This document shows, in pieces, positions 1 to 64,000 of a stretch of 64,000 nt of DNA; positions within the stretch are counted from its first letter, which is position 1, and each line of letters begins with the position of its first letter. The DNA is from a virus: positions 1-64,000 of the IMG/VR virus record IMGVR_UViG_3300023179_000074. One strand, written 5' to 3'. Made by a program: the position numbers and the translations under genes. Under the pieces are notes generated by a model, which saw nothing but the letters and a program-made list of their open reading frames with translations, was not told the DNA's origin and searched no databases.

Positions 1-242
1 TAAGGTCCCATACTAAACTCAGAATCATTTGTTTTAGTTGATATCGTATAAGAAGAACCGGGTTCAAATGTAGTAAAAGGTTTAGCACCCGGACCGGGTA
101 CATATTGTCTCACGGTTACAAACGTATTTTCATTAGGACGTCGTATAACGCATAAGTTATTAGCGTACGTGGTAAAATCAAAGGGAATAGTCCCATCGTG
201 GGTATATATTCGATATCTACCCTTAATATTGATATCGGCCAT
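1..242 (-). CDS. Virion-associated protein, runs off the left edge (not in ORF track)
   Basis: ATG at 242 preceded by TAAATA-N5; open frame MADINIKGRYRIYTHDG...YVPGPGAKPFTTFEPGSSYTIST to position 1; resembles the N-terminal repeat of the 577..2595 protein. Confidence 0.7.
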   Translation of the reverse strand, partial: MADINIKGRYRIYTHDGTIPFDFTTYANNLCVIRRPNENTFVTVRQYVPGPGAKPFTTFEPGSSYTISTKTNDSEFSMGP

Positions 243-257
243 CCAATTATTTAATGT

Positions 258-572
258 TTAAAACTCAAAACTACATAGAACAACACCATATGAACCCCTA
301 CTAAACTCACCATAAAATATAGAATTGCTATTTTCGGGAATAAAGCCAAATGATTCATTGTTTATTACTCTATTATCTAAGAAATTAACTAAAATTTCAT
401 GATTTCCATTTTTATTTGTTATTATTAATGTTAGTTCTGTTTTATAATTTTCTAAAGAGTCTGTATTAAACAAAAATAAGCTTTTTGAATCACATAAAAT
501 ATCCAAAGAGTTATTGGGTGAATATAAACCGAATGTACCTGTAGGTCCTTGAAGGCTATATTTAAAATTCAT
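258..572 (-). CDS. Stand-alone copy of the small repeated head domain
   Basis: NFKYSL...FLFN...KNGN...R...ESFGF...F aligns with the C-terminal domain of 577..2595. Confidence 0.7.
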   Translation of the reverse strand: MNFKYSLQGPTGTFGLYSPNNSLDILCDSKSLFLFNTDSLENYKTELTLIITNKNGNHEILVNFLDNRVINNESFGFIPENSNSIFYGEFSRGSYGVVLCSFEF

Positions 573-576
573 ATTA

Positions 577-2595
577 TTATGGGTAATTAAACGAAATATA
601 TGATACGCCTAGTGTTTGACCTGCAGCATTAAATGTAGAAGTAAATATGCTTCCTGTTGACGTGAATTTAAATCCAAATGTTTCCCCGTCTGTATATCTT
701 TGCTGTAAGTAATTTATCGCCATCCATATATTTCCGTTTTTATCTTTAATATATAAGAGAGCTGGAGCATTATCTACAGGGATGGGGTTATCTCCGTTAA
801 AGTAAAATACACCTGTATTTCTCGGTGAAGGTTCAGAAGCAATATTAATAGATCCTGCAGGTGAATCAACACCACCGGGGGCATTTGATACATCGCTTAA
901 GCTATATTCAAAATTTACAGGTGTACATGTAGGAGTAGGTGTCTGAGTTCGGGTTGGTGTAATACTAATTGTAGGTGTTTGCGTTAATGTAGGTGTTATT
1001 GTCGGCGTCTGAGTTCGGGTTGGTGTGATACTAATTGTAGGTGTAATCGATATAGTAGGTGTTATTGTCGGCGTCTGAGTTCGGGTTGGTGTAATACTAA
1101 TTGTAGGTGTTAATGTCGGTGTAATACTAATTGTAGGTGTAATCGATATAGTAGGTGTTATTGTCGGCGTCTGAGTTCGGGTTGGTGTAATACTAATTGT
1201 AGGTGTAATCGATATAGTAGGTGTAATCGTAGGTGTCTGTGTTAATGTAGGTGTAATACTAATTGTAGGTGTAATCGATATAGTAGGTGTTATTGTAGGC
1301 GTCTTAGTTCGGGTTGGTGTAATACTAATTGTAGGTGTAATCGATATAGTAGGTGTAATCGTAGGTGTCTGTGTTAATGTAGGTGTAATACTAATTGTAG
1401 GTGTAATCGATATAGTAGGTGTAATCGTAGGTGTCTGTGTTAATGTAGGTGTAATAGTAGCATCAGGAGTTTGAGTTATTGTCGGAGTAATACTAATTGT
1501 GGGTGTGATCGACGTGGTTGGAGTAATACTAATTGTAGGTGTAATTGATATTGTAGGTGTAACAGTAGGTGTTTGTGTTAATGTAGGGGTGATACTAATG
1601 GTAGGTGTAACAGTAGGTGTTTGTGTTAATGTAGGTGTGATACTAATTGTAGGTGTAACAGTAGGTGTTTGTGTTAATGTTGGGGTGATACTAATTGTAG
1701 GTGTAATTGATAAGGTAGGTGATTGTGTGGGGGTTTGAGTTAATGTTGGGGTAATTGAAATGGTAGGGGTATTTGTAGGCGTTTGTGTTAATGTAGGTGT
1801 TATAGTTGCCGTGGGTGTTATGGATATAGTAGGCGTAATAGACGAAGTAGGTGTCTGTGTTATAGTAGGTGTAACGGTGGGAGTTTCCGTAACAGTAGGT
1901 GTTATTGTAGGTGTGGGTGTCGGGGATAAAAATTGTGTGGGCGTAACAGTAGGCGTTTCTGTAACAGTAGGTGTTATAGTAGGTGTAAGCGTTTCAGTTA
2001 CCGTAGGTGTTATGGTGGGCGTTAAAGTTACTGTAGGTGTTGGGGTTTCAGTTGTAGTTGGTGTAAGTGTAAAAGAGGGTGTAGGCGTTATAGATGGCGT
2101 AACTGTAGGAGAAGGCCCTAAAATATAAAACGGTACATTAGCATGCATATAATACCCTGAAAGAGAGGAAAGTGTTTTAAGCGCGTTAAATGTAAACGGT
2201 ATATCCGGTCTAAATCCAATTTGTGTTGTGTTAGACGAATCTAATGTTCCGATAGCAGAGCAAAGCGTAGAAGAATAAAGTGAAATAGATCTGTCTTCAA
2301 AAGGATAGGTTATAAAATTATATGCGTTAAAGATATAGATTCCCTCTTCGGGTATTGAAGATGGTTCATTAAAATATATAGTAATAGGTGAAGAAACTTG
2401 AACATAATAACCTGAATTGGGTAAAAAAAAGTTTATTTGATTAAAATCTGCAGGTATACCGGGTATGTACCCTAGCTGTGCATTTCTATCTTCTGTGTAA
2501 CCTACAGCTCTTACTATATTACCAAAACAAGAAATTGCTGTAAGTACAGTATTACTATATGTAAAAAAATTATATGGACCGGTTAAAGTTTTCAT
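577..2595 (-). CDS. Mucin-like Thr/Pro-rich virion appendage protein (duplicated N-domain, ~400 aa TPTI stalk, C-terminal head domain)
   Basis: Long (T/S)PT(I/V/L)T repeats between globular domains; lies in the baseplate/tail operon; TAATG coupling to the upstream gene. Confidence 0.75.
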   Translation of the reverse strand: MKTLTGPYNFFTYSNTVLTAISCFGNIVRAVGYTEDRNAQLGYIPGIPADFNQINFFLPNSGYYVQVSSPITIYFNEPSSIPEEGIYIFNAYNFITYPFEDRSISLYSSTLCSAIGTLDSSNTTQIGFRPDIPFTFNALKTLSSLSGYYMHANVPFYILGPSPTVTPSITPTPSFTLTPTTTETPTPTVTLTPTITPTVTETLTPTITPTVTETPTVTPTQFLSPTPTPTITPTVTETPTVTPTITQTPTSSITPTISITPTATITPTLTQTPTNTPTISITPTLTQTPTQSPTLSITPTISITPTLTQTPTVTPTISITPTLTQTPTVTPTISITPTLTQTPTVTPTISITPTISITPTTSITPTISITPTITQTPDATITPTLTQTPTITPTISITPTISITPTLTQTPTITPTISITPTISITPTRTKTPTITPTISITPTISITPTLTQTPTITPTISITPTISITPTRTQTPTITPTISITPTISITPTLTPTISITPTRTQTPTITPTISITPTISITPTRTQTPTITPTLTQTPTISITPTRTQTPTPTCTPVNFEYSLSDVSNAPGGVDSPAGSINIASEPSPRNTGVFYFNGDNPIPVDNAPALLYIKDKNGNIWMAINYLQQRYTDGETFGFKFTSTGSIFTSTFNAAGQTLGVSYISFNYP
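920..2120 (-). repeat. Coding VNTR: near-perfect 66-nt and 48-nt tandem units encoding [19 protein letters not shown](L/R)TQ and TPTVTPTISITPTLTQ
   Basis: Unit aggtgtaatactaattgtaggtgtaatcgatatagtaggtgtaatcgtaggtgtctgtgttaatgt recurs around 1180-1446; 48-nt units around 1540-1690. Confidence 0.9.
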
Positions 2596-3131
2596 TAAAA
2601 ATTAACTTCCCCGTCAACAAATAAACCGGAATATTGGATTGGACCTCCAGGTGTAAGACTAAAGCCAAATAATTGACCTATTCTATTACTTGAAAATGTA
2701 ACGAACATTCTCAAAACACCGCTAACCTTAATTAACATTATACTTCCTATTCCGAAAGGGTCATTACCGTTATAATAAAGCGTTTCATTCGCAGAAGATG
2801 TAGTTATAGCAATACCATCCTGAACGACAACGTTAGGATAATTACCAACAATAGACCTTAAAAATATAGGTGAGGGTGTTATAGTAGGAGTAGGTGTTAG
2901 CGTAGGTGTACGTGTAGGTGTAGTAGTAAGAATAGGTGATTTTGTCGGTGTTATAGTAATAGTAGGTGTAATTGTCGGTGTATTAGTAATAGTAGGTGTT
3001 ATAGTAGGTGTTGGTGTAAGCGTCGGTGTTATCGAGGGGGTAGGTGTTATAGTAGGGGTGGGGGACGGTAGAATAGGTATAACTCTATCATTACCTATAT
3101 TCTTATTAATTTTAAATAAAAAGTTTTTCAT
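2595..3131 (-). CDS. Short Thr/Pro-stalk protein with C-terminal head domain
   Basis: ~65 aa PT repeat followed by [15 protein letters not shown]...FGFSLTP domain nearly identical to that of 8103..9662. Confidence 0.75.
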
Positions 3132-3132
3132 A

Positions 3133-4743
3133 TTAATTTAATGTTACCGGTATGCCTAACAATGGTGATTTGGTGTTATCTGGTTTTAAAACATTTAATA
3201 ATAGTGATTGAATATCAAAAATTTTATTAAAGGCTCTATTAATTATATTGTTTGAGACAATTTCATTAGCACCTATATAAAATGAAAGATCTTGCTCGAA
3301 ATAAATTGAATTAAGTTCGAAAGGTAAAAGATAACGCGAACCTCTAAAAATAGGATTGCCTCTATTATCCTTTACGGCTAAAAACTTACCTATAATCTGA
3401 TCTCTTAATCTCATATGATTGATTATAATTTTAGATATAGTTTTGTTGAATATCCAATTTTGTAAGTATTCATCTTTGTTAATAACAAGCTCATCGTAAT
3501 TATATACATCAAAATTTCTTACTGCTAAAATATCATATAAATTTAAATTATCGTAAAAAAGACCAAACTTACCTGTATTGCCAAATTTTGTAAATACTAG
3601 ATTTTTATCGCAACCTATAGCTGATGTTGAACCAAATGCTGTAATTATTTCATTAGGCACATCATACTTAAAAAGATATAATAAATATTTTCCAATATTA
3701 TCATTAGGGTCACTAACAAATCTTTTATATATATTTCTATTAGATGCTAAATAAAAAACATTTGTATTGTTTTTTGAAAAGACGATTTTATTAAAAGATT
3801 CGTTTTCTAGCTTAAAAATATTTAAATCAAATTTTTCTTTTGATTGAAAATTATTACTATATCTAAAAATAAAATTATCATTAGTTAAAATATAGGATCT
3901 TCCTGTATAATCAATACCTATATCGATGGGATAAGAAGAAGCTAAATCTACATTTAGTCTATATGTTTGTATCCAATTGAAATTTAAATCATATTCTTTA
4001 ACACATAAATTACCTGAATCAAGAACTTGTAAAATATTATTATAAACAGCTATTCCTCTGGGGGAGTTAAATTCGGATTTCGAAAATGAAGTGCCGAAAT
4101 TACCGATAGAATCGACATATATTAAATTATTTCTCAATACATTATTATCCGTGGAAAAGCCGGATATATCGTATTTTATAATTTGATTTAATTTAGAATC
4201 GACAGCAAATAAATAAGTTTCGTTGGCTGCAAGTGCGGTAAGCGATTTAAAGATAACACCAAACCCAGGGTTAACTTCCGAAGTAGTATACACGTTATCA
4301 AAATACGTACCGCTAAAATCAAAATTATAAGCTCTCAATGCGGTGTTATAGCCTGCAAACGCAGTGAACTGATCTTTATTAATATTTTTGACAAGAACCA
4401 TTACGTTTGTATTATCTACACCTGTATAAGAAGGTTGTGTCGAAAGAGGTACAAATTGACTCGTGCTTGCGCCATAATAAAAAGTAACATTCGTATCATT
4501 ACCTGTAATTCCGGCAATAGCAGTAGAAGAGATAGGTATAAGATTTGACGAAATAAGAGTTTGTTTGTATAGGTAAAGAAAATTATCGTGAAGATATTTA
4601 ATTTTTAAATTTAGAAGACTACTTGAAACTGTATCGTTTGCTTGTATTTTTATTTCCTCAATACTTTTAGGTAATTCGAGTATACTATCTAAATATCTAT
4701 CAAAAACAATATTATTTTGTAATGCCTCTTCTGTTATATTCAT
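3133..4743 (-). CDS. NHL-repeat/beta-propeller structural protein
   Basis: GNFG...[10 protein letters not shown]...VLDSGN NHL signature; structural operon context. Confidence 0.6.
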
Positions 4744-7700
4744 TAATTACTCCATTTAATTTTATTTAATTTTGTATATCCAGGTACAGAATTATTAAGA
4801 AGATTTATAATTCTTTTTTCTAATTCTATTTTAAGTTCAGGATCAGTAATACCACTGTTTCTTATTGTTAGATTATATTGTGCTGACTTCGAACCGGGAT
4901 TGCTTATTTTGAAGAATCGTTCTATTTCTTCTACGTAATTTCTCATACCGCACGCGACGTCAAATCTCATATCCCTTATATCCATGCCTTTTCTAGTATG
5001 CATAAAAATATCAAAGTCGTATAGAGGTTTACTGTATAAGTAGAGATTTTTTATTTTTAAATTATCTACTAAAAATGAATTATTTTTAAGATAGGAAAAT
5101 AAAGGAATCGAAAATGTGTAGTTAGATGATCCTATTAAAAAAGGTCTTTGAATTAAATTACTGAATTTATATTTTCTAGGTTTAAATGTGCTAGTGCCTT
5201 TTATTTGCCCATCAACAAAGAGCTCCATAATACCGTTATCCGCATCGAAACGTATAGCAAAATTATGATATCCCACGTCTAACGAAGAAAGACTAAAAAT
5301 AATTTCTGACTCAGCTGTATCATTAGAATTAAAAACATTAATAAGTTTTGCTTTAAGATTAAGATTACTATTGCCATATCTTGATTTTACAAACGATCTT
5401 AAGAAATTTGAATTAGAGAAGTTTGAAGCATTAGAAGTAATGCCAGAATAAAGAGTATTAGATACTAAATTACCATTAACATCGTATTTTTTATATTTTA
5501 TATTCTTATTAGAAGAACCTAGATAAGACGTAATTATAGCGTATTGATTATAATTACCTTCACTAAAATCGGCAGCTATATCTACTTTAAAATTTTTATA
5601 TTCGTTATCTGCTACACCGGATAATATAAAACTTCTATCTAAAGTATATTTTGCAAAATTGTTATTATTGTATAATAACCAAACATTTCCATCAAAATCA
5701 ATTGTAAAGTCGTTTATTACAGTATTAGATCTAAATGCGGTTGTAGTTTGTAGTTGCGTGGTGTCCCATGATAATACGTTTTTTCTATTTTCAGTCAGAA
5801 ATAGTATTTTATCACCTATTCTTTCTGATTTTATTCCATTTGTAAAGTAAAGCTTTTGATTATATATGTTTACTGTTGAGCTAGAATTTAAATTTAAAAA
5901 TCCTATGTTAGGTGCAAATGACTGTGTTAACTGTGATTCAGTAATTACATTAGATTTTAAATTTAACTGAAGGACCCGTTTACTACCTGGCGTATTTTCA
6001 ATTAACGCATATGCATATTCTTCATCATAATCTAAACTAATTAAATTTTTAAGCTTAAATGCACCGGGTGGAGTACTTTTTCTTGTTTCAGCAAATGATA
6101 TATTATATCTTCTAAAGGAATTATCGTTAAAAATTAAATAAAAATCGTTAAGCCCTTGTAATCTTATAATACCTTTAAGCTCTGAATCAAATCTAATATT
6201 ATTAAGGGAATCAAAACTAATATTAGTTACATTTATAGAACTTAAATTGTTTATAAAAAATGTAGGGGTAACAAGATTAGTATTAAAAATACCGAATCCG
6301 TCTCTATCATAATTACCTATGATTTGATATCCAAGAGGCTCATTCCAATCTGTACTGAAAGCATCAAAAATAAGAGTAAATTGTCCTGAATCTTGAATAG
6401 CAGATAAATTACTTGTAATACCATACCTATCGCCTTCAAATGAATATATATTGGCTTGATCAACTGAAGGAAGAACGTTTGAACCATTAGCAAATTTATA
6501 ATATGGTATTTTTTTATCTATTAGTTTTTCAGATATGGATTTAATAAAGTCTTCTGTATCTTTAGGCCCGTAGTGATGGTAGGCGTAATAAGTGCCTTTT
6601 TCAAAAATTAAATCGGAAGGTTTATCGAATACCCCTACCTCACCGAAAATTTCTTGAGCTTTATCAACTAAACAATCAAAAATAGAAATATAACGTACCG
6701 CTTGAAGCTCTCTGGAAGTTAAAGCTTTAAAAAAACTAGTAATTCTTGGATTATAATATCTATCAACCCAAATAGGTTTTACATTTATATCACGATTACC
6801 GGAAAGCCATGCGCATAAAAATTCTCCGGAATTTTCTTCCGAAGTATCGCCAAAATTAGTAGTATACTTGTAATCTGCTTTCTTTTTAAAGATTTTATCG
6901 GCTTTTATCGGGTGGTCACCGGCGATAGCACCCGCTTCTGTTAACCCTGAATCGTTGATATTAAGTCTTAAAAATGGATAGAAATTTTGTGGAATATGAA
7001 AGTAAGTAACTTTATCTTTTTTAAGAAGTATATTAGAAGTATAGCTTTCATAATTTAATGAGATGTTATCATTACCGTATTTTTGATTGCTTCCAGAAAA
7101 AATAGTTTGATAGTCTCTGAACTCTACATTATTTTCGTTAAAAAAAGGATTATTTCTAGATTGAAAATTTTCAGGGGTATTTGTATTTTTTAGAGAAATT
7201 GAATTTAAATTAAGCGATGAACCGGAGACATTAAAAAATTCATTATGAAAAAGTATGTTGGATTGAATTTGTTCATAACTTCGTTCACTATTAATATCTT
7301 GAGAATTCGTTTTAAAGTCTCTTTTATAACTAACCCATGGGTCATATAATAGAGTATTATTAGGTATTGGATTTCTAGAGCGTACTCTAAAAACAGATTG
7401 TACATTATAGGAGACATTAGTACCTGTAATAGGATCAACAAGCGTCAAAGATTCGGTATTAGCGTTAAAAAATACAAACTTAGCAATATCATTAATGTTT
7501 TTTAAAAGTATAATATAATCATATCTTCTATCGTAAACATAATAAAATATTTGCGGGCTATATGCACCAATACCATCTAACCCTGTATCTTTACAAAAAG
7601 ATAAATTACCGGTATAATCAACAGTTAAATATCTTATAATACCTTCATTTTCATGTAATATTTTACAGAACTTATTATCAAGCAATTCAATATCAAAAAG

Positions 7701-8090
7701 ATATTGATTATTGAAAGAGCTATAATCTCCAGATACTTTGAGAACAGCAGTATTAATAGTAACTGGGGGTTCACCTACCATCCAAAACCTGCTCGAAGGA
7801 GTAACAGACCCCACAGCATTAGCAGCAAAAAAAGTAGAGAATCCTTCGTCCTCTAATTTTGATAAGGTATCGATTTTTAAGCTACTTAAAATAAAATCTT
7901 TTTTTGATAAAAATAAACTTGAAAAATTATTAAGCTTATTATCGTTTAATTCTCTAAACGCTTCATTTACCGGTACATTAATACCCTGTTCGGTAAAATT
8001 AATAAATTCATTAAATTTTACCGTTTTATCGTATGTATAAGATGAAGAAAGACCAAAAAACGATGTTGAGGATAATGTATATACATCCAT
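4743..8090 (-). CDS. Large baseplate/tail-associated protein with C-terminal LamG/ConA-like domain
   Basis: 1115 aa; YHNFAIRFD...MELFVDG...FLIG...IKNLYLYSKPL resembles LamG; late promoter upstream. Confidence 0.55.
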   Translation of the reverse strand: MDVYTLSSTSFFGLSSSYTYDKTVKFNEFINFTEQGINVPVNEAFRELNDNKLNNFSSLFLSKKDFILSSLKIDTLSKLEDEGFSTFFAANAVGSVTPSSRFWMVGEPPVTINTAVLKVSGDYSSFNNQYLFDIELLDNKFCKILHENEGIIRYLTVDYTGNLSFCKDTGLDGIGAYSPQIFYYVYDRRYDYIILLKNINDIAKFVFFNANTESLTLVDPITGTNVSYNVQSVFRVRSRNPIPNNTLLYDPWVSYKRDFKTNSQDINSERSYEQIQSNILFHNEFFNVSGSSLNLNSISLKNTNTPENFQSRNNPFFNENNVEFRDYQTIFSGSNQKYGNDNISLNYESYTSNILLKKDKVTYFHIPQNFYPFLRLNINDSGLTEAGAIAGDHPIKADKIFKKKADYKYTTNFGDTSEENSGEFLCAWLSGNRDINVKPIWVDRYYNPRITSFFKALTSRELQAVRYISIFDCLVDKAQEIFGEVGVFDKPSDLIFEKGTYYAYHHYGPKDTEDFIKSISEKLIDKKIPYYKFANGSNVLPSVDQANIYSFEGDRYGITSNLSAIQDSGQFTLIFDAFSTDWNEPLGYQIIGNYDRDGFGIFNTNLVTPTFFINNLSSINVTNISFDSLNNIRFDSELKGIIRLQGLNDFYLIFNDNSFRRYNISFAETRKSTPPGAFKLKNLISLDYDEEYAYALIENTPGSKRVLQLNLKSNVITESQLTQSFAPNIGFLNLNSSSTVNIYNQKLYFTNGIKSERIGDKILFLTENRKNVLSWDTTQLQTTTAFRSNTVINDFTIDFDGNVWLLYNNNNFAKYTLDRSFILSGVADNEYKNFKVDIAADFSEGNYNQYAIITSYLGSSNKNIKYKKYDVNGNLVSNTLYSGITSNASNFSNSNFLRSFVKSRYGNSNLNLKAKLINVFNSNDTAESEIIFSLSSLDVGYHNFAIRFDADNGIMELFVDGQIKGTSTFKPRKYKFSNLIQRPFLIGSSNYTFSIPLFSYLKNNSFLVDNLKIKNLYLYSKPLYDFDIFMHTRKGMDIRDMRFDVACGMRNYVEEIERFFKISNPGSKSAQYNLTIRNSGITDPELKIELEKRIINLLNNSVPGYTKLNKIKWSN

Positions 8091-8102
8091 AAATTTATTT
8101 AA

Positions 8103-9662
8103 TTAAAAATTGACATCTCCATTAGTAAACACACCCGTATATTGGACGGGTCCATTAGGTGTAAGGCTAAACCCAAATGGCTGTCCTATCCTATTACCCC
8201 CAAAAGTAACAAATGCTCTAATTACTGAGCTAACCCTAATTACCATCGAAGCGCCAATACCGAATGGATCGTTTCCATTGTAATAAAGCGTTTCATTAGA
8301 GCTTGTAGTATTCATAGAAATACCGTCTGCTATAACTGTATTAGGATAATCACCTACCAAGGACCTGCTAAACGGATTCAACGTTGGGGTAACAGAAGGG
8401 GTTATTGTTGGTGAGAGAGTAATCGTTATTGAAGGAGTTATCGTTACTGTCGGTGTATTTGTAGGGGTTATAGATATAGTTGGCGTGGGAGATATAGTTG
8501 GGGTGAGTGAAGGTGTAATTGAAGGTGTTTGTGTTATTGTAGGTGTAATACTTTGTGTGATAGATGGTGTTATTGATGTTGTGGGTGTTAAAGAAACTGT
8601 GGGTGTTTGTGTAGGTGTTTCTGTTATTGTAGGGGTATTTGTAGGTGTTAAGGACGGTGTAATCGTTGGCGTATTAGTTAGAGTTGGTGTTATTGTGGGA
8701 GTAGGTGTTTCAGTTATTGTAGATGTTATGGTAATTGTAATGGAAGGTGTAATTGTAGGAGTGATAGTTGGTGTTTGTGTTATCGGTGGAGTATTGGTTA
8801 TGGTTGGTGTAATTGTAGGGGTAGTAGTTGGGGTTTCAGTAATAGTAGGCGTTATAGATATAGTTGGGGTAACAGAAGGCGTTATAGATATAGTCGGAGT
8901 AATAGTTGGTGTTATAGAGGGTGTAGGGGTAGGTAGAGCAATTGCGCTTTTTGGTACAATGAGAGAAGGATCTGCACTTAAAAGTAAGAAGTTAGAAACA
9001 AAATGAGTATTATTTTCTGAAATTTCAAATACTTCTAAACTTTTATCAAAAGCTTCATCTATTTTAGTAATTTGAGCAGAATTAATAAGTCTAAATTCAT
9101 CGTAATCAAAAAGTGTATCAGGTACGATAGATAGAGTAAATTTAAAATAATTAGAAACTACATTTCCATTCAAAACTGTTACTGTTGGGTGATAAGTAGT
9201 AATTTTATTATTTCTTGGGTAATAAGTATGGCTTATATTAGTAGAATTTGGTGTACCGGGATCTAAAGTCGCTACTGTAGGTAAAACGTTTAAAACTAGA
9301 TTTTTTTCTATATTTAAAATATCTTTTTCGTCATCAAAATTATAAACTATTTTAAGAGTGGGAAAATAACTATTATCTATTGAAGAGGGTATAAATGTTA
9401 AGGTTGTTGCACCTTTAAAAGTACCAAGATAAGCACTTAAACTTGTATTATTAATAGGGTAGCCCCAGGGAAAGAATAAGCCGCCGTTTGCAGTTACGGG
9501 GTACACGAAACCACCAACTGTTTGATCGAAAAAGCTTCCATTTGCACAAGCTGGCCAAACTATATTTGTTTCATATACTGGATCTAAAAACAGATAGTGA
9601 TTAATTATATTTGGATAACCTAGTTGTTGATAACTAGATAAAACGTAATTAATTACATTCAC
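8103..9662 (-). CDS. Mucin-like Thr/Pro-stalk virion protein with C-terminal head domain
   Basis: Globular N-half, ~185 aa TPTITPSI stalk (about 8380-8935), head domain shared with 2595..3131; TAAATA-N5-GTG start. Confidence 0.75.
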   Translation of the reverse strand: MNVINYVLSSYQQLGYPNIINHYLFLDPVYETNIVWPACANGSFFDQTVGGFVYPVTANGGLFFPWGYPINNTSLSAYLGTFKGATTLTFIPSSIDNSYFPTLKIVYNFDDEKDILNIEKNLVLNVLPTVATLDPGTPNSTNISHTYYPRNNKITTYHPTVTVLNGNVVSNYFKFTLSIVPDTLFDYDEFRLINSAQITKIDEAFDKSLEVFEISENNTHFVSNFLLLSADPSLIVPKSAIALPTPTPSITPTITPTISITPSVTPTISITPTITETPTTTPTITPTITNTPPITQTPTITPTITPSITITITSTITETPTPTITPTLTNTPTITPSLTPTNTPTITETPTQTPTVSLTPTTSITPSITQSITPTITQTPSITPSLTPTISPTPTISITPTNTPTVTITPSITITLSPTITPSVTPTLNPFSRSLVGDYPNTVIADGISMNTTSSNETLYYNGNDPFGIGASMVIRVSSVIRAFVTFGGNRIGQPFGFSLTPNGPVQYTGVFTNGDVNF

Positions 9663-9701
9663 ATTATTATTTACTAAAACATTAAAAGATTAAAATGAAA
9701 T

Positions 9702-11369
9702 TTAATTTTCTCTTCTTAAAGAACCTTCGTAAAAATCAAACCTATCATGTTGAATAGGAGAGAGTAATAAAACACCTCCCCTCAGTCTATCTGCTTTTGT
9801 TAATTGATACATGTAAGACATCCACGTTTGTTCAAAAGGATGTGCCCACTTTGTTTCAATAAACATTTTTCTATTACCTTCTCTTGATACTATTTGAGGC
9901 CAATTACAATAATAGATATCTCCATCTATATAACTCAATCCATCCATAGAATTTATATTTTTAAACACTGTTTTAGGTGCGTTTGGATCAAATCCTATAG
10001 GTGGTAATTTATTATAATTCGGCCAAAATCTGTCTCGTACATTTTGAGGGACATTATACCAAGCCCATTGTGTAGCATTGCTACCGTAAAATTCTGTAAA
10101 AGAAAATTTAAGAAAATCAAACTGCTCTTTATCCATAATTTTGTTTATTTTATAAAATAAATTTTTACATTTTCTAGAAAATCCATTGATGCAGCTTACT
10201 TCACTACCAACATAGAGATTCATATCATCTTCTAAGAAAATATAATATTTTGAGTCCGTTTGTTCGAAATGCTCGGCTATAAACTGTCTTCCTCCACAGA
10301 TACCTAAGTTATCTTTCTTAATATGTTCAAAATTATATTTTAAGCAAAGTTGTTTATATTCCTCAAGAGTAGAAGAATCTGTACTGTTATCTAGTAAGTA
10401 ATTCTTAGTTTCACGAATAAAACCGGGCTGCTGAAGATAACTTTCTATTAACCTCTCAAACTGTTTAGGAGAATTAAAAGTAATGACGTAAAGATTAATA
10501 CCTGAAAAATTTTTTATTTGAGAAATCGAGGTGCTACTCTTATCAAAGTTTTTTAAATCCTCAAAAAATTTCCATACGAGCCCATCTCCGCCTATCATAT
10601 GCTTTTGAAAATATTCAGGATATAAATAGGTAAGTAAGGTAAAAATACTTTCTTCTGTACCCATATAACCTTCGGAAAGAGTTGAATTAAGCCAACTATA
10701 ATATACCCCATTTATATCGCTTATATAATCTTTATGACCGCCAAAAAACCCCCCTCTACATACATATTCTACATTGTTTGTTTGCGCGAGTTGATTTATT
10801 TTAGACCTATCAAATCCATGTATTTCTCCTCCTGTTTCATAAGGAAAGGTTAAAAATAAAAACTTATCTACATAATCAGTAATTTTATCTAAAACTTTAT
10901 CGTGAGAAAAATAACCAGGGTGCACGGTATTAGTAAGCCCACCATCAATCCAAAAAAAGTAATCTGTATTAAATGGATTTCTTATTTTCTCATCGTGCAA
11001 AAAGAACATCTTAGACATAACCATAGGATTATATAAATCCATAGTAGCTTGAGTGCTTTCCCGTAACCACCCAGCTTGATTTAACCAAACTTCATTTTTT
11101 CTAATAAATGAAACTTGATCATAAAAAGGGAAAGATTTAAATTCTTCTATTTCTTTAATTCTTACTTGAGTATTATATGCTTCTCTATTTTGCCAGACAA
11201 TATCTTGATATCTTTCCTCTATATATATTACTAAATTATAGTCTTTTAATGCTCTTAAAAGTTCGGTAAATTTAATTATGTAATGTGAGAACGGTCTTTT
11301 AAACCCCTCGCCGGCATTATTTCTTCCTAAATCAAAAATACCTGTTACTAAAGTAATATTATTATTCAT
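9702..11369 (-). CDS. Two-domain glycosyltransferase: HtrL/WlaTC(YibB)-like N-domain plus GT-A domain
   Basis: ITLVTGIFDLGR, NPFNTDYFFWIDGG, GGFFGG in N-half; LLDNS, LGICGGRQ, YIFLEDD in C-half. Confidence 0.75.
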   Translation of the reverse strand: MNNNITLVTGIFDLGRNNAGEGFKRPFSHYIIKFTELLRALKDYNLVIYIEERYQDIVWQNREAYNTQVRIKEIEEFKSFPFYDQVSFIRKNEVWLNQAGWLRESTQATMDLYNPMVMSKMFFLHDEKIRNPFNTDYFFWIDGGLTNTVHPGYFSHDKVLDKITDYVDKFLFLTFPYETGGEIHGFDRSKINQLAQTNNVEYVCRGGFFGGHKDYISDINGVYYSWLNSTLSEGYMGTEESIFTLLTYLYPEYFQKHMIGGDGLVWKFFEDLKNFDKSSTSISQIKNFSGINLYVITFNSPKQFERLIESYLQQPGFIRETKNYLLDNSTDSSTLEEYKQLCLKYNFEHIKKDNLGICGGRQFIAEHFEQTDSKYYIFLEDDMNLYVGSEVSCINGFSRKCKNLFYKINKIMDKEQFDFLKFSFTEFYGSNATQWAWYNVPQNVRDRFWPNYNKLPPIGFDPNAPKTVFKNINSMDGLSYIDGDIYYCNWPQIVSREGNRKMFIETKWAHPFEQTWMSYMYQLTKADRLRGGVLLLSPIQHDRFDFYEGSLRREN

Positions 11370-12079
11370 TAGAATCTAACCCAATGATTTCCTAAAATAT
11401 CGTGAAAATGAAAACATTCCCTTAAACATCCTAATAAATTATAATCCCAACTCAAATTTGCAACCACGGAAGACATACCGATTTCTACACCTTCTGCAAA
11501 TGCCCAAATTTCTTCTTCATGTGAACGCCAAAATAATTTTTCCCAGAAATCTGAAAAAACTTTAAGCTTTTCATTATTTTTAAAAACAAGAATTTGTTCA
11601 TTACAAACATGACCTGCATCATAATCATCAATAACATCCAAATTGTATGGTTTTATTTTGTGGCGCCAGAAACAATGATCCCAATTTCTCTTACTTACAC
11701 CGATATTATGAGGTCGCTCAAAAACAAAATCTAAATTATTTTTTTCCATTTCACTAAATAAAAGATTAAATTTATCTTCATGAAAATGCGTATAGGTATC
11801 CCAATCAGCATCTATAAAGATAATATAGTCAGAATTAAGATCGATAGATTTTTTTATTGGTAAAAATTTAAGATTATAATTATACCAAGCACCATTTTTA
11901 GAGCGTATAGGATGGCCCTCTACAGAAACGGAAGTAAAATAACTAGGAATTGAGCTTAAAGAATCTGTTGCTATTAAAGATAAGGAATTTGTTGTATTGT
12001 TTTTAATATTATTATGCAAATTAACCGCGCTTTTTACATAATTTTCCCCTGTAGCTAATGAACAAAACGTGACGCTCAT
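11369..12079 (-). CDS. GT-A fold glycosyltransferase (GT6/GT8-like)
   Basis: FCSLATGENY start and YIIFIDAD (DxD) motif; within GT cluster. Confidence 0.6.
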   Translation of the reverse strand: MSVTFCSLATGENYVKSAVNLHNNIKNNTTNSLSLIATDSLSSIPSYFTSVSVEGHPIRSKNGAWYNYNLKFLPIKKSIDLNSDYIIFIDADWDTYTHFHEDKFNLLFSEMEKNNLDFVFERPHNIGVSKRNWDHCFWRHKIKPYNLDVIDDYDAGHVCNEQILVFKNNEKLKVFSDFWEKLFWRSHEEEIWAFAEGVEIGMSSVVANLSWDYNLLGCLRECFHFHDILGNHWVRF

Positions 12080-12780
12080 AGAATCTGTGAAAGTTTAATT
12101 GTTTTTTCGTTAAATGGTCCATTATCATGAATCATATAAGGATTAGTTTTTATTGTGTGTTTATTATCTTCAATTATAATATCGTCTTTTGAATCTAAAG
12201 TGCTAAAAAATATTTTTCTTTCTTGATCAAGTTTTATATCTTCTGAAAGTAAATACTCAATAGCCCATACAGCTTGATCATCATAAGGGCGGAAATCTTT
12301 AGTTATAATATTTTCCAAATGTTTAATTATATGCTCTGTTAATCCCATATATAAACCAGAATTTAAATACATATAAGGAGATAGTTTAGGTTTATTATTA
12401 TAAAGTTGTGATTCGTTAATAGGTGGCCACAAATTAATCTCTGAACAAAACAAAATATTACAATTAAAGATAGTAAAATCGTTTACTATATTTGAAGGGT
12501 CTCTGTAGAAATTTGTATCCGTTGCATCGCTAAAAATAATATATTTATAGTTTAATAATTTTTCTTTTATAAAATCTAACAAATAAACAATTTTATATTT
12601 GTATAGTTTATCGTAATATGACCCGCCTTGAACTAAATTATTGAATCTCGCAACGTATATATCTTCTTTATTAAAATATTTTAGCCCATTATTATAATAA
12701 ATTGGTTGATAGTATTCAGGATAGTCAAATAATACCGTGAGTAAAGCAATATCCTTCATTGTTTCATTTTTAAGAGCCAT
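12076..12780 (-). CDS. PLOD-type (procollagen lysyl hydroxylase GT domain-like) glycosyltransferase
   Basis: IIFSDATD, ILFCSE.NLWP, YLNSGLYMG, DDQ, IKLD..RKIF, IHDNG match the PLOD GT domain pattern. Confidence 0.7.
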   Translation of the reverse strand: MALKNETMKDIALLTVLFDYPEYYQPIYYNNGLKYFNKEDIYVARFNNLVQGGSYYDKLYKYKIVYLLDFIKEKLLNYKYIIFSDATDTNFYRDPSNIVNDFTIFNCNILFCSEINLWPPINESQLYNNKPKLSPYMYLNSGLYMGLTEHIIKHLENIITKDFRPYDDQAVWAIEYLLSEDIKLDQERKIFFSTLDSKDDIIIEDNKHTIKTNPYMIHDNGPFNEKTIKLSQIL

Positions 12781-13382
12781 GCTGTATCTTCAAACTCTTC
12801 AGAGAGATTATAGGGTAGATCTACTAAATTATAGTTGATTAAAGATTCTTGAACATCTTTTAGCATAATCTCTGCCCAGTTCCATATACGATTTTTTATC
12901 TTAATATTAAATGTATTTTCGTCTTTTGCATAATCATGAGCACCAATAATATCACCGGGTTTTAGAAATTTACTAAAAAAATTAAATTCAAACGCTTTAT
13001 TACCACCATCACAAAAAACAGCTATTCTTTTATTCTTACCTTCAAAATTAAAAATTTCATTTACAAGCTTAGTATCTGAAATTAAATCTTGCTTTAAAAA
13101 GATAAAATTATGTTCTTCAGCTAGCGATTTTGCCGCGTCTATATAAGGGTCGAAAGAATATATCTTTATATTTTTGTTAAGTTTTTTACGTGCAGTGTAT
13201 AGCATGCTTGTAAACCCCCCGTGATGTGTCCCGATTTCTACAACAATATCAATATTAATTTTTTCAAATAAGCTATAAACTGCGTAATAAGCATCAGGAT
13301 TTTGCATTGTAAATCCGTTGCCTGTTTCATCATGTACGCACCAACCCCTTTCAATGCTTTGTTTTTTTTCTTCAATATTCAT
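12756..13382 (-). CDS. Class I SAM methyltransferase (Methyltransf_24/CmcI-like)
   Basis: VVEIGT.HGG, IYSFD, DGG, LKPGDII.AHDY. Confidence 0.75.
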   Translation of the reverse strand: MNIEEKKQSIERGWCVHDETGNGFTMQNPDAYYAVYSLFEKINIDIVVEIGTHHGGFTSMLYTARKKLNKNIKIYSFDPYIDAAKSLAEEHNFIFLKQDLISDTKLVNEIFNFEGKNKRIAVFCDGGNKAFEFNFFSKFLKPGDIIGAHDYAKDENTFNIKIKNRIWNWAEIMLKDVQESLINYNLVDLPYNLSEEFEDTAWLLKMKQ

Positions 13383-13993
13383 AATATTGAATTATTTATA
13401 AAAAGAACATCGTCTTGTATATGATAATGATGCTGAGGGTGTCTTAATTGTTGCAATGTTTCTTTTTTAGAAAAATTAATTGAGTTCATGTAGTCTTCAA
13501 CATCTTTGTAAAGTGGTGCGTTAATATTAAACTCTTCTATAGATAATTCTAATAAAATACCTTTAGCTTTTTTTACAACATTACTACCACCTTTTAAAAT
13601 ATCTAACTCTGAGCCTTGTACGTCAATTTTAATAAAATCAAAAATTCTATCATTTAATACATCATCTAATGTAAATGTCTGCTCCTGCATAATAACAATA
13701 TCATCATCCTTAAAAAACATACTTTTTTCTCTGTAAATAGAATTACCGGTACAAAGAGGTTCGGATTTTCTTATATAATAAGGTACTGTTTTGACAGTAT
13801 CGCTAAAAAGCCCTATAAAATATTCAACATTTAAATCTTTTAAAGCAGGCTCGCAGAATTTATTACCTTCTATTAAAAAATATTTACTATTATTGAAAAT
13901 ATTCTTACTTTCATGATAAAACTGGCCAACGTTTGCGCCAATGTCTAAAATTGTTTTAGGGTCAAAATATTTTTTTATTAATTCTAAATTCAT
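13379..13993 (-). CDS. FkbM-family methyltransferase
   Basis: ILDIGANVGQF, TLDD, FIKIDVQGSELDILKG. Confidence 0.9.
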   Translation of the reverse strand: MNLELIKKYFDPKTILDIGANVGQFYHESKNIFNNSKYFLIEGNKFCEPALKDLNVEYFIGLFSDTVKTVPYYIRKSEPLCTGNSIYREKSMFFKDDDIVIMQEQTFTLDDVLNDRIFDFIKIDVQGSELDILKGGSNVVKKAKGILLELSIEEFNINAPLYKDVEDYMNSINFSKKETLQQLRHPQHHYHIQDDVLFINNSIL

Positions 13994-14961
13994 GCTTCCA
14001 CTACCTTTTCTAAAAAGTTTAAAAGATAATTACAATCAAAATATTTGCTTAATTTATTGTTAATAAACCAGGGTTGTGATAATTTAGCTTTATATTTTTC
14101 TTCATTATTATACAGTTCACGGACATCATTTACTGCCTCTTCAAAAGAAGAATATTTATGTACGTTAATAAAACTCTCTTCATTAAAGCCCTCCTTGAGT
14201 ACGTTTTGATTACCGTAAAAAATGGGTATGGTGTTAGCCGCCATAGCGTGAACTATTTTTTCTTGTGTGACATTAACAGTATTTGTATACTGAAAAGCTA
14301 TATTAAACTTACAATCTTTAAAAAAATTTATCTTGTCCCTATAAACTAGTCCATCCATTCTTCCAGTATAATTATTATTGATAAATTTATATTTGTTAAG
14401 ATCTAACCCCGGGGTGCCTCTCCAAGGCCCAGACGATCGAATCGGTGCAATAGTTTCAAGTAAATCAAAAATTTTAGCCCTATCATCATTATGTGAGCCC
14501 TGTACTATACTACAAAAATATTTTTTGTCCGTTATTATTTTTTCAGGATCTTTAGGTTCAACCAACCAATTAAAGGGTGTATCAAATATTCTGCTTTCAT
14601 CAAAAAGTGTCCAGCAATCTAATACACATGTAGGGAATCTTAGATATCTAGGATGGTCTATTTCTTCTACCCCTAAAACATAATTTTTATCAGATTCATT
14701 TAAAATACCATAATAATCTTTAAAAATTTCTCCGGATATAAAAATCTTTTTACAGTTTTTATACATTCCTATTTCTTTATAATTGTCTCTTAAAAAATCA
14801 TCGTAATCATTAACATTTGCGTGAAGATTGGTCCATAAAACTATATCCGGGGTTTTTCCATCAGGAATAACATGATATTTTTTATTTAAAACAAATCTAA
14901 AATAATTAATCCATGAATACATTTGAAAAAAGTTTGCTCTTGAAAGTCTAACTAATTTCAT
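13990..14961 (-). CDS. GT10 (alpha-1,3/4-fucosyltransferase-like) glycosyltransferase
   Basis: IFISGE, KKYFCSIV, DKINF...KFNIAF...TQEKIVHAMAANTIPIFYG...FNEESFINV. Confidence 0.8.
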   Translation of the reverse strand: MKLVRLSRANFFQMYSWINYFRFVLNKKYHVIPDGKTPDIVLWTNLHANVNDYDDFLRDNYKEIGMYKNCKKIFISGEIFKDYYGILNESDKNYVLGVEEIDHPRYLRFPTCVLDCWTLFDESRIFDTPFNWLVEPKDPEKIITDKKYFCSIVQGSHNDDRAKIFDLLETIAPIRSSGPWRGTPGLDLNKYKFINNNYTGRMDGLVYRDKINFFKDCKFNIAFQYTNTVNVTQEKIVHAMAANTIPIFYGNQNVLKEGFNEESFINVHKYSSFEEAVNDVRELYNNEEKYKAKLSQPWFINNKLSKYFDCNYLLNFLEKVVEA

Positions 14962-15000
14962 AAAAAGTATTTACAAAAAAAAATAAATTAATCAATATTA

Positions 15001-15633
15001 TTAGGTAATCTGTCTAAAATACTCGTTAATCAACTCTCCATCACTTCTGAACGGTATTCCTTTACCAAATATATAAGAAGGTATTTCATTTTCCCAAAAT
15101 ATACATAGCTCTTTTCCTTTATAGTTGTTTCTTATTTGTTCTGAATTTTTATTCGTTTCAATAAATGAATATTTTGGAAACAAAAATAAGTTATCTTCTT
15201 TTACATCAAAAATAGTCTTGTGATGTGAGTTACCTAGAAAATTATTACCATTTAAATAATTAAATTCATCATATTTTGAAGGAATGGCAATAAATCCTCG
15301 TTTAGATATTTTTTGAAGAAGTTCAATTAAATCTAAAGGATTAAACACATCTTCAAGAGTATGTGAACATATAGTAAAATCAAAAATTCCATTATTTTTT
15401 ACGTAATCAAAAATAGAGTTATACTGATTTTTATTTTCAATATCAATTTCAAATTGTAAAACGTCGGGTTTGTTAATTTTTATTGAATCTGCTATTATTT
15501 TACACTCCGGATAAGACCAGTAATAAGCTGCAGCACCTATATCGATAGATTTAAAATTGTTAGTTTCTATTATTTTTTTAACTCTATTTCTTATTCCATC
15601 TATATCATTATTATAAAACCATTCAGTAATCAC
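15001..15633 (-). CDS. Class I SAM methyltransferase (type 11-like)
   Basis: SIDIGAA, FDFTICSHTLED.FNP, RGFIAIPS. Confidence 0.75.
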   Translation of the reverse strand: MITEWFYNNDIDGIRNRVKKIIETNNFKSIDIGAAAYYWSYPECKIIADSIKINKPDVLQFEIDIENKNQYNSIFDYVKNNGIFDFTICSHTLEDVFNPLDLIELLQKISKRGFIAIPSKYDEFNYLNGNNFLGNSHHKTIFDVKEDNLFLFPKYSFIETNKNSEQIRNNYKGKELCIFWENEIPSYIFGKGIPFRSDGELINEYFRQIT

Positions 15634-15644
15634 AGAATTATTTA

Positions 15645-16922
15645 TTAACTTACTCTATTACCAATAACACCAGTGATAGGTTCTGCCCATCCTTTAGAAA
15701 GACTGTGCGGCCATACTATCCAGCTATGAGGCATCTTCTCACTATTAAATTCTCTCCAAACCTTACAATAACCATCCGGGTCTTTCATCATTCTATCAAT
15801 TTCTTCTTTATCTGCATCTTTGCGATATATATCTTGGCCTTTTTCATCTTTAAAAGCAACACACCAGAAATTATAGTCTTTCTCAGGCACTTGATCATAA
15901 CGAATATCTATGCAATGTTTAAAAATGCTTAGTAAAGAATCTTCAAACTCTTCTTCCGAAAGATTGTCATTAGGATTTGGTGCATATTTATTTTCTAAAG
16001 TGTGTCTTTGAATAGCCCTCTTCTTAAAGCAAAGACCGGAGTAGCGTTCATAATCTCTTAGGGTTCGCTCTTTACCGAAGTCAAATTTTCCAAAATCAAT
16101 ATCTTTCTTTTCATTGTCCATTTCAAATAATTTTCTATTACGAAGATGTGATTTATTATTCATTTCACCCCATAGAGGAATATCATCCCAGTGTTTTGTA
16201 CGGCCTTTACGAGTGTATTCATGCCACATAACAACTATATGAGGATGGAATAAATCGTACCCGTGTGTGTAAGATCTTACTGCTAAATTAATCTCTTCTC
16301 CATGAAAATAATAATACGGGTCATAGGGTACCTCTTTAATCCATTTACCAAGCGTAAAGATAAAATGGGCAGATACAAAGCGAGCGGGTACCGGGCAGCT
16401 TAATTCTTTATACTCATCAATAGATGCGGGTAAAAAAAATACAGCGCCTTCGGGAATAAATCTATCAAAATTCATTTTCCATGGAACGTTAATTCTTGCT
16501 TGTGGATCATTATCCGGATCAAAACTTGAAATGTAGGCTGTAAGAAGAGGTTTTTTGTGACCTTTTTTCTGTAACTGCTTAATCATATCAATACACTTAA
16601 CATCCCAATTTTGTGCAAAACGGTGATGACTGTCTAATTGAAGATGGTACTTTTCGTTTTTATAAAGAGATTGAATTTTATTTCTAGCCCAGCATGTGCC
16701 TTGACTTTCTTTATAAGGAATATCTAGTACGCGAAAACGTTTATCTGTAGTAAATTCTTCTAAAGATTCCTTTTCATCTCTTTGCCAAGCAATTCCAAAT
16801 CTTAAATTTTCAGGATATTTTGCATTCTTAATACAATCTCTTAAAGTAGGTAATAGCTGAGGATCCCTATAAGAAGCAATTGATATAAAAATAGTATTTT
16901 TTGAGTTAATCTCTTTGGTCAT
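15645..16922 (-). CDS. GT60 glycosyltransferase (Skp1/polypeptide O-alpha-GlcNAc transferase-like)
   Basis: TIFISIASYRDPQL, AKYPENLRFGI..Q, G.CWAR, LQLDSHHRF..NWD, VPYDP..YF.GEEI..AVR.YT.GYD. Confidence 0.85.
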   Translation of the reverse strand: MTKEINSKNTIFISIASYRDPQLLPTLRDCIKNAKYPENLRFGIAWQRDEKESLEEFTTDKRFRVLDIPYKESQGTCWARNKIQSLYKNEKYHLQLDSHHRFAQNWDVKCIDMIKQLQKKGHKKPLLTAYISSFDPDNDPQARINVPWKMNFDRFIPEGAVFFLPASIDEYKELSCPVPARFVSAHFIFTLGKWIKEVPYDPYYYFHGEEINLAVRSYTHGYDLFHPHIVVMWHEYTRKGRTKHWDDIPLWGEMNNKSHLRNRKLFEMDNEKKDIDFGKFDFGKERTLRDYERYSGLCFKKRAIQRHTLENKYAPNPNDNLSEEEFEDSLLSIFKHCIDIRYDQVPEKDYNFWCVAFKDEKGQDIYRKDADKEEIDRMMKDPDGYCKVWREFNSEKMPHSWIVWPHSLSKGWAEPITGVIGNRVS

Positions 16923-16956
16923 TGTTATATTTTATAAGACTATTAAAAAAAATCAA
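16923..16956 (-). promoter_or_regulatory. Sigma70-type promoter, leaderless, before GT60
   Basis: TTGATT-N16-TAAAAT-N6-ATG. Confidence 0.65.
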
Positions 16957-19608
16957 TTATCTGCTTGTTAATCTTATTGCGTTTAGATATGCATTAGATC
17001 CAGTGCAAAGAGAGGCAAGAATAGTAAGCCTACCACTATCTCTTGGAACTAAGTTATTAATTCTAAACACATTGTAATTATTTGCACTTAGCGAAGGTAT
17101 ACCTGATCCGGGTCCGGAAGTTTGAACACCGTAAGAACTTGTACCAGAATTATAACTTACTACATATTCAGTTTCACTTAAAAGAGCCGCAGAAGCTGAT
17201 CCAAAAATACTTAGATCATATATTTTATTTGTATTTAGGTTGTAGAATTCTAATTCAAAATACGAATTTCCATAAATGTAATCTTCAGTTGCCGATTCTA
17301 TGGCTAAGTTTCCTAAGTAAGCAGGGCTAGGGAATAATAGCCCTGGGTTAGTCGGGGCCCCGTCAGCACCTGTATAGTTACTAGCGCTTAAACCAAAGCC
17401 AGTTGATGTATTAGTTGTATCAACAAGATTATTTACATCATTTACTAGTTCAGTTATATTGTTCCAATACTTCGAATTTGAATCAATCGTAGTTTGATCA
17501 GTGCTTAATCCTAAATCTACTAAAATTTCAATAGGTACTCTGGTTTGCGTTACTGTAGGTGTTGGTGTTTGCGTCGGTGTTTCGGAAATTGTAGGTGTTA
17601 CAGTCACAGTTGTAGATGGTGTTAGCGTTATGCTAGGGGTAATTGTAATTGTGGGTGTCGGTGTCATGGATGTAGTAGGAGTAATAGAAGGTGTTTGGGT
17701 TACCGTAGGTGTAAGTGTTTCTGTTGGTGTTACAGATATTGTAGGTGTGGGGGAGAAAGTCGGGGTTATAGATGGTGTTGGCGAATTAGATGTTGTTATT
17801 GTTGGTGTCACGGTTGGGGTTACAGAAGGTGTAGGGGTAACAGGAGCAAAGTTATAAATCGCTCCGTCAGCGAATACATTAAAATAAACTGTACCAGTAT
17901 CCGTGGGTGAGAAACCAAAAGTAGTTCCATCTCTTGTATAGTCGTAAACAACATACATATAAATAACATTTTGATATTTTAACACCATTGTGGATTCAGA
18001 TGTAACGGTGGAAGGACCTGCGTTAAAATATAAAGTTGATGTGTTATCTGGAGCGCTAATAAAGATTTCCTGGCCTTCTTGTGTTTTATTACCCGGGCCG
18101 GATAACTTATATAAGAAAGGAGTAATAGTTATTGTAGGTGTTACTGTTATCGTTGGTGTTATGGATGGTGTAATAGATATCGTTGGTGTTATGGAAGGTG
18201 TAATCGATATCGTTGGTGTTATGGAAGGTGTTATAGTTACTGTTGGTGTTTGAGAGACAGTAGGAGTAACTGTTAGAGTTACAGTCGGGGTAACTGTAGG
18301 TGTTTCTGTAACAGTAACTGTAGGAGTTATTGTTGGAGTAATAGAAGTAGTGGGCGTTATAGTGGGTGTAATGCTAGAAGTGGGTGTAACCGTTGGAGTT
18401 AATGTAGGTGTAGAAGAGATGGTAATTGAAGGTGTTATAGAAATTGTCGGTGTCGGTGTTGGCGAAATAGGTATTATAGGCGTTTCGGTAATAGTAGGTG
18501 TTATAGAAATTGTCGGTGTCGGTGTAAGTGAAGTAGTAGGTGTAATTGACGGAGTAATAGATATAGTAGGTGTTATCGTAGGTGTAATAGAAATTGTTGG
18601 AGTAATAGAAGTTGTTGGAGTAATAGTAGGCGTTATTGAAGGGGTTATCGTTGGCGTTGTTGTTGTAGTAGGTGTAATAGAAATAGTAGGCGTAATCGAG
18701 GGGGTGATAGATATGGAAGGTGTTATTGTAGGGGTTACCGTTGGCGTTGTTGTTGTGGTAGGTGTAACTGCAGATGTATTCGTAACAGTTGGGGTAGCAG
18801 TTGCAGTTTTTGTGATAGTAGGTGTTTGGGTTCTAGTAGGTGTAATAGAAATTGTCGGTGTTATGGTAGGTGTAATAGTTACAGTGCATGTTGGTGTAAG
18901 GGTAACGGTTGGTGTAATGGTAGGAGTGGGAGTTAAAATAAAAGAATTTACATTTAAATTTTTAACGTAAAGATTAGTAGGGTATGGGCCGTTTGCAAAA
19001 CCTAAACAGGGAAATACAGTAGGTGGTAATCTATAGGGTAATTTAAAATTTACATAATTTGTAAAGCTAGATCCATCATTATGATCTATAATAATACGAT
19101 CGCCAATATCAGTTATACGAACTCTAAATACTGTATAATCACTACTAGCAATATTTGTATAAAGAGTTAATGGTTTTTTAAACGATGTAGATGTTAAGTT
19201 TTCTGATCTATAGAGTAAGTCATAGTTTCTATCTTCACTACTACGAATAGATATTGTATTAGGCAGTGGGGTGGAAAATCCGTTTAATTGCAAAATATCA
19301 GAACCAAAATTACCGGTTATGTCAAAGCCTATACCCAATGCACCTTTTTTAATTCCATTAAAAAAAGTTAAAGCGGATGAGGAAAGAGCTGTTAAGCTAG
19401 TATAGGCTAACCCCGGGCCCGGCGAACCACCCGATAAATAATCTATACTAGCGTCTACAAAAAATAAGCAGAATCCTTCTGAGCCGCTTAGTTGTGTGCC
19501 GATACATTTATATTCGAAAGAAATAATACAATCACGCGTAGTGTCAAGCGTATCGAGCCTGTATAAAACAGATGTATCGTTATCATGATTTAAATTATAA
19601 AAAGCCAT
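16957..19608 (-). CDS. Multidomain adhesin-like virion protein: L-type lectin, PT stalk, head domain, PT stalk, beta-sandwich domain
   Basis: GSEGFCLFF...GGSPGPGLAY...LGIGFDITGNF legume-lectin pattern; stalks at about 18120-18935 and 17540-17845; start placed at ATG 19608 (MAFYNL) just after the upstream stop. Confidence 0.7.
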   Translation of the reverse strand: MAFYNLNHDNDTSVLYRLDTLDTTRDCIISFEYKCIGTQLSGSEGFCLFFVDASIDYLSGGSPGPGLAYTSLTALSSSALTFFNGIKKGALGIGFDITGNFGSDILQLNGFSTPLPNTISIRSSEDRNYDLLYRSENLTSTSFKKPLTLYTNIASSDYTVFRVRITDIGDRIIIDHNDGSSFTNYVNFKLPYRLPPTVFPCLGFANGPYPTNLYVKNLNVNSFILTPTPTITPTVTLTPTCTVTITPTITPTISITPTRTQTPTITKTATATPTVTNTSAVTPTTTTTPTVTPTITPSISITPSITPTISITPTTTTTPTITPSITPTITPTTSITPTISITPTITPTISITPSITPTTSLTPTPTISITPTITETPIIPISPTPTPTISITPSITISSTPTLTPTVTPTSSITPTITPTTSITPTITPTVTVTETPTVTPTVTLTVTPTVSQTPTVTITPSITPTISITPSITPTISITPSITPTITVTPTITITPFLYKLSGPGNKTQEGQEIFISAPDNTSTLYFNAGPSTVTSESTMVLKYQNVIYMYVVYDYTRDGTTFGFSPTDTGTVYFNVFADGAIYNFAPVTPTPSVTPTVTPTITTSNSPTPSITPTFSPTPTISVTPTETLTPTVTQTPSITPTTSMTPTPTITITPSITLTPSTTVTVTPTISETPTQTPTPTVTQTRVPIEILVDLGLSTDQTTIDSNSKYWNNITELVNDVNNLVDTTNTSTGFGLSASNYTGADGAPTNPGLLFPSPAYLGNLAIESATEDYIYGNSYFELEFYNLNTNKIYDLSIFGSASAALLSETEYVVSYNSGTSSYGVQTSGPGSGIPSLSANNYNVFRINNLVPRDSGRLTILASLCTGSNAYLNAIRLTSR

Positions 19609-19609
19609 A

Positions 19610-22600
19610 TTAAATTCCAAATACAAAGGCTCCGTTAGAAACATAACCTGGATTATTGCCAAGTATGTTGTATGTTAAAAAGCTTGATGATAGTGTATTG
19701 CTAAAATTAACAGAATCGACATCTGGAGCTAATTTATACATAGTATTAGTTATATTAATTATTTTACCGTTTACATATTTAAATATAGTTTTAAAAATAT
19801 AGAATACGTTAGAGATATCTCTACCTAGATAACTTATACAGTATTGACCGGTGTCGTCATTATAATTAAATAATGGCTTGTCTATCTCAACAATATTTAC
19901 ATTAATACTATTTCCAGATAACGAAAACAATCTTAAATGTTCAAAAGTAAGTGTGTTGCTAGATTCTAAAGGATATATTTTATTATAAGCTAGTGTATCA
20001 ATATTAACTGTATAAATTTCTGGATAAATTATTTTATAATTTGTAGCGCTTAATTCGTGAAATAGTATTGTTTTGCAGAAGAATAAAACATTATCTGTCT
20101 CGTCAAACCAAACTGTAGAAATTTTTTCTAATTTTTTATAATCACCCCTTAAAAAGAAACAATCATTTCTACTTCTGTTTATTATAATATTATTTTCATA
20201 ATCAAATATTATTTTATCAAAAACTAAGTAGTTTTCTGTATCAAATTGTATTGTATCGTAATAAAGATCAAAATTAATTAATTTATTTTTTAATTCATTA
20301 TTAATACCGTCATTATATTTTGTATACATACCACTTAATGCCGCAGAAGCAGGTATAATTATAGAAGAATTAGAATTTCTATAATACAACTCTCCATAAT
20401 CTAAATATTTTACTTGATATAAACTTCTTTTTCTATCTAAACCAGATAAACCTTCAATGACTTTTGTATCTCTTTGAGGAATGTGATAATCTAAGTATAG
20501 ACTTTTCTCATCGTAAGAAATGTTAAATTCAAGATCATTACCACAAGGTTCAGCACTGTTAACAAGAAAATAAGTACCATCATAAATAGTAATAGCGGAA
20601 GCCGGTGGTGTAAATAGAAAGTCACCTGAATATACAAAATTAGCTCTAAACGAAGGGCCGTTTTTATTTAACCCTGCATCAATTAATATATTATAATAAA
20701 GCGACCCGTCTTCAGGGTTGTACCCGGGGTCATCAGAAGAATAGTCTGTTAAAGGTACGCCTTCTACTGTAAAAGTAACACCATCATAAACATTGCATAA
20801 GAATGTTAATTGTACGTATGATGGGCAAAAAGATTCGGGGTAGAATCTATATGATACAACCGGATATGTTATGCTTGTTAAAGCAAACGTGGGTGTTCCA
20901 TTATTATAAGCGATACCTGAAAGGGGAGAAGGTGAGATAAAAGATGATCCTTGTGTATAATAACCGGAGCCGGGTGGTATATTATCTGTAGTTTTTAGAA
21001 TAATACCGGAATAGCCTTTATCTGCATCTATAGTAGTGTAATCAAAATTTGCCCCTGAAATACTGTCATTTAAAACATGACCATCTAATAATAAGCAAAA
21101 GAAAATATCTAAATTTTGATCACCACGGATATTAGATGCTTGCTTTAATGGATGTACATCTTTATAAAGACTAAATTCGTTACCATATATATCACTTTTT
21201 AGCTGAACAAGTGTTTTGTTAAGGGAATATAGTTTTTCTAATCTATTATCAATAGGAAATAGGTTAGAAGGTATTTTAGGGTAAATGTCTTCATTGGACC
21301 AAATATTTTTTAAGTCGCTTTTAAAAAAGTCTTGAGGGTCTGTGTAACGAGATAATCCCTGGTTTGAATAATTTAATGATTGCTCTCTGGTTTGATATGG
21401 TCTAAATGTTTGAAAGTAAGAGCTGGTTTCTGAATCACCAAATAAAAATTGATTAGAAAAATCTATTTTATTAAAATAATTATTTTCTAAAAATGTAAGA
21501 GGTGAGGTAAATTCTTCTTCTGTCAAGCCGGAGACATTTTCAAATTTTTGAGGATCGGGAAAAATGTAGATTGTATTTGCGCTTAAAGAATCACGATTTA
21601 TTGTAACGGTTAGGCCGAAGTTAGAAAAATTAGAAAAACCTATTTTATCGGGTTTAAAAAATAGCCCTATATCTTTTGAAGTGCGTAAAAATTCTTCGCT
21701 CGGTACAGCAGCAACACTAGGAAATCTTTTATTAATATAATTTGCAAATTCATTGTTTGCAGTAAAGAGAAGCCCAGATAAAAATTGATTAGATGTATTT
21801 CCGGTAGAAAGATAATAAAAATCTGTACCTATATATTTTTGAATAAGTTCTTTATTTAAATTTAAATTTAAATTATTACTATTATTATTATTGACCGTAT
21901 TAATAAAATCACTATCTTTTAAAAACGATAAATTACTGCTGTTTACGGTTGGTGAAATAGAAAAATTATTATTGCCTAGCTCAATTAAATAAAAAGGATA
22001 GCTTGTAATTGCATTAACAATTGAATAATTAAAATTTAAAAATAAATTAGGATCAATATTGTATTGATTTAAATTAAAATAATCTTTTAATAAACCGGAT
22101 TGAGTATCATAACTAGAAAAATTAAAATTAAAACTTGTATCTAAATAATTTGTATAGGTGTCGTATAAATCCTCAACATCAATAACCATATTGTTGCGAA
22201 TAGAGGAAAGAGAAAGATTTAAGTTTTTTATAAAATCTGTTAAATCTTCGGTTTCTAAGGATTTTGATATTTCATTATAAATTAATTTTTGTATACCGAA
22301 ATTTGATCCTTTTAAGTTATACCTGGTAACACCTGTTTTTACATCATCGCGCAAAGTACTATAGTATAAACAAATTTCTTTTATTTTTTCTGCAAAAAAC
22401 GGCACAGCAACTGCCAGATCTCTATTATTATTAAAATCTATATTCTTTAAAAATCTTTTCTCATCACTCGTAGTATAGTTAAGTACGATTTCATTAATTA
22501 ATTCCGTGTATAATGACCGGGTAGTAAGTTCCTGTACTTCGCGTTGAATATTTTTAACCTCATACCAGTTATTAAGATAAGACTGATATCTAGAAAGAAA

Positions 22601-22750
22601 ATCTTCTGAACTAGTGAACAAACTATTATTATACTTTAACCATTGTTGAAAGGTAAGTGGTTCAATGAAATCTATAGGATTTGTAGGGGGGACTAAAGAA
22701 GTTATTGATACTGAAAGTCTTTCGTCAATAAATCTACTAGAGCGTAACAT
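19610..22750 (-). CDS. Large baseplate-associated structural protein
   Basis: 1046 aa, late promoter TAAATA-N5-ATG, downstream of the gp6 block; no specific motif recognised. Confidence 0.5.
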   Translation of the reverse strand: MLRSSRFIDERLSVSITSLVPPTNPIDFIEPLTFQQWLKYNNSLFTSSEDFLSRYQSYLNNWYEVKNIQREVQELTTRSLYTELINEIVLNYTTSDEKRFLKNIDFNNNRDLAVAVPFFAEKIKEICLYYSTLRDDVKTGVTRYNLKGSNFGIQKLIYNEISKSLETEDLTDFIKNLNLSLSSIRNNMVIDVEDLYDTYTNYLDTSFNFNFSSYDTQSGLLKDYFNLNQYNIDPNLFLNFNYSIVNAITSYPFYLIELGNNNFSISPTVNSSNLSFLKDSDFINTVNNNNSNNLNLNLNKELIQKYIGTDFYYLSTGNTSNQFLSGLLFTANNEFANYINKRFPSVAAVPSEEFLRTSKDIGLFFKPDKIGFSNFSNFGLTVTINRDSLSANTIYIFPDPQKFENVSGLTEEEFTSPLTFLENNYFNKIDFSNQFLFGDSETSSYFQTFRPYQTREQSLNYSNQGLSRYTDPQDFFKSDLKNIWSNEDIYPKIPSNLFPIDNRLEKLYSLNKTLVQLKSDIYGNEFSLYKDVHPLKQASNIRGDQNLDIFFCLLLDGHVLNDSISGANFDYTTIDADKGYSGIILKTTDNIPPGSGYYTQGSSFISPSPLSGIAYNNGTPTFALTSITYPVVSYRFYPESFCPSYVQLTFLCNVYDGVTFTVEGVPLTDYSSDDPGYNPEDGSLYYNILIDAGLNKNGPSFRANFVYSGDFLFTPPASAITIYDGTYFLVNSAEPCGNDLEFNISYDEKSLYLDYHIPQRDTKVIEGLSGLDRKRSLYQVKYLDYGELYYRNSNSSIIIPASAALSGMYTKYNDGINNELKNKLINFDLYYDTIQFDTENYLVFDKIIFDYENNIIINRSRNDCFFLRGDYKKLEKISTVWFDETDNVLFFCKTILFHELSATNYKIIYPEIYTVNIDTLAYNKIYPLESSNTLTFEHLRLFSLSGNSINVNIVEIDKPLFNYNDDTGQYCISYLGRDISNVFYIFKTIFKYVNGKIINITNTMYKLAPDVDSVNFSNTLSSSFLTYNILGNNPGYVSNGAFVFGI

Positions 22751-22758
22751 TTAAATAT

Positions 22759-25224
22759 TTAATTGTTATATACGATGTCGCTAGCACTTAATATCAATCT
22801 AAGACCTTTAGTCAACTCATAATTTATTAAACTATCCATTATTCCATTTGTTTTGGTCCATTCTTTAAATGAACTGTTTGTAAAGTTAATGGTGGTAAAC
22901 GGTGATTCCCAGTCAATTATATTATTAAAGTAATTATCGTTATAAACATCAACAAATTCATAAAATTTATAAAAATCACTAATTCTTGAGCCAGACAACT
23001 TTCCTGGTATAACCAAACTCCAACCCCAACTGCTATTAAACGATGAAAGAGGTATAACATCACCGTAGCTATACCCTTGTATAGTTATGCTATTAACTAA
23101 CGAGTATAGCCCTGAAAATGTCTCATACGCGACTACTGGGTAACCGGCTGTAATATATGAAGTTTTAGTAGAGAGTTCAGAACCTCTATTCTTTGCATAA
23201 TTATCATTAAATTGTGTACCTTTTTTACTAAAATCTAAATTAAATCTATTTCTATTTCCCCATAAATTAGAATGTTTTATTGATAAAATATTTACTAATC
23301 TCGTTAGTTGAGGTGGAAAGGGATAGTTGTATTGTTCGAACTGTATAGACAGTTCTTTACAAAAAGAAATTAATGCGTCAAGATTACATTTATCAATATC
23401 TGATTTATTACTCACAAAGTTTGCTATTTTTTCATATACTGTTTTACCTAATTCGTAGGGCTGTGCGGTAATACCTCCTACTATTGTACCTATAAAACTA
23501 TTAAAAAGATTAAATTTATCTTCTAAAACTTCACTGAAAATTAACGACTTATAAAACCCAGCTGCATCAAAATTTTCATTTACTTTACTAATGCTATATT
23601 GACCTGAGAGAGGTAATATATTAAAGAAATTGCTTTCACCGGTTATAGTTCTTACTAGTGTTGTAGGTATCATTCGCTTATTAATCCATCTTGTGCCTAA
23701 CCAGTCACCGTAAGCTTGAAAGCTACGCTCAGCGAATGTGCTTAAAATATTTGTAGGTGATTCACCGGGTAGAATTAAATCAACACTATTTAAATAATTT
23801 ACACTACTTACTTTAGGTGCTAAGGTATCTATAAAATATAATTTTTGATCAAAGTTATTTAAAATCCATAAGAAATCATTTGTATCACTTGCTAGTCCGC
23901 CTATACTTCCTATATAACTTGTAGAGTTAGCTGAACCTGCAATATAATTTGATGTACTACCATTTACACCATCAATTCTTGTTATAGTATCTCTATCTTG
24001 CGCAACCCATAAATTTTGAAACATATCTGTTGTTGCATTATGAATAAATTTAAATCCTGATATAGGATATCCAGAAGATAAATCCCCACGAGTATTAAAT
24101 TTATAAACATAGTCATTTCTACCTGATAGGGTATATCCAGAAGCGGCTAAATTATATGCTGTTACCCATACGTTTTTATTTCTATCAATAATAATTTCTG
24201 CGGGTGAATGAAGAGGTATAAATGGTACAACACAAAGCAACGAACCGTATGTACTATATTTTGCAATAAAACCGCAAACCGGGTGTGTATATGAAACCCA
24301 TATATCATTATTAAAATCTGAATCTATACTTACGGGGTATACAAGATTTTCTCCAGCAAACCCGCTCAAAAACGGTAAGTGGTAATCTCCACTAAGAAAA
24401 TAACATATATTTGTTACATCTGGATATGCATTTGAAAGCATGTAGCCGGATTTACCATCTATTTTAATACTTGAAACAGCATCAGCTAAGCAAAACCATA
24501 AATTATTTTCTCCATCTAAAGTAATAGATGCAGGGGCAGCGCTACTTAAAATTGGATTAAGTAGGTTTACATATTCTTTAATACCAGTGTTAGGGTTTAT
24601 ATATGGGTAAGCAGAAAGAGTGAAAGATGAGAGAAGTACACCCTCAGCGGTAAATTTAATTAATGAATCTCTCGAACCATCAGCAAACCACGCTTGATAA
24701 TCTTCTCCTATACCTGCGCCGGAGGGAGCAACTTGAATTGCATATACATTTCTATTATTATAGTTATAAACAAAATTTTTAGCGGCAGATATACTTAGAG
24801 TCACCCCACCTAAGCAGGAGCCATAAATTTGTTCTCTAAATAATCTTACTAAAACATCATACTGAGGTACTGCTGCCCATCCGATGAAGGTATCTTTAGG
24901 ATAATTAATCGGGTCCTTAACTGTCATTCTAGCAGTTAATTGCAAGTTGTAAGTAGGTTCATTAACTATAAAATAACCTTTAAAAAACGCACCGATACTT
25001 CTAGGTATTTCATCGTTAAAATCATCAAAAAATTGTACCCCGGTGACCGGATAAAAATTACTACCTTCTTTTCTTTGTAGACCAAAGTTTACATTAAAAG
25101 ATGTTAGTCCAGATAAAGAAGAATCCGTAACAGATGAATAGATTGGAGGGTAGGTTTTTGTTGTAAAATTATCCGCATCTTTCATTTTAATAAGAAAAGG
25201 AATTTCAGTATTTTGCCAACTCAA
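22759..25224 (-). CDS. Baseplate-associated beta-propeller protein, probably the C-terminal part of a gene split from 25221..26219
   Basis: Repeated D..NN(L/I/V)W(V/F) propeller blades; frame stays open upstream of the TTG to about 25266. Confidence 0.6.
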   Translation of the reverse strand: MSWQNTEIPFLIKMKDADNFTTKTYPPIYSSVTDSSLSGLTSFNVNFGLQRKEGSNFYPVTGVQFFDDFNDEIPRSIGAFFKGYFIVNEPTYNLQLTARMTVKDPINYPKDTFIGWAAVPQYDVLVRLFREQIYGSCLGGVTLSISAAKNFVYNYNNRNVYAIQVAPSGAGIGEDYQAWFADGSRDSLIKFTAEGVLLSSFTLSAYPYINPNTGIKEYVNLLNPILSSAAPASITLDGENNLWFCLADAVSSIKIDGKSGYMLSNAYPDVTNICYFLSGDYHLPFLSGFAGENLVYPVSIDSDFNNDIWVSYTHPVCGFIAKYSTYGSLLCVVPFIPLHSPAEIIIDRNKNVWVTAYNLAASGYTLSGRNDYVYKFNTRGDLSSGYPISGFKFIHNATTDMFQNLWVAQDRDTITRIDGVNGSTSNYIAGSANSTSYIGSIGGLASDTNDFLWILNNFDQKLYFIDTLAPKVSSVNYLNSVDLILPGESPTNILSTFAERSFQAYGDWLGTRWINKRMIPTTLVRTITGESNFFNILPLSGQYSISKVNENFDAAGFYKSLIFSEVLEDKFNLFNSFIGTIVGGITAQPYELGKTVYEKIANFVSNKSDIDKCNLDALISFCKELSIQFEQYNYPFPPQLTRLVNILSIKHSNLWGNRNRFNLDFSKKGTQFNDNYAKNRGSELSTKTSYITAGYPVVAYETFSGLYSLVNSITIQGYSYGDVIPLSSFNSSWGWSLVIPGKLSGSRISDFYKFYEFVDVYNDNYFNNIIDWESPFTTINFTNSSFKEWTKTNGIMDSLINYELTKGLRLILSASDIVYNN

Positions 25225-26219
25225 TTCGGGAAAATAAAATTTTGTAGTGGATAGTACTCCTTCACATCAATACCTGTAGTGGTGATATTAAGTTTTTCAG
25301 CGGGGTTGTGTCTAACTTTAATAATAGGCAGTACAGCTGGCTTAATATTATTATACCCATAAGGTGGGTAAGATATATCTCTGTATGAATCGCTGTTTAT
25401 AGTATATCTATCGGGAAATTTTGAATTATCTAAAGTTGCAAATATAAAAATAGGTGGTTCTCGTGAAGTATAGTTTTTAGTTACATCGTCAACATAAAAA
25501 AATTCGTATGAAGCGGTTGTACCTACAAAAAAACTACCAATATCATTTTTATTACAAATTCTAAAAGACTTATTATCTATTTTAGCAAAAATAGGTTCAC
25601 CGGCTTTAGTTATCCTATCAACTGATTGATACTCAAACGAGTCGCCAACAGGAGTTTTTATATAAAACCGACTTAATGCTCTTAAATGAGACCATTTATC
25701 ATCATAAAAATTATCTATATTTTGAAATTGCCCTAGAGCTCCGGATGCATAGAGATGGACAGTGTATCCCGTACTACTCAATGCATTGTAAGACTGCCAG
25801 CTTGTTTGTCTTAATAATTCTATAGGCTCAATAATCTTACTAGCTGGAACATCGTAAATAAAACGTCTAAAATCTTTAAAAACTAATTGATCTCTTATAA
25901 AATCATAAACCTTTATGGTAGGTTGATATGAACTATCGTAAGCATTACCGAATTTATCATATACTGTGAGTCTTACTTTGTAGTCACCGGGCCACTTATA
26001 ATAATGAGTTGCAGTTAGAAGACTTGAAAAAGTACCATCACCAAAATCCCATCTTAACAATTTATTAGAAATAGAGTCATCAGAAGAGAGAACTGGAGAG
26101 GTAAGAAAATCGGGAACAAAAGTTAGTGAAGTTTGTGGAAGTGTGAAGGCAGAAAGTACAGCTCTACCTGTAAAGTCATTAGCTCTAAAATATACATAAG
26201 TATAATTTACAGAAGCCAT
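25221..26219 (-). CDS. PKD-domain structural protein (N-terminal part of probable split gene)
   Basis: WDFGDGT...THYYKWPGDYKVRLTVYD PKD signature. Confidence 0.7.
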   Translation of the reverse strand: MASVNYTYVYFRANDFTGRAVLSAFTLPQTSLTFVPDFLTSPVLSSDDSISNKLLRWDFGDGTFSSLLTATHYYKWPGDYKVRLTVYDKFGNAYDSSYQPTIKVYDFIRDQLVFKDFRRFIYDVPASKIIEPIELLRQTSWQSYNALSSTGYTVHLYASGALGQFQNIDNFYDDKWSHLRALSRFYIKTPVGDSFEYQSVDRITKAGEPIFAKIDNKSFRICNKNDIGSFFVGTTASYEFFYVDDVTKNYTSREPPIFIFATLDNSKFPDRYTINSDSYRDISYPPYGYNNIKPAVLPIIKVRHNPAEKLNITTTGIDVKEYYPLQNFIFPN

Positions 26220-28078
26220 TAATACTCCTTAGTTAGTGATGTTATAGAAGGCGTAATTATTCTTATCTTATTTGCAAAATCAAGAGAATTATTAAGAAAT
26301 GGGTATTTAAAGTAAGGCAGTTGATAATCTTGTGTTGTTACAGTTATATCTTTTTCGGGATATACGGGATTATAAACTACTAAACAAACTCCTGGGATTG
26401 TAATTGTTGTATCACCTTCAATTCTTTTAGTATTAATATCAATAATTCCGGATTCAGGAATTGCTAAAATTTGATTGGTAATTTCGGTAATATTTATTAC
26501 AGATCCTAAATTGTCTCTTAGAGTAGAAAAATAATTTCTAAAAATTTTCGTAATTTGATCTTTTAATGCTTCTGGGTTTCTTTTAGAAGTAATGTCACGT
26601 GAGATTTCTAGAAAACTGTTGTCTGAAATACTGGGTGATAAAGGCTCTCCAGGAAAATTAGTACCTATATCTACAGCTACATAGACGGGATCATTAACTA
26701 TAATTTCAGAAGTGGTTACTTTTACTTTTTGCAAGTCATTTAATATAAGTTGTTTTTGCGCGGAGTTTAAATAGCTACCTCTGGTTGTGAGTGATGTGAG
26801 TTTTTCGAGCTTAGGTACAGCATACAAATATATATTATTAAAATTACAAGAGTCAGCAAATTTTACTTGATTAAAAAGAACTCTACTTTCGAGATTAGGC
26901 CTAGAAACACCCAAATCAAAGTAATATTTTAAATGACCTGAAATATAATCCCAATTATTTACCGCTTTAACAGACGAAATAATATTACTGTAGTTTTTAC
27001 TTACATAATTTATAAAATCTTCAGCGGTTATAAGCCTATATTGACTTCTAAATGTATTGGATGCATTGTTTTTTATGTTCGATACGGATTCTCTAGGTAT
27101 ATAAGTTGTACTCGCATCTATATTACTAAACTCTATATTATTAACTTGCTGTGTAGTAATAATATTAAGATTTTCTGGTGTTGTATCGGTTCGAATGGTA
27201 TTAAATCTTGTTGTGTTATAGAAAAACATTTTATTATTGTTTAGTAACCCGGGACCTACTTCACCGATAACACCATTGGTCTTTAAATAATATATTGCAA
27301 CTTCATCACCGGGATTTAACTGCTTTCCAGTTACGTTATTACCAAATCTTATTTCATATCTCTCATTTTCGTTTAATCTAATTTCATAAACTTCAGAGTT
27401 ACTTCTTTCTAAAAATAAAGACTGGACAGGCGACCATTTAGACCACTTAGGACTATCAACCGTATTATCTTTTACGTAAACATCTATATTAAAATGATCA
27501 ATAGGTACGTTTTGGCCTGTAGCGTCAACCACAGTAAGGGTTAATGTTTCGAAAGGCTCACCTACTCCAACATAAATAGGATATTCTGAATATATACCTT
27601 GATATAATAGATTATTATCTTGAAGATCGGTTAAAATTTCAGTATCACTAGAATTTTTTATAAACGTAACGTCTTTATTAAAGCTATAATTTGTACCGTT
27701 TATAGAAAAATATGAATATCTCGGAATCGTATATGTGTTAGGTGGTAGAGAAGCATTAGCTTGTGCTAAAAAAGAAAGTATAGCAGTTTGATTGCCTACG
27801 GGATTATAATTTAAAATTTTTACTATTTTGTTTACGTTTTCAAATAATTCAGCAGTAGTAAAGGTGCTTTCAGAACCAGTTCTATTAAGATAAAATAAGA
27901 GAACATGATATGCATAAGCAATAATATCTATTAAGGAAGAAAGATTACTACCTTCAAAGTTTTGATCAGTAAAAAAATTATTAGAGTTTAATCGAGTAAT
28001 TATTAGACTCTTTAAGCTTTGTGCATCAAACGCAACATAGCTATCTTTCTCTAAAGTAAAATCGTTAAATTCAGCCAT
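26219..28078 (-). CDS. gp6: Baseplate wedge subunit, T4 gp6-like
   Basis: FTDQNFEGSNLSSLIDIIAY, YEIRFGNNVTGK, RLITAEDF. Confidence 0.9.
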   Translation of the reverse strand: MAEFNDFTLEKDSYVAFDAQSLKSLIITRLNSNNFFTDQNFEGSNLSSLIDIIAYAYHVLLFYLNRTGSESTFTTAELFENVNKIVKILNYNPVGNQTAILSFLAQANASLPPNTYTIPRYSYFSINGTNYSFNKDVTFIKNSSDTEILTDLQDNNLLYQGIYSEYPIYVGVGEPFETLTLTVVDATGQNVPIDHFNIDVYVKDNTVDSPKWSKWSPVQSLFLERSNSEVYEIRLNENERYEIRFGNNVTGKQLNPGDEVAIYYLKTNGVIGEVGPGLLNNNKMFFYNTTRFNTIRTDTTPENLNIITTQQVNNIEFSNIDASTTYIPRESVSNIKNNASNTFRSQYRLITAEDFINYVSKNYSNIISSVKAVNNWDYISGHLKYYFDLGVSRPNLESRVLFNQVKFADSCNFNNIYLYAVPKLEKLTSLTTRGSYLNSAQKQLILNDLQKVKVTTSEIIVNDPVYVAVDIGTNFPGEPLSPSISDNSFLEISRDITSKRNPEALKDQITKIFRNYFSTLRDNLGSVINITEITNQILAIPESGIIDINTKRIEGDTTITIPGVCLVVYNPVYPEKDITVTTQDYQLPYFKYPFLNNSLDFANKIRIITPSITSLTKEY

Positions 28079-28079
28079 A

Positions 28080-28565
28080 TTATTTATTTACAAAATTAAA
28101 CCCAGAATTACTTAATATTCCGGATATACTAAAGCTAGAGTCAGTGCGTATAGAAGGAACGGAGATAATAAGAGTAATTAAGTACTGTGAGTTTGCCTCG
28201 TCTACAACAACATTTATATTTTGCAATACTACTCTTGGTTCAAAAGTACTTATCCCCTCTAAAATTTTAGTTCCAATTTGGTTTGCAGTAATTTCATTTA
28301 ATGGTTGAAACAAATATTGTACTAAATTAAGGCCAAATAAAGGGTTTAAAATTTTTTGCCCAGGTAATGTGTTGAAAAGATTAAAAATAGAGTTTTTAAC
28401 TGCACCGTAATCGTAATTAATAATTAAATCTCTTACTTCTTTTCTTTTTTGAAACTCATTATTTCTTGTATAATCGAATTCAATATCAAGCTTTAAATCT
28501 GTGTAAGTAAACGAGCTATTACTCTTTATAGGTTGCTTAATAGAGTTAACTTTTATTGTAGCCAC
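28080..28565 (-). CDS. gp25: Baseplate wedge protein gp25-like
   Basis: AVKNSIFNLFNTLPGQKILNPLFG...FEPRV; start moved to GTG 28565, 5 nt after TAAATA. Confidence 0.85.
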   Translation of the reverse strand: MATIKVNSIKQPIKSNSSFTYTDLKLDIEFDYTRNNEFQKRKEVRDLIINYDYGAVKNSIFNLFNTLPGQKILNPLFGLNLVQYLFQPLNEITANQIGTKILEGISTFEPRVVLQNINVVVDEANSQYLITLIISVPSIRTDSSFSISGILSNSGFNFVNK

Positions 28566-28635
28566 AATAGTATTTATCTGCATTTAATTGGTTTAAAAAC
28601 AGTTTTATACTATATCAAAACAATAAATAATTTAA

Positions 28636-29244
28636 ATGAGTAAGAAATTTGTCAAGATATACGAATCTCACATGCAACGGTATACAGGACAGGGTTTTTT
28701 AGCTGGAGACGTTGTAGTTTTTAAGAAAGATGCACTTAAGGATACGTGGTTCCAGTCATTAGGTTCTAATACACAGGAGAAAATAAAAAGTATGATTTCT
28801 AGCGGACTAAATTTAAGGATATCAGCAATTAAAAATATTTACCCCAATGTAAAGGGTGCAGGTAATACGGATTATACGGGTAGTGATGTTAATGTAGATA
28901 TTACTTCTGAAATAGCCCCGGGCAGATATATGGATTTTGTAACTGTACCGGGCAGAATGCTAGAGCCTGTAAGTTCATACCCTAATTTACCTGATGTACC
29001 TGAAAAGTTCAAAGCAGATGATCCTTCAAAGAGAGTAAATATTAAACCAAAGAAAGTAAAGGACGAGCAACAAGAAGTTCCATTTTATTCGCCAATGAAT
29101 ACCCGTTTATCTGATTTAGGTAATAAAAAGCTATCTACGGGTGATAGGGTTTTAAATAATACTAATGTAAGGATACCTTCTAAGCCTGCAGAAGGTGCAT
29201 CTGATCCCGCGTCATACACAGCTAACTACCTGCCTAAAAGCTAA
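28636..29244 (+). CDS. Hypothetical late protein
   Basis: Own TAAATA-N6-ATG; 202 aa. Confidence 0.7.
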   Translation: MSKKFVKIYESHMQRYTGQGFLAGDVVVFKKDALKDTWFQSLGSNTQEKIKSMISSGLNLRISAIKNIYPNVKGAGNTDYTGSDVNVDITSEIAPGRYMDFVTVPGRMLEPVSSYPNLPDVPEKFKADDPSKRVNIKPKKVKDEQQEVPFYSPMNTRLSDLGNKKLSTGDRVLNNTNVRIPSKPAEGASDPASYTANYLPKS

Positions 29245-30170
29245 AATACATCAGACAGGCTTATTAGGCAAGAATAGCAATTAATTTCCTGATCAGCAAC
29301 AAAAGAACTTCTATAAATATGCTCAGCAACTACTAAGAGACATTTCTTTTTTTGAATATTATCAATGTTAAGAGTATCGATGTAATTAAACAAATCTCTT
29401 AAAAGAGTAAGATAGTCAGAATTAAAGGAATTCTCATTTTCAATAAGAGCTCTTCTAATAGATGTAATGTTTTTCTTTGCTATTTCGTTAAAAATAAGCT
29501 CGCAAACATCGTTCTTGTTACTTTCAGGGAGTAATAATGAGCCAGAGCTTGAAAATTTTTGTAGTTCATTAATAATCTTTCTTAAGTCTGGATAAAGCCT
29601 CTTAATAAATGATAAGAGCTTTGCTTTTTCACCTTCATTTACTGAGATTTTTTCATTTTTAAGAATAAATGCACATCTCTTTAAGACACCATCAAACGGG
29701 GGTGTAAGATCTAATGCTTGACAACGACTTTGTAGCGGTAAAATAACCTTGTATGAATAATTAGCTGTAAGAATAAAGCGGGTAATATGAGCGAATTCCT
29801 CCATTGTATTTCTGAGTGCGCGTTGAGCATCAATAGACAAGCCGTCTGTCTCATCTAAAATAATTACTTTAATTTTACCATCAATACTCCTAGTTTGCGC
29901 AAAGCTAGTAACTTTACTTCTGATAGTGTCAATACCGTTTTCATCGCTTGCATTAATATAAAGATATTGACAATCTAAAATACTGTTAACAATAATTTTA
30001 GCTAATGATGTTTTACCGAGCCCGGGGGTACCTGTAAATAAAAGGTTAGGTATTTCTTTAGTGGTTTTATAGGTTTCTATTATTTTTTTGTTAGATTCTG
30101 TAACAATAAAACTAGATATATCTTTTGGACGGTATTTCTCTACCCACAGACTGTTAAAGTCGGTATTCAT
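29241..30170 (-). CDS. gp44: Clamp loader AAA+ subunit (gp44/RFC-like)
   Basis: LWVEKYRP, GTPGLGKT, INASDENGIDTIR, ILDETD, LQSRC. Confidence 0.95.
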   Translation of the reverse strand: MNTDFNSLWVEKYRPKDISSFIVTESNKKIIETYKTTKEIPNLLFTGTPGLGKTSLAKIIVNSILDCQYLYINASDENGIDTIRSKVTSFAQTRSIDGKIKVIILDETDGLSIDAQRALRNTMEEFAHITRFILTANYSYKVILPLQSRCQALDLTPPFDGVLKRCAFILKNEKISVNEGEKAKLLSFIKRLYPDLRKIINELQKFSSSGSLLLPESNKNDVCELIFNEIAKKNITSIRRALIENENSFNSDYLTLLRDLFNYIDTLNIDNIQKKKCLLVVAEHIYRSSFVADQEINCYSCLISLSDVF

Positions 30171-30649
30171 TACTTCCCGGAAGACCCGAATCCCTTTTCT
30201 CCGCGTAATGATGCTTGTGGCTCACCCCATTCTACAGGCATTGATATATTAAAATACAGTACAAATTGTGCTATTCTATCACCCGCGGCGACTTTATAAT
30301 CGGTATCAGAAAAATTATAAAGCTTAATACCTGCGTCACCTCTATATCCGCAATCAATAATACCAGGGTGGGCAAAGATACTATGCTTAAATCCGAGGCC
30401 GCTACGAGATTCCACCTTAATCCAATAACCTTCTGGAATATCAGCAAATTTTAATCCAACACCCACGATTGCATAATTTTTTGCAGGAATAATCTTATCT
30501 TCAACAGAAAAAACGTCATACCCCGTGTCTGATTCATGGTTTTTTACTGGTAATTTTGCAAGTTCGTGCGTCTTTTCAAATTTTAAGACAGGTAAAAATC
30601 TAAGATTTGGATCGGTATCAGCGTTATTTACAGATTTTATAGAATACAT
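30170..30649 (-). CDS. dut: Trimeric dUTPase
   Basis: GYDV, SRSGL, GIID.GYRG, DRIAQ, RGEKGFGSSG; start moved to ATG 30649 because the ORF-track TTG is the -35 box. Confidence 0.95.
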   Translation of the reverse strand: MYSIKSVNNADTDPNLRFLPVLKFEKTHELAKLPVKNHESDTGYDVFSVEDKIIPAKNYAIVGVGLKFADIPEGYWIKVESRSGLGFKHSIFAHPGIIDCGYRGDAGIKLYNFSDTDYKVAAGDRIAQFVLYFNISMPVEWGEPQASLRGEKGFGSSGK

Positions 30650-30697
30650 ATCTGTATTATATAATAGATTCGATAAAATCAATGTATAAATATCATT

Positions 30698-31180
30698 ATG
30701 AGTGAAGAATTAAATGAAATGGTCGGAGATTTGTTGTCTCAATTAAATGATGCTAATAAAAAAGCCGAAAAAATTCAAAAAGAAACAGATTTATTAAGCA
30801 AAGAAAACATGGAAAAATTTGTAATTGAGAATGCAGGTAAGCTCATTAAAGAAAGTCTTGAAGTTGTTACTAACGTTAAGGATTACATTTCTTCTGCACC
30901 AGAAAGTAAAGATGTGAGTAGTTTAGCTGATTTAATTGCTGCAACTTCCACAGCAATTGAAACGCTAAATAAAATTATTGTATCTGATAAAAAGAACGAA
31001 ACTATCATAAAAGCAAAAGACATGGATTTAAAGAGTAGAAAGGAACTAAAAGAAAGTGACAATACTACAAAACTACTAGCAACAAGAGAACAGGTGTTTA
31101 AGATGCTTATCGATAGTGCTAATAAAAGTGCAAAAATTATTGATGCTGAAATAATAGAAGATAAAAAATTAGAAAATTAA
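30698..31180 (+). CDS. Putative terminase small subunit (gp16-like)
   Basis: 160 aa helical/coiled-coil protein ending LLATREQVFKML, like T4-type small terminases; perfect TATAAATA late promoter. Confidence 0.45.
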   Translation: MSEELNEMVGDLLSQLNDANKKAEKIQKETDLLSKENMEKFVIENAGKLIKESLEVVTNVKDYISSAPESKDVSSLADLIAATSTAIETLNKIIVSDKKNETIIKAKDMDLKSRKELKESDNTTKLLATREQVFKMLIDSANKSAKIIDAEIIEDKKLEN

Positions 31181-32850
31181 CATTCAAACAACTTTTTGTA
31201 GATATTTTTAAATATACTCTTAAAGTCGGGCACAAGATTTTTCATAAATTTAACAAAATCATCCTTCTTAGGGAATTTAGGAATCATACTCTTTAATTTA
31301 GCAAGTATTGTTTTTGGATTAAATTCCATATTAATAAAGTCAGAGAAGTCTATTTTACCTATTATAGGTAATTTAAAATTACATATAATATTTTTTATAC
31401 TTTCTATTGAACTTAGTACACTCATAGGATCTAGGTTTTTTAAATTAGTAGAAGTTATAAGCGATGCAATTTCCGGAAAACTACCTAAATCATCAATAGG
31501 TAGAATATTAGGAATACCTTTTGTACCAGTAAAGCTAATACTATCAGAAAGTATACTAAACGGATTAGTCGCTAAAGATGTAAATCCGGCAATTGAATCG
31601 GTAATAGGAGATAAAATAAAATTAGATATTGAATTTAAATTACCGGTGGGGTCTAAACTCCCTAATCCAAAAGTATTTAAAGTATTGCTGATTTGAGAAT
31701 TATTTAATGCTGAGGAAAACCCGGGTATATTATCTGGTCCTATTTTATTAAAAATTTCATTAACTTTACTTAACGTATTATTAGGAATTTGCATTAGATT
31801 AGAATTATTATTTAAAAAAGAATTATTATTAATGGATATAGGAACAGGTATTTTAAATTCTTGAACTCCTCCTAAATATCTTTCATTAATTGTATTAGTA
31901 TTGTAAATCACATTTCCAGAATTTAATCTTTCTACACTAATAGAGTTTTTTATAGATTTAAAGGACATTGAATTTATAAGCTTTTTTTGTAATAAATCTA
32001 CTCGTTGCATAGTGCCTTCTATGTCTATTTCAAAAAATAAATTAGTAATAAACTGTAAATTTAAATAGCTTCTAGGATTATAACCTATTTTATCATTAAT
32101 ATTGCTAAAATAACATACAAATTCATAATAATCATTAGAGAAGCTATTTTTTAAATTGTTTATTATAGATTGTAATTGGGTAAAAAAATCTTCGTAAAAC
32201 TTTATATCGGTTATTAAATTATTCGAATGTGATTGTGTAGGGTCTGCAGCAACCTGTTGTAACTGTTTATCCAATTTTGTAGTTTGTGAAATTAAATTCT
32301 TCAAGTTATTTCTCATTAAACTAGTATTTTTTTTCTGAAGTTCAAAAGAAAGCTCTAAAGTATTATTGCTAATTTTATTGTTTAGTTGAACTGCATGGGG
32401 AAAAGGTATGCCGAACTTATCTAAATTAAAATCCCAAATAGGACCGGTGTTATCGCTCATTTTGTTCATCATATTTGCCATAATACCAATACTGTCGCTT
32501 ATTTCGCTAAAATAAGAATTTTTATTTTTATTAATTTTATTTTTTATTACATCCGGTAAGGTGTGATATTTTTTTACCCAATAGTAAACATAGTCTAAAT
32601 TTAAGTTTTTAAACTGTTTTTTGTCTAGATCGTTAAAAAACTTAGAAATATTATTTACCGGATCACCAGATTTTAAATTATTTCTATAATCAATGCTAAT
32701 TTGAGCTTCTTCAGTTAAATCCTCATTGGAACCTGCAGAGCTCATTCCAATACTTTTTAGAAATGTTGTATAATTTTGTAGAAACTCTAGCGAATTAGTT
32801 ATATTGGCATCTACCAATTCTGGATATAATGTTTTTGTGGGTGTTCTCAT
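31177..32850 (-). CDS. Hypothetical baseplate-operon protein
   Basis: 557 aa, ATGA-coupled to the hub gene. Confidence 0.55.
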   Translation of the reverse strand: MRTPTKTLYPELVDANITNSLEFLQNYTTFLKSIGMSSAGSNEDLTEEAQISIDYRNNLKSGDPVNNISKFFNDLDKKQFKNLNLDYVYYWVKKYHTLPDVIKNKINKNKNSYFSEISDSIGIMANMMNKMSDNTGPIWDFNLDKFGIPFPHAVQLNNKISNNTLELSFELQKKNTSLMRNNLKNLISQTTKLDKQLQQVAADPTQSHSNNLITDIKFYEDFFTQLQSIINNLKNSFSNDYYEFVCYFSNINDKIGYNPRSYLNLQFITNLFFEIDIEGTMQRVDLLQKKLINSMSFKSIKNSISVERLNSGNVIYNTNTINERYLGGVQEFKIPVPISINNNSFLNNNSNLMQIPNNTLSKVNEIFNKIGPDNIPGFSSALNNSQISNTLNTFGLGSLDPTGNLNSISNFILSPITDSIAGFTSLATNPFSILSDSISFTGTKGIPNILPIDDLGSFPEIASLITSTNLKNLDPMSVLSSIESIKNIICNFKLPIIGKIDFSDFINMEFNPKTILAKLKSMIPKFPKKDDFVKFMKNLVPDFKSIFKNIYKKLFEC

Positions 32851-34451
32851 GCACTATTAGTATTTAAAAACAAATTATTATAGCTATACGTTTTTATGCA
32901 CCGTAGTTCATTAAAATATTCATTTCCTTTAAATATATGCTTTACTTGCACCACAAGATAAACACCCAGCATCTTGCTATCAAAATCACTGTAAACCATA
33001 GACCCATCTCTATCTATACCTATAAAGACACCTGCAGTTCTGTGTGTTGAACCTGGTACTTTAAACGAAATAGTATTGTTTAAAAAGATAGAATTAAATA
33101 AAACTTCATTTCTACCATCGCTTAATCTTTGATCTCTATCTTCTATATTTGAAAAAACGTTTTTTATATTTTTTTGTAATAATCTATTTTGACCGGGAAA
33201 AAAATTAGGATACGCTGTACCGTTAACACTGAGTTGATCAAACGGCTTAACATAATTCTCTGTATAAACATCAGTTATGTGTTTAATATCATTTTTTTCT
33301 AAGTCTATAGCAAATAATTTTTCTGTTTCACTATAACTGTGTACTGCGGTTGTACATATTTTTTGCTGTGTATACATACCTGGCATAGGATCGTAAACCA
33401 TATTATTAATTGTACCGTATTTGTCCAAAAATAATGCAATTTTTGGTGTAAAGCTTACCGGTTCTAGCAAATACTGTTCGTCTACATTAGAATACAATCC
33501 GAGTTTAAAAGTCTCATAATATTCTGAACCACCAGCAATCTCTGTAGAATTATTGCTGTTATTACTTTTAATAGCTGATTCAAAAGTTTTCTTAAGACTG
33601 GTTAAACTAAATTCGTATTTATCTCTTCGTAACCTTAAAAAAGCTCTATCAAAATTACTATCTTCATCTGAAATATGTCTATCTAAAATATAAGTTAAAG
33701 TATCAATACCTTTAAACCGAGCAGGTGAAGAAAAGAAAATTTCTCTACTTCCTTCATCAAAGTTTTGATTAAAAGTAACTGTGTCATTTTCAGTATTAAA
33801 AAACTCATTTAAAAAATATTTTATTGCTAGTCCTGTCTTAAGACTTCTTTCATCGTTACTTTGATTATTAATATTATCAGTGTCTATATATTTTGATGTA
33901 GTAAAATATGAATTTTTTTCTATTAAAGAATTATATGTCCAATCATGAAAGTATAGTTTTTTAAATTTTTGTCCAGGTTCTTCGCCTTGAATTTCTTCTG
34001 TATTATAAATAACAAAAGTTAAAGAAATTTTAAATGCATTATTTTCGGTATCCCCGGTAAAAAATTTTTCACTGAATTCAGACTCATCTAACTTCGGTAA
34101 AATATCTACTATAAGTAAATCTCTACTATCACCTTTAAAAATAAACCCTTTACTTGGCTTAAATGACTCAGTAGCAGCTCCCTTCAATAAATTAGTGTTA
34201 TCAAAATCAACCATTCGTTCAACTGCATCAAAAACATTATTAATAACAATATAACCTTTAGTATAAAAATCTGTAAAATTTTCTTCAATAACTAATGAAT
34301 TTATAGAACCTATTTTAAGTTCCTGAAGCCTATCATCAGAAGAAAGCAATCTTATATTAAAATAATAAGGATTATTATTTATTGTATCGCTAAATTCATA
34401 TTTTTTAGAATATAAATTAGAAATTTCAGCATTTGTAAATTGCGTGCTCAT
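32847..34451 (-). CDS. Baseplate hub protein (gp27-like)
   Basis: LVIEE...GYIVI near the N-terminus and ISFKVPG...AG...GVYLVVQVKHIF at the C-terminus, typical of hub proteins. Confidence 0.6.
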   Translation of the reverse strand: MSTQFTNAEISNLYSKKYEFSDTINNNPYYFNIRLLSSDDRLQELKIGSINSLVIEENFTDFYTKGYIVINNVFDAVERMVDFDNTNLLKGAATESFKPSKGFIFKGDSRDLLIVDILPKLDESEFSEKFFTGDTENNAFKISLTFVIYNTEEIQGEEPGQKFKKLYFHDWTYNSLIEKNSYFTTSKYIDTDNINNQSNDERSLKTGLAIKYFLNEFFNTENDTVTFNQNFDEGSREIFFSSPARFKGIDTLTYILDRHISDEDSNFDRAFLRLRRDKYEFSLTSLKKTFESAIKSNNSNNSTEIAGGSEYYETFKLGLYSNVDEQYLLEPVSFTPKIALFLDKYGTINNMVYDPMPGMYTQQKICTTAVHSYSETEKLFAIDLEKNDIKHITDVYTENYVKPFDQLSVNGTAYPNFFPGQNRLLQKNIKNVFSNIEDRDQRLSDGRNEVLFNSIFLNNTISFKVPGSTHRTAGVFIGIDRDGSMVYSDFDSKMLGVYLVVQVKHIFKGNEYFNELRCIKTYSYNNLFLNTNSA

Positions 34452-34817
34452 TTATTTTGTATTTAAATAATTTTTTATATCTTTTATAATGTCATTTACG
34501 TAAATAGACTTTATAACTCTTATTGACGCACCGGCTTTTACAAATTCCACAGGATTATAGATACTGTTAGCTAAACAAAGCAACCACCATAAATCTATAG
34601 TCTTATAAGCATTATAGCTTATAGAGGTCCAGGGCATTCTATTTGAGATAACCATATAATATACTTTTTCTTCGTCAATATTACTAGGTAAATATATAGA
34701 TTGAATAAGATTGTAGTAATAAAATTCGTTTTCTTTATATACTTTAAATATATTTTCATACCTAGTGCTATTTAGCTTAGGTAATTCTTTAATATTATTT
34801 TGAAAATTGCCTTCCAT
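34452..34817 (-). CDS. gp53: Baseplate wedge gp53-like (LysM-type)
   Basis: PWTSISYNAYKTIDLWWLLCLANSIYNP. Confidence 0.85.
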   Translation of the reverse strand: MEGNFQNNIKELPKLNSTRYENIFKVYKENEFYYYNLIQSIYLPSNIDEEKVYYMVISNRMPWTSISYNAYKTIDLWWLLCLANSIYNPVEFVKAGASIRVIKSIYVNDIIKDIKNYLNTK

Positions 34818-34821
34818 ATAA

Positions 34822-36153
34822 TTATCTTGTATTTACATCTGCGGGCCTAAAAGGTGTATTGGCGCTGGGATTTGTTTGTTGTGGAATTAAACCTTGGAGA
34901 ATAACATTTGCGTTTAATGAAGAGGTGGTTACTATAGGATTAGGGTTAATAAGTTCATACATAAAATTTTTCGTTTCAGCTAGTAGGCTTTTTAGTGTAA
35001 CTCTTACCATGTAAGCATCAGGTACTATAGTAGTAATATTACGTGAAACTTCTCTGTTAGTAAAATCTCTTAAAGTTGTAGTAACAGGTGTTTGTGGTCC
35101 TACTTCATCATCTCTAAGTTGTCTTCCTGTTACATTTAGCTGTTGTATAACATTTAAATTATCAATAGTAGAGAGGCTAAGTGAAAGTTCTCTTCTAGAT
35201 CCTTGAAATTCTATAGCAATATTACTTATGTAACAAAAAGGTAAAAATTTTGACCCAGGAATAGATACTTGGTAAAGCACCGGGGGGTCTATTACTGAAA
35301 CACTTCTTCGGGAAGGTTTGTTATTATATAAAAGTAAAAATAATAATTCCCAATTTCTTACAACATCTTCATAGCTAGCGCTTCCTGTATTAATTAAAGG
35401 AAAATTAAAGCTAAACTCTTCACCCTCCATAGGGTAATTATAAAGTTTAGCTTTTTCAACAAATGTTATATCAGCGGGATTTCTTAATGTATTAACAAAA
35501 TCAGCAATACCCGTAAAAAACTCAGCACCGGTTTTTACTAAACCTGAATAAGGTGTATTTGCATCACCAGAAAAAATATTTTGTTGAGCATTATAATAAT
35601 TATCAAAATAGGGAAGAATAAAATTCCAGCCTGTATCCTCCGTAATATATAAGTTTTGATACGGTTTTAAATAACTGTCTTTTCTGTTAAAAATCGAATT
35701 GTTATCTAGTGAGCTGGGAAGAAATCTGCCCAGTAATTCATTGGCTCCTCTTGAAACGCTATCTAACTGATCTGCAGAAGCGTTTAAAAAACTTAATGCA
35801 GGTCCTTGATTAGCTAAGTCTCTAAGGCCTCCGGATACACCGGCAGCAGACGCTCCAAATGAATATTTTAATTGAGAAATTAATGTATTTACTTTTAAAC
35901 GCTTTTCTTGTAAAATAATTTTAGGTACTTCTTCGCGTGCTTTTTCTCCTGTTTTTGAATAGGTCCAATAAAAATCCTGTACAACATTAACAGTTGTGCC
36001 GTTAACTACAGATCCATCAGAATTAGTAGCACCTCCATAAGAAGTATTACTCGGAGAAACTAAAAAAGGCGTTGAAACGTCTGTATCGTCTAATTTGCTT
36101 TTTGAAGCATCGCTAAAATTTCTACTCTTAGAAATAGAAAATACGTGATTCAT
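34822..36153 (-). CDS. Baseplate tail-tube cap/initiator (gp48-like)
   Basis: FSFNFPL...PPVLYQVSIPG...CYISNIAIEF; located between tape measure and gp53. Confidence 0.55.
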   Translation of the reverse strand: MNHVFSISKSRNFSDASKSKLDDTDVSTPFLVSPSNTSYGGATNSDGSVVNGTTVNVVQDFYWTYSKTGEKAREEVPKIILQEKRLKVNTLISQLKYSFGASAAGVSGGLRDLANQGPALSFLNASADQLDSVSRGANELLGRFLPSSLDNNSIFNRKDSYLKPYQNLYITEDTGWNFILPYFDNYYNAQQNIFSGDANTPYSGLVKTGAEFFTGIADFVNTLRNPADITFVEKAKLYNYPMEGEEFSFNFPLINTGSASYEDVVRNWELLFLLLYNNKPSRRSVSVIDPPVLYQVSIPGSKFLPFCYISNIAIEFQGSRRELSLSLSTIDNLNVIQQLNVTGRQLRDDEVGPQTPVTTTLRDFTNREVSRNITTIVPDAYMVRVTLKSLLAETKNFMYELINPNPIVTTSSLNANVILQGLIPQQTNPSANTPFRPADVNTR

Positions 36154-36164
36154 AATATTACTTA

Positions 36165-38225
36165 TTAAGCGTTAACTAGGTCAGCCCTATATTCAAAATT
36201 AGAAACCGTTTTATCTGTTAAAACAAAATTACGTGAATTATTGCTTATAATTGTAGGGGCCTTAGATGAAGTTGAACTAACCATAAAAGCTTCAAGATTT
36301 TTATTTAGTACTTGATCCATCTTAAACATAGATTCATAAAATCTTAGTTGCTTGGCAAATAATTCTTTTACATCTTCTAATTCTTTTAGCATCTTCTGCT
36401 GAATATTTGCTTGATCATCTTTTTTCTTTACATCGTCCATTTTATTTTCTACGGGCTTAGCTTCATTAAGCTTGAAAAAATCATTATCTATTTGTTGAGA
36501 GCCTGCTTCATTTATTGCTTTTCTTGTTTGTTGTTGTAATTCAACACTTTTTTCCAAAGATTCAATTCTTTTACTTCTATCTTTATCACTACCAAACATG
36601 TCCTTGTAAATTTCTCTTGATCCGCTCATTATAAAAGTACCTGCGCTTGATAATACTCCTGTCACAATTCCATATAACACAGACGCTGTTAAAGGTTGTC
36701 CAAAAAACGGAGTGCCGGGTATTGCTGATGTCGCCAAGCCTACAACACTACCCGCAGCGGTTCCATATGTACCGCCTTTTAATGTATCGGTTAATACTTT
36801 TTTGTTAGGATCTTTTTCTTCCTTTATTTTTTTCTTAAGTCTTTTTTCTTCTTCTTGAGATTCTTTATATTGCATCGAATAAGATTCAGGATCTTCATAA
36901 TCTAATCCTTCTTTTCTATCTAATGCAGCGGGTTTAGAGTATTTGTTAGGGCCAGTAAAAGCTTTATAAATTGCTTTAAGAGTGTTTATAGGACCATCCG
37001 CTGAGCTTATTAAATAAATATCATCCATTATTTCTCTTGCAGCTCTTAGACCATCAGAAAGCCCGGGGGCATATTTGTCTAAAATAGCAAACCCTTTTGA
37101 AGCTGCTGCTGTATCTTTACTAAAAATTAAAGATATGGCATTACCAATATCAACAATTGTAGAAATAACATTGTTTATGGATTCAGAAATTTCAGTAAAA
37201 ACTGAATTAAAAATATCTCCTAAATTTATATCTTTAATTTCTTTACTAGTATCTTTTCCCGCTTGCCATACAAAAGCTTTTTCGGTAAGCATTTTAATAA
37301 ATCCTGTTATTTTAGAAACAGAGGGAAAATAAACTTCTATTTGATTTAATAACCCTATTACATCATCAAAGTTTATACCCGAGCCTTTAACTGCTACTTG
37401 ATATAGCTGTACAAATATTTTACCAATTTTTTCAAAAAAGTCTGTAATTCCAATAAACGCGCCCTCTAATCCTTTAGTTAAATTTTGAAAGAGTTGCTCC
37501 ATAGTAAAGTCAATACCAAACATACTAAACTTTTTACTTTTATCCCCTCCCATATCATAATCTTGTAAGAGACGTTGTTTAGTAGTACCGAAAAACTGAG
37601 CTATAAATTCTGCACCTGGTATTGCAAACGCAAGATATTTTAAACCTTTACTCACATCACCACGAGCAATTAATCTAAACCCATCAAAAGCATCGATCAG
37701 ACGCCCTACAAACGGTATGCTTCTAATAAACTCTTTATACTCTAATCCTTTTTTATTGAATACGCTTGTTAAGTTCTTCAAACTACTCATTACCGAGCCT
37801 TGTTTAAACTGCTCAAATAATTTTTTAACTACTGGTATTTTTTCAACGCCAAAGGCTAAACCAGCGACACCACCGAGCAATAATAGTATAGGGCTTAGAA
37901 ATTTAAAAATAGATCCGGATTCTTTTTTCTGTGATAATTTTATTTCTTTTAAAATAGCGCTATATTTTTCCGATTGATCTAAGGACTGTAGTTGTTTTTG
38001 TGCCTTTCTTGAAAATTCTATTTGTTTAGGCTCGCTTTCTTTACGTTCTTTTCTAGCATCTTCTGCTCTTTGTATTTTGTATCTATCGTCATCTAATGAA
38101 AATCTTTTATCTAGCACTGCTTGAATTTTCTCTAAAGATTTATATTGCTGTAAGCTTGAAGCTTTTAGATCTTCAAAACCTTTACCAAAAACAGTAATCA
38201 ACTGTTCATTAGATAACTCTTCCAT
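36165..38225 (-). CDS. Putative tape measure / hub protein (gp29-like)
   Basis: 686 aa, helical with Gly/Ala-rich hydrophobic stretches; follows gp26-like genes. Confidence 0.5.
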   Translation of the reverse strand: MEELSNEQLITVFGKGFEDLKASSLQQYKSLEKIQAVLDKRFSLDDDRYKIQRAEDARKERKESEPKQIEFSRKAQKQLQSLDQSEKYSAILKEIKLSQKKESGSIFKFLSPILLLLGGVAGLAFGVEKIPVVKKLFEQFKQGSVMSSLKNLTSVFNKKGLEYKEFIRSIPFVGRLIDAFDGFRLIARGDVSKGLKYLAFAIPGAEFIAQFFGTTKQRLLQDYDMGGDKSKKFSMFGIDFTMEQLFQNLTKGLEGAFIGITDFFEKIGKIFVQLYQVAVKGSGINFDDVIGLLNQIEVYFPSVSKITGFIKMLTEKAFVWQAGKDTSKEIKDINLGDIFNSVFTEISESINNVISTIVDIGNAISLIFSKDTAAASKGFAILDKYAPGLSDGLRAAREIMDDIYLISSADGPINTLKAIYKAFTGPNKYSKPAALDRKEGLDYEDPESYSMQYKESQEEEKRLKKKIKEEKDPNKKVLTDTLKGGTYGTAAGSVVGLATSAIPGTPFFGQPLTASVLYGIVTGVLSSAGTFIMSGSREIYKDMFGSDKDRSKRIESLEKSVELQQQTRKAINEAGSQQIDNDFFKLNEAKPVENKMDDVKKKDDQANIQQKMLKELEDVKELFAKQLRFYESMFKMDQVLNKNLEAFMVSSTSSKAPTIISNNSRNFVLTDKTVSNFEYRADLVNA

Positions 38226-38248
38226 TAATAATATTTAAGAGATATTAT

Positions 38249-39001
38249 TTAAATTGAAAAAAATGATCCGTCTACTTCCAGGTTTTGCCCGTTAATTTGT
38301 GTAAACTTGCTTTCTATATCTCTATACTGTTTAATAAATTCTAAAATGTTGTTAGTCAAGGTTGAAGGGAACTTTTCTATAACTTTTATTTGTTCAGGTA
38401 CAGCGGTAGAAGAAAATTCTAATGAAAGAGGTTTTTCGCCTTCAAAAGAAACAGATTTTATAAACTTAGATATCTCTTGAACGAACAATTCACCAATAAT
38501 ATTCTTAAAATCTTTATCTTCTGTTTGTTTTAGATTATCTAAACTAAATTGACTTAATTTTAAATCAACATCAAGACGAGGTGCTTGAAGAATGACCTTT
38601 AAATTATTAAGTTCAATTACTTTTTCTGTATTAAACTCAGTAGAAATGTTAGGGTATTCTTTTACTTTATCAAATAAATTAATTTTATTTTCATTTAAAG
38701 TATAGTTAGCATCTAAGCAGTGTGCTCTTAAAGCAATAGCTATTGCTGTTCTATCAAAAGTATAAAGATCATTTATCTTTATATCGTCGAGTATATTTTC
38801 TTTTAAAATACTGTAGAAATTAATAATAAATGATAATTTAGTTAAAGTTTCATCAATAGAAGTTTTTAATAAATTTTTTTGTTGTCTTAATGTAATATTT
38901 TTAATTTTGACTTCTTTTTTTAAGGAAGGAACAAAAACAGAAATTGAGTTTGTTTTATTTAGTTCTTCCAATTGTCGTAACAGTTCTGCAGAATTACTCA
39001 T
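38249..39001 (-). CDS. Baseplate hub assembly protein gp26-like
   Basis: VPSLKKEVKIK.ITLRQQKNLL...L..FDR..I.IALR. Confidence 0.7.
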   Translation of the reverse strand: MSNSAELLRQLEELNKTNSISVFVPSLKKEVKIKNITLRQQKNLLKTSIDETLTKLSFIINFYSILKENILDDIKINDLYTFDRTAIAIALRAHCLDANYTLNENKINLFDKVKEYPNISTEFNTEKVIELNNLKVILQAPRLDVDLKLSQFSLDNLKQTEDKDFKNIIGELFVQEISKFIKSVSFEGEKPLSLEFSSTAVPEQIKVIEKFPSTLTNNILEFIKQYRDIESKFTQINGQNLEVDGSFFSI

Positions 39002-39863
39002 TATGGGTATTTAGGTTAGAAGAAGGGAGATTCAAGTTATTACCTTTTTGTTGTTTATTTTTATCTTCTATATCTTTCTTAAAGATATTCATAAAAACAT
39101 TTAATTCAGCAGGCGTGGAATTATAAAGTAAGTCATAAGTTAAATTTGCTTTTGAAATAAAAAAATATTCAAATTCGTATAGTGATAATAAATCTCTTTT
39201 AAATAGAATTTTTAAAAATTCAATAATAGTATTATCTTTTAAAGAAAGAGGCAGTTCTATTTTTTCACTATCACCAAAACTTATTTGAATTAAAAATATT
39301 TTAGATAAATTTTCATGTATTTTGTCAAAAAAGTCTTTTGCATATTTTAAAGTAGTGGTAGGAAGTATTTCTAAAATTTTCATATCATCGACTTGATAGG
39401 TGTTATTATCTACTGTCACATTTTGAATAGTAGAAAGATATTGTTCTTCCAGTGTATTTAAAAAGAGTTTAGAAGTTAAAGAAAAATTAATTTTTACGTT
39501 TTCAATAGTTTGTATTTCATTAATTTCTGTATCAAAATTTTGAAGTTTTTCTAAAAGTTTAGTAAGATCTATAGAAATTAATTGCTGTTTTTTATTTTTA
39601 TCTTGAATATTAAATTCTAGTACCGGGCTAATGCAGATTATTCTTAACACTAGTAAAATAATTAATTTTTCTAAGAAATTAAAATTATTAAAATTGTTAT
39701 TCGAATGAGTAGCAATTAGATTATCTAAAAACTCGCAAATATCGAGATTATTGTTATTAAGAATAGTTTTTGCTAAATTTTTATATGTTTTGTATTTTAT
39801 TTCTCTAAAATTAAAATATTCTTTTCTGTTTTTTAAAAAAACTTTTATATTAAAGTCTTCCAC
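38994..39863 (-). CDS. Second gp26-like protein with gp51-like C-terminus
   Basis: FREI...L...LEKL.ILL.LR..CI; C-terminal LY..E...STPAEL.VF. Confidence 0.5.
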   Translation of the reverse strand: MEDFNIKVFLKNRKEYFNFREIKYKTYKNLAKTILNNNNLDICEFLDNLIATHSNNNFNNFNFLEKLIILLVLRIICISPVLEFNIQDKNKKQQLISIDLTKLLEKLQNFDTEINEIQTIENVKINFSLTSKLFLNTLEEQYLSTIQNVTVDNNTYQVDDMKILEILPTTTLKYAKDFFDKIHENLSKIFLIQISFGDSEKIELPLSLKDNTIIEFLKILFKRDLLSLYEFEYFFISKANLTYDLLYNSTPAELNVFMNIFKKDIEDKNKQQKGNNLNLPSSNLNTHNE

Positions 39864-39883
39864 GGAACTATTTAAAACAAAAA

Positions 39884-40792
39884 TTATAAAAATCCAAGTG
39901 GATTTATACTACCAATACCATTTTGAAAGCTTGTAATTCTAGGTATTTCTCCGTTTGAAATTCTATTAACTATATCAGCAATAGGAAGATATAAGTTATT
40001 TTCAACCGTATAATTTGAGTATGTCCATCTAGTAGAATAAGTTGTAAGTTTATCATCTGTATAATCTAAGTTTTGTTCAGAAACTTGAAAGGGCACACAG
40101 TTGTAAAAATTAAAAACCTTTCGAGGAATCATAGATATACTATGATATGTTCTTGTATATTCCAATAAAGTCATATTAACTTTCATATTTTTAAACCCTC
40201 TTCTTCCCCTTACGTCATCGGGACGTGCTGTCATACCGTAATGCGATGCTAAAATAACCCATGGTCTTATTACAAAATCAATAAAAGAAGTATTTGTTTC
40301 TCTAAAATCAATTACCAGATTAGGTGGTTCTGTGGATCTACCGCTACCTAAAATACCGGGTAAAAATCCTCTATTATTATTTACGGATACTGATGTCACA
40401 TCATATTGTTCAGTGGGAACAGTTATTTGATGTGCAAATAGACATCCTATCACACGCTGAAGGGGGTAACTATTAAGTATTGTAACAGCGCTATTTATAT
40501 CATATCCTTTTTTAGCACCGTCTGTTCTTTCTAATCCTTGAATAACACTAGTTCTTAAAGCTGCAGGGTAATTATCAATTACAATAATCCATTGTGAGGA
40601 GTTAGGAATCGAGGTAAACCACGATTCCATTTGAAACAGAAAATAATCTCTTACACTAACTATTGGAACACCGGGTATATTAAACCCAAAAAGATTAGTT
40701 ACTTGGGGGGCAAATAAAGGATTAGTGCCTGTAGCTAGCCCTGTGAAATTATTACCTAAAGCATTTAATGCATTAGTAAATGGATTGTTCAC
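39884..40792 (-). CDS. Tail tube-like baseplate protein (gp54-like)
   Basis: Tail-tube fold pattern (ITVP...IDFRET...WV...FYNCVP..VS...Y); follows gp19. Confidence 0.55.
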   Translation of the reverse strand: MNNPFTNALNALGNNFTGLATGTNPLFAPQVTNLFGFNIPGVPIVSVRDYFLFQMESWFTSIPNSSQWIIVIDNYPAALRTSVIQGLERTDGAKKGYDINSAVTILNSYPLQRVIGCLFAHQITVPTEQYDVTSVSVNNNRGFLPGILGSGRSTEPPNLVIDFRETNTSFIDFVIRPWVILASHYGMTARPDDVRGRRGFKNMKVNMTLLEYTRTYHSISMIPRKVFNFYNCVPFQVSEQNLDYTDDKLTTYSTRWTYSNYTVENNLYLPIADIVNRISNGEIPRITSFQNGIGSINPLGFL

Positions 40793-40818
40793 CTAAATAT
40801 TTAGGTAAAAAAGGTTAT

Positions 40819-41367
40819 TTAGGATAATTTTCTCCAATAATGAAACGAAACTGTAGCAGTAAATTCTATTGTGTTACCGGTGCCTTCTGCGATATTGTAA
40901 GCTAAAGGGCCTACGCTTCTAACTGATACACCTACCAATTGATACTGACCTACCTTGTTCATTTGATTATCAAGCTGAACTAAATCAATAATAGCTGTTT
41001 GCTTTGGAGCAAAATAGTTACCGGTAGAATTAGAGTCATCAAATATATCGGTAGACCATTGCTCGAATTTTTGTCTTATTTGTGAATTTGCATCAGCATA
41101 AAATGTTAAGGTGTAAGCTTCACTTCCCGGGTATGTTGCATTACCGGGGAGATTAAAATTTAACCCCATATAAGGTACCGGAATATTTGTTATGGCCCTC
41201 TCAGGAAGAGTAGCTGTTTTTACATATACTAAATCATTCTCGTCAAATGTAACTGTACTGGCTCCTCCGGTGTTAATCGAGAGTACTCTAAAATTAAAAT
41301 CGCGTGCAAACTCTCTAGTTGCTGCTACTCTGTAAAAGTCGGTTATAAGTTGATTTACATCTGCCAT
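40819..41367 (-). CDS. gp19: Tail tube protein
   Basis: VKTATLP...VPYMG...LPG...IRQKFEQW...QLD...IEFTAT..YW. Confidence 0.9.
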   Translation of the reverse strand: MADVNQLITDFYRVAATREFARDFNFRVLSINTGGASTVTFDENDLVYVKTATLPERAITNIPVPYMGLNFNLPGNATYPGSEAYTLTFYADANSQIRQKFEQWSTDIFDDSNSTGNYFAPKQTAIIDLVQLDNQMNKVGQYQLVGVSVRSVGPLAYNIAEGTGNTIEFTATVSFHYWRKLS

Positions 41368-41391
41368 AAAATTATTTATTCCTTAAATTGG

Positions 41392-43686
41392 TTATGTAAT
41401 AATCTCCTGGAAATTTGTACCGGTTCTAGTTGCGTAGAAGTTGCAAAGTATATACTCTGCAGTACGTACCGGTTTAATATAGATATCAACTACCAAAGTA
41501 TTATCATCTATAACTTCAGGTGGGTTATTTCTCTCGTCACATATAATAAGATAATCATAAATTCCTTGTGTATTTTTTGCATTATCAAATATAGGTGTAA
41601 TTGTATTTAAAACCTGTGTGCGGGTAAATAATGTATTCGGTTCAAAAACAAAGTACTTGATAGTATCTCTTGTAGATGATTCGAGACTCAAGAACAGTCT
41701 GCGAACATTAATACGATCAAATGCGCTTGGTTTCTTTTGTAGCGTTTTTTGCCCGAAGATTACAAACCCTTCTGCTGGGAAGAACGTTACAGGGTTAAGA
41801 CTTGCTTTGTAAAGCTGATCGCGTTGTTTTTGCTTAGGATAAATTGCGATATCATTTACACCGGCTAAAATACCGCGAGTAAACCCAGCTGGTGCATACC
41901 ATGGCTGATAATTACTATCAGTATTTGCCATTGCAGCTGCAGCAAAGCCAGAGAAAGGTACCCAAACATCTTCAGATGAAGCAACATCAGTTACTTTAGC
42001 ACAATTTGCAAATGTACAGGCATAACTAGTATTAATACCAGCAAATTGATTCTTCAGCGGCCAGTAAATATTATTAGAGAATGTATTTGTAGGTAAATCC
42101 AAGGTCTTTACATTAGAGCCCTGCACAAATATATTTGTAATTGGATCAGCTATAAAGATAAGATCTTTTCTATTGTTGGCGAGCGCTATAAACGTATTAG
42201 CAACTGCATTATAGCGTGTTATTGCAACTGGTGTGACACTAGCATTTTGTGACGTCAGCGAATTGACCATAGAATCGTAAGGTACACTATCATCAAAATA
42301 ATTTAAAGTACGTGGGTTAAACGAATTTACATATACTGTACCTAAGCCGGCCTCAACTGCGATATTAATTGGAAATAGATCTGTGTTATTAACTTTATCT
42401 AAAGCTATCGAAAGCTTAGTAGGTAGCGTTCCAATTTCCTTGGTTGCAAGATCTTGATCATTATAATCGCCTAGTGCGACTAATGAATCAGTGCTCCCGT
42501 AATCAGCAATTAAGCTCTGTACTACAGCAGATGGTGCCCCTACTCTCTCTTCATATTCTGCTTCTGTCTCGCCAGCAAGTGGGGAAGACATTGGCGTACT
42601 TAAAAATCTTGCTTTTTTCTTTGGAACACCATTAGAATCTAGCCATGTAACACTGTTTTTACTGGAAATATTAGGATTTACAATAACAGTAACGTTAGCA
42701 GAAGCATTATCAATTTGCTCAATATAAAAACTCGTTGCTGGGCCACCGTTTTCGTTATTTATTTGACGATGATAATCTAGAGACCCTACATATCCCTCTT
42801 GAAAGACATAATCTAAAGTAATTGTATCAGGAGAATAAACTGATTGACGTAATTTAAATACACCAACAGTTATTGTATCATTATACTGATTAGTAGAGAT
42901 ATCAAAGTTCGAAACATTTTCCATTACTTCGGAAACACTTCCAGACGCACCACCGGGTGTAGCGGAGAGAGGAAAGTTTAAACGTACACCGGGGAGAGAA
43001 ATATATGCATTACCAGAAATAGTAGATGCATTAGTATTAATAGAAAGTATGCTATTAACATTATCAAAATTTGTAGCAGGGTTTAAGTTAGTATTATCGA
43101 TAATCCCTACATATGTACCTTCATATTTGGTATTAATTGTTGTTTGAGCCTTGTTTAAAACAAGGAGACCGGCACCTGCAAACGAAGCAACCGAATTAAA
43201 AGAATTGGGTGCACCAGCAGTAGATGACCACGAATATGCATCCCCGCGTAGTATTGATAAATATTGAGCTTGTGTAAGTTTTACATGTGTCGGTTTACCA
43301 AAGAAATAAGTTCCAGTGGGTGAAACAGTTAAAGAAGTAGAGCTTGCACCATTTACATAAGTTACAACAGGGTAGACGAGGGCAGAATAATCATCAGTAT
43401 AATCTAATCCTGCGCCGGCACCATAAGGAAGTCTGTAAACTACAACGCTAGCGGGGGACTGAAGCACTGCTTTAGTTGTGTGATAAAAATATCTTTCAGC
43501 AGCATTTGTTGGCACTCCAAAGACCTGTTCAAATTCAGAAAGAGATGCAATGCTAATTGGTTCGGATGTAGGTCCTTTTTCGGCAAAGCCTGGAATAAAA
43601 ACAGTAGTCGGTGGCGTCCCCGCTGCGCCTAACGAAAGATCTACTTCACTAATTTGAACACCGGGGCTTTGAATTGTACGTGCCAT
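41392..43686 (-). CDS. gp18: Contractile tail sheath protein
   Basis: SPGVQISEVDLS, PWYAPAGFTRG, FGQKTL, SAFDRINVRRLF, FEPN, IYIKPVRTAEYI. Confidence 0.97.
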   Translation of the reverse strand: MARTIQSPGVQISEVDLSLGAAGTPPTTVFIPGFAEKGPTSEPISIASLSEFEQVFGVPTNAAERYFYHTTKAVLQSPASVVVYRLPYGAGAGLDYTDDYSALVYPVVTYVNGASSTSLTVSPTGTYFFGKPTHVKLTQAQYLSILRGDAYSWSSTAGAPNSFNSVASFAGAGLLVLNKAQTTINTKYEGTYVGIIDNTNLNPATNFDNVNSILSINTNASTISGNAYISLPGVRLNFPLSATPGGASGSVSEVMENVSNFDISTNQYNDTITVGVFKLRQSVYSPDTITLDYVFQEGYVGSLDYHRQINNENGGPATSFYIEQIDNASANVTVIVNPNISSKNSVTWLDSNGVPKKKARFLSTPMSSPLAGETEAEYEERVGAPSAVVQSLIADYGSTDSLVALGDYNDQDLATKEIGTLPTKLSIALDKVNNTDLFPINIAVEAGLGTVYVNSFNPRTLNYFDDSVPYDSMVNSLTSQNASVTPVAITRYNAVANTFIALANNRKDLIFIADPITNIFVQGSNVKTLDLPTNTFSNNIYWPLKNQFAGINTSYACTFANCAKVTDVASSEDVWVPFSGFAAAAMANTDSNYQPWYAPAGFTRGILAGVNDIAIYPKQKQRDQLYKASLNPVTFFPAEGFVIFGQKTLQKKPSAFDRINVRRLFLSLESSTRDTIKYFVFEPNTLFTRTQVLNTITPIFDNAKNTQGIYDYLIICDERNNPPEVIDDNTLVVDIYIKPVRTAEYILCNFYATRTGTNFQEIIT

Positions 43687-43698
43687 ATAAAGTATTTA
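43687..43698 (-). promoter_or_regulatory. T4-type late promoter before tail sheath (representative of more than 20 copies)
   Basis: AATAAATA-ctttat-ATG. Confidence 0.8.
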
Positions 43699-43727
43699 TT
43701 GTTTTTTGGATTAAACTTTTTAATTTT

Positions 43728-44336
43728 TTACAAACTATCTATAGTATCGACTAAAGAAACTATTAAACGAGAGTAATTAAATGTAAAATATGTTTCGATT
43801 TCACCGGGATCCCTATTATTAAATGTAATTCCTCCTAAAGCTGTAGGAAAAGCATTAATGTATTTAAATTCAACTGATCTTTTATCATATTCATCTAATG
43901 CAAAGATAGATATATTTGCAGCATATACTAATATATTTTTATTATTATACTGTGATTCTGGTAATAAATTTGTAGGGTCATATATACCAGTCTCATCATC
44001 GTTTAATATGTTTAACCATTTGTAGATTGTCCAGTAATTGTTAAATCTATTATCAACAGTAAAATTTACTGTAACGGGAGGATACGGATTACGTGCTTGG
44101 CTTGATGTTGTATGTGTTTGCCCGGAATACCTAATATTCAAAGCGGGTACTTCTACTTCCGGTACTAAAGAACCATAAACAGAGAATTGTATTGCATCAG
44201 GAAAAATAGACTCATCATTTCTTGTCATTTTACGAGCTATAGATTTTAAGCCGTCAGGAAAATTTAAAACTAGTAAAAATTTATCTTTTCTAGATTTATT
44301 AAAGGGGCTTTGTGTATAGTTAACTAAGTTTGCCAT
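43728..44336 (-). CDS. gp3: Tail completion / tube terminator gp3-like
   Basis: VNFTVDNRFNNYWTIYKWL, AFPTALGGITF; start moved to ATG 44336, 5 nt after TAAATA. Confidence 0.75.
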   Translation of the reverse strand: MANLVNYTQSPFNKSRKDKFLLVLNFPDGLKSIARKMTRNDESIFPDAIQFSVYGSLVPEVEVPALNIRYSGQTHTTSSQARNPYPPVTVNFTVDNRFNNYWTIYKWLNILNDDETGIYDPTNLLPESQYNNKNILVYAANISIFALDEYDKRSVEFKYINAFPTALGGITFNNRDPGEIETYFTFNYSRLIVSLVDTIDSL

Positions 44337-44344
44337 ATATATAT

Positions 44345-46060
44345 TTAACCTAATCTCCTCCAACCTTCTGCCTCTAAGTCAGCTATTTCATTTTTAGAAA
44401 AATCATTACTATTAGGTATATAAATAGGAAGGGGGCTGCCTCCTAAATTTTCCTTTTCGTTACTGTAAATAGAAGCTGGGTTAATAAAATTTTTAATTCC
44501 AAAATCCAAAGAGCGTAATTTTAAAGGCTTTTTGTTGGCATCAAATTGTTCTATTTCATAATATTTGTCTACCAAATCATTTTCTAATATCATTAAACAC
44601 CACACTAAACTCATAACGCGGTCATCCCAGCTATCAGCACCAGGCTTTGCAGCCCACGTACCGTTGGGATAGCGGACAAAAGATTTTAATTCATTTAAAG
44701 TTTTTAAATCATAAATTTTTAAAGCTTTAACCTCATTACACCAGTATCTCATATTCATTACGCCTTTATACTTTGAATTAGTGTGGGCTTGAACTCCTAT
44801 TTTATTATATTTGTTTCCATTTATTTTAGCTCCGTATGAAATTAAATTTTCATAGTGATGTACATTTTTAAGTTGATCAACCACCTGAGCTCCGCAATTA
44901 TTTCTTTCAACTAATGCGGGTGGTGACCCCCAATGCTGTAAAATTTCAAAAAGTTTTGTTGTGAAATTGTATGGGCTAATTTCTCTGTTATGATAAACTG
45001 CGACTTGTTTTATTTCCCTTAAATCCGTAATATCTAAAATTTGTATTACACTTGCTGCTTCCCCAACACCTTCACTTATATCAACACCCGCGACATAAAG
45101 ATTATCTTTTTGCGGTTCATCCCATAATAGATATTTACCTTCTTCAAAAACAAATTTTGGTTCAATACAATTTTCTTTCATTTCTTCAAAAAGTTTTTCA
45201 TCAAGCGCACTTTCACCTGTTTGCAAGAATACATTGCCAAACTCTTGATCAAATACATCTCTACTGCCTAAAGTTCGGATAGTTTTTTCTTTCCAGTTTT
45301 CGTCACGACCGGGGAATTCCCACCAATCGACTTTTTCAGCATGCCAATCGTTTTTTCTTTCAACTGCACCAGTATAAAGTTCATGAAATAAATTACCGGT
45401 ACCGTTTGGTGTTGAAGCAACAAATATTTTAGATTTCTTAGAGGATGAAATAATAGGGTAAACAGAGCTCCAAAATTGTTCAACAAGATGGTTGTCAATA
45501 AATGCTAACTCATCTAATATAAGGACGTTGCAGCTATCTCCTCTCCCTGCATCACTACTGGTTGTCGAAATACCAATACTCGACCCGTTTCCTAACGACA
45601 TTGATGTTTTACCGTATTCTACGGTTCCTGGTTTTAAATAATTAGGTAGCTTCTCATAAGCTAAACGAACTCTCTTAAAAATATTAATAGCTGTTTGCTC
45701 TTTATTAGCTACAATAAGAATGCGTTGATCTTCAAAAAAACAAGCAATCCATAATGCGTATATTGTCATTAAAGTCGTTTTTCCCACTTGCCTCGAGGCT
45801 AACAGGCATACAAATCTATTATCTCTTAAACTTCTTAAAATACGTTTTTGATAAGAATGAAGCTTTATCTTCATTTTACCCTCATCAAGATTAGTAATAT
45901 AAAAAAAGTTTTCTGCAAAGTATAATATATTTTTTCTACATTTAGCTATATCCTCTACCCATTCCGGATGTGCTTCATAATCAAATACGGCTTCTGTGGT
46001 AGGTAAGTTTTGATTACCTAGATAAAATTTACTTTCTTGGTTTTTAGGCATATGTAGCAT
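44345..46060 (-). CDS. gp17: Terminase large subunit
   Basis: ASRQVGKT, LILDELAF, ASTPNG, DQEF, GVDISEGVG, LVERNN.G, DDRVMSL; true start may be ATG 46051. Confidence 0.97.
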   Translation of the reverse strand: MLHMPKNQESKFYLGNQNLPTTEAVFDYEAHPEWVEDIAKCRKNILYFAENFFYITNLDEGKMKIKLHSYQKRILRSLRDNRFVCLLASRQVGKTTLMTIYALWIACFFEDQRILIVANKEQTAINIFKRVRLAYEKLPNYLKPGTVEYGKTSMSLGNGSSIGISTTSSDAGRGDSCNVLILDELAFIDNHLVEQFWSSVYPIISSSKKSKIFVASTPNGTGNLFHELYTGAVERKNDWHAEKVDWWEFPGRDENWKEKTIRTLGSRDVFDQEFGNVFLQTGESALDEKLFEEMKENCIEPKFVFEEGKYLLWDEPQKDNLYVAGVDISEGVGEAASVIQILDITDLREIKQVAVYHNREISPYNFTTKLFEILQHWGSPPALVERNNCGAQVVDQLKNVHHYENLISYGAKINGNKYNKIGVQAHTNSKYKGVMNMRYWCNEVKALKIYDLKTLNELKSFVRYPNGTWAAKPGADSWDDRVMSLVWCLMILENDLVDKYYEIEQFDANKKPLKLRSLDFGIKNFINPASIYSNEKENLGGSPLPIYIPNSNDFSKNEIADLEAEGWRRLG

Positions 46061-46071
46061 AAATACTTAAT

Positions 46072-46962
46072 ATGAATCAAACCAGAACGCTAGTAGAAAT
46101 GGGTGATGTTTATGAAAAGACTGTAATTGAAGAGAAGAAGTCCATATTTCCTCCTAAAGATACTTTTAAAATAGCAACAGATAAAAAGCCCGTTGAAGCT
46201 AAAGCAGATCCTAAGGCATTTGTTCCTAAGAATTCAGGCCCTGAGAATGCTGATAATTTTAACAAAAATGTAGTCGATCCTGAAACATCAAAAAATGACA
46301 ATTTTTACGAACCAAAAAAATTCTCACAAAATCTTGAAAAAACAGAAGTACAAACAATAAATAATTTTATGAGCAAATCTATTTTTGATAAACTTTACGA
46401 AGATGTAATGGGTGGACAGCCCGTTGACCAGGAAGTCAATGACGCAGAAGCCCTTGGTTTACCCGGTGAAGAGGGTGGAGCAGATGAAGGAGAAGTAACC
46501 CTTACACTCTCCCGCGAACATGCCCAAGCTCTTTGCGATGCTCTTAAAGCAGTTTTAGGCGATGAAGAAGTTGGCGGTGATGAAGAAGTCGGCGGCGAAG
46601 AAGAGGTTGGTGGTGAGGAAAAAGAAGAAGCCAACGAAGAAAAAGATAAAAAAGAAGATAAAGAAGAAAAAGACGAAGATGCAGAAGGTGTTGCTAAGGA
46701 AGCAACAGAATTAAAAGAACTACCTGCCTCTGCTGGTCAGTCTCTTCAAAAGAAAGATAATAAGGTTGGCGATGTAACAAAGAGCTTAGCTTCTAGCGGT
46801 GCTGGTGATGCAAAAGTCACCGACAAAGTTGGTAATGATGGTGAAAAAGGCCATGCTCTAGTAGGTGCTGGTGTAAAGGGTGCAACAGCATTTACCGGCA
46901 AGGACAATAAAGTAGCTAGCAAGACGAGCAAAGTAGGTGCTTATCTAGCTGGTCTGAAGTAA
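46072..46962 (+). CDS. Acidic/low-complexity late protein (possible prohead core or internal head protein)
   Basis: Late promoter, Glu-rich centre with G(D/E)EEVG repeats, second in-frame late promoter at 46358. Confidence 0.6.
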   Translation: MNQTRTLVEMGDVYEKTVIEEKKSIFPPKDTFKIATDKKPVEAKADPKAFVPKNSGPENADNFNKNVVDPETSKNDNFYEPKKFSQNLEKTEVQTINNFMSKSIFDKLYEDVMGGQPVDQEVNDAEALGLPGEEGGADEGEVTLTLSREHAQALCDALKAVLGDEEVGGDEEVGGEEEVGGEEKEEANEEKDKKEDKEEKDEDAEGVAKEATELKELPASAGQSLQKKDNKVGDVTKSLASSGAGDAKVTDKVGNDGEKGHALVGAGVKGATAFTGKDNKVASKTSKVGAYLAGLK

Positions 46963-46986
46963 TAGAATCAAAAAATAGTAAAAATT

Positions 46987-47016
46987 GGGCCTAATGTAAA
47001 TTAGGCCCTTTTTTTT
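46987..47016 (+). terminator. Rho-independent terminator
   Basis: GGGCCTAA-tgtaaa-TTAGGCCC followed by T8, 25 nt after the stop at 46962. Confidence 0.9.
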
Positions 47017-47030
47017 GCTTAAATATCTAT

Positions 47031-47375
47031 ATGACTTTTAAAGACTATTTCCATAATAAAATAAAGTCAAAGGAAAAGCCTTTACAGACCAAAAAAAGAC
47101 ATATGCATCCTGTTTTAAGGGATGTAAGCTCTCATCCTAAAAACCCGGGTAGAACAGTTCCGTATATGCATAGAACTTTTAAAGAAAATCAAAAAGTAAA
47201 ATCATTAAAAAATAAAAACAATGGAAGATACGTATGTAACAATAACGATATAGCAGAAATTGAAAAGGAGTTTAACTTAAAGTATGATATAAAGAATTCT
47301 AAAAATTTAGGTAACACTGGTATAACTCTAAGATATGATTCTGTTTTAGGAGCACCGGTAATAGAAAAATTATGA
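47031..47375 (+). CDS. Hypothetical basic late protein
   Basis: TAAATA-N5-ATG; N-terminus MTFKDYF. Confidence 0.65.
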   Translation: MTFKDYFHNKIKSKEKPLQTKKRHMHPVLRDVSSHPKNPGRTVPYMHRTFKENQKVKSLKNKNNGRYVCNNNDIAEIEKEFNLKYDIKNSKNLGNTGITLRYDSVLGAPVIEKL

Positions 47376-48100
47376 TCGCTAAAGATTATTACACAGGCAG
47401 TCCTGATCCAAAGGTTTACCCTTTTTTTTATACAGATAATCCATGTATTAGATTTACTGCAAAAGAAAATAATCAAAGCGAACGCCTTATTATTAGTAAT
47501 TATTGGAAAGAACAAATCAATCTTTATGGGCAACAAGTAGGGTATATAGTTAATAATACAACAACTTTAAGCGCTGATATGCTGTATGGAGAACAACCGA
47601 CTCAGCAATATTCACCGCCTGTAAATTTAATAATAGCTATTAATTTAAATGAAAATGCACTTATGCTTAGTAAGTTTGGCTTAGTATCGGATGATGAAGT
47701 TACAGCTTTTGTACATATTAGTTCATTTTACGAAGTTTTTGGTTATGGTAAAGAGCCTAAATCAGGAGATCTATTTCAACTAACAGAGTATGGTAATGAT
47801 AGGCCGGGGGGTAGAAACGGAAACATTTATGAAATAACACAAAGACTAGACCAAGATATAGCCCAAATAAATCCTCTTGCCGGGCATTATGTATGGTTAA
47901 TAAAGGCAAAACGGTTTGAATATTCTTTCGAACCAGGTCTATCTGGTGAAGCTGTTAACGACCAGGTTTTTGAAGACACCAGGCAACCTGGTGTGTCGGG
48001 GGCAGATAAACCCTATGATTATAATGTAGATAATGCTTCAAAAGGTATTTTTGACTATTCACAAACTGATTATGGTAATGTGTACGGTGGGTATTATTAA
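47372..48100 (+). CDS. gp14: Neck protein gp14-like
   Basis: LYGE, LSKFGL...DE, PK.GDL, YEIT, YVW.IKAKRFEYS. Confidence 0.85.
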   Translation: MIAKDYYTGSPDPKVYPFFYTDNPCIRFTAKENNQSERLIISNYWKEQINLYGQQVGYIVNNTTTLSADMLYGEQPTQQYSPPVNLIIAINLNENALMLSKFGLVSDDEVTAFVHISSFYEVFGYGKEPKSGDLFQLTEYGNDRPGGRNGNIYEITQRLDQDIAQINPLAGHYVWLIKAKRFEYSFEPGLSGEAVNDQVFEDTRQPGVSGADKPYDYNVDNASKGIFDYSQTDYGNVYGGYY

Positions 48101-48372
48101 TCATCGATAGCAGTAATCTCTTCTTCTACTTTCTCATAATCAGGAAGTTTTTCTCCTCTTAAAATAGAAATAAATTTATCACCTTCGCGGCAATTATTAA
48201 AATTGCATTCAATTATACTCCTATCAGAGCCAAGAAATTTATAAAAATATTTTTCTTCTTTTTTTATAATATTAAAAAGCTTGTAAATAATTCCTATTTT
48301 AAATCGTTTATCTTTATTAGATAAATTAATTTTAGGTGTTATACTGAAACTTGTTCCGACGATGTAATGCAT
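48097..48372 (-). CDS. Hypothetical protein
   Basis: ORF in coupled minus-strand run. Confidence 0.55.
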   Translation of the reverse strand: MHYIVGTSFSITPKINLSNKDKRFKIGIIYKLFNIIKKEEKYFYKFLGSDRSIIECNFNNCREGDKFISILRGEKLPDYEKVEEEITAIDD

Positions 48373-48638
48373 GGTACGCTATTGTTAGGTGTTTCATTTA
48401 AAATAACTTCGTCTTTCATAGATTCAAATCTATCGGTAATATATTTTTGAAATGCTAGAGGTTTTACCCAGTCGACGTCTTTATCATGAAGATTAACTTT
48501 AAACTGTTGTGCTTTTTTAGAAATAAAATCTAAAGCTTCAATTAAACAAAGCCACCTTGTATATTCATCTAAAGCAAGCTTTTCTTTTTTATCTTTACAA
48601 TCAACTGTTATGTGTTTTTTTGAGCGTACTAAGGGCAT
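48339..48638 (-). CDS. Hypothetical protein
   Basis: ORF in coupled minus-strand run. Confidence 0.55.
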   Translation of the reverse strand: MPLVRSKKHITVDCKDKKEKLALDEYTRWLCLIEALDFISKKAQQFKVNLHDKDVDWVKPLAFQKYITDRFESMKDEVILNETPNNSVPCITSSEQVSV

Positions 48639-49056
48639 ATCCTATAATAATGGCTGTAATAAAATTTTTATCAAGAAAATAATTTTGTTTATTAATATTA
48701 TATATAATATTGTAAAGTGAATCAAAAGAATCTCTTAAAGTCTCAATATTTTTTTTAAAATTGACAATAATTTCATTTTTAATTTCTTCATTAATATGAG
48801 GGCTTGCTCTTAATGCAGAGCAAAGCGTATCTATTATTAGATTAGTAAAATTCTTTAAAATATTTTTATCATTAGACATATCGTTTTTCATAAATGCTAG
48901 ACCACGTTCAAAATAATATAGTGTTTTAATGTCTAAGTTTTTCTTAAAAAGCAAAATAATTTCATCTATAGGTATAGATAGAGTTGCAGGACTTAAATCA
49001 ATAAAAGAAGCAGGAACTGTTGTTGTTAGATTTTCAATACTATCAGGTATTTTCAT
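48601..49056 (-). CDS. Hypothetical protein
   Basis: ORF in coupled minus-strand run. Confidence 0.55.
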   Translation of the reverse strand: MKIPDSIENLTTTVPASFIDLSPATLSIPIDEIILLFKKNLDIKTLYYFERGLAFMKNDMSNDKNILKNFTNLIIDTLCSALRASPHINEEIKNEIIVNFKKNIETLRDSFDSLYNIIYNINKQNYFLDKNFITAIIIGYALSTLKKTHNS

Positions 49057-49484
49057 TTACTTACTATCTGCTTTAAAATCTCTTCATTTATTAATGGTAG
49101 ATCGGTTGTGGCAATCGGTTCAGTGGTAATAGCTGTTTCAGAGAAGACCTGAATACTAATGTTCTTATTACATTCTTTACATTTGTAATAATTTGATGTA
49201 TTAAGTTTTACAGGAATAAAATCTACAATTTTTTTATAACACGGACATGTGACTTCAAGACTCTGAAAAGATAATTCTTTTAATCTTTCATTTTCAATTT
49301 TTTTTAGCTTCAATGAAATAAAAGTTGTAAGTAAGGAATTAAATGCGGAAAAACAAACGATTTGAAGAAATAAGCCGGATAATATACCAATTAAAAGATT
49401 GACTCCGAAGCTAGAAAGTAGCAGACCAATTAAAATACTAACAGTAGATAAAGCAAGTATCTGAAAAGCGATCTTTCTAAGCAT
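49053..49484 (-). CDS. Membrane protein with Cys-rich (zinc-ribbon-like) C-terminal part
   Basis: Two hydrophobic helices followed by CPC...CKEC; sigma70-type promoter upstream. Confidence 0.6.
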   Translation of the reverse strand: MLRKIAFQILALSTVSILIGLLLSSFGVNLLIGILSGLFLQIVCFSAFNSLLTTFISLKLKKIENERLKELSFQSLEVTCPCYKKIVDFIPVKLNTSNYYKCKECNKNISIQVFSETAITTEPIATTDLPLINEEILKQIVSK

Positions 49485-49507
49485 AATATTATTATAAAGG
49501 AAATATA

Positions 49508-49879
49508 TTATTTTGCAACCTTTTTATTAGTTGTATATATAATAGACTTTAATATTTTGTTTATTATTTCCAATCTTTTTAAAATAGAAATAATTTTAAT
49601 TTTTGCATCTTTATTTTTCTGTATAATAGGGTTTTTTAAGGACTGTTTAAACAATTGAATGGAATTACCCGTTTTTATATAAAGATCGCCAAGCTGCTCT
49701 ATTGTACTGGGTATAGGGTAAGGCAATACTTTGTCAGCTCTTACATCGTTAGGATTCTGATATACTGTTTTATTAAATAAATCTTTAAGTGTAACTCTTT
49801 GGGTTGCAAGTTCTCTTGAAGCGACTCCAGATGTCCATTTGTTATATTGTAAAATTTCTTCAAACAGCAATTTCTTCAC
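49508..49879 (-). CDS. Hypothetical late protein
   Basis: TAAATA-N5-GTG. Confidence 0.6.
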   Translation of the reverse strand: MKKLLFEEILQYNKWTSGVASRELATQRVTLKDLFNKTVYQNPNDVRADKVLPYPIPSTIEQLGDLYIKTGNSIQLFKQSLKNPIIQKNKDAKIKIISILKRLEIINKILKSIIYTTNKKVAK

Positions 49880-49901
49880 ATAAATATTTATAAATATTAG
49901 T
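49880..49901. promoter_or_regulatory. Back-to-back divergent late promoters (TATTTA/TAAATA)
   Basis: TATTTA 49885-49890 abuts TAAATA 49891-49896; each is 5 nt from a start codon. Confidence 0.75.
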
Positions 49902-50306
49902 ATGAAGCTTTTTGAAAATCGTTTTTGTTCTATACTAGAAGCCGATGAAGCTACGCCAACCCCGGCACCTGTTGATGATAAAGAGGCTATGGCTCAAACA
50001 TTACAGACAGCAGAACCTTCAGATTTTGACGTACAAGCAGGGGAGCGCGAAAAGCGTGTTGACCAAGAAAAAATAAATCAGGTAAATAAGCTCAAAGAAT
50101 GGGTTGGTAAAATAGACGAATTTATAAATTATTTAAACGGCACTGAACCGACTTCTATTCAGATGCAATTACATGCAGCTCCTTGCGAAACTATATTCGA
50201 AGACATAGCAAGAAGTGAAAAAAAGAAAATTTCTAGATTAGCAGCAGAGTTGAGTTCCTTAAGTGAATCTCTTAAGGGTTATTTAATTTCATCTAACGAT
50301 AGATAA
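49902..50306 (+). CDS. Hypothetical late protein
   Basis: TATAAATA-N5-ATG. Confidence 0.65.
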   Translation: MKLFENRFCSILEADEATPTPAPVDDKEAMAQTLQTAEPSDFDVQAGEREKRVDQEKINQVNKLKEWVGKIDEFINYLNGTEPTSIQMQLHAAPCETIFEDIARSEKKKISRLAAELSSLSESLKGYLISSNDR

Positions 50307-51317
50307 TTTTAGCTTAGCTTTTAAGCTATTAAAACTATTTTCTAATATTAAATTCGTATCAACTTCTAAAGTATTTTTTTCAATACAAATATCATTAAAA
50401 TCTTTAAATGATTTTTTAAATATTTCAGGCCATATAAAAACAGTTTCACCGTTATCAATTAATTTTTGAGTTTTATTATAACTAGCATCATCTATCCATT
50501 GATTATCGAGAACCCACACTTTTTTATGAAGAGGATACTGAGATAATTGTGTTTCTTGAAATTTAGAAAACATAGCAGAGCTATTCTCTTGAATGCCGGC
50601 AACAGCAACCCCGTTTCTTACGAAAAAAGAGTCTATAGGCCCCTCAAAAATAAAAATAAAGTCTAAATTCGAATCTATTTTATCTATGTTAAAGATTGAT
50701 TTTTCACCATTTATTTTACTAAGATACTTCGGAAAGAGTTTAATATCTTTAGCAAGTAAAGACCGGGATTGATAAAATACAATATCTTTATTTTGATTAT
50801 AAAAAGGTATAATTAATCTGTTTTTGTGAATCTTATCTTCAAGTGAAATGTAAAGAGCATCCGGGCGGTTAATCGCTTTATCGAGTAAGCGAGTTTTTAT
50901 AAGTTTAAGAGCTTCTTGTACAGCTATATTATTTTTATAGAAATTTATTTGATTAGTGTCATATAAATTTATTGAGTCTTTAGGGAGTTTTTCGATTATT
51001 TTAGTAATTGGTTTTTTATCTTCAGAATAAACCTCTAATGGCAATATTTCAAAGTTTTTTGTTTCGTTTATTATTTCATTAAAAGAAAGGCCAGATACTT
51101 CCTGTATCCATTTTATAGGATCACTGTACCACCCACAGTTATGACAACAAATTATATTATCATCTATAATGTAAATACATCTTCTTTTTTTAAGCCAAGA
51201 CTTACCCTCTCTGCAAATAGGGCAGCCTGCAATATATGTATTCGAAAATCGTTTAAATTTAGGGTAACCCGCGTATTGGTAAAATTTTTGAACAGTATAT
51301 TCTTGAGGTAAAATCAC
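50289..51317 (-). CDS. gp61: DNA primase (gp61-like)
   Basis: CPIC...CHNCG zinc finger, RLIIPF, FEGPIDS, VLDN, KDFND. Confidence 0.93.
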   Translation of the reverse strand: MILPQEYTVQKFYQYAGYPKFKRFSNTYIAGCPICREGKSWLKKRRCIYIIDDNIICCHNCGWYSDPIKWIQEVSGLSFNEIINETKNFEILPLEVYSEDKKPITKIIEKLPKDSINLYDTNQINFYKNNIAVQEALKLIKTRLLDKAINRPDALYISLEDKIHKNRLIIPFYNQNKDIVFYQSRSLLAKDIKLFPKYLSKINGEKSIFNIDKIDSNLDFIFIFEGPIDSFFVRNGVAVAGIQENSSAMFSKFQETQLSQYPLHKKVWVLDNQWIDDASYNKTQKLIDNGETVFIWPEIFKKSFKDFNDICIEKNTLEVDTNLILENSFNSLKAKLKLSIVR

Positions 51318-51359
51318 ATCTTATTATAATACAATAACAACAAAAAAACAATAAAATTA

Positions 51360-51542
51360 TTATGTTTTATTATTAATGTCTTTTATTGAAACAACACCTT
51401 TTCTAATAAACGTACCAGAAGCAGGATCTATATAATGTGCTTCTGTGATCTCTTTACCTTCGCGGATATAAGTCTTTAGAATGGGTTTTACTGTTTGACC
51501 GCTAATGGGAGAAACAATAGGTTTTGGCGAAATAATATCCAT
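51360..51542 (-). CDS. Small hypothetical late protein
   Basis: TATAAATA-N5-ATG. Confidence 0.6.
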   Translation of the reverse strand: MDIISPKPIVSPISGQTVKPILKTYIREGKEITEAHYIDPASGTFIRKGVVSIKDINNKT

Positions 51543-51572
51543 AAAAGTATTTATAAAAAAGTATAATAAAGT

Positions 51573-51830
51573 CTACTTATTTTTATTGTACTGTTTAATG
51601 CAAACTTTGTATACATAAGAAGGTATTTTTTGTACAATCTCTATAATTTTATTATCTAGACCAAAGTCAAATTTTTCTTGAGGCACATCTCTTACTTTCA
51701 TATCAGGTAAAGACAAAAAAGAATAATTTTCTTTATTTTTTTCAATAAAAACAAAAAGCTCTCCTAAAAATTTACCACCGGTGATCGCGTATAAATATTT
51801 TTTCTTAGGATGTTTAAGATTAAAAATCAT
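51573..51830 (-). CDS. Hypothetical protein
   Basis: ATGA-coupled to upstream gene. Confidence 0.6.
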   Translation of the reverse strand: MIFNLKHPKKKYLYAITGGKFLGELFVFIEKNKENYSFLSLPDMKVRDVPQEKFDFGLDNKIIEIVQKIPSYVYKVCIKQYNKNK

Positions 51831-52702
51831 AACGCTTCAATACATTTTAAAAGCGACTCTTCAACAGGTGGAAGCAATAATCCTAATGAATCAATTTTAT
51901 TTGTAGAGAGTATACAATTGCTTCTTTTAGCTTTTAGCTTAAGACTATCTATTTCAACAAACTCCCAGTTAGGGTTAATATGATTGTTTTTAGATAAGTT
52001 TTCTACAATAAATTTTGCATTTGATATACCTGGATTGACAACATTGTATATACCGGGCAATGTTTTATAAAAATCATTTTTTATAAATTGATCAACAAAC
52101 AAAATAAAATCTTCTAAACATGTATAGCTATTATTAAAATTTACTAATTTAGGATATTTTAAAATTTTATTTAAAATATTTTTAGATGTATTAAATGAAC
52201 AAAAGGGCATTCTCACTCTTAATATAGAACTCTTAGACGTGGTAAGAAGTAATTCAGACAAGTGTTTAGTTTTAGAATAAAAACTACTTTGTTCATTAAA
52301 AAACCCAAAATTAGGAATATCTTCTTCTGTATACTCTTTTTCATAGCCCGAATATATACAGCCGCTACTAACATTTATAAGCCATGCGTTGTTTTGATTA
52401 CAAAATGTATTGAGAATAACGGGTAGCTTTGTATTGTAAAGAAAGCAATTTTCCTTGTCCTCTTCGCAAGCATCGACATTAGGAATCCCTGTATACCCTG
52501 AGCAATTTATAATAATGACATCATCTAATAAATTACCATTAAAATCAGTAAAATAGCTTCTGATAAATTTCTTTAATTGTATAGGTGAAAAATAATCTAG
52601 TTCTTTTCTCGAAACAATAACAGACTTATAATTACTTTGAGCTAGCTTTTTATGAAGAGGTATACCTATAAATCCTTTACCCAGTAATAAGATATTTTTC
52701 AC
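51827..52702 (-). CDS. NDP-4-keto-6-deoxyglucose 3,5-epimerase/4-reductase (NRS/ER, RmlD-like)
   Basis: GKGFIG, NCSGYTG.PNVDACE, SSGCIY, PNF...SFYSKTK, LRVRMP. Confidence 0.8.
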   Translation of the reverse strand: MKNILLLGKGFIGIPLHKKLAQSNYKSVIVSRKELDYFSPIQLKKFIRSYFTDFNGNLLDDVIIINCSGYTGIPNVDACEEDKENCFLYNTKLPVILNTFCNQNNAWLINVSSGCIYSGYEKEYTEEDIPNFGFFNEQSSFYSKTKHLSELLLTTSKSSILRVRMPFCSFNTSKNILNKILKYPKLVNFNNSYTCLEDFILFVDQFIKNDFYKTLPGIYNVVNPGISNAKFIVENLSKNNHINPNWEFVEIDSLKLKAKRSNCILSTNKIDSLGLLLPPVEESLLKCIEAL

Positions 52703-52711
52703 AAAAAAAAA

Positions 52712-53041
52712 TTAGTCGTCTAAACTATTATTATTAGCGTGAAATACAAATTTGTTTAATAATGCTCCTAGAGAATCAGCTTCTTGTTGATTATGAGCAG
52801 ATATTAATGTGATTGGCTTGCCATCAAAATTGTAACCGATTAAAATAAAACAGTTTAAAAATTCTAATATTTGAGCTGTAAGAACATCAAGATCTTTTTT
52901 ATGATTAGCCTGATCTGATATTTGTTCCTTTAAAAAAGAAACTAAAGCTTTATGAGTTAAATCTTTAACATCCTTATTTGCATTAGGATCAAATGGGACG
53001 TTTTTATTGTTTTTGTTCGATGAATTTTTGTCTTTCATCAT
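52712..53041 (-). CDS. Hypothetical protein
   Basis: ORF in replication operon. Confidence 0.6.
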   Translation of the reverse strand: MMKDKNSSNKNNKNVPFDPNANKDVKDLTHKALVSFLKEQISDQANHKKDLDVLTAQILEFLNCFILIGYNFDGKPITLISAHNQQEADSLGALLNKFVFHANNNSLDD

Positions 53042-53396
53042 AATTATTTAGTCTCTCCTTTAAGTATCTATCGCGACCGGGGTAATCAGAATTATTAGAA
53101 ACCCCGTGTCTAATAAGAAAATCAATAATTACTTCAATACTGTCAGTTTTAATAAAGAAATTTGTTGCTATCTTTCTTCCCCCATCATTAAATTCAAACA
53201 ACACTTCATCTAAATCGTTTTTATTTGCATAACATGTGACAAAAACTGAAGCTTCGCTTGGATTTACTAAAACAGTCCATCTTCTTGGATCGGTTTTCGA
53301 AAAAATAGAAAACATTTTAATAACTACAAAACCGTTATCGCGAAGCCTTTTAATAAAATATCCAGGGGTTTTTAATTTGTTTTTTACAATTTTCAT
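53004..53396 (-). CDS. Hypothetical protein
   Basis: TAATG-coupled to the clamp gene. Confidence 0.6.
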   Translation of the reverse strand: MKIVKNKLKTPGYFIKRLRDNGFVVIKMFSIFSKTDPRRWTVLVNPSEASVFVTCYANKNDLDEVLFEFNDGGRKIATNFFIKTDSIEVIIDFLIRHGVSNNSDYPGRDRYLKERLNNYDERQKFIEQKQ

Positions 53397-54127
53397 TAAT
53401 TTGATAATGCAGATATAAGAAATTTAAATTTAGAATTATCTAAGTTTAAATCAAACGTAAGCACCCCCATCTTAGTAATAAGATTAGCTGATATATCCTT
53501 AAACCTCATAGAAGAAATTATTCTAAATATCTCAAAATTCAAGGGTATAGGTAATGCGACCTGTGTTCCGGTATAATTTTCTGAAATTTGAATCCCATAA
53601 GAATCAACATTACTTCTAGTTTTATCGGTTAATTCACCGAATACTGTGCTATCTTTAACAGAGATGTACAGCTTATTTGAGTCTGTACTGATTGTACTGC
53701 CTTTTATTAAATTAATAACAGCGGAATGAGATAATGTAAATTGACCATCAAAAACGAGGGAATTTAATTTATCAAGATTTACTTTTGGTGTGTTTATAAT
53801 ATTATCGTCATATAAATGATATTTAAATCTTAAGGAGGAAGAATTAAAATTAATATTATTAGACGAAATATCTAAGGAAAGATCACTATGTTCAACACAT
53901 TGTAAGACGCGGTTAAGTTTTTTAAGATCTGGAATATTTAAAATTTTTTCAACATCTATATTTTCATCAGAATAATTAGCACTTATAATAATTGTATTAT
54001 CTGAAGTAGAAACTAAACAACTTATACTTCCTTTAGTAAGTTTTAATACAGCGCTATCTGTAACTTTACTTAGAGGGCCGATAAAATTATTTAAAAATTT
54101 ATCTTTATCGGTAATGCGCAGTATCAT
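53396..54127 (-). CDS. gp45: Sliding clamp (gp45/PCNA-like)
   Basis: 243 aa with alpha/beta clamp-like pattern (LNIPDLKKL..VL, final LISAL strand); near gp32; clamp loader present. Confidence 0.6.
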   Translation of the reverse strand: MILRITDKDKFLNNFIGPLSKVTDSAVLKLTKGSISCLVSTSDNTIIISANYSDENIDVEKILNIPDLKKLNRVLQCVEHSDLSLDISSNNINFNSSSLRFKYHLYDDNIINTPKVNLDKLNSLVFDGQFTLSHSAVINLIKGSTISTDSNKLYISVKDSTVFGELTDKTRSNVDSYGIQISENYTGTQVALPIPLNFEIFRIISSMRFKDISANLITKMGVLTFDLNLDNSKFKFLISALSN

Positions 54128-54157
54128 TTCATTATAATAATATGAAATAATTAATAA

Positions 54158-54559
54158 TCAATTGTTTTTTAAAGATTCAATAATTTTATTTAATTTTGAA
54201 TCTATAGAATCTAATCTATTAAAAATAGTATCTAAATCGGTTTGCTTAAAATTAAATTCAAGCTGATCAGGATTATAATTATTTGTTTCTTGAGATACTA
54301 TCTGTGGGGGAGAGGATTGTACGGCAATAGGCGGGCTATGATGTATGTTTATACCTGCGTTTACTGTATTGGCATTACTTCTACTTGGCGAAATCGTATT
54401 AATGACTCTTACAGGATCTAAAGTCATACCTTGAAGAGTTTGGTTTTGACTGATGATGTTTTTATTAAGTTCTTTTAAATCGCCAGTCAAATGTTGACCC
54501 ATAAACTGCAAAGCAAAAAGCTTTGCCTCTTCAGGTGAGACGTCCCTAAAAGTATCCAT
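54158..54559 (-). CDS. Hypothetical protein
   Basis: ORF between gp32 and clamp; QLEFNF near C-terminus. Confidence 0.6.
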   Translation of the reverse strand: MDTFRDVSPEEAKLFALQFMGQHLTGDLKELNKNIISQNQTLQGMTLDPVRVINTISPSRSNANTVNAGINIHHSPPIAVQSSPPQIVSQETNNYNPDQLEFNFKQTDLDTIFNRLDSIDSKLNKIIESLKNN

Positions 54560-54561
54560 TA

Positions 54562-55404
54562 TTACAGATCTTTTAACAATTCATCTATACTCTCATCTTC
54601 AGTAGATGGTTTAGATGTCTTGTTTGCCTTAACCTCAACAACAGGTACAGGAGCGGATGTCTTAGCGGGAATTTCCTCAATATCATCTGCATCCTTAGTA
54701 CCGTGATAATGTGTGTCAAGCAAATCCTTTAATTCCTCATATCCTTTTACAGTAATGTAAGACTCGAGATCAAAAATACTGGAGTAAAGCTTCTTAATAC
54801 TATCTGCATCCAGATTTTCAATTTCTTTAGGAGTAGTAAATTTTGAAGAGACGTAGGTTGGATAATCGCCTTGCTTTTCTACCTTAATCTTTAAGCTACA
54901 GCCTTTAGGAGATAAATCAAAAATTCTCGGACCAAGCTCAGAAGCTTCCTCGCCTTCAATAGCATCCATAATAATCTTATGGAGCTGCCTTCCGAATCTT
55001 AGAATTTTAATCTTATTATTGTTATCAGAATTAACTGGGTCATTAACTACATAGACATTTACCAGCCAATTTTCCCTACGAATAATTGCAGAGGCTTTTT
55101 TCTTTTCCTCTTCAGTACCGTTACGCAAAATACGATAACGTTCCTCAGCAATAGGGTCCCTCTGATTCCACGTAGTAGGGCTAACGGCCGTAATTAACTT
55201 ACCAGTAGTAAAACTATTCCAACCATAATTATAATAATGGAAAAACGTCTTAGAGGGATCCTTAATATTGGGCAACAAACGAACTGTATAGGTATTGCCG
55301 GGTTCAGTCCTAATATAATCTTTTAGCTTAGACGGGCCGGATTCGTTTTCCTTAGTCAAAGCGCTCTTAATACTCTCAAACATCGATGTGGTAAATGTAC
55401 TCAT
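54562..55404 (-). CDS. gp32: Single-stranded DNA-binding protein gp32-like
   Basis: VRLLP, NVYVVNDP...KILRFG, IFD...G..LKIKV...YP.Y..SKF, acidic tail DELLKDL. Confidence 0.9.
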   Translation of the reverse strand: MSTFTTSMFESIKSALTKENESGPSKLKDYIRTEPGNTYTVRLLPNIKDPSKTFFHYYNYGWNSFTTGKLITAVSPTTWNQRDPIAEERYRILRNGTEEEKKKASAIIRRENWLVNVYVVNDPVNSDNNNKIKILRFGRQLHKIIMDAIEGEEASELGPRIFDLSPKGCSLKIKVEKQGDYPTYVSSKFTTPKEIENLDADSIKKLYSSIFDLESYITVKGYEELKDLLDTHYHGTKDADDIEEIPAKTSAPVPVVEVKANKTSKPSTEDESIDELLKDL

Positions 55405-55438
55405 ATTTTTATTATACTTGAAAATATCTAACGTTCAA
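55405..55438 (-). promoter_or_regulatory. Sigma70-type promoter, leaderless, before gp32
   Basis: TTGAAC-N16-TATAAT-N6-ATG. Confidence 0.8.
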
Positions 55439-56099
55439 CTATTTTTTTAGATATTTTTTGCAACCCTAATGTAACGAGGTTTAATGCTCGTTTAGAATTT
55501 AAAAACTTTGTCTTAAAGACAAAAAAATTATTATAAAAATCTTCTCCTATAATAAATTTTAAGACTTCCGAATCTTTAGATTTTATGATAGAATCTATTC
55601 CGCTAAATCCAAATAAAATATAAACAGAAATTTTTCTATCTCTTAAATGTAAAATAAAAGAATATTCATTATTTGTCCTGTGGTTTAAATATTGATTAAT
55701 CTGTATATTATATTTTTTGCAAAAGTTATATATAAAAACGATTGACTCTTTTATAAACTTTATTTGTTCGGGGTTATCAGGGTCTGTCATAGCTAATTGC
55801 TTTTGAGTCAAGGTATAAGCTTTAGTTGCTTTTAAAGAAGTATAAAATTCGAGAGGAAAAAATGTCTCGTCTTTGTATAATCGGTAGGGAGCAGAAAAAA
55901 AATCTTCTATTTTTATATTAGGAAATCTTTTAAAAAAAGAAGATAAGCGCTTAAGAGAAACAAAAATATTTTCATCTAGCTTAGTGAAATCTTTTCTTAA
56001 TTTAAAAGGTGTATTTTTTGCGCTTCTAGTTACTTTTAAAAACGAATTATAAATGTGTTTGTCAAATTCAGTTATCACTACTTTTAATAAAACTTCCAT
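55428..56099 (-). CDS. Hypothetical replication protein (position like gp59 helicase loader)
   Basis: Directly upstream of gp32; true start likely GTG 56078. Confidence 0.5.
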   Translation of the reverse strand: MEVLLKVVITEFDKHIYNSFLKVTRSAKNTPFKLRKDFTKLDENIFVSLKRLSSFFKRFPNIKIEDFFSAPYRLYKDETFFPLEFYTSLKATKAYTLTQKQLAMTDPDNPEQIKFIKESIVFIYNFCKKYNIQINQYLNHRTNNEYSFILHLRDRKISVYILFGFSGIDSIIKSKDSEVLKFIIGEDFYNNFFVFKTKFLNSKRALNLVTLGLQKISKKIVER

Positions 56100-56296
56100 T
56101 TATTTCTAGTTACTTCTTTTTTAAATTTTTTAAACGCGCTAGGCTTTAAATACCGTCTCTTAAGTCTAACTTCATCTAAAATACCAGATTTAAGAACTTC
56201 AGAGCTAAATTTTCTGTAAGCCTTATCAAAATAAGTCTTATCAGTACTTTTCTTTTTGTCAAGATTAACCACGACATTAGTTGTATAATTTCTCAA
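56084..56296 (-). CDS. rpsU: Ribosomal protein bS21 homologue
   Basis: 70 aa basic; FDKAYRKF...KSGIL.EVR..R.Y.KPS matches the bS21 consensus. Confidence 0.85.
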   Translation of the reverse strand: MRNYTTNVVVNLDKKKSTDKTYFDKAYRKFSSEVLKSGILDEVRLKRRYLKPSAFKKFKKEVTRNKWKFY

Positions 56297-56577
56297 AATA
56301 ATTTTCCTTTCTTACTGTTTAAAAATTTCATTATATACTTACTTTTATAAAGGCTAGAGTCAAACTGAAGAAAAAATTTTATTGCAGAGTAATCATTTTT
56401 AAAATCACAGTAGTTTTTAAAAAGATCTCTAACATTATTGTCTTTAAGCAAGCAAATAAAAACATTTGCTAAGTTAAGCTTTTTTGTATTGTTTAATGAG
56501 ACGAATGAACAAAAGGAAAGAAATAAGTGTGTTTGTTCAAAGCTTGTAATATGCTCGGCTGGGTCAAAACCTCTCAC
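56293..56577 (-). CDS. Hypothetical protein
   Basis: First gene of the bS21 unit; promoter-like TTGATT-N16-TAATTA upstream. Confidence 0.6.
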   Translation of the reverse strand: MRGFDPAEHITSFEQTHLFLSFCSFVSLNNTKKLNLANVFICLLKDNNVRDLFKNYCDFKNDYSAIKFFLQFDSSLYKSKYIMKFLNSKKGKLF

Positions 56578-56631
56578 TAAATCTAATTATTAAATAATTT
56601 ATATAAATCAATCAGATTAAAGTTTTTAATA

Positions 56632-57954
56632 CTAGATTGATAGCTTAGTTAGAGTATTTACTGTGCTAGCGCTTCCCTCTGTATCGTTAGTATGCTCATC
56701 TTCGTAAATTGTTAATGTAGAGTAATCTATTCTCATAGAACAATATCCATAATTAGGACCAAATCTATTCTTCATCATCCCCATCTTAATAACTCCAAGT
56801 TCTTTATCTGTATCTTCTTGCCATATGCTTAAAATAACGTCACCTGTCATAGCAAGTCCCATACTTTCAGAAATAGTCTTAAGACCTGGATCAGTGATGT
56901 CGTAGCCTTCTCTATTTAATTGCGTAGCAGATATAACCGGGCAATTAAAAAAATAAGAAAGAGCTCGTAATTGTTCTGTACAGTTTTTAATTCTTTCGTA
57001 ACTCGTGTCACCGATAGAGGAATAAAGAAGATTTACATAATCTAATACGATTGCATCGATTTTAATACCTTTCTGAGTAAGTTTTTTAATAAACGCCTTA
57101 AGATTATTAACACTTATAGAAGCGGGAGGAAACTCTTTAATAATAATTTTAGAATTTGGATTTTCGACGCAATATTCAGTAATCTGAGTCTTAAGAGTGT
57201 CCGATTCAATCTTTAATTGAGAAAGTGGAATCTTAGATACAGTAGAGCAAAGTCTTTTTGCATAGACTATCTCAGGCATTTCTAATGTTACTAGCAAAAC
57301 TGTTTTACCTTGATCTGCAATATTAATAGCGACGTTTCCTAGGAAAATACTTTTTCCAATGTTGGTTTCACCGGCAAACAAATAAAGCGCTCTACCACTT
57401 TCCATAAAGCCGCCACCTATTTTATCATCCAACCACTTCCACTTCGAAGAAATATATTTCTCAGTAGAGTTTAAATCTGAAATAACTTTATCTACATCGG
57501 TGTACAAATCTAATCCAGTATTCGTTACTAACGATATACCGCAAGCTTTTTCAAATTTATCAAGAATTTTTGCTGTATCTAGCGTCTCTTTATTTAAATC
57601 CTCCACCACATCCATCATAGTATGATATACGGCTTTTTCTTTTAAAAAGATTTCCGTGTTTGTTTGAAGTTCGTCGTTATTTAAGTTTTTATCAATGCCA
57701 TTAAACATATTAACAACAGTCTTTAAAGAATTTTTTAATTCATCTGTAGTTAAATATGTTTTAATTTCAGTTATTGTTGGTTTTGTCCCTCTTTTTTCGT
57801 AAAAATCTCTTATAATAGCAAAAAGACTTTTTATATCTTTGTTTTTGAAGTAAACTGGCTTTATATAGTCAACGATAGAACCGAGATAAGTATCATCAGT
57901 AAGGCTTTTATATGCAATTATAATTTCAAAATAATCTAAATCTAACTTCTGCAT
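56632..57954 (-). CDS. gp41: Replicative DnaB-like helicase (gp41)
   Basis: GETNIGKS, VTLEM, IKEFP, LDYVNL, SATQLNR, SESMGL, KNRFG. Confidence 0.95.
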   Translation of the reverse strand: MQKLDLDYFEIIIAYKSLTDDTYLGSIVDYIKPVYFKNKDIKSLFAIIRDFYEKRGTKPTITEIKTYLTTDELKNSLKTVVNMFNGIDKNLNNDELQTNTEIFLKEKAVYHTMMDVVEDLNKETLDTAKILDKFEKACGISLVTNTGLDLYTDVDKVISDLNSTEKYISSKWKWLDDKIGGGFMESGRALYLFAGETNIGKSIFLGNVAINIADQGKTVLLVTLEMPEIVYAKRLCSTVSKIPLSQLKIESDTLKTQITEYCVENPNSKIIIKEFPPASISVNNLKAFIKKLTQKGIKIDAIVLDYVNLLYSSIGDTSYERIKNCTEQLRALSYFFNCPVISATQLNREGYDITDPGLKTISESMGLAMTGDVILSIWQEDTDKELGVIKMGMMKNRFGPNYGYCSMRIDYSTLTIYEDEHTNDTEGSASTVNTLTKLSI

Positions 57955-57966
57955 TTTGTAATTATA

Positions 57967-58632
57967 CTATAAGTTAGAGTAATTTCTAATAAATTTTTCT
58001 TGGCTTTGTAAAAAAGTCTTGTCATTTAAATTTAAGAGACCTGGTGATTTATGAATTACATGTATAGGATACACTCCAAGCTTTAACTTTTTAAAATTAG
58101 CATCAATAGAGCTAGCAATATCATAATGATGAAAAGTGTAGTCCTCGTTGAACTCCCAACCGCTATTAACAATAGCTTTTGTTGAAACGCTTAAAAATAA
58201 TCCGTCTAAAATAGTTACACGGCTAGGCGTAAGCCCAAAATTTGTAACAAAATATTGTTCGGTGTTTGCATAGTGTGCAACAAACCCCCTTAAGTTAGGA
58301 CCGAACCCACCGCACATTAAATGCCATAATGCTGGTTCTTTAACAACAGGGTTAATACCACCTGCAAGACCAACAATATCATATAACCTATGGGCGGTAA
58401 CTAACTTTTCACAAATATTATAATCATCTACAAATACATCATCATGTAAAAAAATAATATAATCAAAATTATTAGAATTTTTATTTAAAAATTCATTGTA
58501 TTTTTTACTAAGACCCTCTTTATTATTGCAAGAATAAAAAATTTTACCCGGGCTTATCTTACTTAAAGATTTAAATGCAAGAGTATTGTCTGGCTTATTT
58601 TCTTTAGTACAAAAGTAAAAAGCAAATTTCAT
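57967..58632 (-). CDS. GT-A glycosyltransferase (Glyco_tranf_2_5-like)
   Basis: YN..L, IIFLHDDV, IVGLAG, LDGLF, FHHYD, VIH.S.G. Confidence 0.8.
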   Translation of the reverse strand: MKFAFYFCTKENKPDNTLAFKSLSKISPGKIFYSCNNKEGLSKKYNEFLNKNSNNFDYIIFLHDDVFVDDYNICEKLVTAHRLYDIVGLAGGINPVVKEPALWHLMCGGFGPNLRGFVAHYANTEQYFVTNFGLTPSRVTILDGLFLSVSTKAIVNSGWEFNEDYTFHHYDIASSIDANFKKLKLGVYPIHVIHKSPGLLNLNDKTFLQSQEKFIRNYSNL

Positions 58633-59309
58633 TAAAAAAACGGTGAGTTGGTTTTAAACTTACCTACAGATGTAATGCCTTCAGGCGTTAAGTAATACAG
58701 AAGTCCTTCCTCTAAAGGAACAAAATCCTGTTCTTTTAGTGAAGAAAATTCATTGTTTAGGAAATCTGCATAAATTGTACTTCCACTTCTTGCAATATAT
58801 ACATGTGCATTTTTTTGATTATAAATCCATAGCCCAAATGTACCTTCAAGTAAAGATAGCGCTTTACATATACCGAGTATTTCATCACCGTGTTCTTTAA
58901 CGGAATTAAAAATTAGTGGTGGTATCACAGATGAATCTACAGTATTAAATGACTTTTTATCTGTTATTGTTTTCTTTAAAATTTTATCATTTGTAAGTAC
59001 CCCGTTGTGTGCTATAATCCAATTTTTATATTGAAATGGATGTGTTGTGTTAGGGGAAAACTCTCTTTTTGATGACGTTGGGGCTTGTGTATGGCCTAAA
59101 AAATAATTAAAATCTGTAATACTTTTTTTACTTTTTCCATATTCTATAATAAGTTTTTTGGAGAGCTTTACTACATTTGGGCTTTTTAAAATAGCATGTA
59201 CTTTGGTGTTAATTAGTAATCCCCCGTAAGAAAACGTACCTCTTTTCTTATTACTATCATAAAGCTTTACGTATCTTGTAAAGTCTTTAGCGCCAAATAT
59301 TCCGCAAAT
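58632..59309 (-). CDS. Class II (Ntn) glutamine amidotransferase, ATT start, ~225 aa
   Basis: Hand translation upstream of the 98-aa ORF gives (M)CGIFG...N.KRG.FSYG...LGHTQAPT...HPF...AHNGVLTN...VDSSVI with no stop; AAGGAGG 8 nt before ATT. Confidence 0.9.
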   Translation of the reverse strand: MCGIFGAKDFTRYVKLYDSNKKRGTFSYGGLLINTKVHAILKSPNVVKLSKKLIIEYGKSKKSITDFNYFLGHTQAPTSSKREFSPNTTHPFQYKNWIIAHNGVLTNDKILKKTITDKKSFNTVDSSVIPPLIFNSVKEHGDEILGICKALSLLEGTFGLWIYNQKNAHVYIARSGSTIYADFLNNEFSSLKEQDFVPLEEGLLYYLTPEGITSVGKFKTNSPFF

Positions 59310-59357
59310 ATTATAAACCTCCTTAATTATTATATTACAAAGAATAAATAATTCAAG
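59310..59357. promoter_or_regulatory. Overlapping divergent promoters plus Shine-Dalgarno
   Basis: Minus strand: TTGAAT(59356-51)-N16-TATAAT(59334-29) and AAGGAGG (59324-18). Plus strand: TAAATA 59345-50, inside that spacer. Confidence 0.75.
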
Positions 59358-60242
59358 ATGAATAAGGATACAAAGCTTATATTCGAGGCTTATTTAAATA
59401 AAAAAATTGTCACGGAAGCTCCTATCTATGCTGATGATTTAGGGTTAACAGGAGATATTGAGAAGTCCCCAGGTAAGGGCTATGGAATTGGCAAAGTAGC
59501 TGCTAAAACAGGCAAGTCGATGACAGAAGTCGCTAATAATTTATTAAAAGTAATACAAACTAAACTTTTTAAGCCTGAACCGCATACTGTAGATGGAAAA
59601 GAGTATTCTTTATATTACCCTGGGTCAAAATTAAAGTTTAGAGCAGAATTAGAAAATTTAATTAAGAATGAGCTTAAATTAGGTACTACAGAGGCAAGAT
59701 ATACGGCTAGAGTTGTTGATAATTTATTGAACGTAACGCGTGTAGATGCAGATGGCGGTACAGCCGCGACACCCGTTGATGTTAAAAAAGCTGTGGTTGC
59801 GGGGGTACAAGGTAAAGCTATTACTCCGGGTTCAGAAGCCCCGGTAGCAGCGCCCGCTAATAATGTATTTGTAAAAAATCCTAACGTTAGGTTTATTAAG
59901 GAATGGATGCCTATTTTTGTTGAGCTTCCTGATGAAATAACGTATACGGGTTCTGATTTTTACGATTCTAAAGAATTGCGTAATGAGGTTGTAGAAGCTA
60001 TAACTCGTGCATTTGATGAGAATGCGGCTAAAGACAAAGAAATGATTCAGGATTTTATTGATTCATTGAAATTTAAAAATAGCTACACACCGGCTAGTGA
60101 GAAAAAAGAAGGTGAAGGTACTGGTGAAGAACCTACGATTGAAGAATACCCAGAAGAAGATGAGCCTACATCAATAGCTCGTGAATTAGGATATAAGGGG
60201 GGAAGAAGTTTTGACGAATTTGATAAATACAGTACTATTTAA
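59358..60242 (+). CDS. Hypothetical late protein (possible internal head protein)
   Basis: TAAATA-N7-ATG; N-terminus MNKDTKLIFEAY; acidic C-terminus. Confidence 0.65.
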   Translation: MNKDTKLIFEAYLNKKIVTEAPIYADDLGLTGDIEKSPGKGYGIGKVAAKTGKSMTEVANNLLKVIQTKLFKPEPHTVDGKEYSLYYPGSKLKFRAELENLIKNELKLGTTEARYTARVVDNLLNVTRVDADGGTAATPVDVKKAVVAGVQGKAITPGSEAPVAAPANNVFVKNPNVRFIKEWMPIFVELPDEITYTGSDFYDSKELRNEVVEAITRAFDENAAKDKEMIQDFIDSLKFKNSYTPASEKKEGEGTGEEPTIEEYPEEDEPTSIARELGYKGGRSFDEFDKYSTI

Positions 60243-60979
60243 TTAATTAGTTTGCAGTTGTATTTTTCCCAAGGTATTGCAATTCTATAAGGCAATGGGT
60301 CTATAAAACCGGCATCTATGAAGCCTTTTATCCTCAAAGAGCATGCAGTACATTCACCACAAGCGATTTCTTCTCCCTCATAACAAGTCCAGGTCTGGCT
60401 AAAATTAACCCCGAGCTTTACCCCGAGTTTAATGATTTCCGCTTTAGATTTATCAATTAACGGTGCTTGAACTGTAATTCTGTTTCTTCTGTTAAGCGAT
60501 GACACTTTATTAATTTGCTCTAAAAATTCATCACTTCCATCCCAAAAGCCTGCAACGCTATCAGCTTGCGCGGCTCCATGAAAAACAGTGCTAGCTCCGT
60601 AGTTTTCTGCTATTGCGAGGGAAATACTAAGCAGCATTAGGTTCCTATATGGAACGTAGTTAACCGTCTGCGGATCACCCATCACATCTTTAGCCTTAGC
60701 AACTGCAACCTTGTTATTAAGGAGTGAAGAAACCTGACAAATATCTCTAAAAAAAGGTAATTTTAAGTGTAAACTATCAACCGGCATATCAAGCGATTCA
60801 ATTTGAAATGAAGCGCAATTTATTTCTTTATCACGATGCTTCTGCCCGTAATCATAATTAACTGAAATTATTTTATCATACCTACTTGCAGCTAAGTGTA
60901 ACAGTACAGAGCTATCCATTCCCCCAGAGATGGGGACTACTACTTTACTCGACGGGCTCTTCTTCAGTTTGCGCTTCAT
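60239..60979 (-). CDS. queC: QueC-family (7-cyano-7-deazaguanine synthase-like) ATP-dependent enzyme
   Basis: SGGMDS PP-loop, YDYGQKH, VPYRN, APL...K..I..LG, TWTCY...CGEC.AC.LR; the usual YPDC is replaced by FWDG. Confidence 0.85.
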   Translation of the reverse strand: MKRKLKKSPSSKVVVPISGGMDSSVLLHLAASRYDKIISVNYDYGQKHRDKEINCASFQIESLDMPVDSLHLKLPFFRDICQVSSLLNNKVAVAKAKDVMGDPQTVNYVPYRNLMLLSISLAIAENYGASTVFHGAAQADSVAGFWDGSDEFLEQINKVSSLNRRNRITVQAPLIDKSKAEIIKLGVKLGVNFSQTWTCYEGEEIACGECTACSLRIKGFIDAGFIDPLPYRIAIPWEKYNCKLIN

Positions 60980-62066
60980 TTGCGTTATATTTGTATTCCT
61001 CTGCTAAGCGCTTGTCGAGTTCCGGAATAATAAATTCCTCGTAAAAAGCGGGGTCTTTTGCAAAGGTCTTTGCATAACCCAGTTTATCACCTTTCTTATA
61101 CTTACCACTAGTAACACCAACAGTATAGGTAGCTCCGTTTTGCTCAATAATACCTCTTGCAGCTGCCATACCAAGAAGACCACTATACTTGTTAAGACCG
61201 GTTTTAAAGGAAAGATACATTTCAGTCTCTAAAAACGGTGGGAGAAAGCGGTTCTTTACAGTCAATGCGCGAAGAGTTGTACCGCTATACTTATTTGCTT
61301 CAGCGAGCTTTTTATCCTCAACATCCATAGAATCGCCTTCGCCTTCCTTTTCATGGCGCTTAGCAAGCTGTACAAGAATACTCGCCATATATACAGGTCC
61401 AGAGCCTCCAGCTTGGTTTTTTACTAGACTCGGGAACATTGCAGCCGGGTCATCATAGGTGTGGTTAGTAAAAAGAATTGTTACTCCTGCTTTAGCAGCT
61501 TTAAACGTGAGAGTACGAAACATACTCTTTAAAGATTTAGCACGTAAACCCATATCTGCGGCAGATTTATCCTTAGCAACGTCATCAAGCTCTTTTTGCG
61601 AGGCAAGATTACCCAAACTATCAATACTTAAAATAAATTTACCTTTAGCGTTATTTTCAATAATACTATCTAATAAAGCACTAATTTGATTGCGACACTG
61701 ATCTATAGTATCAACTGGTACATATTTTACTGTTTCCGGGTCCAACCCAACGCCTTTAGTGCTATTTTCATCAATGGCAATTTCAGTATCAAATATAACA
61801 GGTGTAAGTCCCTTCTTCTGAGCTGTAGCTAAAATTTTATTAACTATAAATGTTTTACCGGTCTGACTAGGTCCAGAAAAACCTATTATTCTCCCTTTAG
61901 GAACGCCACCATTGCGGCAACTCCCACCGAGTATAGCGTTAAGAGCGTAGCATCCAGTATCAAACCACTCATCAACTTTACTAAGTGCATTTTCTTTTAA
62001 AAAAGTAGCTTCAGAATTTAATTTATCTAAAGACGCAAATATCTTATTAAGATCTTTATTACTCAT
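60945..62066 (-). CDS. uvsX: RecA-like recombinase (UvsX)
   Basis: GPSQTGKT, FDTE, IDSLG, ADMG.RAK, TNHTY, GG.G..Y, VKNRF. Confidence 0.93.
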   Translation of the reverse strand: MSNKDLNKIFASLDKLNSEATFLKENALSKVDEWFDTGCYALNAILGGSCRNGGVPKGRIIGFSGPSQTGKTFIVNKILATAQKKGLTPVIFDTEIAIDENSTKGVGLDPETVKYVPVDTIDQCRNQISALLDSIIENNAKGKFILSIDSLGNLASQKELDDVAKDKSAADMGLRAKSLKSMFRTLTFKAAKAGVTILFTNHTYDDPAAMFPSLVKNQAGGSGPVYMASILVQLAKRHEKEGEGDSMDVEDKKLAEANKYSGTTLRALTVKNRFLPPFLETEMYLSFKTGLNKYSGLLGMAAARGIIEQNGATYTVGVTSGKYKKGDKLGYAKTFAKDPAFYEEFIIPELDKRLAEEYKYNANEAQTEEEPVE

Positions 62067-62100
62067 AAGCTTATTATACGAACTTTGAGAAAAAAATCAA
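62067..62100 (-). promoter_or_regulatory. Sigma70-type promoter, leaderless, before uvsX
   Basis: TTGATT-N16-TATAAT-N6-ATG. Confidence 0.8.
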
Positions 62101-62106
62101 TAAAAA

Positions 62107-62475
62107 TTATTCGTCAAATAGCTTGATAACTTTATCCGATTTAGGAGCAGTTGTTCCTGTTGTAGCTAGAGGAGCAGTAAAAATTTTATTATACTGATCG
62201 ATGAGTCTCGGATCATTATCAATATCAACACCGAGAACAACAGTATCCAAATTAAACTTCCATACTGTACCATCAGTTTTAGCCTTTTCACCAACAAACT
62301 CTCTAAAATAGAGAGGAATGGTTTGCACGTTCAACTGCCCTTGTTGTGTGGGTTGCACGTGAATGATTGCCGGGTTCTTTATAAGAAGAAAATTCTTTTC
62401 AGTCTTAACTTCTTCTCCAAGAATTGTACGGCCAATGTGATCAATAAAGGTAATAATTTTTTGTTTGTCGCTCAT
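62107..62475 (-). CDS. Hypothetical protein (Sm-like beta pattern)
   Basis: G..ILG...LIKNPA.I; own sigma70-type promoter. Confidence 0.6.
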   Translation of the reverse strand: MSDKQKIITFIDHIGRTILGEEVKTEKNFLLIKNPAIIHVQPTQQGQLNVQTIPLYFREFVGEKAKTDGTVWKFNLDTVVLGVDIDNDPRLIDQYNKIFTAPLATTGTTAPKSDKVIKLFDE

Positions 62476-62512
62476 ATGTTTAATTTAAATCATAAATAGA
62501 AAAAATCAACTA

Positions 62513-64000
62513 TTAAACACTTAATAATTCAAATAGATCTGTCTGTACTTGAGATCCAGGTGATTGTAGCTTCCAATTTACTGCTTCGTAAAATCTGTCA
62601 ATAACAGAAAAAATAATTTTTTCAAACATTAATTCATGATCGATTTCAAACGTATCGTTAAATTCTTTAGGAAAATTATATTTGTAGCCGATGGTTGAGA
62701 TTCCATACTTATTAGGTTGTCTTGTATAAAAAAATCGCACTTTGTCACCGGAAGATATTTTTTCATACTTTTTACCAGTATTAAATCTATCTAGTAAAAG
62801 ATTGTAAAAATATGCTGCTTTAACGTGTATAGGCATGTGTTTTGCAGTTTTAAATGAATCACATTGAGATGCATATTTTTCATATCCTTTAACACCCATA
62901 ACAAAAGCAATATCTTCTATAGGGAGGGTTTTAAATAAATCATATGTCTCGTTAAAAACCTTATTTGTTTCTGAGAGATCGCGTGTTAATAACATCGTCT
63001 CAATAATTTTCTTTACATATGGCTTAATAGGCGCTGGCATTGTTGTTCTCACAACTTCAACACCAGTATATTTAAATTTATTGCAAGGTATGCCTTCCTC
63101 ATCAAGTACGTGTAGAACGTATCTTTTTTTCTGTAAAAAAATGCCTGAATCAGAAATTGCTTCTCTCTTAAAATTTAATCTACAATCTTTTGAACCTAGT
63201 GCTTGTTTTCCCCAGATAACAATATTTTCATTTAAAAAGTCCTCAATATCCTGTACAAGCTTATAATATTCAGCTGTTATTTTACCCTTCTTATCAAGCA
63301 TAGAAATATTATTGCTTTTAACTATGTGTCTGAGCGAAATGTACGAGCTATCTGTATCATTATAAATAATAGGAGTATCATTAATGATTTCTTCCTTTGT
63401 GAGGTTAGAGTGTTTGCTTACATATTCTTCTAGGAGTCTATTTGATTCTTTAATTACAGCTTGACCGGTTAAAGTAATTGATTCAGCGAGTTCATCATCG
63501 CCAAGAGGACTATGCTTGTTGCCAAAATACCCATAAATCGTATTAATAAGAATCTTAATGGTATGTTGTGTGATATTAAGGTTATCAATCTCATGCTTAA
63601 GTAAAGCATATTCTTTATCTTCTTTAGAAATATTAACAGCTTTTCTCTTTAGAGAAGATAATCTCTTTTTAATTTCAACACGTTTTTTATAATAGTAATC
63701 TACAGTAATTGGAATGATTCCTTTTTCTTTTTGAGTAAAAAGCACCTTTGCCTTAGATATGGCAATTTCTTCTTTCTTGATAAACTCAACAAAATTTTTA
63801 AGAGATAAAGTAAACGTTTGCCCGTTAACGTGTTTAATTGTTACGTCTTTATCAGTCTTATCAACTATAGAACCTATCTTTGTCTCCGGAGATAAATTAA
63901 GAGTTATCATTACATTTGGATATAGACTATTAGCATCAAAAGAAACGATATACTCTTGAAACCCTCGCTTGGGCTCCCCTACATATGCACCAGCATTTTG
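62513..64000 (-). CDS. gp43: Family B DNA polymerase (gp43-like), 5'-truncated by the window edge
   Basis: Frame open to 64000: GAYV..P, SFDANSLYP, KILINTIYG, YNDTDS, KKRY, G.EVVR. Confidence 0.96.
   Translation of the reverse strand, partial: QNAGAYVGEPKRGFQEYIVSFDANSLYPNVMITLNLSPETKIGSIVDKTDKDVTIKHVNGQTFTLSLKNFVEFIKKEEIAISKAKVLFTQKEKGIIPITVDYYYKKRVEIKKRLSSLKRKAVNISKEDKEYALLKHEIDNLNITQHTIKILINTIYGYFGNKHSPLGDDELAESITLTGQAVIKESNRLLEEYVSKHSNLTKEEIINDTPIIYNDTDSSYISLRHIVKSNNISMLDKKGKITAEYYKLVQDIEDFLNENIVIWGKQALGSKDCRLNFKREAISDSGIFLQKKRYVLHVLDEEGIPCNKFKYTGVEVVRTTMPAPIKPYVKKIIETMLLTRDLSETNKVFNETYDLFKTLPIEDIAFVMGVKGYEKYASQCDSFKTAKHMPIHVKAAYFYNLLLDRFNTGKKYEKISSGDKVRFFYTRQPNKYGISTIGYKYNFPKEFNDTFEIDHELMFEKIIFSVIDRFYEAVNWKLQSPGSQVQTDLFELLSV

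Follow-up and report, generated by a model that had tools for sequence, protein, structure and literature searches.

Closest described systems and the setting of the locus

Dictyostelium PsA contains a PTVT spacer, and Pro/Thr linkers join the globular domains of Cellulomonas cellulases, where O-glycosylation protects them from proteases. In giant viruses (PBCV-1 Vp54, the mimivirus fibrils and the PLOD-like L230), soluble GTs and methyltransferase activities operate independently of the host ER/Golgi. Every characterized GT60 enzyme acts on polypeptides, with protein Thr/Ser or Hyp as the acceptor, and the O-GlcNAc of Dictyostelium is sometimes capped with Fuc (review PMC8724618). The T. cruzi protein gp72 has Thr/Pro tracts (PMC3630849). 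Virus-encoded glycosylation of virion proteins is cited in PMC5852040 for chlorovirus PBCV-1, and mycobacteriophage cassettes of GTs and O-methyltransferases modify capsid and tail tube proteins, as described in PMC11600133, which cites Freeman 2023.

The window analyzed here is a 64,000-nt stretch (positions 1 to 64,000) of a 78-kb record of an uncultured phage (IMG/VR IMGVR_UViG_3300023179_000074), from which the ORFs were read. The phage is a T4-like myovirus, as marked by gp25-like and gp6-like wedge proteins, a sheath and a terminase. An eight-gene block (9702-16922) is found between fiber genes; it lies downstream of the genes for the baseplate wedge and shares their strand, and its gaps do not exceed 39 nt. 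The GT and methyltransferase genes of this phage are thus located within its structural genes, which is the gene-level mark of phage-encoded virion glycosylation. The surrounding operon consists of co-directional, tightly packed baseplate and fiber genes, and genes for proteins with a long Thr-Pro-rich stretch (PT tract) lie on both sides of the block. Because GT60-led enzymes reside inside the baseplate/fiber genes and are flanked by PT-stalk proteins, the phage probably sugar-coats its own appendages. The system is proposed to be a phage-encoded mucin-type O-glycosylation of fiber stalks, a variant of virus-encoded virion glycosylation, and this proposal is considered moderately probable.

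The window enzyme shares its Pfam family (245 bits) and a DxH motif with the protist GT60 alpha-GlcNAc-transferases (the mucin-type initiators of Dictyostelium and T. cruzi, and Gnt1 of the Skp1 pathway). Protist Gnt1 is soluble and is followed by a GT2+GT74 enzyme; the window GT60 is likewise predicted to be soluble and is accompanied by a two-domain transferase, one half of which is GT2-like. The fucosyltransferase-like gene at 13990-14961 may be the counterpart of the Fuc capping in Dictyostelium, and the Thr/Pro tracts of gp72 and PsA resemble the presumed acceptors of the window. In contrast to the protist enzymes, the window GT60 is phage-encoded, has close relatives in many bacterial phyla and carries a C-terminal extension of ~120 aa, and its predicted acceptors are virion fibers made in the bacterial cytoplasm. 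As in mimivirus L230, a PLOD-type GT domain is present in the block. Unlike in the giant viruses, the host is a bacterium and a collagen-like Gly-X-Y acceptor is missing; the presumed linkage is O-HexNAc on Thr/Ser, whereas Vp54 has atypical N-links. The Cellulomonas linkers are 20-40 aa long and are glycosylated by the host during export, in contrast to window stalks of 88-416 aa with a dedicated gene block adjoining them. The gene logic proposed here is the same as that reported in PMC11600133 and PMC12619734 for mycobacteriophages, in which phage GTs and an O-methyltransferase act on the phage's own structural proteins. In the descriptions given by these citing papers, however, the acceptors are the C-termini of capsid and tail tube subunits in siphoviruses of Actinobacteria, and it is relative to these descriptions that the window is set apart by its long (T/S)-X baseplate/fiber stalks, its T4-like myovirus context and its GT60 initiator.

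Stalk proteins and their domains

The structural genes around the block are the following.

258-572, minus strand: stand-alone copy of a ~90-aa head domain, without a stalk (aligns with four other copies; profile match E 3e-29)
577-2595, minus strand: PT-stalk protein with an N-terminal domain, a 416-aa (T/S)-X stalk (aa 152-567, nt 895-2142) and a C-terminal head domain
2595-3131, minus strand: small PT-stalk protein with an 88-aa stalk (aa 12-99) and a head domain
3133-8090, minus strand: two large structural proteins of 536 and 1115 aa, family unassigned, conserved in the clade (tblastn)
8103-9662, minus strand: PT-stalk protein with a conserved N-terminal domain, a 205-aa stalk (aa 232-436) and a head domain
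16957-19608, minus strand: L-type lectin domain, 285-aa stalk (aa 219-503), head domain, 114-aa stalk (aa 582-695) and C-terminal domain
19610-28583, minus strand: baseplate anchor genes, namely a 1046-aa conserved protein, a split gp7-like gene, a gp6-like wedge and a gp25-like wedge (PHROGs phrog_219, phrog_261)

An earlier note on this DNA had described four baseplate/fiber-operon proteins with Thr/Pro-rich stalks. Its ORFs were all recovered, on the minus strand and with gaps of 0-39 nt, and the four proteins do carry such tracts, of 88-416 aa. Pooled, the stalks are composed of 39% T, 20% P, 15% I, 9% S and 4% V, compared with 6.6% T and 3.6% P in the neighboring structural proteins. The sum of T, P, S, I and V reaches 81-92% in each stalk, and charged residues account for less than 3%. 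With T, S and P making up 68% of the 1108 stalk residues, the stalks have the low complexity of a mucin-like PTS domain, and the stalk DNA of 577-2595 has the tandem repeats of such a domain, in the form of near-identical units. A feature absent from the earlier note is the stalk grammar, in which T or S occupies each second position. Given a T/S, the probability of another T/S is 0.88-0.97 at position +2 and 0.03-0.13 at position +1, and alternating runs continue unbroken for up to 90 dipeptides. Pro is exchanged for Ile, Val or Leu, and the alternating hydroxy residue is the invariant feature. In comparison with animal mucins, only the window stalks alternate hydroxy residues strictly with P/I/V/L. 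Three Val/Gly-rich ORFs on the plus strand opposite the stalks (1760-2128, 8485-9006 and 18350-18970) were rejected as genes and are regarded as shadow frames of the repeats.

Based on gene position, the PT-stalk proteins are candidate virion parts. In 17 relatives, the GT block is followed by a homologue of 8103-9662, and 16957-19608 is found immediately upstream of GT60 in the clade. The 536- and 1115-aa proteins have tblastn matches in 6 and 15 related loci, respectively, with the order kept; neither has a Pfam or PHROG match, and a single-protein search with 4743-8090 against GenBank phages gave no match. Synteny of the baseplate genes at 19610-28583 is also kept in relatives. The late-promoter motif TATAAATA is not enriched (14 sites versus 25 expected), and therefore no claim of early or late expression is made for the block.

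The N-terminus of 16957-19608 gave an AF2 model (pLDDT 88) with a legume-lectin beta-sandwich fold, for which Foldseek returned ERGIC-53, VIP36 and legume lectins (E 1e-7 to 1e-5, probability 1.0, TM 0.55-0.62). At the level of the predicted fold, this confirms the lectin head that the earlier note had proposed. The ~90-aa head, modeled from 2595-3131 with a pLDDT of 95.7, showed no convincing relative in the PDB (Foldseek best E 0.19; VIA-align best Z 2.7). This head would be a beta-sandwich, and the lectin and head would be variable distal domains borne by the stalks.

The GT60-led enzyme block

The block contains eight genes.

9702-11369, minus strand: two-domain transferase with an HtrL_YibB-like N-half and a GT2-like C-half; conserved GT60 partner (Pfam, NCBIfam)
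11369-12079, minus strand: probable GT-A-fold nucleotide-sugar transferase, a lead only (Atlas structural neighbors)
12076-12780, minus strand: PLOD-type glycosyltransferase domain protein (PF25342, E 5.8e-15, 55.6 bits, cut-off 27)
12756-13382, minus strand: probable class I SAM methyltransferase (Methyltransf_24, E 1.5e-4, 23 bits, under the 26.3 cut-off; RMNT_CmcI weak)
13379-13993, minus strand: FkbM-family methyltransferase (PF05050, E 1.3e-14, 55.2 bits, cut-off 22.7; TIGR01444, E 1.7e-14)
13990-14961, minus strand: GT10-like (fucosyltransferase-type) transferase, C-terminal domain (PF00852, E 8.9e-10, 39 bits, cut-off 23.9)
15001-15633, minus strand: possible methyltransferase, weak (only Methyltransf_23, E 0.056, 13.6 bits versus a cut-off of 27)
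15645-16922, minus strand: soluble GT60 polypeptide-GlcNAc-transferase-like enzyme that leads the block and whose C-terminal extension is conserved (PF11397)

That the block is headed by a GT60, as had been claimed, is confirmed by a PF11397 match of 245.3 bits (cut-off 21, E 1.7e-72) that spans model positions 1-44 and 93-350 of 352. The D97-S98-H99-H100 (DxH) segment is invariant across 83 phage GT60 sequences and is presumably the catalytic metal/nucleotide-sugar motif (DxH/DxD type) typical of GT27-related GT-A transferases; used as a search pattern, QLDSHHRF recovered bacterial GT60 relatives. The C-terminal extension (residues ~300-425) continues for ~120 aa beyond the Pfam domain and is conserved. 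As judged from its sequence, the enzyme is soluble and Gnt1-like, lacking a Golgi-type signal anchor: no membrane segment or N-terminal signal anchor was found (highest 19-residue Kyte-Doolittle mean 1.13). A sequence search of the PDB returned no GT60 relatives, and to our knowledge no GT60 structure has been solved.

Besides GT60, four enzyme families pass their Pfam cut-offs, namely the GT10-like transferase, the PLOD-type GT, FkbM and HtrL. In 9702-11369, HtrL_YibB matches with E 3e-15 and the GT2-like half falls below the cut-off (E 0.0026); this HtrL/GT2 enzyme accompanies GT60 in 73 of 80 phage loci. The GT10 match of 13990-14961 is confined to model positions 51-133 of 182. For 11369-12079, which has no Pfam match, the Atlas neighbors include PF03407/GT8-like clusters (TM 0.65-0.74). 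The previous count of five GT genes and three methyltransferases is plausible for these sequences. It stands above Pfam cut-offs for GT60, GT10, PLOD, HtrL and FkbM, and is weaker for the GT2-like half, two methyltransferases and one GT, which are below the cut-off or have no Pfam match.

Co-occurrence of GT60 with PT tracts and the proposed pathway

The distribution of GT60 and PT tracts among related phages was a check set beforehand. In 43 related phage records, PT tracts are present in 10 of 11 with GT60 and in 4 of 32 without it (Fisher p 5e-6), counts that are phylogenetically non-independent, as 10 of the 11 GT60-containing records of this set belong to one clade. PT tracts occur in all 10 GT60-containing records with a completeness of 90% or more, and the PT genes are often more than 50 kb away. 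Where relatives have a 41-49% identical neighboring baseplate protein, the module usually stops there, without PT proteins or a GT block. Counted locally, 12 loci have both GT60 and PT, 0 have GT60 only, 7 have PT only and 32 have neither. Reverse sampling with a TPTxTPTxTPT DNA pattern found GT60 in 14 of 38 records, compared with 1 of 26 recovered by a collagen-like pattern (p 0.002). The two features thus co-occur, and independent distribution was not found. Five complete PT-bearing phages have neither GT60 nor GT2, and PT stalks therefore do not require the pathway. Four PT-containing fragments of relatives also show no GT60. In the fragments G018 and G026, PT proteins follow the baseplate genes with no GT block and no GT60, but as these are merely 18-36% complete, the absence of GT60 is not concluded. 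The phage G001 is a member of the window's clade.

Homologues of the enzyme (43-48% identity over 96% of the length) occur in the Xanthomonas jumbo phage XacN1, Xoo-sp13, Stenotrophomonas CM1 and RAS14. XacN1, a cultured phage of a separate lineage, has a GT60 with 47% identity (ORF334) and PT tracts in ~12 ORFs, of which three come directly after the sheath genes and which include ORF369, 370, 372 and 384; the same enzyme and PT tracts are found in the cultured phages Xoo-sp13, CM1 and RAS14. The XacN1 group belongs to a different phage lineage with genomes of 310-385 kb, and in XacN1 the GT60 gene is followed by a carbamoyltransferase gene and lies among replication genes, whereas that of the window is in a baseplate/fiber operon. 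At least two glycoproteins of the XacN1 virion are Schiff-positive, known as bands only (PMC5852040, Suppl. Fig. S4). The statement that no described phage has both features needs softening, since XacN1 combines GT60, PT tracts and Schiff-stained glycoproteins, although the authors drew no link between the GT60 and the PT tracts (PMC5852040). Virion proteomics data for XacN1 are public (PXD008065).

In bacteria, a PT ORF is located within 10 kb of GT60 in 30 of 80 loci and within 250 bp in 18; in the other 50, no PT ORF is nearby. The 18 close ORFs are mostly directly upstream on the same strand and derive from at least six phyla. Taken together, co-occurrence in phage lineages and gene adjacency in bacteria support the suggested link between the GT60-led block and the PT-stalk proteins, as far as gene comparisons reach.

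In the pathway that we infer, the block would encode cytoplasmic protein O-glycosylation with the (Thr/Ser)-X stalks of 577-2595, 2595-3131, 8103-9662 and 16957-19608 as substrates. The soluble GT60 would modify stalk Thr/Ser with a HexNAc, most probably alpha-GlcNAc with host UDP-GlcNAc as the donor, while the stalk proteins are still cytoplasmic. The conserved HtrL/GT2 enzyme would then attach the next sugar or sugars, and the variable GT10-like, PLOD-type and GT-A-like transferases, together with FkbM and the other methyltransferases, would complete and methylate it. This would yield a glycosylated stalk that is extended, resists proteases and bears the L-type lectin and the ~90-aa head. 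The functions suggested for such stalks in the earlier note, namely stiffening, passage through host capsule and shielding of the virion, are speculative.

Alternatively, the block could make or alter a glycan other than that of the stalks during infection, be it LPS, capsule or a further surface polymer of the host or a glycan on its proteins, with the PT tracts serving as plain, unglycosylated spacers that are common in these phages by chance. HtrL/YibB is named after a gene linked to the E. coli LPS-core genes, and the complete PT phages without GT60 or GT2 fit such spacers. In a more distant phage group, GT60 belongs to a large island of GT genes that is separate from the structural genes, and similar cyanophage clusters are usually read as host-surface modification (PMC12801897). 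However, characterized GT60 enzymes modify polypeptides only (PMC8724618), none of the block's enzymes contains a membrane segment, and lipid-carrier priming transferase, flippase, polymerase and ligase families have no match within the block. The adjacency of GT60 and PT genes in several bacterial phyla and their joint presence or absence in phage relatives would also go unexplained, and a non-stalk glycan is considered unlikely.

Modification of other virion proteins (capsid, sheath or tube) in place of the PT stalks would follow the precedent of mycobacteriophages and chloroviruses, in which capsid and tail tube proteins are targeted according to PMC11600133 and, for PBCV-1, the work cited in PMC5852040. 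The Schiff-positive bands of XacN1, not being assigned to particular proteins, would be compatible with such targets. This alternative is regarded as quite improbable, given that GT60 tracks PT genes in phages and adjoins them in bacteria, which have no capsid.

A Skp1-like route, in which prolyl hydroxylation of the Pro-rich stalks would supply GT60 with hydroxyproline acceptors in place of Thr/Ser, is very unlikely. In its favor, Gnt1, the soluble GT60 of the protist cytosol, transfers GlcNAc to Hyp, and a bifunctional enzyme that contains GT2 acts after it (PMC8724618); the stalks are one-fifth Pro; and in the distant GT60 phage G048, a 2OG-Fe(II) oxygenase is encoded 8 kb away from GT60. 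This route is nevertheless only a minor rival because no PF13640 oxygenase is present in the 78-kb record or in the complete GT60 phages G001, G002 and G003; moreover, the stalk invariant is the alternating hydroxy residue and not the exchangeable Pro. Finally, sugar hypermodification of phage DNA is scarcely credible: the phage is T4-like and multi-GT DNA hypermodification is known (as cited in PMC12619734), but no known DNA glucosyltransferase family is among those found, the block is within a structural operon, and GT60 adjoins PT-protein genes in bacteria.

O-glycosylation of the stalk Thr/Ser by the phage's own enzymes is thus the preferred reading. If this reading is correct, tailed phages that infect aquatic and plant-associated bacteria coat their receptor-binding appendages with self-made mucin-like glycans, with consequences for fiber length, stiffness, protease resistance and host recognition; a large enzyme family would be added to non-eukaryotic protein O-glycosylation, and (T/S)-X repeats would provide a simple sequence rule for substrate prediction. 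More tentatively, a module of a soluble GT60 initiator with a C-terminal domain, an HtrL/GT2 extender and exchangeable capping and methylating enzymes might be widespread in prokaryotes and their phages, building bottle-brush (Thr/Ser)-X stalks on phage fibers and on bacterial surface or exported proteins. The GT60 module could represent the prokaryotic stock of the eukaryotic GT60/GT27 initiators. In the collections searched, the GT60 family comprises at least 397 viral contigs and at least 147 bacterial genomes, and the HtrL/GT2 partner adjoins GT60 in 26 of the 80 bacterial loci and is fused to it in one.

Thr-Pro stalks in the baseplate operon

The window spans the opening 64 kb of an IMG/VR virus record that is 78,319 bp long and 36% complete (CheckV). 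It is a T4-like myovirus sequence with a GC content of ~30%, and it also encodes a large terminase, a DnaB-like helicase and a DNA polymerase. The genes from 258 to 28583 all lie on the minus strand, 0–39 nt apart, and by their position among these genes the Thr-Pro-rich (PT) proteins are predicted to be parts of the virion.

Structural genes, stalks and head domains
577–2595, minus strand: stalk of 416 residues
2595–3131, minus strand: stalk of 88 residues
8103–9662, minus strand: stalk of 205 residues
16957–19608, minus strand: stalks of 285 and 114 residues
26219–28078, minus strand: gp6-like wedge
28080–28583, minus strand: gp25-like wedge
41392–43686: tail sheath
258–572, 580–885, 2598–2855, 8106–8366 and 17848–18111: five copies of a ~90-aa head domain

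The gp7-like baseplate gene is present in two pieces, 25221–26219 (332 aa) and 22759–25224 (821 aa, TTG start), and relatives have a single ORF of ~1143–1176 aa at this position (L086 6561–9992, L090 3823–7353 and L212 6150–9614). The split across 22759–26219 could reflect a frameshift, a sequencing error or programmed frameshifting.

The mucin-like Thr/Pro/Ser/Ile/Val stalks described in the earlier note are present in all four genes. Pooled, they contain 39% Thr, 20% Pro, 15% Ile and 9% Ser, compared with 6.6% Thr and 3.6% Pro in structural proteins nearby. Their rule is stricter than the term mucin-like implies: a hydroxy residue occupies each second position, with a probability of Thr or Ser of 0.88–0.97 at +2 and 0.03–0.13 at +1. 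Pro, Ile, Val, Leu or Gln fills the positions in between, and the dipeptides run unbroken for up to 90. Several tracts are made up of tandem DNA units. In 577–2595 (941–1800), these units are near-identical (96 nt ×1.9 at 98%, 48 nt ×3.3 at 95% and 162 nt ×2 at 89% identity) and look like a recent repeat expansion; the remaining stalks have similar peptides with diverged codons. The plus-strand Val/Gly-rich ORFs at 1760–2128, 8485–9006 and 18350–18970, opposite the stalks, were rejected as genes: the ACN-CCN repeats, read in the reverse frame, account for them.

The stalk proteins are modular. Four of the five head-domain copies directly follow a stalk, and the domain was modelled with AF2 as a β-sandwich (pLDDT 95.7) for which PDB structure searches returned no convincing solved relative (best Z of 2.7). 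Only 63 representatives matched it among 1.84 billion proteins; many of these again lie behind PT tracts, and one subfamily has 5–9 tandem copies. Among the fetched loci the head domain is confined to the two closest relatives, which indicates that the distal domains vary and that the stalk is the common feature. In agreement with the lectin head proposed earlier, the N-terminal 228 residues of 16957–19608 are modelled as an L-type lectin resembling ERGIC-53, VIP36 and legume lectins (Foldseek E of 1e-7, TM ~0.6).

A GT60-led enzyme block

The eight-gene block between the stalk genes is headed by a GT60 enzyme, as first noted, scoring 245 bits on PF11397 (cut-off 21). Its description as five glycosyltransferase (GT) genes with six domains and three methyltransferases holds in part: besides GT60, four enzymes exceed Pfam cut-offs, namely the GT10-like protein, the PLOD-type protein, the FkbM protein and, in its HtrL_YibB half, 9702–11369. 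The GT2-like half of 9702–11369, Methyltransf_24 (12756–13382) and Methyltransf_23 (15001–15633) fall below them, and 11369–12079 is GT-A-like by an Atlas structural lead only. All eight proteins lack membrane segments, and nothing in the block matches a family of lipid-carrier priming transferases, flippases or polymerases.

Across 83 phage sequences, GT60 conserves a DSHH motif and 143 further positions at ≥97%, including positions in a C-terminal extension outside the Pfam domain. This extension (residues ~300–425; e.g., H336, D349, W353, W389, W404 and W412) is highly conserved in the same set, persists in bacterial relatives and may serve to bind the acceptor.

Co-occurrence of GT60 and PT tracts

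Among IMG/VR viral contigs, 397 stretches proved to encode GT60 relatives, and 80 loci were fetched. The HtrL/GT2 gene (9702–11369 in the window) accompanies GT60 in 73 of these, with variable genes in between, which points to a core of two conserved enzymes around which the accessory genes are exchangeable. In the clade of the window (L003–L022), PT proteins flank the block just as they do here. When relatives were collected by alignment of the adjacent baseplate protein 19610–22750, irrespective of GT60, and the surroundings of that gene were compared, 12 had both GT60 and PT tracts, none had GT60 without PT, 7 had PT without GT60, and 32 had neither. In relatives at 41–49% identity in this protein, the structural module mostly stops behind its gene; thus, the PT fibres and GT block behave as one insertion.

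In whole records, PT tracts were found in 10 of 11 with GT60 versus 4 of 32 lacking it (Fisher p of 5e-6, with related records counted as independent). The eleventh GT60 record is also positive under an ORF criterion, and the four PT records lacking GT60 are 16–36% complete. All 10 GT60 records that are ≥90% complete carry PT tracts, often >50 kb from GT60, so linkage is not required. In the reverse direction, viral records of ≥40 kb were picked by a DNA pattern for TPTxTPTxTPT, and 14 of 38 contained GT60, versus 1 of 26 picked by a collagen-like repeat pattern (p of 0.002, records again counted as independent). An independent distribution of the GT block and PT-stalk genes, which the earlier note had named as evidence against its proposal, is therefore not what was found: the two co-occur in both sampling directions. 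Two observations weigh against the link: five complete phages have PT tracts and lack both GT60 and GT2, and in distant relatives GT60 lies within large GT islands, apart from structural genes.

Bacterial genomes yielded 147 full-length GT60 relatives, some of which may lie in prophages. Of the 80 loci fetched, 30 have a PT-tract ORF no more than 10 kb from GT60, and in 18 the distance is at most 250 bp, usually with the PT ORF immediately upstream of GT60 and on its strand; most of the 80 have no PT ORF nearby, which also counts against the link. The paired loci come from Gemmatimonadota, Bacteroidota, Acidobacteriota, Alphaproteobacteria, Actinomycetota and Verrucomicrobiota. The HtrL/GT2 partner adjoins GT60 in 26 bacterial loci and is fused to it in one.

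Proposed glycosylation of the stalks

The association between GT60 and PT tracts is strong and found in several lineages. Because it recurs in this way and fits the known activity of the GT60 family, the block most likely O-glycosylates the PT stalks in the cytoplasm, ahead of assembly. GT60 would start the glycan on the stalks, the HtrL/GT2 enzyme would lengthen the chain, and capping and methylation would fall to the variable enzymes; stiffness, capsule penetration and shielding are proposed benefits to the phage. In Dictyostelium and T. cruzi, the Thr/Ser residues that bear mucin-type O-glycans receive their first sugar from GT60 enzymes, and Skp1 is glycosylated on hydroxyproline by a soluble member of the family (PMC8724618). 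A comparable action on hydroxyproline in the stalks is unlikely for the phage of the window, since no prolyl-hydroxylase-type oxygenase is found in its record or in three complete GT60 phages (G001–G003, the first from the same clade), and the constant feature of the stalks is the alternating hydroxy residue rather than Pro. Some phage lineages may use this route: a complete distant phage (the record behind locus L025) encodes a 2OG-Fe(II) oxygenase ~8 kb from GT60 (G048:C1:122733-122951, PF13640 E of 9e-9).

Glycosylation of Thr/Ser in the stalks would join known cases of virus-encoded virion glycosylation. Mycobacteriophage GT and O-methyltransferase cassettes are described as modifying capsid and tail tube (PMC11600133, PMC12619734), and chlorovirus Vp54 is described as glycosylated by the virus's own enzymes (cited in PMC5852040). 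GT60-initiated mucin-type glycosylation is likewise already known in protists. No paper tying GT60 to phage Thr-Pro proteins was found in the literature searched, and what appears new is that a GT60-led pathway is paired, in T4-like and jumbo phages, with long (T/S)-X fibre stalks, and that this pairing has counterparts in bacteria. XacN1, a cultured Xanthomonas jumbo phage of another lineage, has a GT60 at 47% identity and about a dozen PT-tract ORFs, three of them immediately behind sheath genes. At least two Schiff-positive glycoproteins are present in its virions, and the authors tentatively credited them to phage GTs (PMC5852040). In XacN1, GT60 (ORF334) is followed by a 765-aa carbamoyltransferase (ORF333; L209 11995–15712), which suggests a carbamoylated glycan in this lineage.

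Several bacterial loci have distinctive arrangements. In a Vicinamibacterales MAG (L478 5232–13558), three PT-tract proteins, one with an RRRF Tat-like N-terminus and fn3, precede a 1184-aa GT60 and HtrL-like fusion. In a Gemmatimonadaceae MAG (L464 9260–13002), the genes come in the order PT protein (here with a PqqD-like domain), GT60, HtrL/GT2. Finally, in loci from Sphingomonas and an actinobacterial MAG (L495 6403–10008, L513 6384–10004 and L504 8859–9980), an Rv2525c-like glycoside-hydrolase-like domain is part of the PT protein encoded immediately upstream of GT60.

Follow-up and report, generated by a model that had tools for sequence, protein, structure and literature searches.

Organization of the amidotransferase locus

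The stretch of DNA analysed here (the window) comprises 64,000 nt of the 78-kb IMG/VR virus record IMGVR_UViG_3300023179_000074, a record estimated to be 36% complete. The window has a G+C content of about 30%, and its UvsX is about 33% identical to the UvsX proteins of T4-like cyanophages and of Methylophilales phage Melnitz; the source is an uncultured freshwater T4-like phage. A megablast search with positions 57000-61000 against deposited phage genomes returned no match. We focused on a glutamine amidotransferase gene (GATase) and its surroundings, which contain the following features.

57967..58632, minus strand: GT2-like glycosyltransferase (GT), 221 aa (Pfam Glyco_tranf_2_5, E 3.9e-9); its start overlaps the GATase stop (TAATG)
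58632..59309, minus strand: class II (Ntn) glutamine amidotransferase domain protein, 225 codons, assigned from Pfam, a PDB profile and AlphaFold/Foldseek
59304..59306, minus strand: TGC, the catalytic N-terminal Cys, followed by GGA ATA TTT GGC
59307..59309, minus strand: ATT initiation codon (AUU), 8 nt after GGAGG
59317..59324, minus strand: Shine-Dalgarno (SD) sequence AAGGAGGT, the strongest of the 78-kb record, with its GGAGG core at 59318-59322
59329..59334, minus strand: -10 hexamer TATAAT, 6 nt before GGAGG
59351..59356, minus strand: -35-like hexamer TTGAAT of a putative sigma-70-type early promoter, 16 nt from TATAAT
59358..60242, plus strand: divergent ORF, 294 aa, without a family assignment; it carries a TAAATA late-type motif and has the 48-bp intergenic region in common with GATase
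60239..60979, minus strand: QueC-family PP-loop enzyme (Pfam QueC, E 7.9e-55)

The GATase reading frame is open on the minus strand from ATT to the TAA at 58634-58632, a length of 225 codons. The program-made ORF list gave only a 98-aa ORF from the GTG at 58928, which the original prediction had extended 127 codons upstream to an ATT start with no ATG, GTG or TTG in frame as far as the upstream stop. Both points were borne out: ATT lies 127 codons before this GTG, and because the ORF list starts at the GTG, no in-frame ATG, GTG or TTG occurs between it and the upstream stop.

Upstream of the start, TTGAAT-16-TATAAT matches the promoter consensus at 10 of 12 positions. A single match of this kind is not significant in AT-rich DNA, and the weight of the assignment comes from conservation and fixed geometry. 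The TTGAAT hexamer also occurred at related loci with printed upstream sequence, whether of the ATG or the ATT type, and the arrangement TATAAT-N6-GGAGG was found in 15 distinct related leaders, with N5 in 5 more. Across the genome, TATAAT-N6-ATG was present at 6 of 77 gene starts (0.07 expected), often with a TTGAnn -35 element, and TAAATA stood 5-6 nt before ATG at 15 of 77 gene starts (0.39 expected), a T4-late-like signal. The GATase transcript is predicted to begin with the first G of GGAGG, at about 59322, since the same -10 element stands 6 nt before ATG in the TATAAT-N6-ATG genes of this genome; by this analogy, the mRNA would start with its own SD. The SD AAGGAGGT was predicted to be unpaired, the leader fold was not more stable than that of shuffled sequences (z = -0.94), and an Rfam search (E up to 1) of positions 57800-60400 returned nothing. 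An out-of-frame TTG lies 2 nt into the gene (ATTTGC) and opens a 6-codon ORF (59307-59287, minus strand) that could compete for SD-bound ribosomes; it does not discriminate between the two start types, because ATG-type genes carry an equivalent GTG with similar ORF lengths.

The SD pairing energy at the 82 gene starts of the 78-kb record, calculated with a generic anti-SD, had a median of 0.1 kcal/mol. With the same generic anti-SD, which may not be that of the host, the GATase start reached -12.8 kcal/mol and the next two starts -8.7 and -8.6 kcal/mol. The claim that GATase carries the only strong SD was nearly right: its SD is the best of 82 (-12.8 vs -8.7 kcal/mol), and a second SD-bearing gene (25221-26219) has AAGGAG-N5-ATG. 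This gene comes after a baseplate wedge gene and had no PHROG match. The genome is essentially leaderless, and SD sequences are almost absent throughout the 78-kb record.

ATT is the conserved and only possible start codon of GATase

The ATT was identical in contigs assembled from the sequencing runs of three different studies, with no differences over positions 58400-59800, and is therefore not an assembly error. No RNA run was found to contain the stretch, and the one metatranscriptome compared with it yielded nothing. We then compared related viral loci. The 33 closest of 80 loci (65-92% protein identity) all carried ATT-TGY with GGAGG 8-10 nt upstream. Wherever Ile precedes the Cys, the codon was ATT (37 of 37 distinct CDS, each with GGAGG 8-10 nt upstream) and never ATC or ATA, whereas internal Ile codons of the same family were divided 52/37/11% among ATT, ATA and ATC, and codons 2-4 varied synonymously. 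In many relatives, an in-frame stop precedes ATT by 2-7 codons and no canonical start intervenes; in two of them (L010 and L014) the distance is just 2 codons. ATT is accordingly the sole possible start in these genes, which excludes a propeptide made from a start further upstream there. The view that ATT is the obligate initiator before Cys was upheld, as the codon is conserved, coupled to an SD and has no alternative.

The 33 codons that gene callers drop (codons 2-34) gave pS 0.60, pN 0.10 and pN/pS 0.17, and are thus under purifying selection. Among the best 120 database homologues (P0003-P0122), 50 were N-truncated and missed the first 12-66 residues together with the catalytic Cys, because gene callers refuse ATT starts; one database homologue, when extended upstream, read Ile before Cys. 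A systematic annotation error is thereby exposed, and predictions of function or structure made from these 50 of 120 entries will be wrong. No report of an ATT-start phage amidotransferase was found in the part of the literature covered, and the pelagimyophage paper (PMC7029224) mentioned neither an amidotransferase nor QueC.

GATase is predicted to be a stand-alone class II amidotransferase

The protein matched Pfam PF13522 (GATase_6) with 33.7 bits against a cut-off of 27. A family profile searched against the PDB matched the glutaminase domain of GlmS (1xff, E 1.4e-10), with HNG aligned on HNG and VDSS on TDTE. The AlphaFold model (pLDDT 92.3, pTM 0.91) was closest in Foldseek to 1xff (E 3.8e-11, TM 0.73), followed by PurF, GFAT-1 and EgtC, and the match of the predicted model to the GlmS and PurF domains indicates the four-layer Ntn fold. 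Residues H101, N102, G103 and D125 were invariant in 28 sequences, so that the oxyanion-hole Asn-Gly and the Asp for the substrate amino group are present. Wherever the start region of a relative was recovered, a Cys stood directly after the initiator (CGIFG, CAIFG or CSIFG). On the strength of the Pfam match, the 1xff profile match and the modelled fold, GATase is predicted to be a functional stand-alone class II (Ntn) amidotransferase domain, and Cys must therefore become residue 1 of the mature protein after Met removal.

The phage GATase shares the Ntn fold, the N-terminal Cys and the HNG and Asp residues with the glutaminase domains of GlmS and PurF and with EgtC-like enzymes, but differs from GlmS and PurF in that it has only 225 aa and lacks a fused synthase domain. 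No longer, fused homologues were found, which is weak evidence for a stand-alone protein. The invariant segment GHTQAPT (residues 72-78) contains a Gln, with the invariant R82 nearby; the HMM alignment to 1xff stops short of this segment. We take the corresponding segment of GlmS to be HTRWAT, with the glutamine-binding Arg73 at the position of this Gln, and GATase may thus act on a substrate other than free glutamine. In a tblastn search with the GATase protein against phages, the sole match was a distant Ntn hydrolase of a Vibrio phage. All members of the family came from viral contigs in searches that included the GTDB representative genomes; no close homologue was found in the latter, which consequently gave no clue to the host.

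The start codon and the SD sequence change together

Among 68 distinct rows of the family comparison, 38 had ATT and 30 had ATG. All 38 ATT rows carried an SD. The ATG rows comprised 27 without an SD, 1 with a 4-mer and 2 (L073 and L078) whose SD-like run lies some 11-15 nt before ATG, too distant to serve it well. A well-spaced SD with ATG was never seen among the family rows. Relatives at 50-63% identity mostly had ATG without an SD and with TATAAT 6-9 nt before it, a leaderless-like layout. In 646 kb of related phage DNA, GGAGG ahead of a start codon that opens 80 or more codons was found with ATT 42 times, against 3 times with ATG in other genes, and this layout is almost exclusive to the GATase gene.

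On the tree, ATT and ATG must have interchanged at least 5-6 times, and the window falls inside an all-ATT clade of 29 rows (support 97/91). The L066 start resembles an L064-like promoter with a local insertion of about 12 nt that created GGAGG, together with a change from ATG to ATT, and the leaders of L080 and L081 are different again. Judged by their leaders, independent SD plus ATT architectures would number about 3-4 rather than 6, because some of the switches reflect horizontal transfer of one leader cassette. These comparisons point to compensated co-evolution of the start codon and the SD.

A leader cassette is associated with an endonuclease-like gene in some relatives

In six relatives (L062, L069, L071, L072, L074 and L077), a 244-aa ORF lies directly upstream of the ATT.

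L062:3223-3957 and L071:2469-3203, minus strand: 244-aa GIY-YIG/NUMOD1-like ORF, between the divergent late ORF and GATase

The ORF matched GIY-YIG (E 3.7e-4), SegE_GIY-YIG and NUMOD1, all below the Pfam gathering cut-offs. The 60 nt before ATT were 90-97% identical among L071, L062 and L044, whose coding regions belong to three protein clades, while the protein sisters of these three had unrelated ATG-type upstream regions. A breakpoint at the start codon is indicated, because the leaders match across clades whereas the upstream regions of the protein sisters differ. L044 has kept the cassette leader and has no ORF of at least 60 aa within about 190 bp before its ATT. In this one sub-family, the leader and ATT thus move horizontally with the endonuclease-like gene, which means that not every ATT arose by selection on translation. 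T4 has free-standing GIY-YIG homing endonucleases (the Seg proteins), and the relatives recall that system in having a GIY-YIG/NUMOD1-like gene beside the start and a leader plus ATT common to divergent phages. They differ from it in that the domain scores are sub-threshold, and the endonuclease is absent from the window and its whole clade.

Interpretation of the SD plus AUU start

We consider it very probable that GATase is translated from AUU, that its weak codon and its strong SD are adapted to each other on an mRNA with a 5'-terminal SD, and that GT is coupled to it. The putative sigma-70-type early promoter would probably start the mRNA at or next to GGAGG, giving a message whose 13-nt leader, made up of the 5'-terminal SD and 8 nt of spacer, runs into AUU-UGC. 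With the 30S subunit recruited by the strong SD, the initiator tRNA would read AUU as fMet. Deformylase and Met aminopeptidase would then expose the Cys1 nucleophile, and GT would be translated by ribosomes terminating at TAATG. Since relatives have either an SD with ATT or an SD-less, leaderless-like ATG, the comparison suggests that either design keeps output close to a set level, which is probably modest. Read in this way, the locus illustrates in nature how a start codon and its ribosome-binding site can co-evolve, the layout of one orthologous gene having changed several times.

Several other explanations were weighed against translation from a co-adapted AUU. That the ATT allele is decaying or untranslated, or that an upstream start is used and a propeptide removed to expose Cys, is very improbable. 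Some Ntn amidotransferases are made with propeptides, and gene callers did miss the full frame in the 50 truncated homologues; but the low pN/pS over the uncalled codons, the 48 invariant columns (HNG and the Asp included) and the high-confidence structure model argue against decay, and the stops shortly upstream of ATT in many relatives, together with an upstream sequence that is not conserved as protein, argue against a propeptide. It is also unlikely that SD plus ATT is the footprint or immunity allele of a homing endonuclease, spread or selected through a GIY-YIG insertion at the start of the gene. The adjoining ORF in the six relatives, the near-identical leader across three protein clades and its presence in L044, which has no such ORF next to it, count in favour of this history; the window clade, however, has no endonuclease gene in any of its 29 distinct rows, retains the ancestral TTGAAT-16-TATAAT in an intergenic region of about 48 bp and has only GGAGG in common with the cassette, so that this idea is unsupported at the present locus. 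The local change seen in L066 also speaks against it, as does the fact that the predicted nuclease scores below the gathering cut-off and has no known cleavage site.

A further explanation is a dedicated translational switch, in which SD plus AUU makes GATase-GT respond to the state of the initiation machinery, such as the IF3 level or ribosomes carrying bS21, and so times or gates its expression in the course of infection. The window does encode a ribosomal protein of this kind about 3 kb downstream of GATase, between gp41 and gp32.

56084..56296, minus strand: phage-encoded ribosomal protein bS21 (PF01165, 34.6 bits against a cut-off of 27, at 56114-56230; phrog_21469, E 2e-5)

Messages that start at AUU are weaker than those that start at AUG and lose out in competition with them, and a conserved non-AUG start may serve regulation, infC being an example (PMC5499595). 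IF3 discriminates against AUU (PMC5499595, PMC9031893), and leaderless mRNAs are inhibited by high IF3 (PMC9031893). The SD plus AUU layout and the leaderless layout would thus both be IF3-sensitive and an SD plus ATG layout would not, which we propose as an attractive reason for the avoidance of SD plus ATG and the strict retention of ATT. In its fullest form, this proposal holds that SD plus AUU is the only leadered design that stays IF3-sensitive in a phage of leaderless AUG genes, and that GATase-GT is gated by a phage-imposed initiation state, perhaps aided by bS21; if so, the absence of a well-spaced SD with ATG would be the signature of that constraint, and GATase-GT possibly a DNA or nucleotide modification step. 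We regard both the switch and this fuller form as unlikely. No IF3 domain (PF00707, IF3_C) was found in five phage records, the best of which is estimated to be 88% complete, and the leader has neither a predicted structure nor an Rfam element. Among relatives, bS21 was present or absent independently of the ATT or ATG type: it occurred with ATG-type genes in G003 and G006 and, at the locus itself, in L035-L038, and the 36%-complete record of the ATT-type L044 yielded no bS21. The original prediction of deliberate translational control is only partly supported: ATT is conserved and coupled to a strong SD, and the pattern fits a compensated pair but gives no support for an IF3 or bS21 switch. 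An association between bS21 and ATT, considered separately, was unsupported on the same distribution, and bS21 itself had no tblastn match in phages.

As in E. coli infC and pcnB, AUU is the sole start of the phage GATase, is conserved in orthologues and is served by an SD, and low or IF3-sensitive output would be expected (PMC5499595). Unlike infC and pcnB, the phage gene is viral, its SD is predicted to lie at the mRNA 5' end, the genome otherwise uses leaderless AUG, and its orthologues alternate between SD plus AUU and leaderless-like AUG. A feedback link to IF3 of the infC type was not found, PF00707 being absent from the five records, and an autoregulatory loop is not expected because the product is an amidotransferase and not an initiation factor. 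Leaderless mRNAs are familiar from lambda cI and many actinobacterial genes. The ATG-type relatives and most genes of this phage resemble them in lacking an SD and in having a -10-like element 5-9 nt upstream of ATG, whereas GATase of the window differs in its short leader with an SD and its non-AUG start.

Probable coupling to GT and genomic context

The overlap between GATase and GT was kept in related loci: among 59 distinct relatives, ATGA was found in 52 and TAATG in 3. The GT start has neither an SD nor a promoter motif of its own, and GT is probably translationally coupled to GATase, as judged from this arrangement. The gene order UvsX-QueC-(variable cargo, divergent late ORF)-GATase-GT-gp41-...-gp32 was kept wherever a locus reached far enough, and homologues of the divergent ORF occupied the same place in most relatives. 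GATase lies in the conserved replication core, beside QueC and probably coupled to GT, and its correct N-terminus matters for a possible new nucleotide or DNA modification pathway.

By position, QueC and GT are candidate acceptor partners of GATase, which possibly supplies ammonia to the neighbouring QueC-type enzyme in a 7-deazaguanine pathway. In four larger relatives (G001-G004, the records of L013, L032, L073 and L052), FolE and QueD are encoded at a distance of about 20 kb from QueC-GATase-GT. TGT/DpdA (PF01702) was absent from five phage records, the best of them estimated to be 88% complete, although a divergent DpdA could escape the model. The gene content of G001-G004 points to a deazaguanine pathway that lacks any recognisable DNA transglycosylase.

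In phage 9g, dG+ is the product of a Gat-QueC fusion (PMC6884629), and the phage 9g and archaeal systems, which lead to dG+ or archaeosine, likewise combine a class II amidotransferase with a QueC-type enzyme (PMC6884629). Here, by contrast, amidotransferase and QueC are encoded separately, a further ORF intervenes, and a glycosyltransferase is coupled to the amidotransferase. QueC matched a PHROG family of fused proteins, and the GATase protein (P0002) had no match to it. A split version of Gat-QueC is possible at this locus, but assignment to a split Gat-QueC dG+ pathway failed on the lack of a fusion, the lack of longer homologues and the absence of PF01702 from the five records.

The site between QueC and the divergent late ORF is a hypervariable cargo island in the relatives (L018:2030-2644, L053:1983-2969, L008:825-1556, L014:2503-3042 and L012:1872-3041). 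The window has no cargo at this site; the genes found there in relatives include UDP-galactopyranose mutase, FN3, C1q-like, glycine-rich and BNR-like genes and extra glycosyltransferases.
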